A stretch of DNA of 64,000 bases from Macrostomum lignano (GCA_002269645.1 NIVC01001174.1:75087-139086); one strand, 5' to 3'. Shown: positions 1 to 64,000, counted from the first letter of the stretch. Numbers and translations are program-made. Notes: a model not told the origin generated them from the letters alone.

Positions 1-2
1 GA

Positions 3-2726
3 GTGATTCAGAGCAGCATCAAGCAGCAGTTTGTTGATTCCCGTGGAATGCGATGGTCAAAGAAAAGTATTTCCGAATCTATCCAGCTGCACCACAAGAG
101 CCCAGCTGCCTACCGAATGCTGCGCAACAAGTGGAATTTTCCACTTCCATCCGAGTCATCGCTGAAGCGGCGAACCCGGCAGTTCTTTTCATCCCCTGGT
201 GTCTGCCAAAAAACGATCAAGCTGTTGCATGAAAAGCTTGCTAATGACCCCGAGCCACAGCGACTAGCAACTCTCTGCTTGGATGGCATGAGTTTATCAG
301 CCAGCATCCGCTACGACCATCATGGTGACCGAGTCGTAGGCTATGATGAACACTCTGCTGAGGACCTTGAGCAAAATCTTCAGAGACCCGTAAACGAAGC
401 AGTTGTTGCTGTTCTCCGTGGAATCTGGAGCAACTGGAAGCAACCAATTGCATACTATCAAGTACATAGAACCCTCGGTCAGCTTCGATTTAAGTCTGCG
501 ATAGACGAGTGCCTTCGCGCTGCCCATGAAGCTGGAGTTCGGGTTGTCGCACTGGTTGTTGACCAAGAAACTACACAATGGGCCTACCTCAGCAAACTGG
601 TGAGTTCAGTACTTTAATGATATAATCCCTTATAAATATTAAAGCATAGAGGAAATAATTCTCAAGTTTGGAAATATTAAAAAAATTATTTCGCACTAAA
701 AATTATATTGCTATTGTTTCGAGATTTAAAACTTCAAAATAAAAAAATCAATGCTTAATTTGTGCCAGTAAACGTTTTGATTACTTTAAGCCTTGCAACT
801 TTTTATTTGTTTAGGTAAATCCTGCGGCTCCATTTCTAAACCATCCTGTGACGCAAAAGCCCATATTTGTGATTATCGATGTCCCGCACTGCCTAAAGAA
901 TGCGCGCAATGCCCTCATGAAGAACAACATCATTTTCGATGGAGACAAGCAAGCAAGATGGCAAGACCTAGTCGACTTCTACGAAAGGGACAGCAGCCGA
1001 TCGCTTAGACTGGCGAGTCGGCTGAGCGATGCGCACTTCAACCTTCAATTGGGCCAGAAAATGAAGGTCTCCCTAGCCGCTCAGATCTTTAGTCACTCGG
1101 TTGCCAGCGGAATCAAGACACTAGTGCATCATCAAGAACTGCCTATCGATGCCTTGCAGACAGCAGATTTTGTGCAGAGAGTCAATGATGCATTCGACTT
1201 GTTGAATTCAACGCACATTTTCGACAAAGGATTTAAGCAGCCGATCACGCGAAATTCGCTTGCAGAGAAGATTGACGAGTTGCGCAGCGTCGAAGCCTTC
1301 ATCAGAAGCTGGCAGTTCCTTCCTAGCAGCGGAAAGTCGCTAAAGGCGACTATGAAATTCAAAGAAGCATTGATTCTGTCGACTTCTGCAATACGACAGC
1401 TCAGCACAGCGTTGATTCAAGATGAGCACTACGAGTTCGTGTGCACGCGAAGACTAACACAGGATCACGTTGAGGTGAGTTACCTTGATACTCGTACTTT
1501 AAATCAAACATTTTACAAATGTAAAAATAGTGTAATCACAGGTGCAGAGAGCAATAGTACTTAGCTGAAATATGTACTTCTAATATACCATATTGATGCA
1601 CGCACAGAGTCAGATGACTCATCAGTCACAGAATCAGATGACTCAAGTCACTGAATCAAATTCAATGAGATGCCACTGCTCAAGGGGGAATCAATGAGGA
1701 CTCACTGACTGACTGACTGACTGACTGACTGACTGACTGACTGACTGACTGACTGACTGACTGACTGACTGACTGACTGACTGACTGACTGACTGACTGA
1801 CTGACTGACTGACTGACTGACTGACTGACTGACTGACTGACTGACTGACTGACTGACTGACTGACTGACTGACTGACTGACTGACTGACTGACTGACTGA
1901 CTGACTGACTGACTGACTGACTGACTGACTGACTGACTGACTATCTAAAGTTGTAAATTTATTTAAAGTAAAATGCATGTATAAACTTGAATTACAGAAT
2001 CTGTTCTGCATCATCCGTGGCCGCAATGGCTTCAACGAAAAGCCTGAGATTGCAGCGTTTCTTGGGGCACTGCGATCTGTAGCTGCCAGTGGCCTCTCCC
2101 AGCCAGATTCTGCGGCCAGAAACTGCGAAGACGACGGCTGTGTAGCTGCAGTCACAGCAGACTGTGCAGCTGTTGAACTCAGCACGACCAGCACGTCTGC
2201 CGCGAGTGATTCAAAGGCTGATGATCGGGGTGATGCGACTATTTCCAAAATATTGATACAACAAGAGCAGCCGGCTCATGATTCAATTCTAGAAGAAGCG
2301 ACCGAGTATGTGGGCGGCTTTGTGCTCAATAAGAGTGGCGTCCTGGAATGCCAGAGCTGCAAGTTGGTTTTGACTGCTACGAATCCTACTGGAGTGCATC
2401 TACGGCATAAGACGCTGTCTCACGCGGTCTGTGGCCTAAAACTGCCTTCGCCAACTGCACTGCAAAGCTTTAACAAAATGGAAGCCATCTTCAGCGCTCA
2501 ATCAGCAGCCTTCATTGTGCAGCCGAAAGTTGCATTCCGAGTAAAACAAATATTTGTATCATCTGGAATTTCCTTCCCAGCTTGTGAAACGCATTTCGAA
2601 CAAGTGCAAGACCGTTTATTTAAAGCATTTTTGCGTCTGCGTTTACACCATTGGTGCCGATGTAGGATGCGCGCGGATGTCCATTCTAAGTACTCTGCAT
2701 TGCGAAAAGTCAAGAAATTTAACTAG
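3..2726 (+). CDS. P-element/THAP9-family DDE transposase, 5'-partial; exons <3-599, 815-1474, 1998-2726 (661 aa in window)
   Basis: Three ORF pieces join in phase 0 at GT-AG sites (CTG/GTGAGT at 600, TTTAG/ at 814, GAG/GTGAGT at 1475, TACAG/ at 1997). P-transposase motifs: LCLDGMS (D), VVDQE (D), DVPHCLKNARN, GQKMKVSLAAQIFSHSVA, RRLTQDHVE-NLFCIIRG (E). No internal stops. Confidence 0.9.
1704..1942. repeat. (GACT)n microsatellite in transposase intron 2
   Basis: Perfect tetranucleotide run seen directly. Confidence 0.98.
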
Positions 2727-5415
2727 ATATTTGCATTAACAATACTTTTTACATCGATGGTTTGCTGCTATTCCGGAATTTAGTTGGTTCTATATTTTTC
2801 TGACAAAATTCGTCTTGAAGAGAATTTTCGGCGCTTTCTATAGCATTTTTATTTTTTTGCCAGCGTCTATTTTGTACTTATTATGGTTTTTATCATCTAA
2901 GTATGCATTAAAATGTATGTATTAAAACGTATATATTAAAGTGAATTGCTCATTTTCATACATCTGCTACTGTTTGCTGTAATTTCTGTTTGTGCTATGT
3001 ATTCTCCTCACGATACTATCGCAAATATATCATACTCATCCTCCTAAAAAGGATAAAAAATATCTTTATCGATTTTTCCTTACCAAAATTACACATTTTA
3101 TGGAAAAAAATCGAAAAATGCCTATATTTCTACTGAACTGAAAGTAGAATGTTAGCGTATGTGCTGAGTGGCCTATCTAGTTATTATAGTATCTGTGGTT
3201 GGGACTGTCCCATCAAGTCCGTCCAACACTTCCAAAAAACTTACAATAGCAGCTCAAAAAAATACTCATTGGATTCAGCTCGACAGCCTCTTTTTGATGG
3301 TGCAACTCATTTTTAATAATTTTACTTTCTGAGTCCATAATTAAGCAAAAACTGGCGTCCCAATAATGAAAAATGATACAAAATTCGACCAAATCACTAT
3401 TGGGACACTGAAATGGCTAATCTGCTCCCGCATATTTTTATTGGTTTTTTCTCATATTTTTACTAATAGTAGATTTCAAGCGCATTCATTTGCTGCAGTC
3501 TTTGTTTCAAGACTTATATACATAGCATACATTAAATACATACATAGCAAAACATAGCAAAATACTTTTAAGGGTATTTTATTGTCAAAGGATGGTTCTG
3601 GATGGAGATAAACCTAAAGAAATGACAAGGGCTTACATGTACTTTTGACTGTGATGGGCATCAGTACTCTATACGAACTAAATTGTTAGGACAGTGTTGC
3701 AGTGTTGAATACAACAGCCCACTCTTGTTAGGACTCATGCTATTGACTGCTGCGCGCATTCGATATTCTATAAATTGTTGGGACTGTGTGCTAGAGTGTC
3801 GTTTACAAAAGCCCACTCATATTAGGACTTACCCCGTACATGTTAGGACTAAGCCCTACCCCCCTGTGTACATGGCTCCAATTTACCAGAGTCCCCTTGC
3901 TAGTTAAGTGTACATTTATTTTTTGGTCTATTATTGACGCCACCCCGCAAACGTACAGTAAACAAAATTGGCATGTACTCGCTATGCTGAAATCAATGGT
4001 CAACTCTGCCTCTGCCATGGCACCCGAGTCACCATGGTATGGAAAGGAACAGCATGGAATGGCACAGCGAGAAACATGTAAGTGGTATTAAAAAACTTTG
4101 TCGGAAACAAGAAGCATTTATATTTAAATGCTATAAAAAATACTGCTCCTGCTAAGCAGTACCTACCTTTACTTTAGGTATATCACCTTTGATCAACTGC
4201 CATGTGGCGCAATTGCCAAAGGATCCGTCGACTTTAACCGGTAGGCTGTAAAAGCTTTGAGTAAAACTTGACATTTCGTCTGAATCCATTAATATTCAAT
4301 AGCCTACGTGTCCAACCACAAATATTATAAGTTTTGTACTTTTAACTCTCAGATTGGGTCTTAGCAGATTCTATAGCTATGCATGCAAGGGCCCCTCAGA
4401 GGAGATACTTAAACACTGCAGTGCATTTTTCCTAGCAATTATTGGGACACGAAGTGTTGGGCCACTGTGTGTGTGTGTGTCTAGTTTTTTCCGCATTTGT
4501 TAAGTCACCTAAAGAACTCAATTAATAAAGGGCTCCAGAACAAATTGATGGGCAAACGGATGACACACTGCACAGAGACTTGTTGGGACATATTAAAAAC
4601 AGCTTATTTTAGAATGGGTACACTTTACTAAAGTAGAATGCTCCTACAGAAAGCTGCAAGCAAACTAGCATCTTCTGGAGCTGACATGCAGAGAAGAATG
4701 ATTTTGTCGTCCTTGAAATCACTAAATAGATATGCGAAATCGATCTTTTGCTAATCCCACCACAGGTTCCAGTGAAAAGAAGAAACGAAACCCATTGACT
4801 AAATTGGCAGTCGACTCAATCGATGCCGACTGCAACGGACCTGTCAGCTTCGAACTCAGGAGAGCAGCTAATTTATAATCTGCAAGCGTAATGCTGGATG
4901 CCAGAGTGCTCTAATAACGAGACTCCTGTTTTCTCACTCGACCGGAATTTGTTGTTCAATCTGCTTAACTAATCTCTGCGTTTCAGTTTTTCAGTCTCAC
5001 TGTCAATTTTAGGTTTTTTCCTAAGCGCAAGTGTAATTGAATTTTTTATTCATATTAGTCAGGCATATTGCGTACAGCATTATAGCGTATTAGTAAAGGT
5101 AAAGGTAAATAGACTGCTTGTAACTAGTTTTTCCTTCATGTGGATTGGCTTTAACGAAGCTTTTTGTATTTCAATTCGCTGGACTGAGGACAATATAGTT
5201 ACACGATGTTACGCTATTACTTCACTTTCAATAGATCATACTATTAGTATCGGACGTGCTTTTTTATTTCAATGTATGCTTTTTTTCATCATTTAAATGC
5301 TAAAAATACTTAATAGGTCATTGCACTGTGTGTATGTTTGTGGTTTCGTGTGTCAAAAAAAATTGCAAAATAAGTGCCCACCATTGTATACCGTACCAAC
5401 AAGTGCCCGGTGCGT

Positions 5416-5418
<3 letters not shown>

Positions 5419-5455
<37 letters not shown>
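5419..5455. repeat. (TG)n microsatellite
   Basis: Seen directly. Confidence 0.9.
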
Positions 5456-5457
<2 letters not shown>

Positions 5458-5516
5458 ATGGCAGGTTTTTACAGCCTAGGGTTTTGCTTTCCTAGTTCTC
5501 CCACTAAATTCCTCAC

Positions 5517-8500
5517 CTTGTTGTAGGCCAGGTCCGCGCAGGTCTGGCCAGCCTCGGTTTCTTCGCCGAGCTGCAGCCCAGCGCCAGTCAGGTAGCGAAT
5601 GTTGGCCGAGTGCCCAGCCTCGCAGGCCAGGTGCAGGCAGGTGGCGCCCTTCAGCGGCCCGCCGGTCGGCATCCTGGCGGACATCTCCATTTTTTCTCCC
5701 GCTATCTTCAGCAGGGAATCCTGCAGCTTGGCCAGGTCGTATTTCGATGCGAACAGGTGAATGGCGTGCAAACCCTCGGAGTTGGTCAGCAACGGTCTGT
5801 ACTTCTCAGGCTGGCCGGCCATTTTCTGAAGAATGCCGAGCAGCATTGAGTCGCTGATTTCAGAGGCCATCAGACAGTTGCGCTTGTCGGAGTTCTCGGC
5901 AGTCAACGATATGCCGCCCTCCGTTTGAAAGCGTTCAAATTCAACAAAGAAGTTTTCGACGTCAAAGTCTCGCGACCAGAATTCCTGGCGCACTTTGAGC
6001 AGAGCGTGCAGCAGAGTGTTGCCTTTCTGATCCATGCAAGCCTGCCGTTTTGGCTTTATAAAGTCGGCAGACAAGAAGTCGAAGTTCTTCAGCAGGCAGG
6101 CTATGAATACCGGGTTGCGACCCTGGCGAGATAAGGCGAAATCAAAATAGGCTACTGCAAGTAGTACTGAATGAAAATTACGCTTGTAGTTGTAATTTTT
6201 GCTACCAGAGTGGCTAAATCTAGTCTTATTGTAAATAAAATATTTTTTCGCTGCACGAAAATGTGCGCGATTGTTCAGACCCATTGCATCCACTGCACTA
6301 GCTCGCCGCTACGTTTTCCGAAAATCAAAACCTCAATAGTTCCACCTGAGGAATCCGGCAGGGTCTGACAGTAGATACGAGCTACAACGGGACTTATATT
6401 TTCTTGATGAAAGGTTCAAAATACATGTAAGAATATTTATAAGTCAGTAGAGTTGACGAGAAGATGCTACGAGCGTACTTGCATTAGTCAGCTTCTTTGC
6501 TTGTGGTTTGAGTCTCCGTTAGTAAATTGCCTAGTTTTTAGCAGTTTCTATAATCATTAACTCGGTCCCCAGGATTTGTTTAGATGCAGATATTGCAGGA
6601 TTTCCGCCATAGTAGCCTCATTAGGAGCCCATAAGGGGTTTTTTCAGACATTAACGTTTACCTTCTGGTCTCCTAAACAAATAGTAGGTAAGAACAGATG
6701 TCTATGTAAGCTAAAAATGAAGATCAAAGCCTCACCTCATGATCAATGGATCCCTCTATAGCCGCTGACGGAGTGTAAAACCCGAGCGCATCAGCAGCAG
6801 CTCGGAAGTACATCTCTCCGTAGTATCGGTTCGCGGCGCAGTAGTGCAGACAGTTCCGACCTTCGTCGTCTGCCGAGCTGAGCGTCACGCGCAAACTGCT
6901 CGCCTCCTCGCTTAGCAACCAGAGAAAGGCGCTCTCCTGACCCTCTGGCAGACGTGTCTCGTTGGCAGCCGCGCAGTGAACGGCGGTGCGACCTTCGGCA
7001 TCGCGCCAAGTGAAGCACTCGTCGCCAAGACGGTTTCGAATGGACCGAAGGCAATCCGCACCCTGTTATTCATAATGATAATAATAACTGATTGCATCTG
7101 CCTCAATTGAGCCGGATGTGCAACCGACAGCTCAGCCGCAACTATTGCGCGACGCATTTGAAGGCTGCGTACGGCTGTTCAGTCCAAGGACTGGGGGGTC
7201 GCCACACACCCTCAATTGCCCCAGCTAATGCTGGCACCCATTTTACAGCTGGGTGCACTGAAGCAATGCAGAGTTATGTGTCTTGCTCAAGAACACAAAT
7301 TGTTTCGAGTGCGATTGGGAATCGAACCCCCGACCTTTCAGTTGTTATTCCGACGCTCTAACGACTGGGTGGCTACCTCCTCAGTTGTTCAACAAGTTCG
7401 TAGCAAAGATTCATTTGAATAAAACTGTATCAGGAATGCTTTTGCCTGCCTGTCGCCATCAGTCAGCCTGCCGCCTTATACTACAAAAAAGGTGCTTCTA
7501 AGGTGACCTGTTGAATACGTAGATATAGAAAGAGTTCTACGATCGATAAAGTTTAATTTAAGGTATAATTGACTCCGCATCACTGATTGCTCATGGAAAA
7601 GCGGTTTTTTCTGGCAATAAAGCAGTAAAATTCTGCTAACGAGTGGGTAAAAATGTCAATAAATATAGTCGAAATTCACCTGAAACCAAGCCGCCAGATG
7701 AATTGGGGAATTTTTCTTCTCGTCCCTCTCTTTGAGACAGTCAGGAGTCAGCTGCTTGACGAACCAGTCCAGCGCGTCAGGAGAGTTTCGATTTTTGGCC
7801 GCGTACATCACGGCAGTCCGGCCGAGGAAGCCCTTTCGCAGGAAGCCGTCCAGTTTGCCCAGTTGCTTCTTCGCCCTCTCCAGCAGCTGCACGCTTCGCT
7901 TCTCGGCGCACGCGTGCAAAGCGTTCGTGTTGCTGATGTTGCCCAAGATGAAGATCTCCTTTGGCAGGTTGTTCAGGTGGAGCATCCATTTGAATGTCGT
8001 CTCGTTTGGATTGTGCGCTGCGTAATACGCCACGGATCGTTTCGAGTCGTCTAGAGCTTTGAAGCAGTCTTCTCCACAGAGTCTCTTCATCAACTGCATC
8101 GCGCTGCTGTCCAGCTTCCAGGCGGCGAGATGAACCGGTGTAGCACCCGATCGAGTCCTGCTAGTCATGTACTCAACTCCGAATGAATCCGCCAGTATTT
8201 CGAATGTCTTGCACACAACAGCTGGGTCCTTTGTGCTATCGACTGCCGCCATGTGAGCAAGATTCCAGCCCTGCTCAGGGTCAGTCTCATCAGCTAAAGT
8301 GCGTTCTCCTTGTCCTTTTCCTTTTCGTACTTTGCTGTGATTCTTTACTGAAACGCCTGTTCTGGGCGGCAGCAGCCGTTCCAGTGCGTTGTTGTCCCCA
8401 TCGGCAATGCATTGAACTGCCCGATTGAAAAGTTCTTTCAGATCTGCGTCTTCTGGCTTTGGCGAAATCTGAACTGACGCCGAACCGCTCGCGCCTCGAC

Positions 8501-8591
8501 GCAGTGATTCCGAGTCCACGAGGGTGCCCCCGTAAGGATTTGTGGCAACAAATGACGCCGTGGTTTCTGCTTTAATTGTGGTTCCGGTCAT
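5517..8591 (-). CDS. Ankyrin-repeat protein; exons 8591-7680, 7062-6736, 6122-5517 (donor AAG/GTGAGG) or running to the stop at 5469; 3' end unresolved
   Basis: Repeated ankyrin-like motifs (GWNLAHMAA, GATPVHLAA, GRTAVMYAA, NSPIHLAA, GRTAVHCAA, GRNCLHYCA, GNTLLHAL, GATCLHLAC). Phase-0 GT-AG junctions; the exon 2/3 junction rebuilds an ankyrin motif (IDHE/GRNPVFIAC). Confidence 0.8.
7150..7380 (-). mobile_element. tRNA-derived SINE in ankyrin gene intron 1
   Basis: Minus strand shows a tRNA-like head with B-box GGTTCGATTCCC, then GTGTTCTTGAGCAAGACAC...CCCAGCTGTAAAATGGGT, resembling the conserved central domains of metazoan SINEs. Boundaries approximate. Confidence 0.65.
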
Positions 8592-9889
8592 GCAATAAAT
8601 TTAATTTTTTAAACATTGATAAACATTAAAAACGTTTTGACTTTTAAATGTGTATGAACGGTTACTCTGTTAGCGCTTTATTCTTATACGCTCGTCCTTT
8701 GCTTTAAAAAATTATAGATAAATTTTCTGGACGTACAGTGTTTACAGAATTGAAGAACTATCATTAATATATTTCACTAAGTGAAGTGATGAAGATTTGT
8801 TGTGATGTTTCGCTATGTAGGAGTATAATTCTAGGCTTAATTCATTAATATTGTGATTGTCTTGTGCTGATAAAACTTAAAAAATCGACAAGGTTTTGAG
8901 TCTTCGTAGTAGAGTTTCGCTCTACTACAAAGTAACTTTGGCCATTTAATTATTTTTTGAAGTTTTTGATTCGAGTAATTCTACATGCTATTAATACTCA
9001 GCTCAAAATTAAAGGCGAAAAGATGGAATCGATCTAAAACGGCCAAAAAAATAAAAATATTAGGACGCGGTTTTAATGCATAGAATTAATGCAAAAGAAA
9101 TAATATTAAAATATAAAATTTAACTATATACTAATTTAATGCACCAATTGAAATTTGAATTATATCTATCATAAAATTTTACTGAACAGAAAACAGAAAA
9201 TAAACGAAGAAGATTTTTCTCTGACAAGAAGAGGACTATTTAAAATATTGTTTTTAAGTTTCTATTAAATTTTTCTTTACTTTTTTGTCAGTCTAAAACC
9301 TGTTTATGTAATCATTTATTATAACTCGTATGCGAATCCTGATTAGTAAAAATGATTGTGTTACTGTATATAAAGTTTTTAACATTTTAAATTCTAGTCA
9401 CTTTCCTGCATACTGATATAAATAGCACTTTTCGGTCATCATTAGCATGTGCAGATCGTTGATATATTATGGTCTAGACGATTATATAAGTATACCGAAA
9501 ATCATCAACTAGGCTCCAAGTTAAATTCCGATATTTACATTAGCTGCATAAAGCATCCTTTTATTGACAAATTGATGCATTTTTTTGTTTTAAAAGTTAT
9601 TTTAGAATAGGGGCAACTTTAAAACATTACCGATGTTTTAAAAAAGAATAATCAACAACCAATTTTTGTTTTTTTTCGTGCTATTAAGAAATAAGTTACG
9701 CAGTGAAAAATTTTACAATTTGCTGTTGAAATTTCCGTATTCAAAAACAGTTTTTTACAATGGCTTGCATGGATTTCAAATTATAAAAATTTTAAATGCA
9801 ATACTGCTGGATCTAGGAGGCGAAAGGCATGGGTCGGAGTCTAAAAGGACTACATGTATATAGTCTGCACTAAATTGTATGTAATTCTC

Positions 9890-10365
9890 GGACCTACGCA
9901 AAACCGCGTTCAGGTCTCCAAGGACGACCACTGTGTCACGCTGCGCCGTCTCCTCCACCTGCATCAAGAACTGGCTCGAAGTAGACTTGAGGTCAGGTGG
10001 CAGGAAGCTCGTATGCGCAGAACCGAGCATTCCGGCCGCGAAGCCGGACGTCGACCCGAAGCAGCCGGTCAGACAGGAAGATGCAGCGACAGCTCTGCTG
10101 CAGCTTCGGTCCAGTCAGCGCTCCAACTCCTCCACGGCCTCGTTGGACCGCCGACGTGTACCAGAGGGTCCAAGGTCCTCTCAATGAATTCCCGGGTCGG
10201 CCCTGAAGGTACTGTGCGCACCCCTTCCAGCAAGATGATATATCAAGGACCACTAGAAGTTACAACGGTCCTTTGATGACATCATCGCATCTAATGTCGA
10301 GCGCAACAAGCTGCGCTAGGGCGGTCCTCTCTGCCAGGCGGCAGTTCAGCGTCCCGACTTGGTTT
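9890..10365 (-). mobile_element. Degenerate non-LTR retrotransposon APE-endonuclease fragment
   Basis: Frameshifted minus-strand pieces read VGTLNCR, WTLWYTS..RGRGGVG, SDRLLRVDVRL..RFCAY and DTVVVLGDLNA, the ordered motifs of LINE endonuclease domains. Confidence 0.7.
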
Positions 10366-11073
10366 TGTCGCTGTTCATGGCAGCAGTTAAGCGCGGCTCT
10401 CCGACATGACTACACCACGGGGAGGTCGCAGCATATCCGCTCGTATTTGCATCGAGATGCAAATATAAGTCGTGCAAATATACATGTAATAACAAACGTT
10501 AAACTAAAAAAATAATATCTATCGATCGTAATTAAACGCATGGAGAATGCACAAGTACATGCTGCAGTACATAAGTATTTTTAGTGAAATAACAGCAAAT
10601 ATGCAACTTGTAAAATCCATACATGTATGCATCTGCGTCAGCTGACCAAGTCCAAGATATGCCAGCCATTGCCAAATGGTATCCAAAATACATGTACACG
10701 GCGCAAATGCATGTTTTTTAATAAATCTTGACGAAATTAAATAAGAGGCCTGTCGTCCGCTTGAAATTAATCAAGATTCGCATCGCGCATCTGGGTGCAT
10801 ATGTGACACACCTGCTTGTAACAATCCCTTTACATATGTTAGTTTGTCGGTGCATTTCAGGGTCATTTTCATACCCGCCTGCATGATATGTATACCATAG
10901 GTGTATTTATACAATTTTGCGGCTGAATGCATTGGCTACGAGTGCTTGTTTATAACATTTAACGAAATCTTTAATTGTTAGCAGCTTTGCAGTCATTCGC
11001 AGATTAGCACCAGTAACTAACTTGTACAAAACCAACTGACAGCATTTAAGCTGCATGTCAGAATCTCTCCCAG

Positions 11074-12283
11074 ATGTCCGAGCGTCGAGCGATAAAGTGC
11101 GTTGCAGTCGGCGACGGAGCCGTGGGAAAAACCAGCCTGCTGATCTCCTACAGCACCGGCCAGTTCCCCAGCGATTACGTGCCCACCGTGTTCGAGTCGT
11201 ACGCCGTTGACGTTGACATCGGCGGCCGGACCTGGACGCTGGGCCTGTTTGACACGGCTGGGCAGGAGGGCTTCGATCACGTAGGTTTCTAGGATTGCTA
11301 ATTCTGGTGCTGTGCTGGCGCCTGTGGTGCTGGCGCCTGTGGTGCTGGCGCCTCTGGTGCTGGCGCCTCTGGTGCTGGCGCCTCTGGTGCTGGCGCCTCT
11401 GGTGCTGGCGCCTCTGGTGCTGGCGCCTCTGGTAGTTTCTCTCGTCTCTTTGTTTTTGTTAGCTACCTGTACATGCACCCGCCACTGCAGAAACTGTCAC
11501 CAGTCACGTGACTTTAACACAATTAGCTTTCTTTACATGTAGCACTGAGTTCGTAAATAGTCGAATGTGTAAGCCTAGCAAACTGCTGATAACCCCCCCC
11601 CTCTAGGTGCGCACTCTCTCCTACCACAAAACGGACGTCTTCCTGGTTTGCTTCTCACTCGTCAATGACGCTTCGTATCACAACGTTCGCGAGCTCTGGG
11701 TGCGCGACATCCGACGCAATTCGCCACGCTGCCCCATCGTGCTGGTTGGCACGCAGCTGGATCTTCGCTCGGCCTCCGACCGGCCGGTGGTCACCCACGA
11801 GATGGGACGCCGGCTTGGCTGTCGGATTAAGGCTGCCAAATATGTGGAGTGCTCCGCAATGACTGGGGTGAGTTGCGCTTCTGGTCTACGACGCTTGCTA
11901 GCCTGTTACTAGCTAGCCTGGCATTAGCTAGCCTGGCATTAGCTAGCCTGGCATTAGCTAGCCTGGCATTAGCTAGCCTGGCATTAGCTAGCCTGGCATT
12001 AGCTAGCCTGGCATTAGCTAGCCTGTCATTAGTGCCTTGTGTGCACTGTGATTGATTGCTTTGAATACACTTAGGCTAAGTGCTTTGCATGCCAACGCTA
12101 CCCACATGAAATTCCGTATAAGCTGCTATAGATTGCTTTATTAACAATGAAAATACTTCTGCTCACCCGCAATGATCGTACAAACCACCGCAGGAGAACG
12201 TGAACACGGTGTTTCAAGAGGTGATCCTGGCTGCCACTCAACACAACCGCAGCAAGTTGAACAGTGCGTGCGACCTGCTCTGA
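11074..12283 (+). CDS. Rho-family small GTPase, Cdc42/RhoJ/RhoQ-like, 185 aa; exons 11074-11280, 11607-11867, 12194-12283
   Basis: [33 protein letters not shown] and C-terminal CaaX CDLL. All junctions are GT-AG phase 0; stop TGA at 12281-12283. Confidence 0.93.
11304..11433. repeat. 15-bp minisatellite (CTGGTGCTGGCGCCT)n in Rho GTPase intron 1
   Basis: Tandem copies seen directly. Confidence 0.95.
11897..12032. repeat. 15-bp minisatellite (TAGCTAGCCTGGCAT)n in Rho GTPase intron 2
   Basis: Tandem copies seen directly. Confidence 0.95.
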
Positions 12284-13199
12284 CTGATTTGTTTGAAGTG
12301 TCGAAATGTTTAGAGACAAAAATTTTTGTCAATCGGTTAAGCCACATAAGTACTGCTTAAGTTTCTAAGGATTAAATTACATGTAGGTAGCCATAGTAAC
12401 TAACATGCCATGCTTACAGGTTCGACTACAAGTGACATTTTCAGTTTGTACAGCGAGGCTTCAATGATTCATCGAAATTTTACATGCAATATAGATTTTT
12501 GCAGTCAGTTTGAGCTTAAGATTAAGTCTTTACTCACCAGTAGCTTTTGGGCCTTAGACTAAGGGCAGCAGTTGTATTGAATGAAGCGTTCTGCCACTCT
12601 GGATTAAGTCAAACTGACTGCGTTGTAAAGTGTTTTTAATTTAAATAAGCAGCACACACTTATCTCTTCTGTTTCAAAAAAGTTTCTATTTGGCTTAAGC
12701 TGGTTTGAGATGGTTGGCTCAACTACCTTTTTTCTATCGATATTAAATAAGATGGAAAGCCTTTATTTAACAGTATGACTGGTAGTCTAGAAAAATTGAC
12801 AAGTCAATTCATATTTGCAGACGAAAAGAGGTGAGTAAACGATAACACATAGGCAAACCTTTTTATTGATAAGTCGCGTACGTATGACAGGGCAGGTGCA
12901 AATAAAACATTGAATCAATTAAATTTGGGATTAAAAGCATGCACAAATGTGCAAGTACGAAGCTGAATATGAAAGGGCATAGAAAGAGCGCACGAAGTAA
13001 AAGAGAGAGAGATAAGTGCAGCATGCAATGGCTGAGCATAAGCTACAAACACTAACCCTGCTCCCCTCAGAAGAAAGACTTTGTTTAATCTTTGTAACAA
13101 ATTGGCTTGCGTGGCCACAAAACATATGAGCTATGACACTCAGCACAGTTATCACCTGGACTCGGCTCAGAGCTGCAGCCAGCACCACCCGGTCCGCTC

Positions 13200-13312
13200 T
13201 TCAAGCTTTTGCAGAAACTGATCGAATGGCACTACTTTCGTCCACGTCTTCAAACCGCTTTTCAGACTTCTGACTAACCGCTCAGCCTGTCCGTTCGATG
13301 CTCCGCTCAAGG
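13200..13312 (-). mobile_element. Short LTR-retrotransposon integrase core relic
   Basis: Minus-strand frame reads ASNGQAERLVRSLKSGLK...FDQFLQK, matching the SNGxAER motif around the catalytic Glu of retroelement integrases. No other element parts found. Confidence 0.55.
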
Positions 13313-13319
13313 TTTGTGT

Positions 13320-13440
13320 CTCTTCTCAGCTCTCTCTACCCTCTTCTCTCTTTTCTCTCCTCTCCTCTCCTCTCCTCTCCCCTCTCCACTCCTCTTATCT
13401 TCTCTCTACTCTTCTCTCTCCTCTATTCATTTTCCTTTCT
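13320..13440. repeat. CT-rich low-complexity tract
   Basis: Seen directly. Confidence 0.85.
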
Positions 13441-13530
13441 CAGCTGGCCCGCAGTAATGATCTAGATTCTTTCTGTGGCTCTTGCTGTAAACAGTTTGCT
13501 GACTTAGAGAGTCCAGTAGAGTCCGGTGGC

Positions 13531-14180
13531 GCCAAATGAGAGACATGACGCACCAAATGAGAGTCATGAGACACCAAATGAGAGTCATGAGACACCAAAT
13601 GAGAGTCATGAGACACCAAATGAGAGTCATGAGACACCAAATGAGAGTCATGAGACACCAAATGAGAGTCATGAGACACCAAATGAGAGTCATGAGACAC
13701 CAAATGAGAGTCATGAGACACCAAATGAGAGTCGTCATGGGACACCAAATGAGAGTCATGGGACACCAAATGAGAGTCATGAGACACCAAATGAGAGTCA
13801 TGAGACACCAAATGAGAGTCGTCATGGGACACCAAATGAGAGTCATGGGACACCAAATGAGAGTCATGAGACACCAAATGATCGAGAGTCATGAGACACC
13901 AAATGAGAGTCATGAGACACCAAATGATCGAGAGTCATGAGACACCAAATGAGAGTCATGAGACACCAACTGAGAGTCATGAGGCACCTAATGAGAGTCA
14001 TGAGACACCAAATGAGAGTCATGAGACACCAACTGAGAGTCATGAGGCACCTAATGAGAGTCATGAGACACCAACTGAGAGTCATGAGGCACCAAATGAG
14101 AGTCATGAGAAACCTAATGAGAGTCATGAGACACCAAATGAGAGTCATGAGACACCAAATGAGAGTCATGAGACACCAAA
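13531..14180. repeat. 21-bp minisatellite (GAGAGTCATGAGACACCAAAT)n with longer variant units
   Basis: About 30 tandem units seen directly; explains the overlapping repetitive ORFs. Confidence 0.97.
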
Positions 14181-14844
14181 GGAGAAAATCACAGCAAGTG
14201 AATTCCAATCGATGTCAACCAATTAAGGTAACAATTTTGGCTCAGCATTAGCCCCGCAAAAATCCCATTTTCAATCCGGGAATTGATGGGAAATCCACGG
14301 CGCTGATTATTCCCAAAGGGCTGGCAAGTGTTTTCCCCACCTCTCAGGCGAATAATAATTTATCCCCCAGGTCCGCTGAGTTGGGAAAGATTTCCCACCG
14401 GCTGGGTGGATGCCGCAAAGTGTCGAAGTTATAAAGTGTTCTGCTGCCTCTGATTTATTGCTCAAATAAAAACGCTTGATAGGGAGAGCATTTTTGCTTT
14501 CTTTGGCTCTCAGGGAAGTTTTTCTGGAGCAATTTATTGGGAAATATAAAGCATCGCACATTGGGTGGAAAATGACTCAGCCAATGATGCAGCCATAGGC
14601 CTTGGAGCAGATGCCTTGAGCATTGATAAATTTCATATCTAAGCATAGTTTAATAATTTAGTTCTGGTTTCAAACCTTAAAAGACTCTTTGTTCAACAAA
14701 GGCAATTTTTTATCAAGCTGAAATGCAGCAGGTTTTCGATGAGAAAAAATCAGCGTCTGGTCGAAGTTCGCGCGGTTTTGGATTTCTCAGCCAGCCACGA
14801 AAATCGAAAAGTTTCACGTCCGGCTTCAATGGCCGCGGCGGGGT

Positions 14845-15475
14845 GAGTGTTGGAGGCGCTTGTGTGTGTGTTGGGGGCGCCGTGTGTGTGTTGGGGGCGC
14901 CGTGTGTGTGTGTTGGGGGCGACGTCTGTGTGTGTTGGGGGCGCCGTGTGTGTGTTGGGGGCGACGTCTGTGTGTGTTGGGGGCGCCGTGTGTGTGTTGG
15001 GGGCGCCGTGTGTGTGTTGGGGGCGCCGTGTGTGTGTTGGGGGCGCCGTGTGTGTGTTGGGGGCGCCGTGTGTGTGTTGGGGGCGCCGTGTGTGTGTTGG
15101 GGGCGCCGTGTGTGTGTTGGGGGCGCCGTGTGTGTGTTGGGGGCGCCGTGTGTGTGTTGGGGGCGCCGTGTGTGTGTTGGGGGCGACATCTGTGTGTGTG
15201 TGTTGGGGGCGACGTCTGTGTGTGTGTTGGGGGCGACATCTGTGTGTGTGTGTTGGGGGCGCCGTGTGTGTGTTTTGGGGGCGCCGTGTTTGTGTTGGGG
15301 GCGCCGTGTGTGTGTTGTGGGCGCCGTGTGTGTGTTGGGGGCGCCGTATGTGTGTTAGTGGCGCCGTAAGTGTTAATGGCGCCGTCTGTTTGTTGGGGGC
15401 GCCGTGTGTGTGTTGGGGGCGCTGTATGTGTGTTAGTGGCGCCGTAAGTGTTAATGGCGCCGTCTGTGTGTTGGG
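14845..15475. repeat. 18-20-bp minisatellite (TGTGTGTTGGGGGCGCCG)n
   Basis: Tandem copies with a variable TG run, seen directly. Confidence 0.95.
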
Positions 15476-15479
15476 GGCG

Positions 15480-15745
15480 GTTTTGGTGTTGGGCGCCATT
15501 TAGAGTGTTGGGGCGCCATTTAGAGTGTTGGGGGGCGGTTTTGGTGTTGGGCGCCATTTAGAGTGTTGGGGCGCCATTTAAAGTCCCTGGGGCGCCATTT
15601 AGAGTATTGGGGCGCCATTTAGAGTGTTGGGGTGCCATTTAGAGTGCTGGGCGCCATTTAAAGTGCTGGGCGCCATTTAGAGAGTTGGGGCGCCATTTAG
15701 AGTATTGGGGCGCCATTTAAAGTATTTGGGGTGCCATTTAGAGAG
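15480..15745. repeat. 19-20-bp minisatellite (GGGCGCCATTTAGAGTGTTG)n
   Basis: Tandem copies seen directly; shares the GGCGCC core with the preceding array. Confidence 0.93.
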
Positions 15746-16212
15746 TTAGTTTGCGGTCCAGTATGCTTATTTCTCTGTCGCTCAGACTATCCAGCGAGTA
15801 TATACTCAAATATCAAAGTGCAGTGCAGTGCAAGGAAACTCAAGCAAATGGGAAAAAGGCAGAGTTGCAGGATTTATGCGGCAAACTGGGAAGAAAGTGT
15901 TGCTCCCAAAACAGACTCATCAGTCAGCTGGTATGGAGTCCCGAAAGAGATTCGTGTTTTTTCTCTCCTAGAAATTGGGAATAACATTCTGGTTGCTGTA
16001 GACAGAATTAATTGGGAGATGCTTTTTGCCTGCTTGACTTTGCTTGCGGTTTTTCGTCTTGACTGCCACTTTTTTGTGCGGATCGGCCAGACAAACACTG
16101 AGAGAGTGTTGTGTAAGTGTGACAGCCACTGCTCACTTGCTCAGGACATCATTCGCTTGACTGTTAAAGCTAAGAGTAATTTATGGATATCTTCAGCACA
16201 GGAATCCATGGG

Positions 16213-16540
16213 AGATGAGGATCTCACTCCCTAATCTATCAGAGATTAGGATCTCACTCTCTAATCTATCAGAGAGTAGGGTCTCACTCCCTAATCTATC
16301 AGAGAGTAGGGTCTCACTCTCTAATCTATCAGAGATTAGGATCTCACTCTCTAATCTATCAGAGAGTAGGATCTCACTCCCTAATCTATCAGAGAGTAGG
16401 GTCTCACTCTCTAATCTATCAGAGAGTAGGATCTCACTCCCTAATCTATCAGAGAGTAGGGTCTCACTCTAATCTATTAGAGATTAGGATCTCACTCCCT
16501 AATCTATCAGAGATTAGGATCTCACTTTCTAATCGATGAG
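16213..16540. repeat. 30-bp minisatellite (GGATCTCACTCCCTAATCTATCAGAGATTA)n
   Basis: About 10 units seen directly. Confidence 0.95.
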
Positions 16541-16637
16541 AGATGAATGAAGATTTCATTCCATGAGAGATAGGTAAGATTTCACTACCTAATCCATGAG
16601 ATGTTCCGAAATCTCAGCCGTCCAATTCTCTCCGCAG

Positions 16638-19600
16638 CTGGCGGGCCATTTCGAGGGCATCAACCAGCTGGACAGACTTCGCTCACGGGCAATCGATAAA
16701 ATGCTGGTGGCCGATCAAGAGGCCAAGAAGCGAGAGGTGCAGCTGCTGATAATTGGTGAGTCGGGAGAGGCAGGAGACTCAGATGACAAAACTGCCTGAC
16801 CTTCTGCTGCAAGGCGAATCCCAGGGCTTTAAACAGGTTTTCACAGTTAACCCCCACCTGAAGGGGAGCTGAAAATCAGCTTTGTAATTGTCTGTTTATC
16901 TGTGTACTAACCGCGGCCAACTCCGCTTAACTTGACAGGAAAAGTTCAATTAGCGTAATTTCAAAATAGGATGCGTTAAACTCGATGCGTCCCCTTATTC
17001 TGTTTGAAAGATTGTCAAATTTAATAAAAAAGTTCCTTTTTTCAAGAGATCTGAGGCGCAGTAGTCGTCTTTTGAGTCTACAGAAAGACTTTGCCAAAGA
17101 AAATTATTGTTAAAAGAACTGACACGGAATGTAGAAAGATTTTCGTGCTTAAAAATGTAATGATCTTTTTACATTCGTAGGCCGCAGCCTCGTGACCCGC
17201 GAATTCTTTATTGCACTCCGTGCCCCGCCGCAATGACCGCACGCAGGGACCGCCGAGGTTGAGTTAAAAAAAAAACTCTACAAATAAAAAAGCTGAACTG
17301 GCTACGCACGAAGTGAGCGGGGTTCAGAGGGGAAGAATTGGTAAAGTCATTCCTGTCTGACGTTTTTGTCCTCTTTCTCATAGACTGATTGCACAGGTCC
17401 TAGTTCCAATGATTGATAAAATTTCGACAGTCCCAGGCAGATAAAAGTTAAGGACAGAGACCAGGTTCTGATGATGGACCAGACGTCAATTAAAGTCGAA
17501 TATTAAAATGTCTCTAAAAGTGGCTCTGTAGACTCCGTAGGGGTAGAGCAGCTCAGTAGGGGTGGACTCAGGGTTGGAGTCCGGTCCCTGGATCGATTCC
17601 GTGCGCGAAAATTTGCCAGGAGGTTGTCGTCTGACGCACCATCATGAGGGCCAACCCCAAGGCACAGGGAGTGCACATACGTGAAAATTAGAACTCAGGG
17701 CCGCTGCACACCCTGTATGAGCGTGTGTATCTTCGCGGCCTAAAGTTCTTCGCGGTTAAGTAACAACTAACAGGACGCAAACGTGTCAGAAACTTCAACC
17801 GATCTGTACGCGTTTTTGTCCGGCTTGACTTTTTGTTGTGGTTTTGTAATTGCGTCGACAAATGGGGACTCTTACTGTTCATAAAGCCTGTGAAAACAAT
17901 GCTGGCACGAAGCACACTCAAAATCACTGGTTTCTAAGCCAATCTACCCCCGAGTCTCTTCACTCATCTCTCTCAACAGGCGGCACGGGCAGCGGCAAAA
18001 GCACGCTGGTCCGACAGATGCGGATCCACCACGGCGACGCGTTTCCGGACGAGAAGCGGCGGCGACTGGCCGACAGAGTGCTGGAGAACCTGGCCGACGG
18101 AGTGCAGATTGTCCTGGAGAATATGCGGTCCAGGGACTGCTGGTTCAAGGACGAATATGTCAGGGTACAAACTGTGCACGTTGCAGTCAAGCCTATGTCC
18201 ACATGCTTTCAGTAGCTATGCAATAATTCAATTAATAATTAACGATCAAGTTTCATTTTCAAAGCGAAGGCTTAAGGGGCTTAAAAGGACAGATAAAGGA
18301 GGCGAGGGGAATACCCGTATCTCCTGGTTGAAAACTACGTGTCTTTTTGTAGAAGCAGACATAAGCTTAGGGCAATACTAAAAAAATTGAAACAGATTAT
18401 AGAGAGAAAACCATCCCTTCTCTCCGAGTTGATTGAAAAATGCTCGGCATCAGAAATTGATGAATGTCATAAAATGCTTGATTAATGCTAATTCGTGTCA
18501 GTGAATACGTTACAGAAGTTACAGGTCTCTTAGTATGCAGCCAATTGTATTCCTATAAGTTTTCGATCTTAGTCTAAAACTGCTTTCCTAATGAGAAGAC
18601 TAAAGCAATAATCTTGATGCCCTGTGCCGCCCTGTGCCGAATCTCCTGTTACCATTGCACACAAGTTCGAGTAATTCACTAGTAGATTAACTGCTACATG
18701 CATTTGACACTCGCACAATAGTTGTTTGCTATGAATTGCTGGTCTAATTACTCAAAAGGATTATTCTCACTCGTTCCCATCCAGGACATGGCTGCGGAGT
18801 TCCTGGCGCACTGCCCCCGCTTCAACCGCTGCATCTTCCGGGTGCCGAACCGACTTGAAAACATCGCCGACAGCATCCATTATGCCCGCGTCGAATTCGC
18901 CGACGCTGGCATCGAGGACGAGAAAGATGAAGACTCCGACAGCGAGGAGCAGTTGGAAGCCGATCATAACGATGATAGCGGAAACTGCCAGCGTAGACGT
19001 CGACAGCATCGTCGCGGACTTTGCCAGCTTGTTGAGGCGGAAGAGATTGATGACCCCGACGGTGGACCAGGCCGTATGAAAGGTTCCGAGTCACCTTCGT
19101 TGATCTTCTACTACGATTTGCAGGTCAAGGAACCTTTAGATAATGCTGGTGCTACCGATAGCGTCGAAAACCCGTCATTGACAACCAGCAACTCGCTGAA
19201 CTCCCGCTCCTTGGCGCCCAGTTACGTCAGTACGCTCGACTTTGCGTCATTGCGTCGAAAGCTGGACGCTTTGGCGGCGGAAAAAACGCCACGGAAGGCG
19301 CGGGTGGGCCGCGGCACGGACGGCACTACCGTGGCGAAGTACTTCGTGCGTCATCTGAAGAACATCACGGCGCAACCGGAGTTCGAGGAATGTCTTCTTG
19401 ACGCTGAATATTTTAGACCAGAAATCACCTATGCTGAGATTTAGTAAGTGTTGCTGTCTTTTTTTATCGAAATTGCGCCAGATAAACTGTGTAGTTTTGA
19501 ACTTCTGAGGCTCTTACGAGCGAAACTTTGGTGCTCGTTGGTCAAACGACCAAACTGTGATGATCATTAGTCAAACTTTGATGCTGTTAATCAAGTTTTA

Positions 19601-21043
19601 AACGTCGCCTGTAAAGCTTTGAGTCTGTGGGGTAGATAAAAAAACAATTTTCTTTTAAAAAATAATTATGAGTAATAGCTTTGATATCTATTAACCTTCC
19701 TATTGCGATACACATTAATTCGATTTCTTCTTCAGTTTCATTCGTCACGTGGACCGGCTAATCCAAGAGGATTATACGCCCAGCCTGCAGGACATCCTAG
19801 CCATACGACGGCCGAATCACGCCGTAAAGGAGGCGAGCTTTTCAATTAGCGGTTGCTCGTTTAGGTAAGCCAATTTAAGAGAAGTTCAGGTTGTTCCCGA
19901 AAATTCTAACCCTTACCATATTAGCATATATTTCAATTCTTCTCAATGTTCTTCAATGTTTCCTATCGGCGTGATAGGAAAACATCTTTTCCAATGTTTG
20001 AAAAGATAGGAAAGCCGATCGCTCTTTGCAAACTTTACGAAATATTCAGAATCATCGACTTGGCCGATTACCGACGCCAGCGCTGTCGCTGGCTGCACTA
20101 CTTCGAAGACGTCAGCGCGGTGCTGTTCGTGGCGTCGCTGACCGGCTTCTCCGAGCTGATTGAGGACGGCGATAGAATCGTGAGTCAAATCGTCTTGTGA
20201 CAGAAAATTTATCTAAAATGTTCGTCTAAATTACCTTTTTTATTCTTTCCAGACCGTAAAAATGACCGAATGCCTAAGGCTATTCGGCGAAGTGGCTAGT
20301 AGCAAGCACCTGTGGAAGAAGGACCTATTTCTGTTTCTAAATAAGTTGGATCTGTTCGAGAAGGCGCTGCAGAAGAAGAGCATTGCTGGCCTATTTCCCG
20401 ATTATCGAGGTCAGAAAATGAGCAGATTTTATTTTGAAACATATTACTCTTGTTTGTGGGAAATAAATTCTGTAGGCTCCAACTGTAGGATATTTTGCAA
20501 TTCTCACTGAGAAACATGATGTGCGGATGTACCGAGCTTCAGTTATAAATGATACAAAAGTTACGTGAAATGGTTGCAATTTCAGTAGAAAGTAAGAAAA
20601 GGACGTTGAGGTGTTGGTTCGAAGGAGGCATTTTGCAGCTGACACAAATCAAGGTGGCAGTGAACCCACAGCCACCGAGGAAGACATGCAGTTGTGCGTA
20701 CCACAACTCTCCCATCGTCATCCATGTACATGCAGGCTCTGTCTTGTAGGTTGACTTGACTACGTGTCCGGGATCCGGTACGTCAACCTGTATTTCAGTC
20801 CATTTTATCTGTAGCTCTGCATAATCCCCAACTTCTCATCCAGGCCGCGACGATGTGTCAGAGAGCAGTCAATTCATCAAGGAAAAGTTCCTCAGCCTGC
20901 TGCCAAAGAATCTACCCAAGTCGAAGCGTGTATTCGCCCACGTAGTGAGCGCTATCGACATCGAGGGCATGCGAAAAATTTTCGGCGAGGTGCTTCGCAA
21001 ACTTGCCGAGGCCAATTTGAAAAGGAGCCTGCACGTGTTCTGA
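16638..21043 (+). CDS. Atypical heterotrimeric G-protein alpha subunit; exons 16638-16755, 17980-18164, 18785-19443, 19736-19864, 20050-20179, 20253-20409, 20844-21043 (525 aa); tentative upstream exons 14829-14842 and 15786-15930
   Basis: All six junctions are GT-AG and phase-consistent. Product aligns to G-alpha: RSRAIDKML..REVQLLIIG-GTGSGKST..QMRIHHG, YFIRHVDRL...DYTPSLQDIL, RWLHYFEDVSAVLF, LFLNKLDLF, FPDY, HVVSAID. Confidence 0.88.
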
Positions 21044-23076
21044 CTAAGACACCAACGTCTTTAGTGGTTTAGTGTCAGTGACATTCAATGTAAATTAATT
21101 CATGTAAAGAGACCAACCCAAAAGCTCGTAAAATCAAGTATACCATGTCCATTTATACTTGATTTACTGATTGATGGTATCGTTTATGTCGATCACGGCT
21201 TACTTTCATGGCTTACTGCTACAGTCTTCACTGCAGTTAAAGCTTCTTTACTGGACTTTTTCAGTTTACACTGGCTATCGGTCAAAGAGAAAATTCTTTC
21301 TCACCTTGGTCAATGCAACATCTCTGACTGAAAAACTTTCCAAAGAAATCCTAAGCGAGGAAAAGTGTGCCAGTTGTAGCAGGGCCAGCCTTGAGTCTCT
21401 CCGGCTCCTTTTGTCCTTTGGCGCTTTTTCTCTCCCCGTTCTCATGCAGTCACGCAACATTTTCTCCTATGGACTCTGGCGAACGTCAGTCTCTTTACGC
21501 TCCATCTCGAGGGCAGCCTTTCCGCCATTTGAATGCGACGGCATTCTGTCGCAGATGCCGAGTGTTATTGAGGCTGGCTCTGAGTGAGGGTAATATTAGT
21601 GAGAGTAAAATTGTGCAAGCCTGAGCATGAGACGAGAAGTGACTAAGTAAATGGTGTTAGTTGTGAATTCAACTTGGCGATCATTTGGATACTTATGCCA
21701 GTCACTATATTCTTGTAGATAAAAATTTTTTAATGCGCTTCTAGACGTCAGGTGTAAAATTATTCTAAAGTTTTACCCCAGTAGTCCGAAAAAATGATGC
21801 TAAAAAACATACAAATCAACCTACTTTTAGTAGTAAAGAGGCCCCTGAACGGATCGGCGGCTAAGAATTTGAAACACGGAGAGCGAGAATCACGAGAACT
21901 TACAATAATGAATGTTTTTAGGCTGGTTCGCAACACCGTTTAAGTATTCTTTCGTCTGAAAAACTTACTCACAGTTTTATTGTGTGTCAAAGAGTGTCAG
22001 CTTTCTAAGAAGTCAATATTTAATGTTTGTTTAGAAATCGTAAGATGTTAAGAATTTAATGTCACGAATAAAAAATGAACGCTAACTCTACATTTTAACA
22101 AAATTAATTATGTTGGGACCAAAAGACCAAATAAAATACCAAATACCAAAAGACGCATGCAAATAAGTAGATGAAAAATCATGCAAAGGCTAAATAGGAT
22201 GCAAAATGAGTTTCTTTGTGCAATATCAAACTTTTTTTGACAGAGTACATCAAATATTCGAACCCACGCCTATTAAATAAGTATATATGATTTGAATGTT
22301 TCCAGAAAAACTGAAATAAATAAATTTCTAGCCGCCCAAACGAGCTTCAAAAGTGTTTGAGACACGAAAAAGTTTCAGAAAAAAAAGTCATTTAGAAAAA
22401 CAGTAAGACTAAAAAAGCAAAACAGCAACAACTCTGAAACAATCAAAAAGCACGCCTTTATTGTAAGATTGACCATTCTCGCCATGTTTAACTAAATTTA
22501 ATGACTTCTACTGGTTCTATCGAGCTGATTGGTTTTAGAGCTCCTTGAAGTGACAGTTTACTGTTGAAGTACTTAACGATTGTGATTGACGAGGGTAGCC
22601 AACTTAGCTAACTTGTAACCAATTGTTTTACAAAACCTTAATGTGCATAACATACTGCTTAAGATAATAGCAGTAGTTAGTGCGCGTCAAAGATTAACGA
22701 AGGCAAAGGTGGTAAAAGAAACAATTAAGTTGTGACAATTATGAAAATTAAGTTGCAAATTTACTCATCACACATAATAATCCAGTATTGATCCAACGGT
22801 TGGCACTCACTGACTCTTAACCAAGTAACTGAACTGCAATAATTTCTGTAAGTTACACTCGTACGCACATCTAATGAGTTCTAGAATTTTTTCTTATTGT
22901 GATATTTAAATTCATTCAAACCGTTTGGCTTCTGCACCTGGAAGCAAACAAAATTACTAAATATTCGTCTTTAAAATGAAAACCTTAAATACTACTAAAA
23001 TCTGAGGAAATTTGCATCCAAAATAAATAAAAACGGTCAGTGCAAAACCACTTAAAATGATGAACACCGACTTCTC

Positions 23077-26000
23077 TTAAACTTCGGTAACGACGCACTG
23101 CACAACCGCCTGTGCAGCCTGCACGGCCAGTACCGCCTTCTCCCGATTCGAACTCTCCGACAGATCCAACGCCCGACCGTTGCGCTCGTCCACGAAGGCG
23201 CTCGCCAGCTGTGAGACGTGATCCAACACGGTCTGCGTCAGATCGGTGTCCGAAATGCAGCACAGATGCTGGCTCAGCTGCTGTTGACGATCCACTGCTT
23301 TACCCTGCTTTGTCAGCAACGCCTTCAGCGCCTTCTCCGCTGCCTGCCAGCTGATGAAGCTGGCCCATTCGAACTCGCCCGCTTCGATCCATCGCTCTGC
23401 TGAGCGCAGTTTTGTCTCTGCAGTTTCCAGGCACTTTTCTGCACTGTCGGCAGAAGCTCGGCCAGCACTGGAGCCTTCGGAGAAGTGCAGCCCGCCGCCT
23501 GCGACGCCTCCGCCGTGGCGTCTCAACCAACTGATGACGACCTCTTCAGCAGTGAATATGAGGCGACACCTGGCTACTCGCTCAGCCTGCTTCTGCCAAT
23601 CGTTAATGAACTCATGGAATTGGTGAGTCCAGTTGTGCTCAGCAGCGAATGATTTTATCTGTTCAAATGAATTAGCAGTACTTGAGTAGTGAGTCAGAGT
23701 CCGTTGCAGTACTTGACGCTGCTTGTCGGTCGGCAGCGAAGCTGCACTGCTCAACAGATGGTCAATGGACGCTCTGACATCAGTGTTTCCATGTGGAACC
23801 GATGAATAAACTGAAGCTGGTTGGTTCTCGAGTAAGAACAGCTCAGCTGTCGTGGCTTTGACGTGAGCACTTTCGCCAGCGTCAATGATGTACTCACTGG
23901 TCCATGGATTCTCGACTTCAACAGGGAGCTTCTCTAGCACTTTGGCGTACACAAAGCATCCGTACTTATCCTTGTAAGCCACAGTTTTGCTCACTAGGTC
24001 TATCGGCTTTGCTGGCAGATGCCTGAGCAGGCAGTTTTTAAGCTGTGGCAAAGCCTGGCCAATCAAGGAAGCGCCCATGGTACTTAGCTCCATGCTCTTC
24101 TGACTCTTCACTTTGTGCAGAGAAACTTTACGCTTTTCCAAAACTTTCAGCATACCTTCGGGACTGTCCATCAGAAGCACAATTGTCAAATGATTTCCAT
24201 GCTCCGGTGATATTTTGAAGCCATTCTGTAAAACTTTCTGAACGATATCCACAAAGTCCATCTGCCAAAGCATTCCCTTACTACCGCTGAGGTGTTCAGG
24301 GATGGCTGCATGGCTCATAAGAATCTTCCGTCCTTGCAGCAGAAAGTTCTTGTCTTCAGCTGAGTCGCGTTGCTCGACACCGTCAAACTGCAGGCAGGTC
24401 CGCAGCTCCGACAGGCAGACAACCGAAAATCGGGACAGAAGAGAAGAGAGAGAAGCAAAAACTTCATCACCTTTGACGGATAAGTCTTTCGAATTGTGCA
24501 AAATGATGCTAGTGATGCACTGGAGCAGCACTGGGTGCCTCAGCTTAGCTTGAAGATTGCATCGGGCTGCACAGTTTTCCCCAGCGCTGCACCGATCGCT
24601 GACCTCCGTCAGCAGCTTCTCGCTCACATTCTCGCTCAGTCCTTTGAGCCCCAAGTCGGCTGCGAGGCTGAAGTACAGCCTGCGCAAACTGTCACTACCC
24701 AGCTCGCAGAAGCTGAGATCGAGAAATTTGACACACTTAGATTCCGCTAGCCTCTTCTGGTAGCCGTCCGAGTCGTTGATTGTGAGCTTCTGGCAGTCCA
24801 CCAGCTCGAACTCGGTATCTATTGCGTCCTGGAAGTCGTCAGGTAGCACCAGTTTAGTAGGTAGGAATAGCCTTTTTGTGGACTCAAATTTCAGCTTTCC
24901 GCCTTGTTCTAATAAACCGATCATTGTGGTCAGGCATCGGTGCACGGAAGTAAGCTGATTTTCAGTTAGATAATATTGCTGATGCTGTTCGTCGTGAATG
25001 AGCTCCAGGACCAGCCTCAGTTGCTCCAATGTTGCTGATTTGGTGGCGCCCAACTTAGTAAACAGATTTAAATGACATCTGAAATCACCTGGACAGACCT
25101 GGATGTACGGTGGCACCGAGGTTTTTTCTTCGAATGTGATTCTGTTTGGGGTGACGAAGCACGGGTCCCATCTAGGGCCTGTGAAAATGCAAGGAATTTT
25201 TCTCAAACGTGCAATCACATTTCCCATTTTGGCACTGTTCATCCTCGTCAGATGTTCATAAATAGAGCTCATGGTCTTGAGCCTTAAACTCGCAGCAGTG
25301 TCGTGCATTCTAGATGAAGTGAATGCTTCGTTGGACAAAATGTTCTGCAAATGACGCTCAAAAGCCTCATCGGAAACAGTCTTCATGGACTTATTCAAGC
25401 AAGGTCCGCAGTCAAGACAAGCGTACGACTCAACAGTCCAACAAAGGTAACGTGAGCTAAATTTTACGCACTGGGAGGGACTTTTCATGCAAACAGCATC
25501 GCCTGGACAAAGACTGTGTAGGTCCTTGTCGTCATTCGCTACTAAAAATGGAATCTGAGATAGTTTCTGGACAAATTTATCTGTTAGATGCGTCCGAAAG
25601 CCCACACTGTCGATAAATTTCAGCAGCATTTTCGATCTGTTTTTAAGATCATCAGAAATGCCAACAGTCCCTTCCGTGCTGATGTCATTGGCAAACTTAA
25701 TAACAGTATCAGCTGAGCACTCAGTAATTAAGCCAGCATGGAGCATCAGCTGTCTCCAACGGCCACACTGGAACCGCTCTGGAAGAAAGTTTTCTGAATC
25801 CAAAGTTTTTTCGAATATAAATACCGTGTGATCATAAAACGCATTAACCCTCTTCCAGCCGCATTGTGTCGGAATGATACTTGCTTCCTGTAGAGAGCTT
25901 TCGAGTTTCCTTAAGTTTTGAGATTCATCTGATTTCATAAACGGAATTCGATCAAAGTTTCTGCTCATTTCGCAGAGTTTCTCTAAATGCTTCTCTCGAG

Positions 26001-29000
26001 TTGGGTCGGACAATTTAGAGAAGGCAGGAAGGATGAAGTTTGCGTAGACTTCAGGTTCCGATATTTCATCGCATTTTAGTTTACTGTACAGTGATCTGAG
26101 TGCGGTGTTGTCCTTCAGGAAGATGGCCTGGCTGGAGCTCTTCCACTCGTCCATCTCGTCGGCAACGAGCGTCGCCGGCAAGATGCAGGCCTGCTCACAG
26201 TTGAGCGCTCGGCAGTGACCGTCAGAAGTGACGAACACGGGCCACTTTCGCAACCGTTCCAGAATGTTTTTCTCGCCTTGATTTTCACTTAGCTGCCGCC
26301 AATGATTTTGAATGTACTGGAGAAAGATCACAGCTTCCTCTTCCGTAGCTGAAGTTCTTTCGGGATTTTCAGTCAGAGCGAATTCAATCACTCGAAGCAT
26401 TGACTCGTGCCTCTGGAAGTTGCCGCATAGTTTTTCAACAAGCTTTAGGCTGGACATACTAAGCATTGGAGCATTCAGCTTCCGAAGAGACTTCTCGACG
26501 GCTAAGCTGTAGTCATCGAGACCATCAACTTGGACGACAGGCGCGTAAACACACGAGGCCCGTGATATGCTAACTAGACGATGCTCATTGACAGGAACCA
26601 GATGAGCATTTTTGAGCCCGGCAGACACTAGAGAATGCAGCGGATCTTTTTGATTCGGGCAGCTGAGATTGAAAAAGTCCCACGCTCGAATGAGCCAATT
26701 TTCCAGAGCCTCTGTGTCCATGCCAACCTGGTGCATGGGCGCGTAAATGCTTTCTGCACTGAAGATTTCACTGTTTTCTTTTCGCAATATGTTGCAGAAG
26801 TCCGTCACTTGAAAGTCTCTCACAATATTAAACGTTTTTAGTTTGTCAATCTCAGCTTTGGAAAGACAAGAAATGAATGTTTTGTGCACAAACTCTTGCC
26901 TAGCTTCTGTGTGCATAAACAAGTCGAAATATTCCGTAAAGAAGAGTCCTTTGTCTCCGGATTAAAAAAATGACAGCTGTCCTCCAGAACTTAAATTTAG
27001 AGGCGCTCCATTCAAATTAGTCGACTTTGTTTCCAACAAATACTTGATAAACTTCAAGACGGTTTCAGGACGCTCGAAAGGAGTCTGCTCTACATCTACA
27101 GGTACAGAGGCTCGCAATGCTGCACAGACTGGGCCGTTGAGAAACGCAATGATTGATGAAGCATCCGCGAGCAGGAAGGAATCCAGTTTGCTGGACCTCA
27201 GCGATTCTACCAGTTGCCGTTTTTCGGACAAAACGAGCGGGAACTTCAATTTGTAAAGAATCTGCTTTATTGGATCTTTTAGATCGCCTGCAGCGAGAAA
27301 TACAGCAGTCCCATCGACTTCGCTCAAGCGCTGTGCAAGTGGAAGCCACTTCAAAGTCTGCGGCTGCTCACTTGTAGCTGGAAATATTTTCAGTCGGTTT
27401 CTAAACGCATTCTGGAAAAAGGCCTTTGCAAGCTCGTCAAAGAATGCCATGTCTTTTTCATGACAATCTGGGAGAAGCTTAAAATACTCAGGCACACTGG
27501 ATTCAGTTAATACAAAGGTCCTTGCTGTTTCTAGAATACTTCCATAGCATTCAGGTAGCAGCTGCGTTGCCAACATGCGGTTCCATTGTTCCTTATAGTC
27601 AGAATTTCCGCTCGCTTTCCAAAGAGATCTTCGCGACGGGTCCAGAATGAAGTGACCGTTTACGTGAACAGGCAGCCCAGTGGTCACTGGCAGTGGAAGC
27701 AGGCAGTAGGCACGGCCCTTCACTGCCGATGTTGCTGCTGATCCAGGCAAAAGAGCGGCTACTCCGGTCTTTGGAAGAAGACCCCACTTTCCTGTAAATA
27801 CTTCCTGTTGCACTTTTTCTGTGACAGTGATGTTTCTACTGCTCAACTTTTGACAAACAAGCCACCTTGCTTTTGAGTCCACAGATTTCCCCGTACAAGT
27901 TGTGGTGAGCTCATAAGTTACTGAGCTGATTGGAAGAGCATCAAGCCTGATTCCTTTAGTCATTAAACTTTGACTGGCCACTTCGCATTTATTCTTGAAA
28001 TCGTCCAAGCCTTCTTTAGAATCTGGCAGCCTGTCTGCTTGGACTCTTACGGTGTAGAGCGTATTGAGAACGCCGTCCTGCGATACTTCACCAAGCTTTA
28101 CCTCCTTGACATTAACCAGAAACAAAACTGCTTGTTCCAGTTCTTCTTTTGCCAACTGCTCATCAAATAGCGTCTTGATTTCGTTTGCATCCACAACCTT
28201 TTGGCAAATCTTTGATTGATTTGAAAACCTCAGTGGTAGACGGAAAACAGTACCTCCTTTCTGCTGCAAATGTTCTGGAAGGTATCCAGCAAATACATCC
28301 GTAAATGTATCTTTCAGATTCTCCAACTCCTTGAACATTCCTCCAGGAGTAGCGGCCGTCGCACCAGGCATGTATTTGCAGTGCGGATCCATCACACACA
28401 GTACTTTGCCGTCAGAAAGAAATGACGGCGCGTCAGTAATATTGTACACACAGTTGAACCCAATTCCGTAATTCCCTGCTTTCCACAACTCGTCACGCTT
28501 GGATCCAACGCCGAGATCCTGGATGCCTTCAATGTCAGCATCGGAGAATGTCGAGTCGTTATAGACGAGTAGCGCAGGTCCCTGTAGCTCCTTCCAGTTG
28601 TCGCTCAAAACTCGTTCGGTTCCGTGATGCCGATGATCGATGATGAAGCTGATCGTCGATGCTCCCGCGTCATCAGCATTCTGGATGAGTTCTTTGAAGA
28701 GTTCGCTGCCGAATGGATAGCCAGCCAGAATGCTCTTCAGTCTAGTTGTGAGATCCTCATGCTGACCAAATGGCAGCGGCCTCATCGCCTGCGATATCAT
28801 GCTCTCGCGCTGGCTCCGGATGCCAAGCTTTTCGCACAGATCGAATGACAAAGTTTGGTGACAGAAGTAAGTGCCATCTGCTAGCTGGACAATGTCCATC
28901 CATGGAATATTATTGAAGCATAGCTGGCTACATGGCCTCAAGACGCCAGTCTTATCTGGGGCGAGAAGTTCGTTCTTATGTTGGAATTTCTCTGTAGAGT

Positions 29001-31956
29001 TCACAATTTTATAAAGTAGACCCAAGCTTAGTTCTAAATCATCATCTGACAGACGTGTTGATGCGCGTTGCTGTGCCAAATTTCCGAGAGCCCACACAAA
29101 ATGCTTGGTTTTAAATTTGGTTAGAACTCCTGCTGCCTTGAAGAAGAGCATGAATGCTTCGTCGATCAACTCTGGTGAGAGCTTAAACAAGAACGGCGGA
29201 AAATCAGTGTCTAATTTCCACATTGATACCTGAGTCGGCCTTCGGAATCCATGAGGTGACCAGATTACGTTGGGTACCTGCTTTATCAGGTTAGTCACAT
29301 CTGGTTGGGTAATGCCCTTTTCAGAAAGCTTTCGACTAAAATATCTGTAGACGCACTGACTGACTCTGAGTGTTTCTTCATTGGTCTGTCTCGTATTAAT
29401 TACTGTGACTAATTGCTGCCACGTAACTAGACGCGTGACATTATTCAAGACACCTATCGACTTCATTAGCTCTATTCTTACGCTTTTTTCAACTTCGCTG
29501 AAAAGGGATTCATCTATAACCAACTGTGACGCTGACACCAAATCTTTGCAATTTGGAGTGTACAGCTTGTCTGGCTGGAACAGTGCACCTGGTAGATATT
29601 TATCGGACTGCCAATTAAAGCAGCAGTCTTGTGGTTTCCGCATAGCAGGTAGAAACTCAACACTTTTAAGTTGCTCGAACGGATGCCGAAATTTCCTATT
29701 AAGAAGCGACCCTAAGTAAGACAGCAATACCTTTGTTCGCTCCTCTCTGTGTGGCTCAGCCAGGACAGTAAGCGACGCTGCTCGACGCATCACTTCCGCC
29801 CACAGTAAGTCATTGCGCATGCCGATCAGCCGTAGAGCCTTCAGCCGGTCCTCTGTCCTGAGGTCGCTGTGCGGAAATATCGGATCTTCAGAATCAAAAA
29901 GACGCGCGGCGAGACACTTTTGATCCAGAATTTCGGACGGCTTACACAATGCATTATTGGCATTCGGAATGCAGCAGTACTTTTTTAGAGCATTATTAAC
30001 CATTTCTGTCACAGTCTTTGACGCTGACTTCAACTCTCTGCGCTCATCTTGGCAGATTTCATCCAGAATGAACTTTAGTGCTCCGAAGCAGTCCTCAGAG
30101 TAGCCCGACTTCCACAAACGAGACATGTTCGTCACCAAAATAACAAGCAAAGTTTCGGCCGACCACTGATGCTGCAGAATCTTGTTCGTCAGTCCCAGCT
30201 GCTCCACAGTTCGTCGAACTCCATCGGTCAACGATGCTACACCTTCGTGCTGACCCACGAGTCTTGTGGCGAGTCGACTCAAACAATCTGAAATCCCACC
30301 CAGTGACAGGATGCTGGGATCCAGAAACACTGTGTGTCCGAAACTCTTCCAGCTGGCTGATGTGTGAAAGATTGGTGCCTGGCCGTCAAGCAGGGAAGCG
30401 TAGAACTTCTCAATGAGAGGCCTCCACACAGAATGAGTAGCTCTGTCGAATCGAGGCCACAGCTCTTGCGAAATCTCTGCATTCACCAAAGACATTCCGC
30501 TTAGAATCTTCAGAGCGTCGATGTAGGCAGGACAAATGACGTCAGTGAGCAGCACTCGGTTCCACTCGCCGAGACTCCACACGCCCTGCTTCTCGTCGAC
30601 CGTGACCTCGTTGAGGTGTCGTCGGCTCGAGGTGACGGAGAAGCTCGCGTTCAGCATCACTGGAAATGGATTTTCTACAGGCAGCGGTAGGAAGCAGAAC
30701 AGCAGCGAGGCCGGCTGTGTGTCACGTGACAGCGGCACAATCCTGTGAGACTGCTCGATGGGCAGCGCCACGGCTCCCACAGGCGCCAGTCCGAGACGAC
30801 GCTGCTCCAACGCGACAGCGAGCGACTGCCCAGTGGCGACAGCAGCGCACACGAGCCACACTCTGGTGGAGGCGACTGTGCTGATCTGGAACTGGTCATG
30901 AGCTGAGTCTCCAAGCTGAACCTCTACCTCGACAGTCGCTTGACAGCGATGTGCTTGATTTCGTCCAGACCCTCCTTGAGTAGCAGATTCGATCAGAGCT
31001 TCGGCTACCTTGAGAATGGAGCTCTGAGCAGCGAACTCTTGATCCGCTTGTGACATTCCTGATATTGGTAGCGGTGGCAGTGCAATGGCATGTCGCTGGA
31101 AATATTTGAGAGGGCTCTTGTGAACGCAGAACACGAGTTGAGTTTGATTTGAAGGATCGGTCGCATTGGACGGCAGGAACAGACACCGGAATGTTCGCAC
31201 TGTCTGGGTGAACAGAAGCATAGTGTCGGCTTGCTCTGCAGCCAGTCTTAGTAACCCGCCAATCTCCGAGTCAGAGTACACGCGATCGCAGATCTTCGAC
31301 TTCGCTGCCTGAGCCTCAGTGCGCAGCGGAAGACGCAGCAGCGTGCCGGCGAAGTTTCCTTCATCTGCTTGCAGATTGCAGCCTGAGACTCCAGCGAACG
31401 GTGCAAACTGGTTGGCGTACCGATCCAGCAGACTCGGCTGTGCTTGAAAGTCGAGCTCAACTCCAGTGTCCCTGTCCCCATGACTCGCGTACACCGCCTC
31501 CAAGTAGCCCTCGCCCCTGCGCTCACCGTGCGGGTCGAGAATCAGCATGCGGTGCCGACTGAGGATCTGCGGCACGTCAGTCAGGTTGTACACCGAGTTG
31601 AAGCCCAGACCGAAGCGACCGACCTTGGCCGTCTTCTCCAGTTTGGTGGCTCCGCTCAGCTGCAGGATGTTGTCGAAGTCCTCGTCGCTGAAGGTGGCGT
31701 TGTTGAAGGCCCACAGCGCCCGTCCCTGACAGTCGGCCATCGCCGGATCGAGCAGCGACTCGGAGCCGCGCCAGTCGGAGTTCTCGCGACAGTCGTAGAG
31801 CAGCGTGACCTCGGTGGCACCCGCGTCGTCAGCGTTCTGCAGCAGCTCCTTGGGCACCGCCAGACCGTCAGAGTACTCGTCGAGCAGTCGCTTGAGTCGT
31901 CGGGTAAGCAGCTCAGACTGGCCGCGCAGACGTAGGCCGTCGGAGGCCTGGGCCAT
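23077..31956 (-). CDS. SACS: Sacsin-like protein copy A (2 GHKL/Hsp90-like repeats + degenerate J segment + HEPN), intronless, about 2960 codons, interrupted by one in-frame TAA at 26964-26962
   Basis: ORFs 26962-32037 and 23077-26922 are in the same frame. Sacsin-repeat motifs occur twice (GQxExLTxRLK..KELLQNADDAGA..GRFGLGFNSVY; FGQHEDLTTRLK..KELIQNADDAGA..GNYGIGFNCVY). C-terminal HEPN (WASFISWQAAEKALKALL). ATG at 31956 follows a splice acceptor at 31994. Confidence 0.9.
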
Positions 31957-32036
31957 TTTGGAGGCCTGTGTGTAGGGTTTTGAGAGGCTTGAACTGTGAT
32001 TGAAGTACATGAGAATGCGTGACTTGCACGCATGCA

Positions 32037-32083
32037 TGACTGACTGACTGACTGACTGACTGACTGACTGACTGACTGACTGA
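32037..32083. repeat. (GACT)n microsatellite in the 5' intron of sacsin copy A
   Basis: Seen directly; same position as the 1.1-kb array in copy B. Confidence 0.95.
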
Positions 32084-34423
32084 TAGAAAAAAATATGTTA
32101 AAAACAGCGGATAACTTAGATCTTAAGTGGCATTTTTTAACTTTGATTTAAGCTTTGGACTACATGTTTAAGGCGCAAGGGTAAAAACTTTAAACAATGT
32201 TTATTTAGAACTGTATTTGACAACGTGGCATCATCAAATCAAATCGTGCGCGCACCTTTGTCAGAGTCCTGAGACTCTGGAATCGAAAAATGCATGCTCA
32301 GCTGCTACGCTCGTGGGAAGAACCGATTGTAGGGCGGCTAGGGCCTAGGGCACTACTGATGTCTGTTGCTATCTGCTGCTGGGTATTGTTACTGTATCTG
32401 CTACACAAGCTCCTAGCTCGTACGCCACTACTGCTGATTCTGCCGATTCTTGAAAAAATGTCGCAGCATTGCTAGCTTAGACAACGTGGCATCACCTGAT
32501 TGTGCGCGCACCTTTGTGGGAAAGAGTCCAAAGGCGGAAAATGCGCGCTCAGCAGCTACATGTACGCTCGTGGGAGGAACTGAGAGTAGGGCATTTGTAG
32601 TGATCCGCTAGTTTGGTGTTAAGCGTCACACTATTGTCAGCAGCTTCCTTCGCCCTCGCCCTCGCCCTGGGTTGCTGTCTTCCGCTGGGCAGCCTCCCTC
32701 CCCTTCTGCTTGTTCTCGGTCGCCCCTCCTTTTCTCTACGCTCTTGCTTGCAGCCACGAGCTACTCTGCTGTGGCCTGCTCTGTGTTTCGTTCCTGTCCT
32801 GAGGACACGCTGGCGGCCTGTTTCCCTTGTCATGTGAGCAAGTCACCTGACAAGTCTTGTTTTCTCGAAGTCCCAAAGTGCAGTAAACATTTTTACTGCA
32901 CTCGTTGGCCCGTGTTTACGGGAGGAATCACATGCTTCGGGGCCCTTGCCTTCTCTAAGGTAATAGGTGACTCATGTTTCTAAAAATAGATACTGAGTCA
33001 TGCGGCCCTGTGCACTTTACCCGCAGACCCCGCCTTCCCTAAGGCGGAGGGTGACGTCAGTTTTAAAAATAGAACAGAGTCACGAGGTCTGGCGCACACT
33101 GGCGCAGCGGGGATTTCCTGGCTATAAATACGTGCCCCTCACCCTTGGTTCAGTCAAGGAGTTGTCGTCTTATTACGAGCGATCCTTCCTCCGAGCGTTC
33201 CTCCTATGGTTCTTCTTATTGTTCTTCTAGTTTTCCAGAATTAATTCAGTTGCCAATTTAAGCTACGAGTATCTGTAATTGGCCTGACGAAACTTATACG
33301 CCCAAGCCTAAAGGAGGCTAGCGCTGCCTTCCCAGCCACCCCCTGAGCCCGGCGGGATCTGCTGACCAGGACGCCTTGTTCATTAATCTGCAAATCTGCA
33401 CGCTGTGCTGAGTTCGTCGACTTGTTTATTTCGTTCCAACGGGAAGCTCACCTCACCGAAGGCCGAGACCTGAAGGAACTGGTGGCAGGACTACCTATGC
33501 TACTAAGAGCTAGTAGAAGGCTTCCGAGTGAGAAAACGGAGAGCCCAAATCACTGTGCTAGACAGCAGGAGAAGCACAGGTACAACACATTGCATTGTAT
33601 AGCAACTGGATAGCAGCAGTTATGCGGTAATAGAGCGCAGACAGTGTTTCAATCAGCTTTCTGTGTCAAATCATTTTCTTATTTAAACGGCAGAAATTAA
33701 GTTGCAAATTTATTTTTTAATACTTTTTTCTCCTTGGGGTCCCCGGTCCAATTCCCCGGGGAGTATTCTTTGACAAGAATGAGTCAAACTCAGAACGTTA
33801 CGTAAGTTAAGAGTGCTTTACCGTTAGTGTCGGTGAGTGAGGGAGATGATTTGCAACTACTGGTATTTATTACTCGTAGTAGAATATGGAGCGTGGGAAG
33901 AAAGGTAAAAGAAGACCTAAATCACTCAAATACAGACCCAAGTCCCTGACGTAGCACTTAGACCAACGTGACCATAAACAGGCACACAGACTCGCAGATA
34001 TGGCCAAAAAGTTCACAGCATGTCATCATCAATTAATTCGCAGGTAATCCCAACGAAAAATGTAGATGAATAAAAGTTCTTACCGTTTTATTAAAAGAGC
34101 TGCGGAAAAACAATAGTTGAAATTATTTTCTTTATTTGGAGAGGTTTCACGTCGAGAATTGATTGCGAGCTGTTAACGGCTTCCGTGCACTGTGTATAGC
34201 ATTATATAGTTTCTGAGATGCTATTTCCAGGAAATTCACTGTACATAAACATTTTTCAATGTACTCAAATTGTACTCAAAGACGTGAAGACTTTTTTCTA
34301 TTAATAACAACTCTGTACAAGTCCCAGACTCCCAGCCCCTGCCAAGAGTTTGAAGAGATCACAAAATACTCTGGAAAATGGGGCTACGGGCAGTGTAGTG
34401 GTGGCCTATCTATCTCTACATAT

Positions 34424-34612
34424 CAGGGGCGTAGCCAAGGGGGGGTCATGGGGGTCATGACCCCCCCCCAGCCGGCTAATCCAGGCCAAACTTTCAGGTC
34501 CCCTCCCCCGTCACAGAGGCCCAGCACCCCCTGCCCCCCCCCCCCCCCAGTTGCTGCTGTGAGCCTATGACTGACTGTGACCCCCCAGAAAGAAATCCTG
34601 GCTACGCCACTG
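34424..34612. mobile_element. hAT-type MITE, 189 bp
   Basis: TIRs CAGGGGCGTAGCCA / TGGCTACGCCACTG; perfect 8-bp TSD CTACATAT (34416-34423, 34613-34620). Confidence 0.88.
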
Positions 34613-37007
34613 CTACATATAATAAAAAATTCCGGCTCTACCCTTCTGTACCTGTCTGTCTGTATGTACATTGCTATGGACTCCCAAACCAGAAGCTGTA
34701 GGCATGCGAATTGTAAATTTTGCCTGCATTTTCTGGCTCACTCATTTCCCTAAAGCAAGAGTCGTTTGCCAACGATATTAAATTTCCTGGAAATTCACTG
34801 TACATTAACAACTTTAATATACACGAATTTCTTGGAAACTGTTTTTAAATCAAATTAAATGATCATAGAAGACGAGACGAGATCATGGGCTTCTTTTTGT
34901 AGCGGATAAATTGATTAAATCTACAAGCTAGCAGCCGATTCTTCCCTTAGCGGACTTTGCAGATTTGGTATATTTAGATAGATGGTTGATCTGATGCTTA
35001 ATTTTGATGCGTCTAGCACTTTGATGAGACAGCTCTAAAGGGCCCGCGAGAAGCGGAGCGAAGACGCAGAAGCGAAGGGAGAGAGCGGCCGCTGACTGCA
35101 AGTGTATATTTAGAGTAAACAAGATAACACCACCCCTAATCCAAAACCCAGACAACCCCCCACGCGCAATGTACATGTACACATTAATGGATAATATATA
35201 TCGTGCAAGAATACCATAACGTCAGTACATGTACATAGATAGAACTACTTTACGAGAAATAATAACGATATGAATGAAATACAAAAAATAAAATAAATAC
35301 ATACGAGGCTACAAAAAACGAAACATTAAACAGTAATATAAGCGCGATAATAATACGTATAGAATATTGCTAAAATAAATTAAAGAACACAAGTAGTACG
35401 GCGTGCATGTGAGATCAGGAAATGCGATACATATATGCTTCTACGAATTGCACTGTCACCAGGTGTATCACAATATAGCTCGTAATAAAAGAGTCTAAAA
35501 ATATTCTCTCTCTCTTCTCTCTCTCTCTCTCTCTCTGGATAAAAATGAGTACACACAGTGTGGCGGCTTACATTCGTACAGTAAAGAAGCATAGCAAAAA
35601 ACATTATTGGGGTAGAAAGTCGAGAAGTAGCTAAGGGAAGAGTGGCGGGTTTTTTACTTTATCGGCGCGTGAGCTGTCAAAAGTCTCTTCTTCTAAAGTC
35701 TCAGTCGTTAATGTGTCTCCTGCACCGATGTTCCCAGCGCTATTCTCGGAACAGTCACAAGAGCTCCAAAAAACACCCAGTTTTCCTATAAAAATCCAAT
35801 ACTTTTGTCCAGTTGAATTGTCCATTTACCATGGACTTGAAATGAACTTATTTTTTATCAACAAAATATCAAACTTTGCGAGCACCGGCCTAGTTTTTTC
35901 AACAATTTCCTGTAAATCCTTTTTTCATAAGCTGATGCTGTATATTTCATACAGAAAATACTAGACAGAGTAACAATTGCCCATGCGCTGTGCCACACTT
36001 CCCTGCGTTGCAACCTACCCAGAGCAGTATTGAATCCCCCTGGGTCCTTTCCTTCGGTGCCAAATTATTGATTTGATTCTTCTCGATGTCCCCACATGCC
36101 CGGACTGAGTTGGAAGAGGGCTGTGAGAGCGGGAGCGGTCGACCCGCCTAGCTCGTAATCCCGCATCTCTCTGACATCCACAGCCTCAGCCCGCCTTTCT
36201 GTCCTCCCCGCCTCTATACCCTGGGACTCAAAAATAGCAACACTGGACTGGAAACTCCCCGCACGCATTAAACTTAGGGTAGCATTTTACGAGTATCCCT
36301 CAGAAGGTTTTTACGAGAGTAATTGTAAACGCCAACAGCATACAAAAGCGGTTCGTTTGGAGACTTTGCTGCTACTGCGGATATCGTGCGAAGTTCCAAC
36401 ATATTCTTGAACTCTCCATGAAATGATCATAAAAATCATAAATCATAAACAAGCTAGCCATTGCTGCTTTCAAGTTCAGGGCGGCCTTCGCTGTCAGGGC
36501 CGCTTGAAGTCCCAATTCTCTTGCGGGTTATATGGACCTCAGCGGCGATCAGACAGGAGACAAATGGGATCTCAAAATTTCAGCTGGAACTTATGAACAA
36601 CTTTGGTGTTAAAAATCAAATCAACCTGGACCAACTAGAAGTCTCTGAAGTCGAGTTTACTTGATATACGTATTTTTTTTACAATGGCTTACTTCACTTT
36701 GAGATCACACTCTACTCATTCTCATGCTTATTTGTTCGAAATTATTTGCGCTCTTAACCATTTATGGTTTTATAATAACCCATAAATAACCAATGTAATA
36801 ACCCATAACCCAGAAAGTCCCATATTATAGCAGTAAATATGACCCCAAACTGCAGCTAGACTGCTCTCAAACTGCTGTCCCACTTCCGCATGTACCTAAG
36901 GAATTTGCATGTAGTTGACCCTGATTCACTGACGTCATTTCGACAGTCAGATTCCATCAACCTATTTATTGCATTTTGATCACACTGCGGTGACACTGCT
37001 GTCTCAC

Positions 37008-37196
37008 TGTAACGCGAGGTATTTGGCAGTGTAGAAAACTCAACGAAGGCCCCGTGGGGCAGTGATGGCTATTTTATGCGAGTCAATGATGTACATACTG
37101 AGAGCGAACGTACATTACAATTATTCAGCAAAATATTTGTCAATACGATATCAGTTCAAGAATTCTGCCAATAAGGCGAGGAATAAAACAATTAAA
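37008..37196 (-). repeat. 3' LTR of Gypsy element
   Basis: About 95% identical to 40172-40361; adjacent minus-strand polypurine tract GGGGAGGAGAAA at 37208-37197. Confidence 0.92.
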
Positions 37197-37431
37197 TTTC
37201 TCCTCCCCGAAACAAGTTTAAAAAACGGAGGAAATTAAAACACGTCAGCAATGAATCCTAAAATTGAAACGCAGAACCTTTTAAAAAGCATGCATTCATG
37301 GTCTCTGACAGCCCATCAGTGCTCACACCAAAGAAGTCCGGAGGCCGTCGCTCCCGCTCCGGGTACCGCCGCTCGGCCTGGCTGGGCTCCGGCGCAAACT
37401 GGTAGGTCACCGGCTGCTGGCGGAGCTGGTC

Positions 37432-38547
37432 CTAGTCGGGCTGGGCTGCGAACCGCCTGCGCAGCCGGTTCACGTGCACCCAGCGGACCGGCCGGCTGCC
37501 GAAAGCACGGCGGATGCACACCGAGTGGCCGCGCTGCTCAAGCACCGTCCAGTCCGGCTCCCAGTAGGGCACCAGCTTCGAGCGCCGCATCTCGATGCTG
37601 AGCAGCACCTCGGCGCCTTGCGGGAACTGCGGCAGGTCAGACGCCTTCTTGTCGTGAGCCGCTTTCTGCTGCTGCCCGGCGGCTACCAGGTTCTCCTCGA
37701 CGAACTCGCGGATCCGGGCCAGCCGCCGCTCCAGCTGTGCCGAGTAGGTGCCGATGTCGAACTGCCGCTCGCTGCTCTGAAACTGCGGCGGGAGCTGCGG
37801 GTCGCGGCCGGTCATCACCGTCAGCGGCGCCACCTTGGTTGAGCTGTGGACCTTGGAGTTGTAGGACAGGACCACCAGCGGCAGCTGCTCCTCCCAGCTG
37901 GACTCGGTCTCGGCGAACAGCCGCAGCAGCTGCAGCAGCGACTTGTTGCCGCGCTCCACCAGTCCATTTCCCTGCGGATGGTACGGCATGGTGCGCGTCT
38001 TCTTGATGCCCAGTGCTCGCAGCGTCTCCTGGAACAGCTCGCTCTCGAATTTCGCGCCCTGGTCCGAGTGGATGACGGACGGGACTCCGAGCAGGGAGAA
38101 GACATTCGCTGCAGCGTCCACAATGGTCTTGGCGGTCTGATCTGGCATCGGCACAACCGTCAGGAACTTGGAGAACTGGTCCTGCATCACCAGCAGGTAG
38201 CTGTTGCCTCGGTCTGATGTCGGCACCTTCAGCACGTCGATCGCCACCGTCTGCCAGGGCTTGCCGATCGGCATCTCACCGAGTGGGGCTGCGGGCCGGT
38301 GCTGCGCCTTTTTCAGCTGGCAGGTCTGGCACTCTTGGCAGAAACTCACCGCGTCGCTCTGCAGCCCAGGCCAGTACGCGGTCTGCTTCAGCGTGTCGGC
38401 CATTTTCTCCGGTCCGAAGTGGCCGCCGATGCCCTCGTGAAAGTCAGTGAGGAACTGGAGCCACAGCGACTCCGGAATCATGGGCACCTCCCTCGGTCCC
38501 GCAGCGTCGTTGAAGGCGCGACAGAGAAGGCCATCTTGAATCCGCAA
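37432..38547 (-). CDS. Gypsy integrase (HHCC Zn finger + DDE core)
   Basis: HEGIGGH...CQECQTC, VAIDVL, IHSDQGAKFES, YHPQGNGLVERGN. Confidence 0.93.
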   Translation of the reverse strand: MRIQDGLLCRAFNDAAGPREVPMIPESLWLQFLTDFHEGIGGHFGPEKMADTLKQTAYWPGLQSDAVSFCQECQTCQLKKAQHRPAAPLGEMPIGKPWQTVAIDVLKVPTSDRGNSYLLVMQDQFSKFLTVVPMPDQTAKTIVDAAANVFSLLGVPSVIHSDQGAKFESELFQETLRALGIKKTRTMPYHPQGNGLVERGNKSLLQLLRLFAETESSWEEQLPLVVLSYNSKVHSSTKVAPLTVMTGRDPQLPPQFQSSERQFDIGTYSAQLERRLARIREFVEENLVAAGQQQKAAHDKKASDLPQFPQGAEVLLSIEMRRSKLVPYWEPDWTVLEQRGHSVCIRRAFGSRPVRWVHVNRLRRRFAAQPD

Positions 38548-38722
38548 CTTCCGCCAGTTGCGGCTGAGGTGTCGCAGTCCGCTGTCCGACCATCTTGGCG
38601 GAGTCGTGCTGTCGTTCTCCAGTGCATCGATGACCAGCTTGAGCTTCGGATCAGCTTGTTCACCTCGGGCTCCCAGTGCACCGGCAGCTTCCTTGGCGAG
38701 GTCCGCACCGGGACATCGTCGA

Positions 38723-39346
38723 TCAGGGGATGCTGTGCTCGTTGCGATCTGTCCGCCCCGGCCGCCTTGAGAAGATTTCGCTGAACTCGTGCACCAGGGC
38801 TCGGATGTCTGGGTCCTTTACCACAGGAAGGTCGACCTCTTCTTTGCTGAAATCCGGCACCAGCTTCTCTTCGAGGTCCTCCAGCTGGCTGTCAGCGTTA
38901 AGGTGGCTCACGCCGTCTATCGCGCACGAGCTCCTTGGTGGTGCCTCTGTGTGGTCGCTGAAGTCCAGGCAAATTTTGCTAGCCTTGATGAAGTCCAGCC
39001 CGATGATGACGGCGGCTACCAGGCCTTCCGACACGTAGAATGGATGCCGCCGCTCGATGCCGCCGAGCGACACCGCCAGGCTGGCCACCTGCCGCACCGG
39101 CACCGCCTGCTGGTTGACTGCCCGCAGCTCCAGGTGCACGCTCTCCAGCTGAACTGGCTGTATCCTCTGCAGGACCCGCTTGTCCACGATTGACACCTGG
39201 CTGCCAGAGTCGATTAGCGCCGTGACGTCCGCACCTCCGATCCTGCACTGCAGCTTGGATGTCGACGGATTCGGCCTGATGACGACAGCTGCTGCGCTGC
39301 TGCTGGCTGCACCGCCCCCCTCTGCGCCCCGGAACAACCCACTCAC
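38723..39346 (-). CDS. Gypsy aspartic protease (start of pol)
   Basis: VTALIDSGSQVS catalytic motif and IIGLDF motif. Confidence 0.88.
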   Translation of the reverse strand: MSGLFRGAEGGGAASSSAAAVVIRPNPSTSKLQCRIGGADVTALIDSGSQVSIVDKRVLQRIQPVQLESVHLELRAVNQQAVPVRQVASLAVSLGGIERRHPFYVSEGLVAAVIIGLDFIKASKICLDFSDHTEAPPRSSCAIDGVSHLNADSQLEDLEEKLVPDFSKEEVDLPVVKDPDIRALVHEFSEIFSRRPGRTDRNEHSIP

Positions 39347-39360
39347 GCTGGGGCCCGTGC

Positions 39361-40170
39361 TCAGAACTGGGCAGGGGTGCGGGCTCTGCCCCGGCCTGTG
39401 CCGTTTCCTGACGGCTGCTTGTAGTTCCTGGCGATGTGGCCGCGGCGATTGCAGTTCCAGCAGGTCACCTCACGCCGTCTCCTTGCACTGCGAACCGCGC
39501 AGGAGTCCGAGGCCTCCGAGCCCAGCTTCGCCGCCAGATCTTGGACCGTCGACTGCAGCGAGCTGACCGTAGCCCTCAGATCTGCCGTCTCGGCGCTGCC
39601 GCAAGCAGTTCCGGCTGCGGCCGCAAGAGGCTGCCGGCTTCCATCCGTGGTGGCAGAATGCAGCTCCAGCAGCAGTTGTGCCCGCGCAAGAGCGTCACTC
39701 GCCGTCTTGACTGTCACGTCGGCTCTGATCTGCCTGCTGACATCCGCCGGCAGTCCGCGGATTAAGTGATGGGTCAGCATGGTGTCCGCGGCATCCTTGT
39801 TGCTGATGCCAGCGTCCTTGAGCAGCTGCTTCAGGTGGTATAGGAACAGCCGAGGAGGTTCACCAGGAAGCAGCTTCCGGCTCTCGAATGCCTCCAGCGC
39901 TGAGAAGTGCTGGCTGTCTGGGTGGAAAGCCTCGGTTAATGCTTTGGTCACCTGACTGTAGTCGCTCTTGCCCTTGTCGCCGAGCTCAAGGAAGACCGCC
40001 AGAGCCTCGCCATCCAGAAACGTTGGCAGATGCAAGTGCTTGTCGTTCGTCCACTTGTTGGCTGCCGCACACAGCTCAAACCGCTGCAGCCATTCACTAA
40101 AGTTGCCAGAGCTAAAAGTTCCCGGAATTGCGCGGTGGCTGCCCTCTGCCATTCTGAGCTCTGCTACCAC
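39361..40170 (-). CDS. Gypsy Gag with degenerate CCHC knuckle
   Basis: WLQRFELCAAANKW..LPTFLDGEA gag-like N-terminus; CWNCNRRGHIARNY (last Cys replaced by Tyr). Confidence 0.85.
   Translation of the reverse strand: MVAELRMAEGSHRAIPGTFSSGNFSEWLQRFELCAAANKWTNDKHLHLPTFLDGEALAVFLELGDKGKSDYSQVTKALTEAFHPDSQHFSALEAFESRKLLPGEPPRLFLYHLKQLLKDAGISNKDAADTMLTHHLIRGLPADVSRQIRADVTVKTASDALARAQLLLELHSATTDGSRQPLAAAAGTACGSAETADLRATVSSLQSTVQDLAAKLGSEASDSCAVRSARRRREVTCWNCNRRGHIARNYKQPSGNGTGRGRARTPAQF
40158..40169 (-). promoter_or_regulatory. Primer-binding site, tRNA-iMet-like
   Basis: TGGTAGCAGAGC lies 2 nt inside the 5' LTR and is complementary to the animal initiator tRNA-Met 3' end (reference from memory). 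Confidence 0.75.
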
Positions 40171-40171
40171 T

Positions 40172-40361
40172 TGTAACGCGCGGTATTTGGCAGTGTAGAA
40201 AAATCAACGAAGGTCCCGTGGGGCAGTGATGGCTATATTTATGCGAGTCAACGATGTACATACTGAGAGCGAACGTGCATTACAATTATTTAGCAAAATA
40301 TTTGTCAATACGATATCAGTTCAAGAATTCTGCCAATAAGGCGAGGAATAAAACCATTACA
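40172..40361 (-). repeat. 5' LTR of Gypsy element
   Basis: TG...CA termini, 190 bp. Confidence 0.92.
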
Positions 40362-41115
40362 TTACTGCGGTGACACTGCTGTCTCACTGCGGTAACAATG
40401 CTGTCTCACTGCGGTAACAATGCTGTCTCACTGCGGTAACAATGCTGTCTCACTGCGGTAACAATGCTGTCTCACTGCGGTAACAATGCTGTCTCACTGC
40501 GGTAACAATGCTGTCTCACTGCGGTAACAATGCTGTCTCACTGCGGTAACAATGCTGTCTCACTGCGGTAACAATGCTGTCTCACTGCGGTAACAATGCT
40601 GTCTCACTGCGGTAACAATGCTGTCTCACTGCGGTAACAATGCTGTCTCACTGCGGTAACAATGCTGTCTCACTGCGGTAACAATGCTGTCTCACTGCGG
40701 TAACAATGCTGTCTCACTGCGGTAACAATGCTGTCTCACTGCGGTAACAATGCTGTCTCACTGCGGTAACAATGCTGTCTCACTGCGGTAACAATGCTGT
40801 CTCACTGCGGTAACAATGCTGTCTCACTGCGGTAACAATGCTGTCTCACTGCGGTAACAATGCTGTCTCACTGCGGTAACAATGCTGTCTCACTGCGGTA
40901 ACAATGCTGTCTCACTGCGGTAACAATGCTGTCTCACTGCGGTAACAATGCTGTCTCACTGCGGTAACAATGCTGTCTCACTGCGGTAACAATGCTGTCT
41001 CACTGCGGTAACAATGCTGTCTCACTGCGGTAACAATGCTGTCTCACTGCGGTAACAATGCTGTCTCACTGCGGTAACAATGCTGTCTCACTGCGGTAAC
41101 AATGCTGTCTCACTG
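40362..41115. repeat. 22-bp satellite (GCTGTCTCACTGCGGTAACAAT)n, about 33 near-perfect units
   Basis: Seen directly. Confidence 0.98.
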
Positions 41116-41985
41116 TTTGTACCGTTGAGCAATCATTGTTGCGAATAAGAAATGGAGACTACGTAATATAATATACAAACAATAAGAAACATTTAGACAA
41201 AATGACGAAAAAATCGCTTAAAACCGACGGTTGACCAAGAGTTAAGGCTTGTGACGCTTCAAAAAAAACACACTGAATCGATTTTATTGAAAGTTTATTA
41301 GTGCAACATGGTAGAGGAATATTTGCGTAAATATAGCCATTGTGCTGAAGCACAAGAAAAAAACTGGATAAAAACTTTATTGGATAAATATAGTTCACAC
41401 TGGACAGAGAAATTAGCGGCTAATGACGTGTTAGAGAGCCAACCGCTGAAGCCATGACAGCACAGAATGATAAGCAGAGCGGGGTGAATTAGTACTGAAA
41501 CCATAAGCTTACCTACAAACAGTCCTTTTACGAAGTAATAAAACTTTGACAACCTTGGAATTATAAATTCAAAATTAAAACATAAACAGCATACCACTCG
41601 AATTTGCAGTACACACACAGTAGCAGTTATTACAAACAAAAGGTTTTCACTTTTACTACAATATTTTAGTAACGATTTCAAACTTTATCTTTAAATATTT
41701 TCAAAAGGTCATTCTATGAACTCGGTGGTGAGCAATAAATGGGTGAATTAAAGATATAGTAGAAAAAACTACTCATGCCAGACTCGACTGCTGTCACTGT
41801 TCGGTCAATTGGTTGTTGGCCGTCCCAAACTTATTTTAAACCTCAAAATACTGCAGTCTGAGAGAACTACCCAATTAGGAATTAGTTCCGGAAAGCATAA
41901 ATGCTATTATTAGTAATAGCTAATATAGTTTATAACCTATTAACTAATGACTAAGCGTAGGGTCTTGAATATTTTAGGTCTTTTG

Positions 41986-42739
41986 AATATAGCTTTTTGC
42001 AGCCCATTTGGGCTTACGCGCATCGAATTTAATCCAAGATATGTTTGTCAAAGTAATGGAGCTTTTGTCTATGGTAGCAAGGCCGGCACAGCGGCATTTA
42101 ATTTAGTCCAACAAGCATCAAGTTGGTCCATTCAGTTCATTTGCAGCTCAGTCCCAGAATTGTGGACCATATGCTAGGCTATTGAACGAATGTCATTGGC
42201 TTGTGATCGAAGCACTCGACTGAGGTGAACACCCAAAGGACATTGCAAGGTTGCTGATTGTAAAAGAAAATGTGGTTTACAGCATCCAGCAGCGCCTTGA
42301 AACTCTGCCGGCAGAGATTGCCTGCGAAAGGGTGGCCATCGCCAAGGAAAGTTGCTCGAGAGCCTCAGGTCCAACTGCTACTCGATGCAGTGGAGACGAA
42401 CCTTTTGTTGACGTTTCAGAAAATGCAGCAGAAGTTGAGGGAACAGCTCCAGTTGGTTATCAGATTTCGACTATCAGCAGAGCTCTGGAAAAGCAACTGA
42501 AAATTTTTGTTAGAGACGCTGACATTCCAGCGGTGCGCAACAACCTGTAGACGGTTGAGAGAAGGCAAGAGTTTGTCCAATGGCTCACGAGTGTTTGGAC
42601 CAAATGGATGCTTGTTGGACCAAATCAATGCCGCTGCGCCAGCCCCGCTACCATAGACAAAAACTCCGTTACATTGGCAAATGTATCTTGGATTAAATTA
42701 AATGCGCGTAAGCCCAAATGGGCTGCAAAATGCCATATT
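41986..42739 (+). mobile_element. Internally deleted Tc1/mariner (IS630-like) DNA transposon with about 113-bp imperfect TIRs
   Basis: 41986-42098 is an inverted match to 42627-42739. Interior encodes HTH-like relics (LVIEALD*GEHPKDIARLLIVKENVVYSI; ISTISRALEKQL..RRQEFVQW). Absent from the paralogous flank near 58690. Confidence 0.75.
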
Positions 42740-43220
42740 ATGTGTAACAGTAGTCGCTTGAGTGAAGAGCATAGCATAAGAAATCACTAGAGATTAGAAA
42801 CAAGTATCCGCATGTATATACAAACAGACAGTAGATAACTGAACGGACAACTGACAGGCACATTTTCAATGACAGGCACCTCACTCCACACGTATCAATA
42901 GCTTTCCTGCTTAGTTGCGTCCAAAAACTCATTGCTCACCCCTCGCAGTTGGTGTATCAGATAGGGATGAATAAACAGAGATGTCTCTAAACACTAATTT
43001 TTCTTTTAAACGGTTGTAACAACCTGTGATTTTAACTAGACATGTCTCCTCTGCAGCTGTTCACTGTCTTAAACTCTGTTGAATCGCAAGTGCTCCTTCG
43101 AATCCAACAAGAAACGCATGAAAACAAAAAGCAAAAAAGATTTTCACTACTGCATCGCGCTACACGCGCAAACCAGTTGTCTGCAGAAAAACAAAGCCAA
43201 CTCCAAGTCACTCACTCGAG

Positions 43221-46200
43221 TCACTCGGAAAACTCGGACGAGACGCACCGTTCGACGCCTTTCGCTCCCTGCAGAGCCCGCGCCGCCTGCTCCGCTCCGA
43301 AGACCTCCGACGGAACCCGCGGTCGGCTGCGGTCGCTCGGGTAGCGACAGTCGTCCACCATGGCGCCCGCCAGGTCGGCAACGTGACCGGCCAGGCTGCT
43401 CTGCAGGTCGCTGCTCGAGACGCAGCTCAGATGCTGGCTCAGCTGGTGGCTGCGCTCGATGGGCTGACCCTGTCTCAGCAGCAATGCCTTCAGCGCCTTC
43501 TCAGTAGCCTGCCAGCTGATGTAGCAGGCCCAGTTGTACTCTCCGGCCTCAGCCAATCGGGATGCCGAGCGCAGGTCGTGCCGCGCCGTCTTCAAGTACC
43601 TCGTCGCATCTTCACGCGACGGTCTGGAGAAGTTCGCGCCACCTGAACTGCAGAAAAAGCTGGCAGAACCGCCGCCTCTCGAACTGCCAGACCGGCCAGG
43701 GTAGCGGAAAGCGCAGCCACCGCCGCCGCCGCCACCGCTCCAGCCTCCTCTTGATCGCATGGTGACGACAACTTCCTCTGCGATGCGAATCTGCCGGTAC
43801 CTGGTAACCCGAGTTGTCTGCTCGCGCCATCCACCAATGCACTGATCGAACTGTCGGGTCCATACATGATTAGCAGCGCGAGTTCGCACCTGGTTGAATG
43901 ACTCATCCGAGTTCGAGTAGTGAGCCAGTATGCGCTGAAAAATCTGATGCTGCTGCTTTGTCGGCAGGGAAGCTGCGCTGCTCAGCAGATGATCCACCGT
44001 TGTTGCAACGTCCTCACCATTATTTTGGTTAGCTTGGGCGAAAGACCGCTCTTCAAAGGAGAAAAGCGCAGACATTGAAACTCTTAGTTTTGAGCCTCCA
44101 CCGAATTCAATAGTAAACTCGCTAGTCCACGGGTTATCGCTGCCACCAGGGTGTCTTTCCACTACCCGAGCGTAAACAAGTCTTCCATCGCCATTTCTGT
44201 AAGCCACAATTCGGTTCACAATGTCCCTTGGTCTATCCGGCAGTTGCTTCAGTATACACTGCTCAAACTCCGGTACAGGTTCACCGAGCATTGAGTCATC
44301 GGTTGCGCTTGGCTCTGCAAAATGCTGCTCACTGGTCTGGTGCAGTGCAATTCCTAGTCCGTGCAGAACGGCTAGCATGCTGTCTGGACTGTCCATAAGA
44401 AGCACCTGAATTAAACAACTTTTCTGCTCTGGCAAAATGTTGACACCGTTATTCAAAACCTGCATTATAATTTTGATAAATTCCATCTGCCACAGCTGCC
44501 TTCGGTCACCGCTCATCTCGTCCGGAATCGTAGAGTGATTCATGAGAATCCGCTGCCCATCCAGAAAGAAGTTCTTGTCCTGCCCCGAGTCCTGATGCTC
44601 GACACCATCCAGAAGCAGGCACGTACGCAACTCGGAAAGACACACAACCGAGAAGCGAGATATCAGAGATTTCACTGCAGCCAGTCGCTCGTCTCCTTTG
44701 CCAGAAAGATCCTTGTTGCCATGCAGCATGATGCTTACGATGCACAGGTGCAGCACTGGGTGGCTCAACTTAGCTTGCAGACCGAGTAGGGACTCACAGC
44801 GCTCACCATCGCTGCACAACTTATTGGTGTCTGAAAGCAGCCTCTCGCTTACGTTGTCGCTCAGTTTCTTCAGGCCCATGTCGGCTGCGAGATGAAAGTA
44901 CAGCCTCTGAAGCTTGTCAGTGCCCAGCTTGCAGAAGCTCAGATCAAGGAACTCTACATCCTGTGCGTCCACCAATCGATTGTTGTGCACCTCTGAGTCG
45001 TTGATGGTCAGACACCTGCAGTCTACCAGTTCGAAAGCGGCTTCCGTGCTGCTGTCTTGATGCTGACTTCTTTTAGGCAGGAAGAGCACTCTGTCGGACT
45101 GGAACTGGAGCCTGCCGCCCCGCTCCAGCAGCACTATGATACTCGATAGACAGTGCGAAACTGAGTTCAGCTGCTCTGCACGAAGCGAGCCTTGCTGCTC
45201 ATTCCGAATCAGTTCCAATGCAAGTCGAAGTTGCTCGATTGTGGCAGACTTTGTAGCTCCCAGTTTTGCAAACAGCTTGCGGAACTGTGAAAATTCTTGA
45301 GGACACTCGTAGATGTAAGGCAGAATAGCAGAGTTTTTATCGTGAGTAATTCTGCTAGCTGATATAAAAAATGATTTACATGTATAGCCTTCGGTTTTGA
45401 TTAGCACACACGGAATATCTTTCAGAAATTTAATTGACTGAAATGCCGTAAAAAGCATAATGGTACTCAGCCTTGAGTACACGGAATTCATGACATGACT
45501 TCTCAGTGCTGCAACTTCGCTTCGAAGATCAGCTGACGTGAAGGTCGCTGCAGAGAAAAGGTTGACAACGTGGCGCAGAAAAATGGCATCAGAAACTGGC
45601 ATCGCTGAGCTTGCAAAGCAGATGCCCTGGCCAACACAGCTCGGTCCGTAGGGCACGGCCGTCCAGCAGAGGAAGCGAGCCTCGAACAGGGCGCACTGGG
45701 ACAGACTCGCCATTCGAAGTCGTTCGCTCTGACAAAGCCTCTGAAGAGCGCCGTCACTGTTGGCTACAATAAATTGAATTCCTGCCAGTTGTCGGACTAC
45801 ATGTTCGGTTATCTCTTTGCGGAATTTATAGCTGTCGATAAACTTGATCAGAGCTTCCGATTTCTTAGATAATTCATCTGTGATACCACTGGCTCCTTCT
45901 GTTTGCAGCTCACTGGCGAAGCTGATGGCAATTGCGGCCGTGCATTCCAAGATTAGACCGGAAAATTTCATCAGCGTTCTCCATCGCTCTTCATTGTACG
46001 GCGTTGGCAAGAAAAATTGTGGCTGAAGTAGCTTCTGAAAAATGTTTACTCTGCTATCATAAAACGTGTTGACGCTCCGCCATTGTCCGTCAAACGGAAT
46101 GAGTTTGGCTGTGCTGAGAGACTGACTGAGCATTTGAAACTTGTCAGGGTCCTCCACTTGAACTCTTTCGAACTTCCAGCTCAGCTTTAGAAGTTTTTCG

Positions 46201-49200
46201 AGATGCTTTTTTCGAGTGTTGTCGGTGAATTTGGAGAACAATGGCAGGATAAACCTGGCATAAACCTCAAGCTCTGCCATCTCGTCGCATTGAAGCTTTT
46301 CGTACAGCATCGTGAGAGACCAGTTTGCCTTCAAGAAGATGACCCGGCTGGAGCTCTTCCACTCGTCCATCTCGTCGGCCACGAGCGATGCCGGCAAGAT
46401 GCAGGCCTGTTCAGAGTTGAGAGCGCAGCAACGACCGTCAGATGTGACAAACACCGGTAATTGACGCACTCTTGCAAGGAGGTTCTGCTCTCCCATTCTC
46501 TTACTTAGCTCTCCCCAGTTGCTCTGAATGTACACCAAAAAGCTCACAGCTTGCTTCTCAGTGGTCGCAGATCTCTCAGCGTTCTCATTTAGAGCGAACT
46601 CCATCACTCTCAGCATGGACTCGGGCTGTCTGACGTTGCCACACAGACTGCCGACCAGCTTCAAGCCCATCCTGCTGAGCGAGGGAGCGTTGAGTTGCTG
46701 CAGAGACTCCTCGACTGCTTTGCTGCAGTCATCGAGACCGAATCTGATTGGCTCATAAATACAGGGCGCCAGTGAGAGGCTTGCAAAGCGAGACTGGCTG
46801 ACAGGAATCAGATGTGCGCTGCCCAGTCCTGAAGAGGATAACGTTTGCATTGGTGCATTCTTATTAGTGCATTTGTTGTCTAGAAACTCCCACACTCGAT
46901 TCAACCATTGTTCGAGAAACTCGGCTTCAGTACTAAACTCCCAATTCGATACGTAGTCAGTACGAGACATGCAGACTGCGGCATGCTCTCTGTGCAAAAG
47001 AGTGCGAAAATCCATCAGCTGAAACTTTTTACACAACTGTCCCTGGCATAGATTGATTTTCTTCTTCAGATCGAGCTGAAGTGAAACTTTCTTGTGCACA
47101 AACTCGTGCTTTGCTTCGCTGTGTGAAAACAAGTCGTGGAATTGAGTGAGAAACAGAGGCGTCGATCCATTGCCAAACTCAGTGAGTCGGTTACCGGCTC
47201 CTAAATTCAAGGGCACTCCGATGAGATGCTGCACCTCGTCTTGTAGTTCATCAAGCAGATATGCGAGCAGGCTTCAACGGCTTCTGGGGTTTGAAATGAT
47301 GTCGCGCTCACATCACTCGGCAACGAATCTCGAAGTCGCTTGCACGCTGGACCCCTGAGAAATGCGCAAATGGACACAGCATCAGCCAAAGGGGTGAATT
47401 CCAGCTGGGTCGACTCAAGCGACTGACGAAGGCCTATATAATCCGGGACCATGATGGGAAATCGCAGTTTACTCAGAACGTTCTGAAGATACTCGGTCAA
47501 ATTGTTCGGAGTCAGGAATGCAGCACTACCGCTGACATCACCTGAGCTCTGTGCTAGCGGCAACCACTTCTGCTGTTTTTCAATTACAGAGTGCACAGGG
47601 AAGATTGCCCACCGAATTCGAAAGGCGTTTTGGAAGACAAGCTTTGCAAGCTGGCCCCACAGCGTCTGATTGCTTGCGTGGTACTCTGGAAGAAGGCTGT
47701 AGAAGTGGTGTACGCTCTGCACATTCGGATAAACTGCTTTTGCTGCTTCGAGTAGACTGCCGTAGCAGTCAGGCAGAAGCTGAGTGGCCAGCACTTGGTT
47801 CCATTGCTCCTTGACATCTACAGCTCCATCAGCCTTCCACAGAGATCTGCGCGATGGGTCCATAATGAAGTGACCATTCACGTGTACAGGAAGTGCAGTC
47901 GTCACAGGCAATGGCAGCAGACAGTAGACGTGACCTTCTATCTGACATGCTTTAGTTATGGAGATATGAGCGGCGACTCCGGTCTTTGGCAGAAGACGCC
48001 ACTTTCCGGAGGCCACTTGCTGCTGCAGCTGTGCGGGCATGTTGTCCAGTCGACCTCCGAGTTTTTGGAAAACGAGCCATCTTTGCTTGAAATTGGTGCC
48101 AGTCCCGCTTACCTTGAGTTCGTAGGTGATCGAGCTGATTGGAATGCGGCTTAACTGAGCTCCCCTGCTCCGCAGATGCTGACTGGCGGTTCCGCACGCC
48201 TCCTTGAAGTAATCGAAGCAACCTGATACAGTTTCAACTTCCAACTTGGCTGCAAAAACTGTTGTGAACTTGTTGTCAGCCGATACTTCGGAGAGTTGCA
48301 CTTCACGGATATTCAAGAGAAACAAGGCAGTTCGCCCAAGTTCATTCTTGAATTCGTCGAATAGATGCTTGATGTTATCAGCACTGATGGAGCGTTTGCA
48401 TATTCTAGATTTTTTAGCTGAGCTCACCGTTCTCAATGGCAGTCGAAACACGGTTCCTCCCGTTTGCGGCAAGCTCTCAGGACAGTACCCCGCAAATACG
48501 TCACGAAAAGTATCTTTCATACGCTGCACGTTCTGGAACATACCCCTGGAGAAGCCAAATAGCACCAGGCATGTACCTGCAGTGCGGATCCATCACGCAG
48601 AAAATCTTTCCATCGGACAGAAACGAGGGCGCATCCGTGATGTTGTACACACAATTGAACCCGATGCCGTACTGTCCAGCTTTCCATGCGTCGTCTCGCT
48701 TGGACCCGAGACCGAGGTTCTGGATGCCTTCGATGTCCGCATCGGAAAATGTCGAGTCGTTGTAGACGAGAAGCGCGGGTCCCTGCAGCTCCTTCCAGCT
48801 GTCACTCAGCACTTTCTCGGTCCCGTGATGCCGACGATCGATGATGAAGCTGATCTTTGATGCCCCAGCATCATCTGCATTCTGAATGAGTTCCTTGAAA
48901 AGCTCGATTCCAAGCGGGTATCCGGAAATGATGTTCTGCAGTCTGGTTGTGAGGTCCTCGTGTTGGCCGAAAGGCAGAGGCTGCATCGCTTGAGCCAGCA
49001 TGCTTTCTCTCTGGTTTGGAATTCCAAGCTTCTGGCACAGCCCAAAGGAGATGTTCTCGTGGCAGAAGAAGGTCTCATTTGGTAGTTGCACAGATTTCAT
49101 CCAAGGCAGGTTGTTAAAGCACAATTGCGTGCAGGGTCTCAGAATGCGGCTGTGGTCGGGTGCGAGCAAGCTCTCAGTCGCCAAGGCTTCATCCTGACGG

Positions 49201-52153
49201 CCGATCTGATCGAGTATTTTAAGGCTCAAATCTAAATCGCCAAGCGTTAGTGGTTCCGAGGAGTAACGCTGAGAAAGAAGTTTAAGCACACCTGCATAGT
49301 GCGATGCTGTGAACTTTTGATTGACTCCGGCTGCCTTGAAGAAGCTGTCGCACTGGATGCCGCTTAGTTCGGAAGGCAAAACATGAAGAAATGGCTCGAA
49401 TCCCGCATCAGATCTCGACAGACTTACTTGAGCAGACCTTATGAATCCTTTCGGGGACCAAATAATGTTCGGAGTCTGTTTCACCATGCTAAGGACGCTA
49501 TTCGCATTGAGATAACCGGAAGAGATTTGGGCACTGAGGTGTCGATAAACGCACCGACTCACTCGCAGAGTTTCTTCATTGCCAGCTCGGGTCAGAGCTA
49601 CCAGCTGCTGCCAAGCCACCTCATTGGCAACGTAACTCACGTTCAAAACTCCGATTTGAGCCAAAAGATCTTGTCTCCTTGATGAGGCAACATCACGCAG
49701 CACCGTTTCGTCCAAAATAAGCTGCGATGCGGATACAAGATCTTTGCAGCTGGCATCAAACAGCTGACTAGGCTGGAAAAGTTGCGTTTTTGGATACTGA
49801 TCAGCTCGCCAGACAAGGCAACTGTCGTTAGCTTTCTTCAAGGCAGGTAGAAATGCTACGTTTCTCAGCTGACCAATCGGCTGGTTTGAAAACCGAGAAC
49901 GGAACGAATCCAAGTACGAAAGCAGCAACACCGTGCGCTCGGTTCTCTGAGGCTCGGAGAGCGCAGCAACTGACTGGGCGCGACTCAGCAACTCGGCCCA
50001 ACTGAGATCCGCGCGGAGCCCGACTGAGCGGAGCGCTCTCAGCCGATCCGGTGTCTGCATGTCCTTGTGAGGAAACACGCTTACGTTCATTTCGAACAGC
50101 CTCGCAGCCTGACAGCTGGTGTCCAGAAGCTGTAGAGGCTGACACAGGGCGTTTCCAACGTTAGGAATGCAGCAGGACTGCTTTAACAAATTTAAAACGT
50201 TTTGAGTTACAATTCTAGAAGCGGAGCTCCAGTCTGCATTGCCTCCACCACTGATAACATCCAGCATGAATTTCAGCACTCTAAAGCAGTCCTCAGAGTA
50301 GCCTGACTGCCACAGGCGAGACATGTTCGGCACCAACTTAAGCAGCAGTGTCTCGCCCGACCATTGACGCTGCAGAATCTTGTTCGTCAGACCCAGCTGC
50401 TCCACAGTTCCTCGAACTCCATCGGTCAACGATGCGACACCTTCGTGCTGACCCACGAGTCTCGTGGCGAGTCGACTCAAACAATCTGAAATCCCAGCCA
50501 GTGACAGGATGCTGGGATCCAGAAACACTGTGTGACCAAAACTCTTCCACCCAGCTGATGTGTGAAAGATTGGCGCCTGACCGTCAAGCATGGAAGCGTA
50601 GAACTTCTCAATAAGCGGCCTCCACACAGACTGAGTAGCTCTGTCGAATCGAGGCCACAGCTCTTGCGAAATCTCTGCATTCACCAAAGAGATTCCACTT
50701 AGAATCTTCAGAGCGTCAATGTAGGCAGGACAAATGACGTCTGTGAGCAGCACTCGGTTCCACTCGCCGAGACTCCACACGCCCTGCTTCTCGTCGACCG
50801 TGACCTCGTTGAGGTGTCGTCGGCTCGAGGTGACGGAGAAGCTCGCGTTCAGCATCACTGGGAATGGATTTTCGACAGGCAGCGGTAGGAAGCAGAACAG
50901 CAGCGAGGCCGGCTGTGTGTCACGTGAAAGAGGCACGATCCTGTGAGACTGCTCGACGGGCAGCGCCACAGCTCCCACAGGCGCCAGTCCGAGACGACGC
51001 TGCTCCAACGCGACAGCGAGCGACTGCCCAGTACCGACAGCAGCGCATACGAGCCACACTCTGGTGGAGGCGACTGTGCTGATCTGGAACTGATCTTGAG
51101 TTGAGTCTCCAAGATGAACCTCAACCCCGACAGTCGCTTGACAGCGATGTGCTTGATTTTGTCCTGGCCGTCCTTGAGTAGCAGATTCGATCAGAGCTTC
51201 GGCTACCTTGAGAATAGAGCTCTGAGCAGCGAACTCTTGATCCGCTTGTGACATTCCTGATATTGGTAGCGGTGGCAGTGCAATGGCATGTCGCTGGAAA
51301 TATTTGAGAGGGCTCTTGTGAACGCAGAACACGAGTTGAGTTTGATTTGAAGGATCGGTCGCATTGGACGGCAGGAACAGACACCGGAATGTTCGCACTG
51401 TCTGGGTGAACAGAAGCATAGCATCGGCTTGCTCTGCAGTGAGTCTCAACAAGCCACGAATCTCCGAGTCAGAGTACACGCGATCGCAGATCTTCGACTT
51501 CGCTGCCTGAGCCTCAGTGCGTAGCGGAAGACGCAGCAGCGTGCCGGCGAAGTTTCCTTCATCTGCTTGCAGATTGCAGCCTGAGACCCCAGCGAACGGT
51601 GCAAACTGGTTGGCGTACCGATCCAGCAGACTCGGCTGTGCTTAAAAGTCGAGCTCAACTCCAGTGTCCCTGTCCCGTGACTCGCGTACACCGCCTCCAA
51701 GTAGCCCTCGCCCCTGCGCTCACCGTGCGGGTCGAGGATCAGCATTCGGTGCCGACTGAGGATCTGCGGCACGTCAGTCAGGTTGTACACCGAGTTGAAG
51801 CCCAGACCGAAGCGACCGACCTTGGCCGTCTTCTCCAGCTTGGTGGCTCCGCTCAGCTTCAGGATGTTGTCGAAGTCCTCGTCGCTGAAGGTGGCGTTGT
51901 TGAAGGCCCACAGCGTCCGTCCCTGACAGTCGGCCATCGCCGGATCGAGCAGCGACTCGGAGCCGCGCCAGTCGGAGTTCTCGCGACAGTCGTAGAGCAG
52001 CGTGACCTCGGTGGCGCCCGCGTCGTAAGCGTTCTGCAGCAGCTCCTTGGGCACCGCCAGACCGTCAGAGTACTCGTCGAGCAGTCGTTTGAGTCGTCGG
52101 GTGAACGGCTCAGACTGGCCGCGCAGACGCAGGCCGTCGGAGGTCTGGGCCAT
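43221..52153 (-). CDS. SACS: Sacsin-like protein copy B (2 GHKL repeats + degenerate J + HEPN), about 2980 codons once frame breaks near 51665, 48555 and 47270 are corrected
   Basis: ORF pieces 51446-52153, 48501-51479, 47207-48565 and 43221-47234 tile one sacsin-like protein colinear with copy A. Breaks fall in short homopolymers. An in-frame TAA upstream of the ATG supports 52153 as the start. Confidence 0.88.
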
Positions 52154-52248
52154 TCTGGAGGCCTGTGTGTAGGATTTTTAAGGGGCTTGAACTGTGATTG
52201 AAGTACATGAAAATGCATGACTTGCATGAGTTGCTTACATGGCAGACA

Positions 52249-53376
52249 GACTGACTGACTGACTGACTGACTGACTGACTGACTGACTGACTGACTGACT
52301 GACTGACTGACTGACTGACTGACTGACTGACTGACTGACTGACTGACTGACTGACTGACTGACTGACTGACTGACTGACTGACTGACTGACTGACTGACT
52401 GACTGACTGACTGACTGACTGACTGACTGACTGACTGACTGACTGACTGACTGACTGACTGACTGACTGACTGACTGACTGACTGACTGACTGACTGACT
52501 GACTGACTGACTGACTGACTGACTGACTGACTGACTGACTGACTGACTGACTGACTGACTGACTGACTGACTGACTGACTGACTGACTGACTGACTGACT
52601 GACTGACTGACTGACTGACTGACTGACTGACTGACTGACTGACTGACTGACTGACTGACTGACTGACTGACTGACTGACTGACTGACTGACTGACTGACT
52701 GACTGACTGACTGACTGACTGACTGACTGACTGACTGACTGACTGACTGACTGACTGACTGACTGACTGACTGACTGTGACTGACTGACTGACTGACTGA
52801 CTGACTGACTGACTGACTGACTGACTGACTGACTGACTGACTGACTGACTGACTGACTGACTGACTGACTGACTGACTGACTGACTGACTGACTGACTGA
52901 CTGACTGACTGACTGACTGACTGACTGACTGACTGACTGACTGACTGACTGACTGACTGACTGACTGACTGACTGACTGACTGACTGACTGACTGACTGA
53001 CTGACTGACTGACTGACTGACTGACTGACTGACTGACTGACTGACTGACTGACTGACTGACTGACTGACTGACTGACTGACTGACTGACTGACTGACTGA
53101 CTGACTGACTGACTGACTGACTGACTGACTGACTGACTGACTGACTGACTGACTGACTGACTGACTGACTGACTGACTGACTGACTGACTGACTGACTGA
53201 CTGACTGACTGACTGACTGACTGACTGACTGACTGACTGACTGACTGACTGACTGACTGACTGACTGACTGACTGACTGACTGACTGACTGACTGACTGA
53301 CTGACTGACTGACTGACTGACTGACTGACTGACTGACTGACTGACTGACTGACTGACTGACTGACTGACTGACTGA
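52249..53376. repeat. (GACT)n microsatellite, about 1.13 kb, in the 5' intron of sacsin copy B
   Basis: Seen directly; one interruption near 52777. Confidence 0.98.
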
Positions 53377-54490
53377 TGAGATATTGGGCGAGAAGGAAAG
53401 GAAGTAAAAGAAGACTACACAATCTCTCTCAAAGCAGACTCTTAGTCTCTCACACAGCACAGAAACCAGCGTGACTATCAACAGCAAACAGACACGCAGA
53501 TATGTCCAAAAAGTTGATTAATTCTAGAAGCACAGCTTTATTTATTAGCAGAAATCGTGAAATTTAGCTGAATAAATGTTCCTACCTTTTCAACTAAAGA
53601 ACCTTAGAAAACACTTGATGGAATTATTTTCTTTCTCTGAAGAAGTTTCACGTCGAGGTACTTACTTACAGAATCGGCTTTAGTGCACTGTGTATAAATT
53701 AAAATACTTTTTGAGATGATATTTCCAAGAAATGCACTGCACATCAAGACGTTTCAATGTACGCAAATTTCGTACAAAGTGTCTAGTCTAAAAATAGAGA
53801 ATAATAAATAATTACGCTCGCACCAACTCTGTACAAGCCCCAGCCCCTGCCAACAGTTCGAAGGGATCGAAAAATAGTCTTGATAAATGGGCCTACAGGC
53901 AGTGTGGTCGTGGGTCTGAATCTCTACATGAACGTGAACGTGATCGAATGACATGTACATTGCTATGTACTCCCAAACCGAAAACTGTAGGCATATAAAA
54001 TTCTCATCCTTTTTCTGGTGTTGTTCCGCTCACTCATGTCATTCCCCAGAACGGGGGTAGGGCTCAGGCACTATACATTTGCATGCATACTGTCGCTTCC
54101 TAACGAGATGCGCCATTTCCAGGAAATTCACTGTACATTTACAATTTTGAATGCACAAGAATTTCTTGGAAATTTTAACCGAATTCACTGCAGAGCTTAG
54201 AAGAGGAGCCGGGGGCCTCCTGAGCCTGTCTGTCCAATTGCTAGTGAGACAAATAATCTTCTAGGAAATGAACTAGCACTTGAAGCTAAATTTAGCAGCA
54301 GGCTAAGAGGCTAAGAGAGAAGTCGGAGAGAGATGAGAGTGAGAGAGAGAGTTGACCGAGGCGAGAGCAAGGCTACATTTAAAAGTAATAAAAACTGGAC
54401 CTCAGTTATCGATAGTGCAACTACTATACTGTACGAACCGCTCAAAATACACACAACAAGCACAAAAATGCTCGTAAATCGGTCCAATGG

Positions 54491-55431
54491 TAGGGATTCC
54501 AAAATCCCGACAATTTACAATACCGGGATTGAGAAATCCTGAAATCCCGATGGTTTAAAATCCCGAGATCACTAATCCCGGAAAATCCCGACTGAGAGTA
54601 ATCCCGGGACCCCGCTTCGAAGTTCAAAAAAAAATCAAATGTATTGAAACATCTGCATCCAGCTTCCACCACGACCACAAAGTAAGTAAAATAGTTAAAA
54701 TTTTACTTATTAGATTTAAAGCAAGAATTAATAAAAGATTAAAGGATCAAAGTAAATCGAGCATGATTTATTGATCTATCTTTACAATATCCTTACAGAA
54801 TCCTTACAGAATCCTTACAGAATCCTTACAGAAATACAAAATTTCTGTATCATTCGTCAATGACTCGTATTCTGTCGTGGCAGTTCAGAAATTTATCATT
54901 TCAGTTATCCTGATTGTTGGAAATGAGACCGAAGCATGCCCAGCTTTGTTGATAAGGTCTCATCACCGAGAACGAATCCGAGTCATCAAAATGGCAGCGG
55001 CAGAAAATGCCCGTCCTGCTTCAACACTAGTTGGTGCGATGGACAAAAGGGCACAGTTTAGCGTCGTCAGCAGCTTGCCCAATTGGGCAGTAGATCGCAT
55101 AAATTACACCTTACGAAAACGAAAAAAATTTAAATTTCTGCTTAACAAACTGCTCTAACAAATTTTGCTGCTTTTTATGTGTGATTTCGATACAGACATG
55201 CAGGCTGCAGTTGTGTTATTTCATATTTTTTAAAGTTCAATCTTTTTTTCAGATTTTACATGATTATTTTAGTTGAAAAAAAGAGAATTAAAATCAGTTT
55301 GAATCCCGAAACAATCCCAATCCCGCACTGTTGTAATCCCGAGGATCATAAATCCCGAAATTTCAAGTCCCAAAAAATCCCGGGATCGAAATCCCGTGTT
55401 TTGAGGCTAAATCCCGAGATTGGAATGCCTA
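54491..55431 (-). mobile_element. Non-autonomous hAT element (941 bp) with transposase dimerisation-domain remnant
   Basis: TIRs TAGGGATTCCAA / TTGGAATGCCTA; 8-bp TSD TCCAATGG/TCCAACGG; subterminal ATCCCG repeats; minus strand 55080-54900 reads LLSIAPTSVEAGRAFSAA..TRIRSR. Confidence 0.85.
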
Positions 55432-55659
55432 TCCAACGGGGGGGCAACACACGCAAAAATAGTTAAATTATTAGAAAATGATACGGTTAATTGCCCGTAA
55501 ATCTGACACTGCCTTCCTGTCCTCCACGCCTCTTACCCAGGGACTCCTTAAAAAGCACCACTGGACAGAAAGCTCCCTGTACGCATTTACACATAGCTTA
55601 GTGTGGCAGCCACTCCCAGTGACTGTGCGAATAACAAGTTGCATTTTATCTCTGAGAAG

Positions 55660-56547
55660 TAGGGAATACAAAATCCTGAGTTTTATCAATCCCGGGATTC
55701 TAGGGATCGGGACATCCCGGACTTTGCCAATCCCTGGATCCCGACAAATTGGGCCGGGATCATGGGATCCCGGAATTGAAAAAGTTTCTTATCTTTTTGT
55801 CAGAGCAATTTTGGTTTACGAAGCAATTAAACCTGATTTTTAAGGGCTTTTATTGGTGAATGTAGAACAGAATAAAATATTTAACAAACAAGAAACTGAC
55901 AGTGAGTTCTGAATTGGAGTGTGATGTGCGGGCTGGCGTATTAGGTGTGCTTTTTTACATGTCACTATCAGCTCAGGTCTCAGGAAAATCACGCTTGATT
56001 TTTATTCAACCTGGGGGAACGATGGCTTACGAGCAATGGCCAGAGGTAGTACTAATACCAGAGTAGAAGGGGATCAGACCTCACCCTCCCAGGGGCACCC
56101 GCCCAAGATGGAGAATCGGTAGCGTGGGTTATGGTCCGATAGCAAGGTCCCACTTTTCTAATCCCAACTACGATCAAGGAGTTTTCAAGGTAGGGACTGC
56201 TTAAAGTGTTGTTCTGCATTATTACACCTTAAATCTCCTTACGACCTGCTAACAGCTTCTGTTTTGCATACCTGCAGCTCTAGCTAGCCTTCTTTCACTA
56301 GCCTGCATGATTAAAAGAAATAAAATATTCATAAATCAAAGCAGGACAACTGGGTTATGATTTTCACCTGACAAGTACCTCAGCTAAAGATAATACTACT
56401 GGAGATGTATTGAACTATTGCAAAGCGGAATGGGATCGGGATCCCGATAGTCGATCCCGGAATTTTCGAATCACGGTCCCGGACAATTGTGATCCCGGGA
56501 TTTGGCCCTAGTCCCGGGATTTCGTTATCCGGGGATCTCATTCCCTA
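55660..56547. mobile_element. Non-autonomous hAT element (888 bp)
   Basis: TAGGGAAT / ATTCCCTA termini; ATCCCG/CGGGAT subterminal repeats; 8-bp TSD CTGAGAAG/CTCAGAAG; empty paralogous site with a single CTCAGAAG at 36299-36306. Confidence 0.85.
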
Positions 56548-58061
56548 CTCAGAAGTTTTTTACGAGAGTTTTAAACTCCAACGGCATACAAAAGCGATTC
56601 GCTTGAAGACATTGTCGCAAGTAATTAATCTTCTTCGCCGTCAATGCGGATACCGTGTGCACTGCCAACATATCCTTGAACTACCCAGCAACGGAGTTGA
56701 TCATATTAGTTTATGCACCATCCTCACCAATGCCTATAAGCTGGCCATTGCTGCTATATCAATCCTATTTGCGATTTAAATCTCGTCGATGACCATGTTT
56801 CATTCAGTTCAAGGCAGCCTTCGCTGTCAAGGCCAGCGAAAATCCAACTCTTTATGGACCTTAGCGGACGATCGGACGGGAGACAGGTGGGATCTCAAAA
56901 CTTCAGCTGGAACTTATGAACAAATTTGGACAAAAAAATCAAATCAACCTGAACCAACTAGAAGCCTCTAAAGTCAAGTTTACTTGAAATACGTAATTTT
57001 TACAATAGTTACTTCACTATAATATCACATTCTACTCACTCTCATGCTTATTTGTTCGATAGTATTTGTGGTCGATAATTTGATCTTAACCAACAAATGA
57101 GAGGACAGCTTCTATAAGATCTGGAACAGCTGATGTCAACTGTTAAAGAATTAAATGAAGAAAACTAGAAATACAACCAATTGGTTATTTGTTAAATTAA
57201 ATGGTTAAAATAAAATTTTTTATTCATTATGCCCGATCAATTCTTTCCTAGAAGAGCCGCAGTACCGAACGCTTATTTCTATCTAGCTAAGATTCAAGTT
57301 ATTTTTTAATGAATACACCTGGAATAATTATTTATCAGTACCCAAAATCTGCGTAACATGAGCATGTAGCAAAAGTAACGCATTCTGATAGGTCAGTTGT
57401 ACCTATTCTTCTAGGTAGCCTTGGTGTTCTCATTAAGGAATAGCTCTCATTAAAGCGTATAGTACTCTTAACGAGTCTGCATTTGTTGCAAAGTTTTCAA
57501 ACATTTAATACGAATTATTAATCCTCCATGTTGTGTATGTGTGCATATGCATGTGTGTGACACTGAAGCTTGGGCTATACTCGTATGAATATTACTGTCT
57601 ATGGTATAAATACACGTGACGGCCTAGAGAGACGGCCACGCCCTCTGAGCTTTATTTTCATCAGACCGCGCGCTATAGAAGATATAACCCTCTCGGCTTC
57701 GCGATATATAACACTCCATACGCCAGAGCTTTAGAGAGCAGTACAGTGCCTTGCTGAGACTTTTGAGTCGATAGCAATTTTTCCTCAGACTTACCTAAAA
57801 AACGGGATTTTTTAATCCAGATGAAATTTTAAGAGCGTCTGCTAGATATCTGATTGCGCCCGCCCGCCAGTTTTCATAATCTGGTCGGATCTGAAAGTCC
57901 CATATTATAGCAGTAAATATGACCCCAAGCTGCTGCTAGAATACTCTCCAACTCTTGTCACACTTCAACATGTACCTAAGAAATTTGCATATAGTTGACC
58001 CTGATTCACTGATGTCATTTCGACAGTCAGATTCCATCACCCTATTTGTTGCATTTTGATC

Positions 58062-58305
58062 ACACTGCGGTGACACTGCTGTCTCACTGTGGAAACTCTG
58101 CATGCTGTCTCACTGCGGTAACTCTGCTGTCTCACTGCGGTAACTCTGCATGCTGTCTCACTGCGGTAACTCTGCTGTCTCACTGCGGTAACTCTGCTGT
58201 CTCACTGCGGTAACTCTGCTGTCTCACTGCGGTAACTCTGCTGTCTCAATGCGGTAACTCTGCTGTCTCACTGCGGTAACTCTGCTGTCTCACTGCGGTA
58301 ACTCT
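58062..58305. repeat. 22-bp satellite (GCTGTCTCACTGCGGTAACTCT)n, about 10 units; paralog of 40362-41115
   Basis: Seen directly; same upstream unique flank as 36815-37007. Confidence 0.95.
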
Positions 58306-59318
58306 TGAAATAAAAGTTGAAATAAAAACTTTAATAGTCGGGCTTCCAGTACACGGTACTAGTTACTACGAGCAAAAGGTTTTACTTTTACTATTTTCAG
58401 TTACTACTTTCTATTTCAAATTTTCATCTTTCAAATATTTTTAAAGGTCATTTTCAGAACCTGGTGATAGGGAATGAATGAGTGAATTAATGCTTTAGTA
58501 GAAAAAACTACTCATGTCAGACTGCTCTCACCGTTTAGTCTATCGGACTCTTGGCCGTTTTTGGCCTTTTTCAAGCCTCAAAATGACTGCCAGCTGTTTG
58601 AGAGAACTACCAAATTACGAATTACATCCAGAAAACATAAATATATATAACCTATTAACTACTAACTAAGCAGTCGTGTATTGAACGGTAACAAAAGTCC
58701 CATGAGTAAAAAAACATAGCAGTAAGAAATTACGAGAGATGAACTATATCTGGATACAAACAGACGGTTACCTAATTGTTAACGGACGACAGACATGCAC
58801 ATTTTAAAAGTACTTTCCTCTCTCCACACGCATAAATATTTTTCCTGTTGAGCTGCGTCCAAAAGCATCTTGCTCACTTCTCGCAGTTGGTGGCGATAGG
58901 AAGGCGTAAAAAGTGAACAAAATTATCGCCATTTATTGTTGGCCCTCTGCAACGCAGTCAATTGTTTGTTTGTTAAATAAATAGAAACAGAACATTTTAA
59001 ACGATACAGTGAGCCAAGCGTGAAGTATGCAGCAATAAACAGTCGCTCGCAGAACTTCGCCTTTGATACATCTAAACTCCTTACTTTTCTTCTAAAAAAC
59101 GGTAGCAACCTGTGGTTTCAACTAGACATGTCTCTTATGCAGCTGCTCACTGTCTAAAACTCAGTTGTACCGCAAGTGCTCATTCAAATCTAACGAAAAA
59201 CACATGACAAAGAGAAACATAGAAAAAAAAGTTTTTCACCTTAACTTCTGCATCGCGCTACACGCGCAAACCAGTTGTCTGCAGAAAAACAAAGCCAACT
59301 CCAAGTCACTCACTCGAG

Positions 59319-62300
59319 TCATTCGGCAAACTCGGACGAGACGCACCGTTCGACGCCCTCCGCTCCCTGCAGAGCCCGCGCCGCCTGCTCCGCTCCGAAG
59401 ACCTCAGTCGGAACCCGCGGTCGGCTGCGGTCGCTCGGGTACCGACAGTCGTCCACCATGGCGCCCGCCAGGTCGGCAACGTGACCAGCCAGGCTGCTCT
59501 GCAGGTCGCTGCTCGAGACGCAGCTCAGATGCTGGCTCAGCTGGTGGCTGCGCTCGATGGGCTGACCCTGTCTCAGCAGCAACGCCTTGAGTGCCTTCTC
59601 AGTAGCCTGCCAGCTGATGTAGCAGGCCCAGTTGTACTCTCCGGCCTCAGCCAATCGGGATGCCGAGCGAACGTCGTGCCGCGCCGTCTTCAGGTACCTC
59701 GCAGCATCGTCAGGCGACGTTTGGCAAAGTTTGCGCCGCCTGAACTGCAGTAATAACTGCCAGACCGGCCAGGGTAGCGGAAAGCGCCGCCGCTACCGCC
59801 GGCACCGCTGCTCCAGCCTCCTCCTCCGTAGCTTCTTGATCGCATGGTGACGACAACTTCCTCTGCGATGAGAATCTGTCGTACCTGGTAACCCGAGCTG
59901 TCTGCTCTCGCCATCCACCAATGCACTGATCGAACTGTCGGGTCCATACATGATTAGCAGCGCGAGTTCGTATCTGGTTGAATGACTCATCCGAGTTCGA
60001 GTAGTGAGCCAGTATGCGCTGAAAAATCTGATGCTGCTGCTTTGTCGGCAGGGAAGCTGCGCTGCTCAGCAGATGATCCACCGTTGTTGCAACGTCCTCA
60101 CCATTATTTTGGTTAGCTTGGGCGAAAGACCGCTCTTCAAAGGAGAAAAGCGCAGACATTGAAACTCTTAGTTTTGAGCCTCCACCGAATTCAATAGTAA
60201 ACTCGCTAGTCCACGGGTTATCGCTGCCACCAGGGTGTCTTTCCACTACCCGAGCGTAAACAAGTCTTCCATCGCCATTTCTGTAAGCCACAATTGGTTC
60301 ACAATGTCCCTTGGTCTATCGGCAGTTGCTTCAGTAGACACTGCTCAAACTCCGGTACAGGTTCACCGAGCATTGAGTCATCGGTTGCGCTTGGCTCTGC
60401 AAAATGCTGCTCACTGGTCTGGTGCAGTGCAATTCCTAGTCCGTGCAGAACGGCTAGCATGCTGTCTGGACTGTCCATAAGAAGCACCTGAATTAAACAA
60501 CTTTTCTGCTCTGGCAAAATGTTGACACCGTTATTCAAAACCTGCATTATAATTTTGATAAATTCCATCTGCCACAGCTGCCTTCGGTCACCGCTCATCT
60601 CGTCCGGAATCGTAGAGTGATTCATGAGAATCCGCTGCCCATCCAGAAAGAAGTTCTTGTCCTGCCCCGAGTCCTGCTGCTCGACACCATCCAGAAGCAG
60701 GCACGTACGCAACTCGGAAAGACACACAACGAGAAGCGAGATATCAGAGATTTCACTGCAGCCAGTCGCTCGTCTCCTTTGCCAGAAAGATCCTTGTTGC
60801 CATGCAGCATGATGCTTACGATGCACAGGTGCAGCACTGGGTGGCTCAACTTAGCTTGCAGACCGAGTAGGGACTCACAGCGCTCACCATCGCTGCACAA
60901 CTTATTGGTGTCTGAAAGCAGCCTCTCGCTTACGTTGTCGCTCAGTTTCTTCAGGCCCATGTCGGCTGCGAGATGAAAGTACAGCCTCTGAAGCTTGTCA
61001 GTGCCCAGCTTGCAGAAGCTCAGATCAAGGAACTCTACATCCTGTGCGTCCACCAATCGATTGTTGTGCACCTCTGAGTCGTTGATGGTCAGACACCTGC
61101 AGTCTACCAGTTCGAAAGCGGCTTCCGTGCTGCTGTCTTGATGCTGACTTCTTTTAGGCAGGAAGAGCACTCTGTCGGACTGGAACTGGAGCCTGCCCCC
61201 CGCTCCAGCAGCACTATGATACTCGATAGACAGTGCGAAACTGAGTTCAGCTGCTCTGCACGAAGCGAGCCTTGCTGCTCATTCTGAATCAGTTCCAATG
61301 CAAGTCGAAGTTGCTCGATTGTGGCAGACTTTGTAGCTCCCAGTTTTGCAAACAGCTTGCGGAACTGTGAAAATTCTTGAGGACACTCGTAGATGTAAGG
61401 CAGAATAGCAGAGTTTTTATCGTGAGTAATTCTGCTAGCTGATATAAAAAATGATTTACATGTATAGCCTTCGGTTTTGATTAGCACACACGGAATATCT
61501 TTCAGAAATTTAATTGACTGAAATGCCGTAAAAAGCATAATGGTACTCAGCCTTGAGTACACGGAATTCATGACATGACTTCTCAGTGCTGCAACTTCGC
61601 TTCGAAGATCAGCTGACGTGAAGGTCGCTGCAGAGAAAAGGTTGACAACGTGGCGCAGAAAAATGGCATCAGAAACTGGCATCGCTGAGTTTGCAAAGCA
61701 GCTGCCCTGGCCAACACAGCTCGGTCCGTAGGGCACGGCCGTCCAGCAGAGGAAGCGAGCCTCGAACAGGGCGCACTGGGACAGACTCGCCATTCGAAGT
61801 CGTTCGCTCTGACAAAGCCTCTGAAGAGCGCCGTCGCTGTTGGCTACAATAAATTGAATTCCTGCCAGTTGTCGGACTACATGTTCGGTTATCTCTTTGC
61901 GGAATTTATAGCTGTCGATAAACTTGATCAGAGCTTCCGATTTCTTAGATAATTCATCTGTGATACCACTGGCTCCTTCTGTTTGCAGCTCACTGGCGAA
62001 GCTGATGGCAATTGCGGCCGTGCATTCCAAGATTAGACCGGAAAATTTCATCAGCGTTCTCCATCGCTCTTCATTGTACGGCGTTGGCAAGAAAAATTGT
62101 GGCTGAAGTAGCTTCTGAAAAATGTTTACTCTGCTATCATAAAACGTGTTGACGCTCCGCCATTGTCCGTCAAACGGAATGAGTTTGGCTGTGCTGAGAG
62201 ACTGACTGAGCATTTGAAACTTGTCAGGGTCCTCCACTTGAACTCTTTCGAACTTCCAGCTCAGCTTTAGAAGTTTTTCGAGATGCTTTTTCGAGTGTTG

Positions 62301-64000
62301 TCGGTGAATTTGGAGAACAATGGCAGGATAAACCTGGCATAAACCTCAAGCTCTGCCATCTCGTCGCATTGAAGCTTTTCGTACAGCATCGTGAGAGACC
62401 AGTTTGCCTTCAAGAAGATGACCCGGCTGGAGCTCTTCCACTCGTCCATCTCGTCGGCCACGAGCGATGCCGGCAAGATGCAGGCCTGTTCAGAGTTGAG
62501 AGCGCAGCAACGACCGTCAGAATGTGACAAACACCGGTAATTGACGCACTCTTGCAAGGAGGTTCTGCTCTCCCATTCTCTTACTTAGCTCTCCCCAGTT
62601 GCTCTGAATGTACACCAAAAAGCTCACAGCTTGCTTCTCAGTGGTCGCAGATCTCTCAGCGTTCTCATTTAGAGCGAACTCCATCACTCTCAGCATGGAC
62701 TCGGGCTGTCTGACGTTGCCACACAGACTGCCGACCAGCTTCAAGCCCATCCTGCTGAGCGAGGGAGCGTTGAGCTGCTGCAGAGACTCCTCGACTGCTT
62801 TGCTGCAGTCATCGAGACCGAATCTGATTGGCTCATAAATACAGGGCGCCAGTGAGAGGCTTGCAAAGCGAGACTGGCTGACAGGAATCAGTGTGCGCTG
62901 CCCAGTCCTGAAGAGGATAACGTTTGCATTGGTGCATTCTTATTAGTGCATTTGTTGTCTAGAAACTCCCACACTCGATTCAACCATTGTTCGAGAAACT
63001 CGGCTTCAGTACTAAACTCCCAATTCGATACGTAGTCAGTACGAGACATGCAGACTGCGGCATGCTCTCTGTGCAAAAGAGTGCGAAAATCCATCAGCTG
63101 AAACTTTTTACACAACTGTCCCTGGCATAGATTGATTTTCTTCTTCAGATCGAGCTGAAGTGAAACTTTCTTGTGCACAAACTCGTGCTTTGCTTCGCTG
63201 TGTGAAAACAAGTCGTGGAATTGAGTGAGAAACAGAGGCGTCGATCCATTGCCAAACTCAGTGAGTCGGTTACCGGCTCCTAAATTCAAGGCACTCCGAT
63301 GAGATGCTGCACCTCGTCTTGTAGTTCATCAAGCAGATATGCGAGCAGGCTTCAACGGCTTCTGGGGTTTGAAATGATGTCGCGCTCACATCACTCGGCA
63401 ACGAATCTCGAAGTCGCTTGCACGCTGGACCCCTGAGAAATGCGCAAATGGACACAGCATCAGCCAAAGGGGTGAATTCCAGCTGGCTCGACTCAAGCGA
63501 CTGACGAAGGCCTATATAATCCGGGACCATGATGGGAAATCGCAGTTTACTCAGAACGTTCTGAAGATACTCGGTCAAATTGTTCGGAGTCAGGAATGCA
63601 GCACTACCGCTGACATCACCTGAGCTCTGTGCTAGCGGCAACCACTTCTGCTGTTTTTCAAGTACAGAGTGCACAGGGAAGATTGCCCACCGAAATCGAA
63701 AGGCGTTTTGGAAGACAAGCTTTGCAAGCTGGCCCCACAGCGTCTGATTGCTTGCGTGGTACTCTGGAAGAAGGCTGTAGAAGTGGTGTACGCTCTGCAC
63801 ATTCGGATAAACTGCTTTTGCTGCTTCGAGTAGACTGCCGTAGCAGTCAGGCAGAAGCTGAGTGGCCAGCACTTGGTTCCATTGCTCCTTGACATCTACA
63901 GCTCCATCGCCTTCCACAGAGATCTGCGCGATGGGTCCATAATGAAGTGACCATTCACGTGTACAGGAAGTGCAGTCGTCACAGGCAATGGCAGCAGACA
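59319..64000 (-). pseudogene. SACS: Sacsin-like copy C, 3' half (runs off the window), near-identical to copy B but with many 1-bp indels
   Basis: Colinear with B 43221-47910. HEPN intact at 59319-59700. Frame breaks near 59720, 59880, 60315, 60730, 61195, 62290, 62520, 62890, 63290 and 63348 are real decay or sequencing error. Confidence 0.8.

What the first reader, a model, noticed from the sequence alone, without database searches (positions are those of the whole stretch)
23077..64000. Tandem array of truncated sacsin-like GHKL-ATPase + HEPN genes: candidate innate-defence gene cluster
Seen: at least three head-to-tail copies spaced about 16-20 kb apart. A and B are each a single coding exon of about 8.9 kb starting directly at a sacsin repeat, with two GHKL modules and a terminal HEPN. 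Known: human sacsin is single-copy with UBL + 3 repeats + J + HEPN. From memory, the two modules match repeats 2 and 3, so UBL and repeat 1 are absent. GHKL ATPases and HEPN domains recur in biological-conflict systems. Inference: tandem expansion, strong A-vs-B divergence, sequence exchange and a TE-rich setting fit a rapidly evolving ATPase-gated effector family rather than the neuronal chaperone role.
Basis: partly seen in the sequence, partly recalled or inferred. Interest (0 to 1): 0.82.

Follow-up and report, generated by a model that had tools for sequence, protein, structure and literature searches.

The report
Tandem sacsin-like ATPase–HEPN genes, flatworm
This stretch of the flatworm Macrostomum lignano genome holds three head-to-tail copies of a giant "sacsin-like" gene (two Hsp90-type ATPase modules plus an RNase-type HEPN domain). 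The family is common in invertebrates and related to a bacterial anti-phage protein, but every copy here carries at least one reading-frame lesion and an immune role is still only a hypothesis.

Summary
**Verdict.**
- The window is M. lignano contig NIVC01001174.1.
- It carries three minus-strand, head-to-tail sacsin-like copies: A 23077-31956, B 43221-52153, and C 59319 to beyond 64000. Stop-to-stop spacing is 20.1 and 16.1 kb.
- Each copy has two SACS/GHKL modules and a C-terminal HEPN. There is no UBL and no J domain.

**Corrections.**
- None of the three is an intact ORF here. A has one in-frame TAA, B has four 1-bp deletions, and C has about ten.
- A sister contig carries an intact 2,991-codon B copy, and the assembly is PacBio/Canu. 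Real decay and consensus error therefore cannot be separated.
- A and B are ancient lineages (dS saturated, omega about 0.18), not fast-diverging duplicates. Recent B-type copies give omega 0.30-0.41.
- Gene conversion is real: a 2-kb 5' tract and a mosaic pattern among B-type copies.
- B-type HEPN keeps the predicted catalytic residues. A's HEPN has lost them.

**New support for a defence link.** Each roughly 1,000-aa sacsin repeat unit is homologous to TmtA of the bacterial Tiamat anti-phage system. Oyster and fish sacsin(-like) genes are poly(I:C)-induced.

**Overall.** This is a new member of a known, widespread family, and the defence role is plausible but unproven.

The parts
23077..31956 (-). 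Copy A (A-type sacsin-like gene). About 8.9 kb in a single frame, from the annotated ATG (MAQASDG...) to the stop.
   Evidence: ORFs 26962-32037 and 23077-26922 lie in the same frame. GenBank model BOX15_Mlig004621g1 (P0005) covers 31956-27918 and is identical for 1336 aa.
26962..26964 (-). In-frame TAA that interrupts copy A (codon 1692 counted from 32037). It aligns to a Gly in B.
   Evidence: tca ttt ttt TAA tcc. The downstream 1,294 codons stay open; the chance of this in random sequence is about 1e-27.
31183..31896 (-). A, GHKL/Hsp90-like ATPase module 1 (SACS domain). Motifs KELLQNADDAGA and GRFGLGFNSVY are intact.
   Evidence: Pfam SACS. PDB sacsin SRR1 entries 5V44/5V47, E about 4e-38. 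Aligns full-length to sacsin SRR2.
28075..28761 (-). A, GHKL/Hsp90-like ATPase module 2 (SACS domain).
   Evidence: Pfam SACS best stretch aa 1093-1321. Aligns full-length to sacsin SRR3. TmtA PDLC03965 best stretch 1090-1494.
23095..23442 (-). A, C-terminal HEPN domain, degenerate. The alternative His is replaced (RQQQL) and the RYP(D) arginine motif is missing.
   Evidence: Pfam HEPN E=2.1e-11. TM0613 1O3U E=1.5e-5. Alignments.
43221..52153 (-). Copy B (B-type). Same architecture as A, broken by four 1-bp deletions at about 51677, 48560, 48545 and 47275. Module 1 motif reads QNAYDAG (D to Y).
   Evidence: Sister-contig copy B' (L083 9977-18949) is an intact 2,991-codon frame.
43245..43601 (-). 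B, HEPN domain with Ex3K (EKALK), the alternative His (SHQL) and the Arg motif (CRYPSD) all retained.
   Evidence: Pfam HEPN E=8e-16. Alignment. AlphaFold model pLDDT 80.8; its best PDB folds are 1O3U, 1UFB and human sacsin HEPN 3O10.
59319..64000 (-). Copy C (B-type), 3' 4.7 kb only, cut by the window end. It has about ten 1-bp deletions relative to B and shares B's deletion at the 47275-equivalent site.
30060..32083 (-). 5' gene-conversion (or chimeric) tract of A. It is 94.6% identical to B 50258-52286 and GC-rich (57%).
   Evidence: dS 0.12 here against about 2.3 downstream. GC content. About 95.5% identity to B' and B'' as well.
50258..52286 (-). Partner of the conversion tract in B.
37008..40366 (-). 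LTR-retroelement remnant inserted in the A-B spacer. Has 195-bp LTRs, gag zinc knuckle, aspartyl protease and integrase, but no RT. It accounts for much of the 20-kb versus 16-kb spacing.
   Evidence: LTRs 37008-37201 and 40172-40366 are 94.9% identical. Pfam hits.
52245..53376 (.). (GACT)n microsatellite of about 283 units, immediately upstream of B's start.
   Evidence: Also present at this position in the sister contig.
40364..41115 (.). 22-bp minisatellite in the 3' flank of B. A shorter counterpart lies at 58063-58305 in the 3' flank of C, so it is part of the duplicated unit.

Best explanation
**What it is (shown).**
- This is a tandem cluster of paralogous 'sacsin-like' genes in Macrostomum lignano. 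The architecture is SRR2-like unit, SRR3-like unit, then HEPN, with no UBL, no SRR1 and no J domain.
- The cluster evolves by birth-and-death and gene conversion.
- Two old lineages sit side by side. A-type and B-type have saturated dS and long-term omega of about 0.18.
- The 5' 2 kb of A and B has been homogenised. B-type copies (B, C, and B', C', B'' on other contigs) exchange tracts and evolve at omega of about 0.30-0.41.
- In this contig every copy carries single-base ORF lesions. The sister contig keeps an intact B-type ORF.

**How the protein likely works (inferred from homology).**
- Each roughly 1,000-aa repeat unit starts with a Bergerat-fold (Hsp90/GHKL) ATPase. The unit is homologous along most of its length to the bacterial anti-phage protein TmtA (Tiamat).
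- ATP binding and hydrolysis in the two units probably drives a conformational or oligomeric switch.
- The switch is coupled to a C-terminal HEPN-T domain.
- In B-type proteins the HEPN keeps the predicted active-site set (Ex3K, alternative His, Arg), so it could be a metal-independent RNase.
- In A-type proteins that set is lost, so the domain is at most a nucleotide/RNA-binding or dimerisation module.

**Most likely biological role (inference by analogy, about 35-40%).** An inducible stress or antiviral response, as reported for oyster and fish paralogues, rather than sacsin's Hsp70-linked co-chaperone role.
For: - **Organism and contig:**
- **Architecture:** Pfam. No DnaJ by Pfam or by a sacsin-J HMM that finds vertebrate sacsin at 1.6e-22.
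- **Correspondence to SRR2 and SRR3:**
- **Family breadth:** 620 word-index hits, including two- or three-module sacsin-like proteins of about 2,700-2,950 aa in molluscs, echinoderms, cnidarians, hemichordates and brachiopods. A separate search of 1.84 billion cluster representatives, seeded with a vertebrate UBL+SRR1 fragment (P0125), gave 5,318 hits.
- **TmtA homology:**
- **HEPN residues and fold:**
- **Selection and conversion:**
- **Intact sister copy:**
- **Transcript-derived gene model over A-specific sequence:**
- **Immune-type expression of paralogues elsewhere:** PMC7064767, PMC11357929, PMC9437489, PMC6208414.
Against: - There are no expression, infection or biochemical data for the flatworm genes, and no paper on Macrostomum sacsin.
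- All three copies in the window are disrupted.
- The HEPN of A lacks the conserved residues.
- Pairwise omega values are well below 1.
- M. lignano is a neopolyploid with 180-312 Mb of duplicated sequence, so multiple copies are not in themselves special.
- TmtA homology shows shared ancestry of the ATPase unit, not shared function. None of 79 bacterial loci combined it with a HEPN.
- Tiamat's own mechanism is not known to me.
Confidence: 0.55

Rival explanations
1. Decaying redundant copy of the cluster. After the recent genome doubling of M. lignano, this contig's array is being pseudogenised (nonsense codon in A, frameshifts in B and C). The sister subgenome or haplotype keeps the working genes, and the locus in the window does nothing.
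For: - Every copy has at least one lesion.
- The deletion at 47275 is shared by B and C, so it is not an independent random error.
- B has D to Y in the near-invariant QNA[DE]DA motif.
- Sister-contig B' is intact.
- The assembly holds 180-312 Mb of duplicated sequence.
Against: - All lesions are single-base events and all are 'deletions in this contig'.
- B and C differ by only 14 substitutions but 9 one-base indels over 4,116 nt. That ratio is far too high for natural decay and typical of long-read consensus error in repeats.
- REAPR rated only 64% of assembly bases error-free.
- A keeps 1,294 open codons after its stop.
- B vs B' omega is 0.38, not about 1.
Confidence: 0.35
2. One reading: these are active ATP-gated HEPN RNase effectors of innate immunity under an arms race.
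For: - TmtA (Tiamat) homology.
- B-type HEPN keeps Ex3K, the alternative His and the Arg.
- Tandem multigene organisation with conversion.
- Coding regions are more diverged than flanks between sister contigs: 1.8-4.3% against 0.6-0.8%.
- Sacsin is listed among poly(I:C)-induced antiviral multigene families in oyster, and sacs-like is induced in lumpfish.
Against: - No positive selection shows at gene level (omega 0.18-0.41).
- The HEPN of A is degenerate.
- The copies in the window are disrupted.
- There are no functional data in flatworms.
- The excess coding divergence can also come from paralogue conversion or chimeric consensus.
Confidence: 0.25
3. Proteostasis paralogue: a sacsin-like chaperone or cytoskeleton-organising protein with no immune role. 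Its copy number simply reflects polyploidy and segmental duplication.
For: - Colinear homology to sacsin 1493-4092 over about 2,500 aa.
- ATPase motifs are intact in A.
- Long-term purifying selection.
- The genome is highly duplicated.
Against: - The J domain (HPD), which links sacsin to Hsp70, is absent, as is the UBL. Most three-module invertebrate sacsins in the sample keep HPD.
- Several divergent subfamilies exist in one genome.
- Paralogues in other animals respond to viral mimics in the opposite direction to bona fide sacs.
Confidence: 0.3
4. Assembly artefact: B and C are one gene duplicated by mis-assembly of a repeat-rich PacBio contig.
For: - B and C are 99.7% identical over 4.1 kb.
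- The assembly is known to be error-prone and redundant.
Against: - The 3' ends of B and C differ by 3-8% and their spacers differ.
- An independently assembled contig (NIVC01003517.1) shows the same C'-spacer-B' order with distinct sequences.
- A is far too different from B to be an artefact.
Confidence: 0.07

Closest known systems
Vertebrate sacsin (SACS, the ARSACS protein; representative P0150, 4,599 aa)
   Same: - A giant ORF without introns.
- Hsp90-like GHKL modules within repeat units of about 1,000-1,500 aa. A aa 34-2549 is colinear with sacsin 1493-4092 (SRR2 + SRR3) at 26% identity, 693 bits.
- A C-terminal HEPN of the same fold (3O10, TM about 0.7).
   Different: - No UBL, no SRR1 and no J domain/HPD.
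- The HEPN sequence is closer to prokaryotic HEPN-T (TM0613) than to the human sacsin HEPN.
- Multi-copy and tandem rather than single-copy.
Invertebrate 'sacsin-like' proteins of about 2,700-2,950 aa (e.g. Dendronephthya gigantea P0093/P0110, Mytilus, Dreissena, Acanthaster, Lingula)
   Same: - 28-34% identity, covering 59-98% of A's N-terminal half (87-98% for the Dendronephthya and Acanthaster proteins).
- Dendronephthya P0093 and P0110 have two SACS modules, a C-terminal HEPN and no HPD.
- Tandem fragments and retroelements are seen at another such locus (L002).
   Different: - Only 28-34% identical.
- P0041 (Mytilus), P0044 (Dreissena), P0068 (Acanthaster) and P0102 (Lingula) have three GHKL motifs, not two, and none of them gave a HEPN hit.
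- The flatworm has its own A-type and B-type lineages and further subfamilies (P0007-P0013).
TmtA of the bacterial Tiamat anti-phage system (PADLOC PDLC03965 etc.; example Microcoleus L004 7881-12599, 1,573 aa)
   Same: - The sacsin-type GHKL domain plus about 700 further residues are homologous. A 1090-2066 aligns to TmtA 37-991 at E=5e-61, and sacsin SRR3 aligns to TmtA 34-1060 at E=3e-69.
- Pfam calls the TmtA N-terminus a 'Sacsin domain'.
- Bacteria also have 2-3-module versions of 2,250-2,800 aa.
   Different: - TmtA is a prokaryotic single-gene system.
- Its C-terminal third is not matched.
- No HEPN was found in any of 79 bacterial loci.
- A preprint reports a PD-(D/E)XK fold in Tiamat instead.
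- A defence phenotype has not been shown for any animal homologue.
HEPN-T family (PF05168; TM0613 1O3U, TT1696 1UFB, AF0298 2HSB)
   Same: - Sequence and fold match.
- B-type keeps the Ex3K, the alternative His between helices 2 and 3, and the Arg at the end of helix 3. Anantharaman et al. 2013 describe these for this family.
   Different: - Here the domain is fused to two giant ATPase units, instead of being stand-alone or paired with a nucleotidyltransferase.
- The A-type copy lacks both the His and the Arg motif.

Membership tests
Sacsin orthologue (SACS) | N-terminal ubiquitin-like domain | tested here: not met
   No PF00240 hit. The frame opens only about 40 aa before the first GHKL motif and is closed upstream. 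P0125 and P0150 do carry the UBL.
Sacsin orthologue (SACS) | Three sacsin repeat regions (SRR1-3) | tested here: not met
   There are two QNADDA modules. They align full-length to SRR2 and SRR3 and only partially to SRR1.
Sacsin orthologue (SACS) | J domain with HPD motif upstream of the HEPN | tested here: not met
   No DnaJ in Pfam. A sacsin-J HMM finds P0150 at 1.6e-22 but nothing in A, B' or P0001/P0003 even at E<=10.
Sacsin orthologue (SACS) | C-terminal HEPN domain | tested here: met
   Pfam HEPN in A, B and C. The B model matches 3O10 with TM about 0.7.
Invertebrate two-module sacsin-like proteins | 2 x SACS/GHKL + HEPN, about 2,800-3,000 aa, no UBL or J, homologous along the whole length | tested here: met
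   B' 2,982 aa: SACS x2 + HEPN; P0093 and P0110 lack HPD.
GHKL (Bergerat-fold) ATPase | N-box (E-x3-N-A-x-D) and glycine-rich G2 box (G-x-F-G-x-G-F) | tested here: met
   Both modules of A have KELLQNADDAGA or KELIQNADDAGA, and GRFGLGFNSVY or GNYGIGFNCVY. B module 1 has QNAYDAG.
GHKL (Bergerat-fold) ATPase | ATP binding and hydrolysis | not testable with these tools
   Needs a biochemical assay.
HEPN-T RNase | HEPN fold | tested here: met
   Pfam. AlphaFold pLDDT 80.8, with top folds 1O3U, 1UFB, 3O10, 2HSB and 1WOL.
HEPN-T RNase | Predicted active site: Ex3[KR], Arg of the Rx4-6H position, and the alternative His (PMC3710099) | tested here: inconclusive
   B-type has EKALK, SHQL and CRYPSD, so all three are present. 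A-type has EKALK only, with His replaced by Gln and the RYP segment missing. Activity was not assayed.
Tiamat (TmtA) anti-phage system | Match to TmtA profile models | tested here: met
   PDLC03965 E=2.5e-103 with two stretches. The C-terminal half hits PDLC03969 positions 911-1106.
Tiamat (TmtA) anti-phage system | Full-length TmtA architecture (one unit of about 1,300-1,700 aa including its C-terminal region) | tested here: not met
   Only TmtA residues 37-991 of 1,573 align. The flatworm protein has two units plus a HEPN. A genuine TmtA scores 839 bits full-length.
Tiamat (TmtA) anti-phage system | Prokaryotic gene that confers phage resistance | not testable with these tools
   This is a eukaryotic gene and no phenotype data exist.
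Animal innate-immune multigene cluster (operational criteria) | Tandem paralogues with birth-and-death evolution and gene conversion | tested here: met
Animal innate-immune multigene cluster (operational criteria) | Elevated dN/dS or positive selection | tested here: inconclusive
   Pairwise NG86 omega is 0.18 (A-B, dS saturated) and 0.30-0.41 among B-type copies. Site models were not possible with five mosaic copies.
Animal innate-immune multigene cluster (operational criteria) | Induction by infection or effect on resistance | not testable with these tools
   Only analogies exist: oyster and lumpfish.

The most novel reading that the evidence does not exclude
Animal sacsin-like SRR-HEPN proteins, and by descent the repeat units of the human ataxia protein sacsin, are eukaryotic relatives of the bacterial Tiamat (TmtA) anti-phage ATPase. 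On this reading the intact B-type flatworm copies act as ATP-gated HEPN RNases in antiviral or anti-transposon defence. That would make this one more bacterial immune module conserved in animals. No paper in the searchable library links Tiamat and sacsin.
Probability: 0.2. Interest if true: 0.75.

Novelty: new member of a known kind. Interest (0 to 1): 0.4.

Why it matters
The locus itself is one more instance of a widespread, automatically annotated 'sacsin-like' family, sitting in a highly duplicated genome.

Three things make it worth a modest follow-up.
- **A link to bacterial defence.** The sacsin repeat unit is homologous over about 1,000 residues to the bacterial anti-phage protein TmtA. 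I could not find this link stated in the searchable literature. It bears on the unknown function of sacsin and of Tiamat.
- **A tractable model.** M. lignano supports RNAi and transgenesis. It has both a B-type copy with a complete HEPN motif set and an A-type copy that lost it, which is a natural contrast for testing whether the HEPN is an RNase gated by the ATPase units.
- **A caution on reading assemblies.** Raw long-read assemblies can make multigene families look like intact genes, or like pseudogenes, depending on consensus errors.

Tried and rejected
- **Exact look-up of A's 1,691-aa ORF:** not on record. The organism came from the homology search instead.
- **Degenerate J domain idea:** by eye, A 'RQVLQRTLTHYSS' looked like 'RRLYLKWHPDKN'. 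A sacsin-J HMM found nothing in A, B' or the paralogues, so the idea was rejected.
- **First bacterial scan with a single protein:** found nothing because non-conserved peptides were chosen. An alignment-based rescan worked.
- **Best 'bacterial' hit L003 (57% identity, 'Nitrospirales MAG'):** rejected as a bacterial homologue. It is a 4,240-aa sacsin-type ORF with no other ORF of 150 aa or more in 16 kb, so it looks like eukaryotic contamination.
- **ENA hits on megabase contigs:** they looked as if they might be bacterial, but the one locus I inspected (L002, P0025) is eukaryote-like, with sparse ORFs and RVT_1. I took the rest to be eukaryotic on that basis.
- **Third word-index search seeded with a human SRR1 fragment:** returned only short fragments. 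Full-length sacsin was obtained through the representative search instead.
- **HEPN next to or fused with bacterial sacsin/TmtA-like genes:** none in 79 loci.
- **tRNA scan of the window:** nothing.
- **Literature on Macrostomum + sacsin or Tiamat + sacsin:** nothing relevant.
- **A second B-C dN/dS estimate:** noisier than that because of frame-boundary codons in C. I rely on the intact pairs.

Full report
**Identity of the window.**
- The N-terminal ORF of copy A is 100% identical to GenBank protein BOX15_Mlig004621g1 of Macrostomum lignano (P0005).
- The contig carrying that protein is NIVC01001174.1 of assembly GCA_002269645.1 (Mlig_3_7). It matches window 17918-41956 base for base.
- The window is therefore nuclear DNA of a free-living flatworm.
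- Mlig_3_7 was built from PacBio reads with Canu and polished with Pilon. REAPR rated 63.95% of its bases error-free. It contains 180-312 Mb of duplicated sequence, 21% LTR retrotransposons and 15% simple or tandem repeats. Its GenBank gene models are derived from a genome-guided transcriptome (PMC5730564).

**The observation.**
- All sacsin-like sequence lies on the minus strand. tblastn with copy A finds three colinear copies and nothing in 1-23000.
- A spans 23077-32037, with the annotated ATG at 31956. B spans 43221-52153. C runs from 59319 to the window end.
- Stop-to-stop distances are 20,144 and 16,098 bp.
- Part of the difference is a 3.4-kb LTR-element remnant at 37008-40366. It has 195-bp LTRs that are 94.9% identical, plus gag zinc knuckle, protease and integrase, but no RT.
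- The A-B and B-C spacers share colinear weak similarity, including a 22-bp minisatellite. Whole units, not just genes, were therefore duplicated.
- Pfam finds two SACS domains and a terminal HEPN in A, the same parts in the pieces of B, and a HEPN in C.

- A is interrupted by an in-frame TAA at 26962-26964, directly after a T7 run. The 1,294 codons after it stay open, which has a chance probability of about 1e-27. The stop is therefore either very recent or an error.
- B has four 1-bp deletions relative to its relatives, at about 51677, 48560, 48545 and 47275.
- C has about ten 1-bp deletions relative to B. B and C share the deletion at 47275.

**A sister contig changes the reading of these lesions.**
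- Protein P0006 led to contig NIVC01003517.1 (L083). It carries the same C'-spacer-B' arrangement and is 96-99% identical to window 40364-62160.
- Its B' is an uninterrupted frame of 2,991 codons with two SACS domains and a HEPN. Its C' is open for the 953 codons held in the locus.
- A third copy, B'' on NIVC01001564.1 (L084), is open for 2,675 codons.
- Every lesion in the window is a single-base event.
- Over 4,116 nt, B and C differ by 14 substitutions but 9 one-base indels, 8 of them deletions in C. That ratio is far from what natural decay gives and is typical of long-read consensus error in repeats.
- On the other hand, the deletion shared by B and C, and a D-to-Y change in B's near-invariant QNA[DE]DA motif, fit real decay.
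- I cannot separate the two with the data at hand.
- The independent recurrence of the array on a second contig argues against B and C being an assembly duplication.

**Architecture relative to sacsin.**
- A full-length vertebrate-type sacsin (P0150, 4,599 aa) was recovered. It has a UBL, three QNA[DE]DA modules at 172, 1526 and 2586, an HPD at 4364 and a HEPN.
- BLASTP aligns A 34-2549 colinearly to sacsin 1493-4092 (693 bits).
- Unit by unit, A module 1 aligns full-length to SRR2 (352 bits) and only partly to SRR1 (183) or SRR3 (151). A module 2 aligns full-length to SRR3 (358 bits, against 196 and 166).
- There is no UBL.
- There is no J domain. Pfam finds none, and an HMM built from the HPD-containing regions of the sampled sacsin-family proteins detects P0150 at 1.6e-22 but nothing in A, B' or the other flatworm proteins.
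- Most three-module sacsin-family proteins in the sample keep HPD, whereas the two-module cnidarian proteins also lack it.
- These genes are thus not sacsin orthologues. They are members of the 'sacsin-like' group.
- That group is common: 28-34% identical relatives of about 2,700-2,950 aa occur in molluscs, echinoderms, cnidarians, hemichordates and brachiopods. Some have two GHKL motifs and some three.
- M. lignano itself has further, 37%-identical subfamilies (P0007-P0013, P0040).

**Evolutionary regime.**

| Comparison | Codons | dN | dS | omega |
|---|---|---|---|---|
| A vs B, 5' tract | 1-660 | 0.028 | 0.125 | not quoted |
| A vs B, rest | 700-2986 | 0.40 | about 2.3 (saturated) | about 0.18 |
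| B' vs B'' | 2,981 | 0.040 | 0.120 | 0.33 |

- The values use codon alignments and the Nei-Gojobori method.
- The strong A-B divergence is an old split under purifying selection, not rapid evolution. The 5' 2 kb has been homogenised.
- That tract is also GC-rich (57% against about 46.5% further into A), as expected for biased gene conversion.
- B' vs B gives omega 0.38, and the pairs B'-C' and B''-C' give 0.30-0.41. This is moderately relaxed but clearly not neutral or positive overall.
- A 400-column mismatch profile among B, B', B'', C and C' is mosaic. B-C is 0-0.8% over 4 kb and then 8%. B-B' is 0.2-0.5% in the middle and 4-5% near the 3' end.
- Between the two sister contigs the intergenic DNA is 99.2-99.4% identical, while coding DNA differs by 1.8-4.3%.
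- Both patterns indicate frequent exchange among paralogues, with the caveat that chimeric consensus could mimic it.

**The HEPN domain.**
- A's and B's C-termini match Pfam HEPN (E=2e-11 and 8e-16) and TM0613/TT1696 in the PDB.
- An AlphaFold model of B's last 150 aa (pLDDT 80.8) finds TM0613, TT1696, human sacsin HEPN 3O10, AF0298 and ST0689 as its best folds.
- Anantharaman et al. 2013 describe the HEPN-T family as follows: the His of Rx4-6H is often replaced, an alternative conserved His lies between helices 2 and 3, and an Ex3[KR] lies in helix 2 (PMC3710099).
- In an alignment of 27 sacsin-family HEPN domains from the two searches, plus vertebrate sacsin and two prokaryotic HEPN fragments, these elements appear as EKALK, 's-H-x-L' and 'm-R-Y-P-D'.
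- B-type sequences have all three (EKALK, SHQL, CRYPSD).
- A has EKALK but RQQQL in place of the His, and it lacks the RYP segment.
- A catalytic RNase is thus plausible for B-type proteins but not for A.

**Link to bacterial defence.**
- PADLOC's models for TmtA, the single protein of the Tiamat anti-phage system, hit A's N-terminal half at E=2.5e-103 in two stretches. They hit its C-terminal half at profile positions 911-1106.
- NCBIfam's 'sacsin N-terminal ATP-binding-like' model also matches.
- An alignment-guided scan of one genome per prokaryotic species found 286 loci with this domain.
- A Microcoleus ORF of 1,573 aa scores 839 bits full-length against TmtA and 257 bits against Pfam's 'Sacsin domain'.
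- BLASTP aligns A 1090-2066 to its residues 37-991 (E=5e-61), and sacsin SRR3 to 34-1060 (E=3e-69).
- The sacsin repeat unit and TmtA are therefore homologous over about 1,000 residues.
- Bacteria also have two- and three-module versions of 2,250-2,800 aa. None of the 79 loci examined had a HEPN.
- I found no paper in the searchable library that links Tiamat with sacsin. One preprint reports a PD-(D/E)XK fold in Tiamat.
- This is shared ancestry of an ATPase unit joined to a nuclease-type domain. It is not evidence of immune function in the flatworm.

**What is already published on the defence idea.**
- Anantharaman et al. proposed in 2013 that sacsin-like HEPN proteins take part in host-pathogen conflict, noting fusions to DEATH domains in a sponge.
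- In the Pacific oyster, sacsin is listed among poly(I:C)-induced multigene families and antiviral effectors (PMC7064767).
- A sacsin-like gene lies in the top-FST region for herpesvirus resistance in oyster (PMC9437489).
- In lumpfish, poly(I:C) induces sacs-like while repressing sacs (PMC11357929).
- Nothing is published for Macrostomum.

**Verdict.**
- It is a new member of a known and widespread family. It lies in a genome where duplication and repeats are the rule, and in this contig no copy is intact.
- The defence interpretation is plausible and somewhat strengthened by the TmtA homology. It is neither new as an idea nor tested.
- The 'rapid evolution' part is not supported at gene level.
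- The transcript-derived gene model over A-specific sequence (31956-27918) argues against 'untranscribed', though multi-mapping reads in the 5' tract are a caveat.

Noticed in passing
L003:1329-14051 (CBDBCZ010000016.1, 'Nitrospirales bacterium' MAG in the GTDB genome set): A 4,240-aa sacsin-type ORF, 57% identical in the GHKL domain, with no other ORF of 150 aa or more in 16 kb. It looks like a eukaryotic (host?) contig mis-binned into a bacterial MAG.
   Followed up: partly
window 52975-58305 vs 43221-52153 and 59319-62160, compared with L083: Between the two sister contigs the spacers are 99.2-99.4% identical, but the coding regions differ by 1.8% (B/B') and 4.3% (C/C'), with a mosaic profile. 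Either non-allelic gene conversion is frequent or the consensus is chimeric in repeats.
   Followed up: partly
window 30001-32000 and 50001-52000: The converted 5' tract is markedly GC-rich (56-57%, against about 46.5% in the rest of A). This fits GC-biased gene conversion. It also produces long antisense ORFs (31444-31935+, 51599-52201+) that are probably meaningless.
   Followed up: no
window 27918-27940 (end of GenBank model BOX15_Mlig004621g1): The public gene model follows A's ORF for 1,336 aa, then uses a 10-nt 'intron' that shifts the frame and ends it after 6 more residues. This is an annotation artefact that hides the remaining about 1,600 codons.
   Followed up: yes
window 3-1564 (+): Remnants of a P-element/THAP9-like transposase (TNP-like RNase H N-terminal and GTP-binding insertion domains), followed by a (GACT)61 microsatellite at 1699-1942.
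   Followed up: partly
window 5469-6293 and 7656-8591 (-): Two ORFs with ankyrin repeats, probably exons of an unrelated neighbouring gene.
   Followed up: no
window 13532-16543: A block of minisatellites with units of 21 bp, a G-rich 20 bp, 58/119 bp and 30 bp. The G-rich array at 14843-15747 causes the GC-skew spike (+0.32) at 14-16 kb.
   Followed up: no
window 52245-53376: A 1.1-kb (GACT)n microsatellite starts about 90 bp upstream of B's start codon and is also present in the sister contig. It reads as a long SQSV-repeat ORF in the ORF list.
   Followed up: no
L037:7830-16214, L074:7857-15119 and about 28 other bacterial loci: Many bacteria (Verrucomicrobia, Nitrospira, Sphingomonas, Burkholderiales and others) encode giant proteins of 2,250-2,800 aa with two or three sacsin/TmtA-type GHKL modules. 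Tandem repetition of the unit is therefore not a eukaryotic invention.
   Followed up: partly
L002:7062-8033 and 10001-16825 (ENA metagenome contig): Another sacsin-like locus in an unidentified eukaryote, with a SACS fragment just upstream of a 2,274-aa gene and reverse-transcriptase ORFs on both sides. The setting is similar: tandem and repeat-rich.
   Followed up: no
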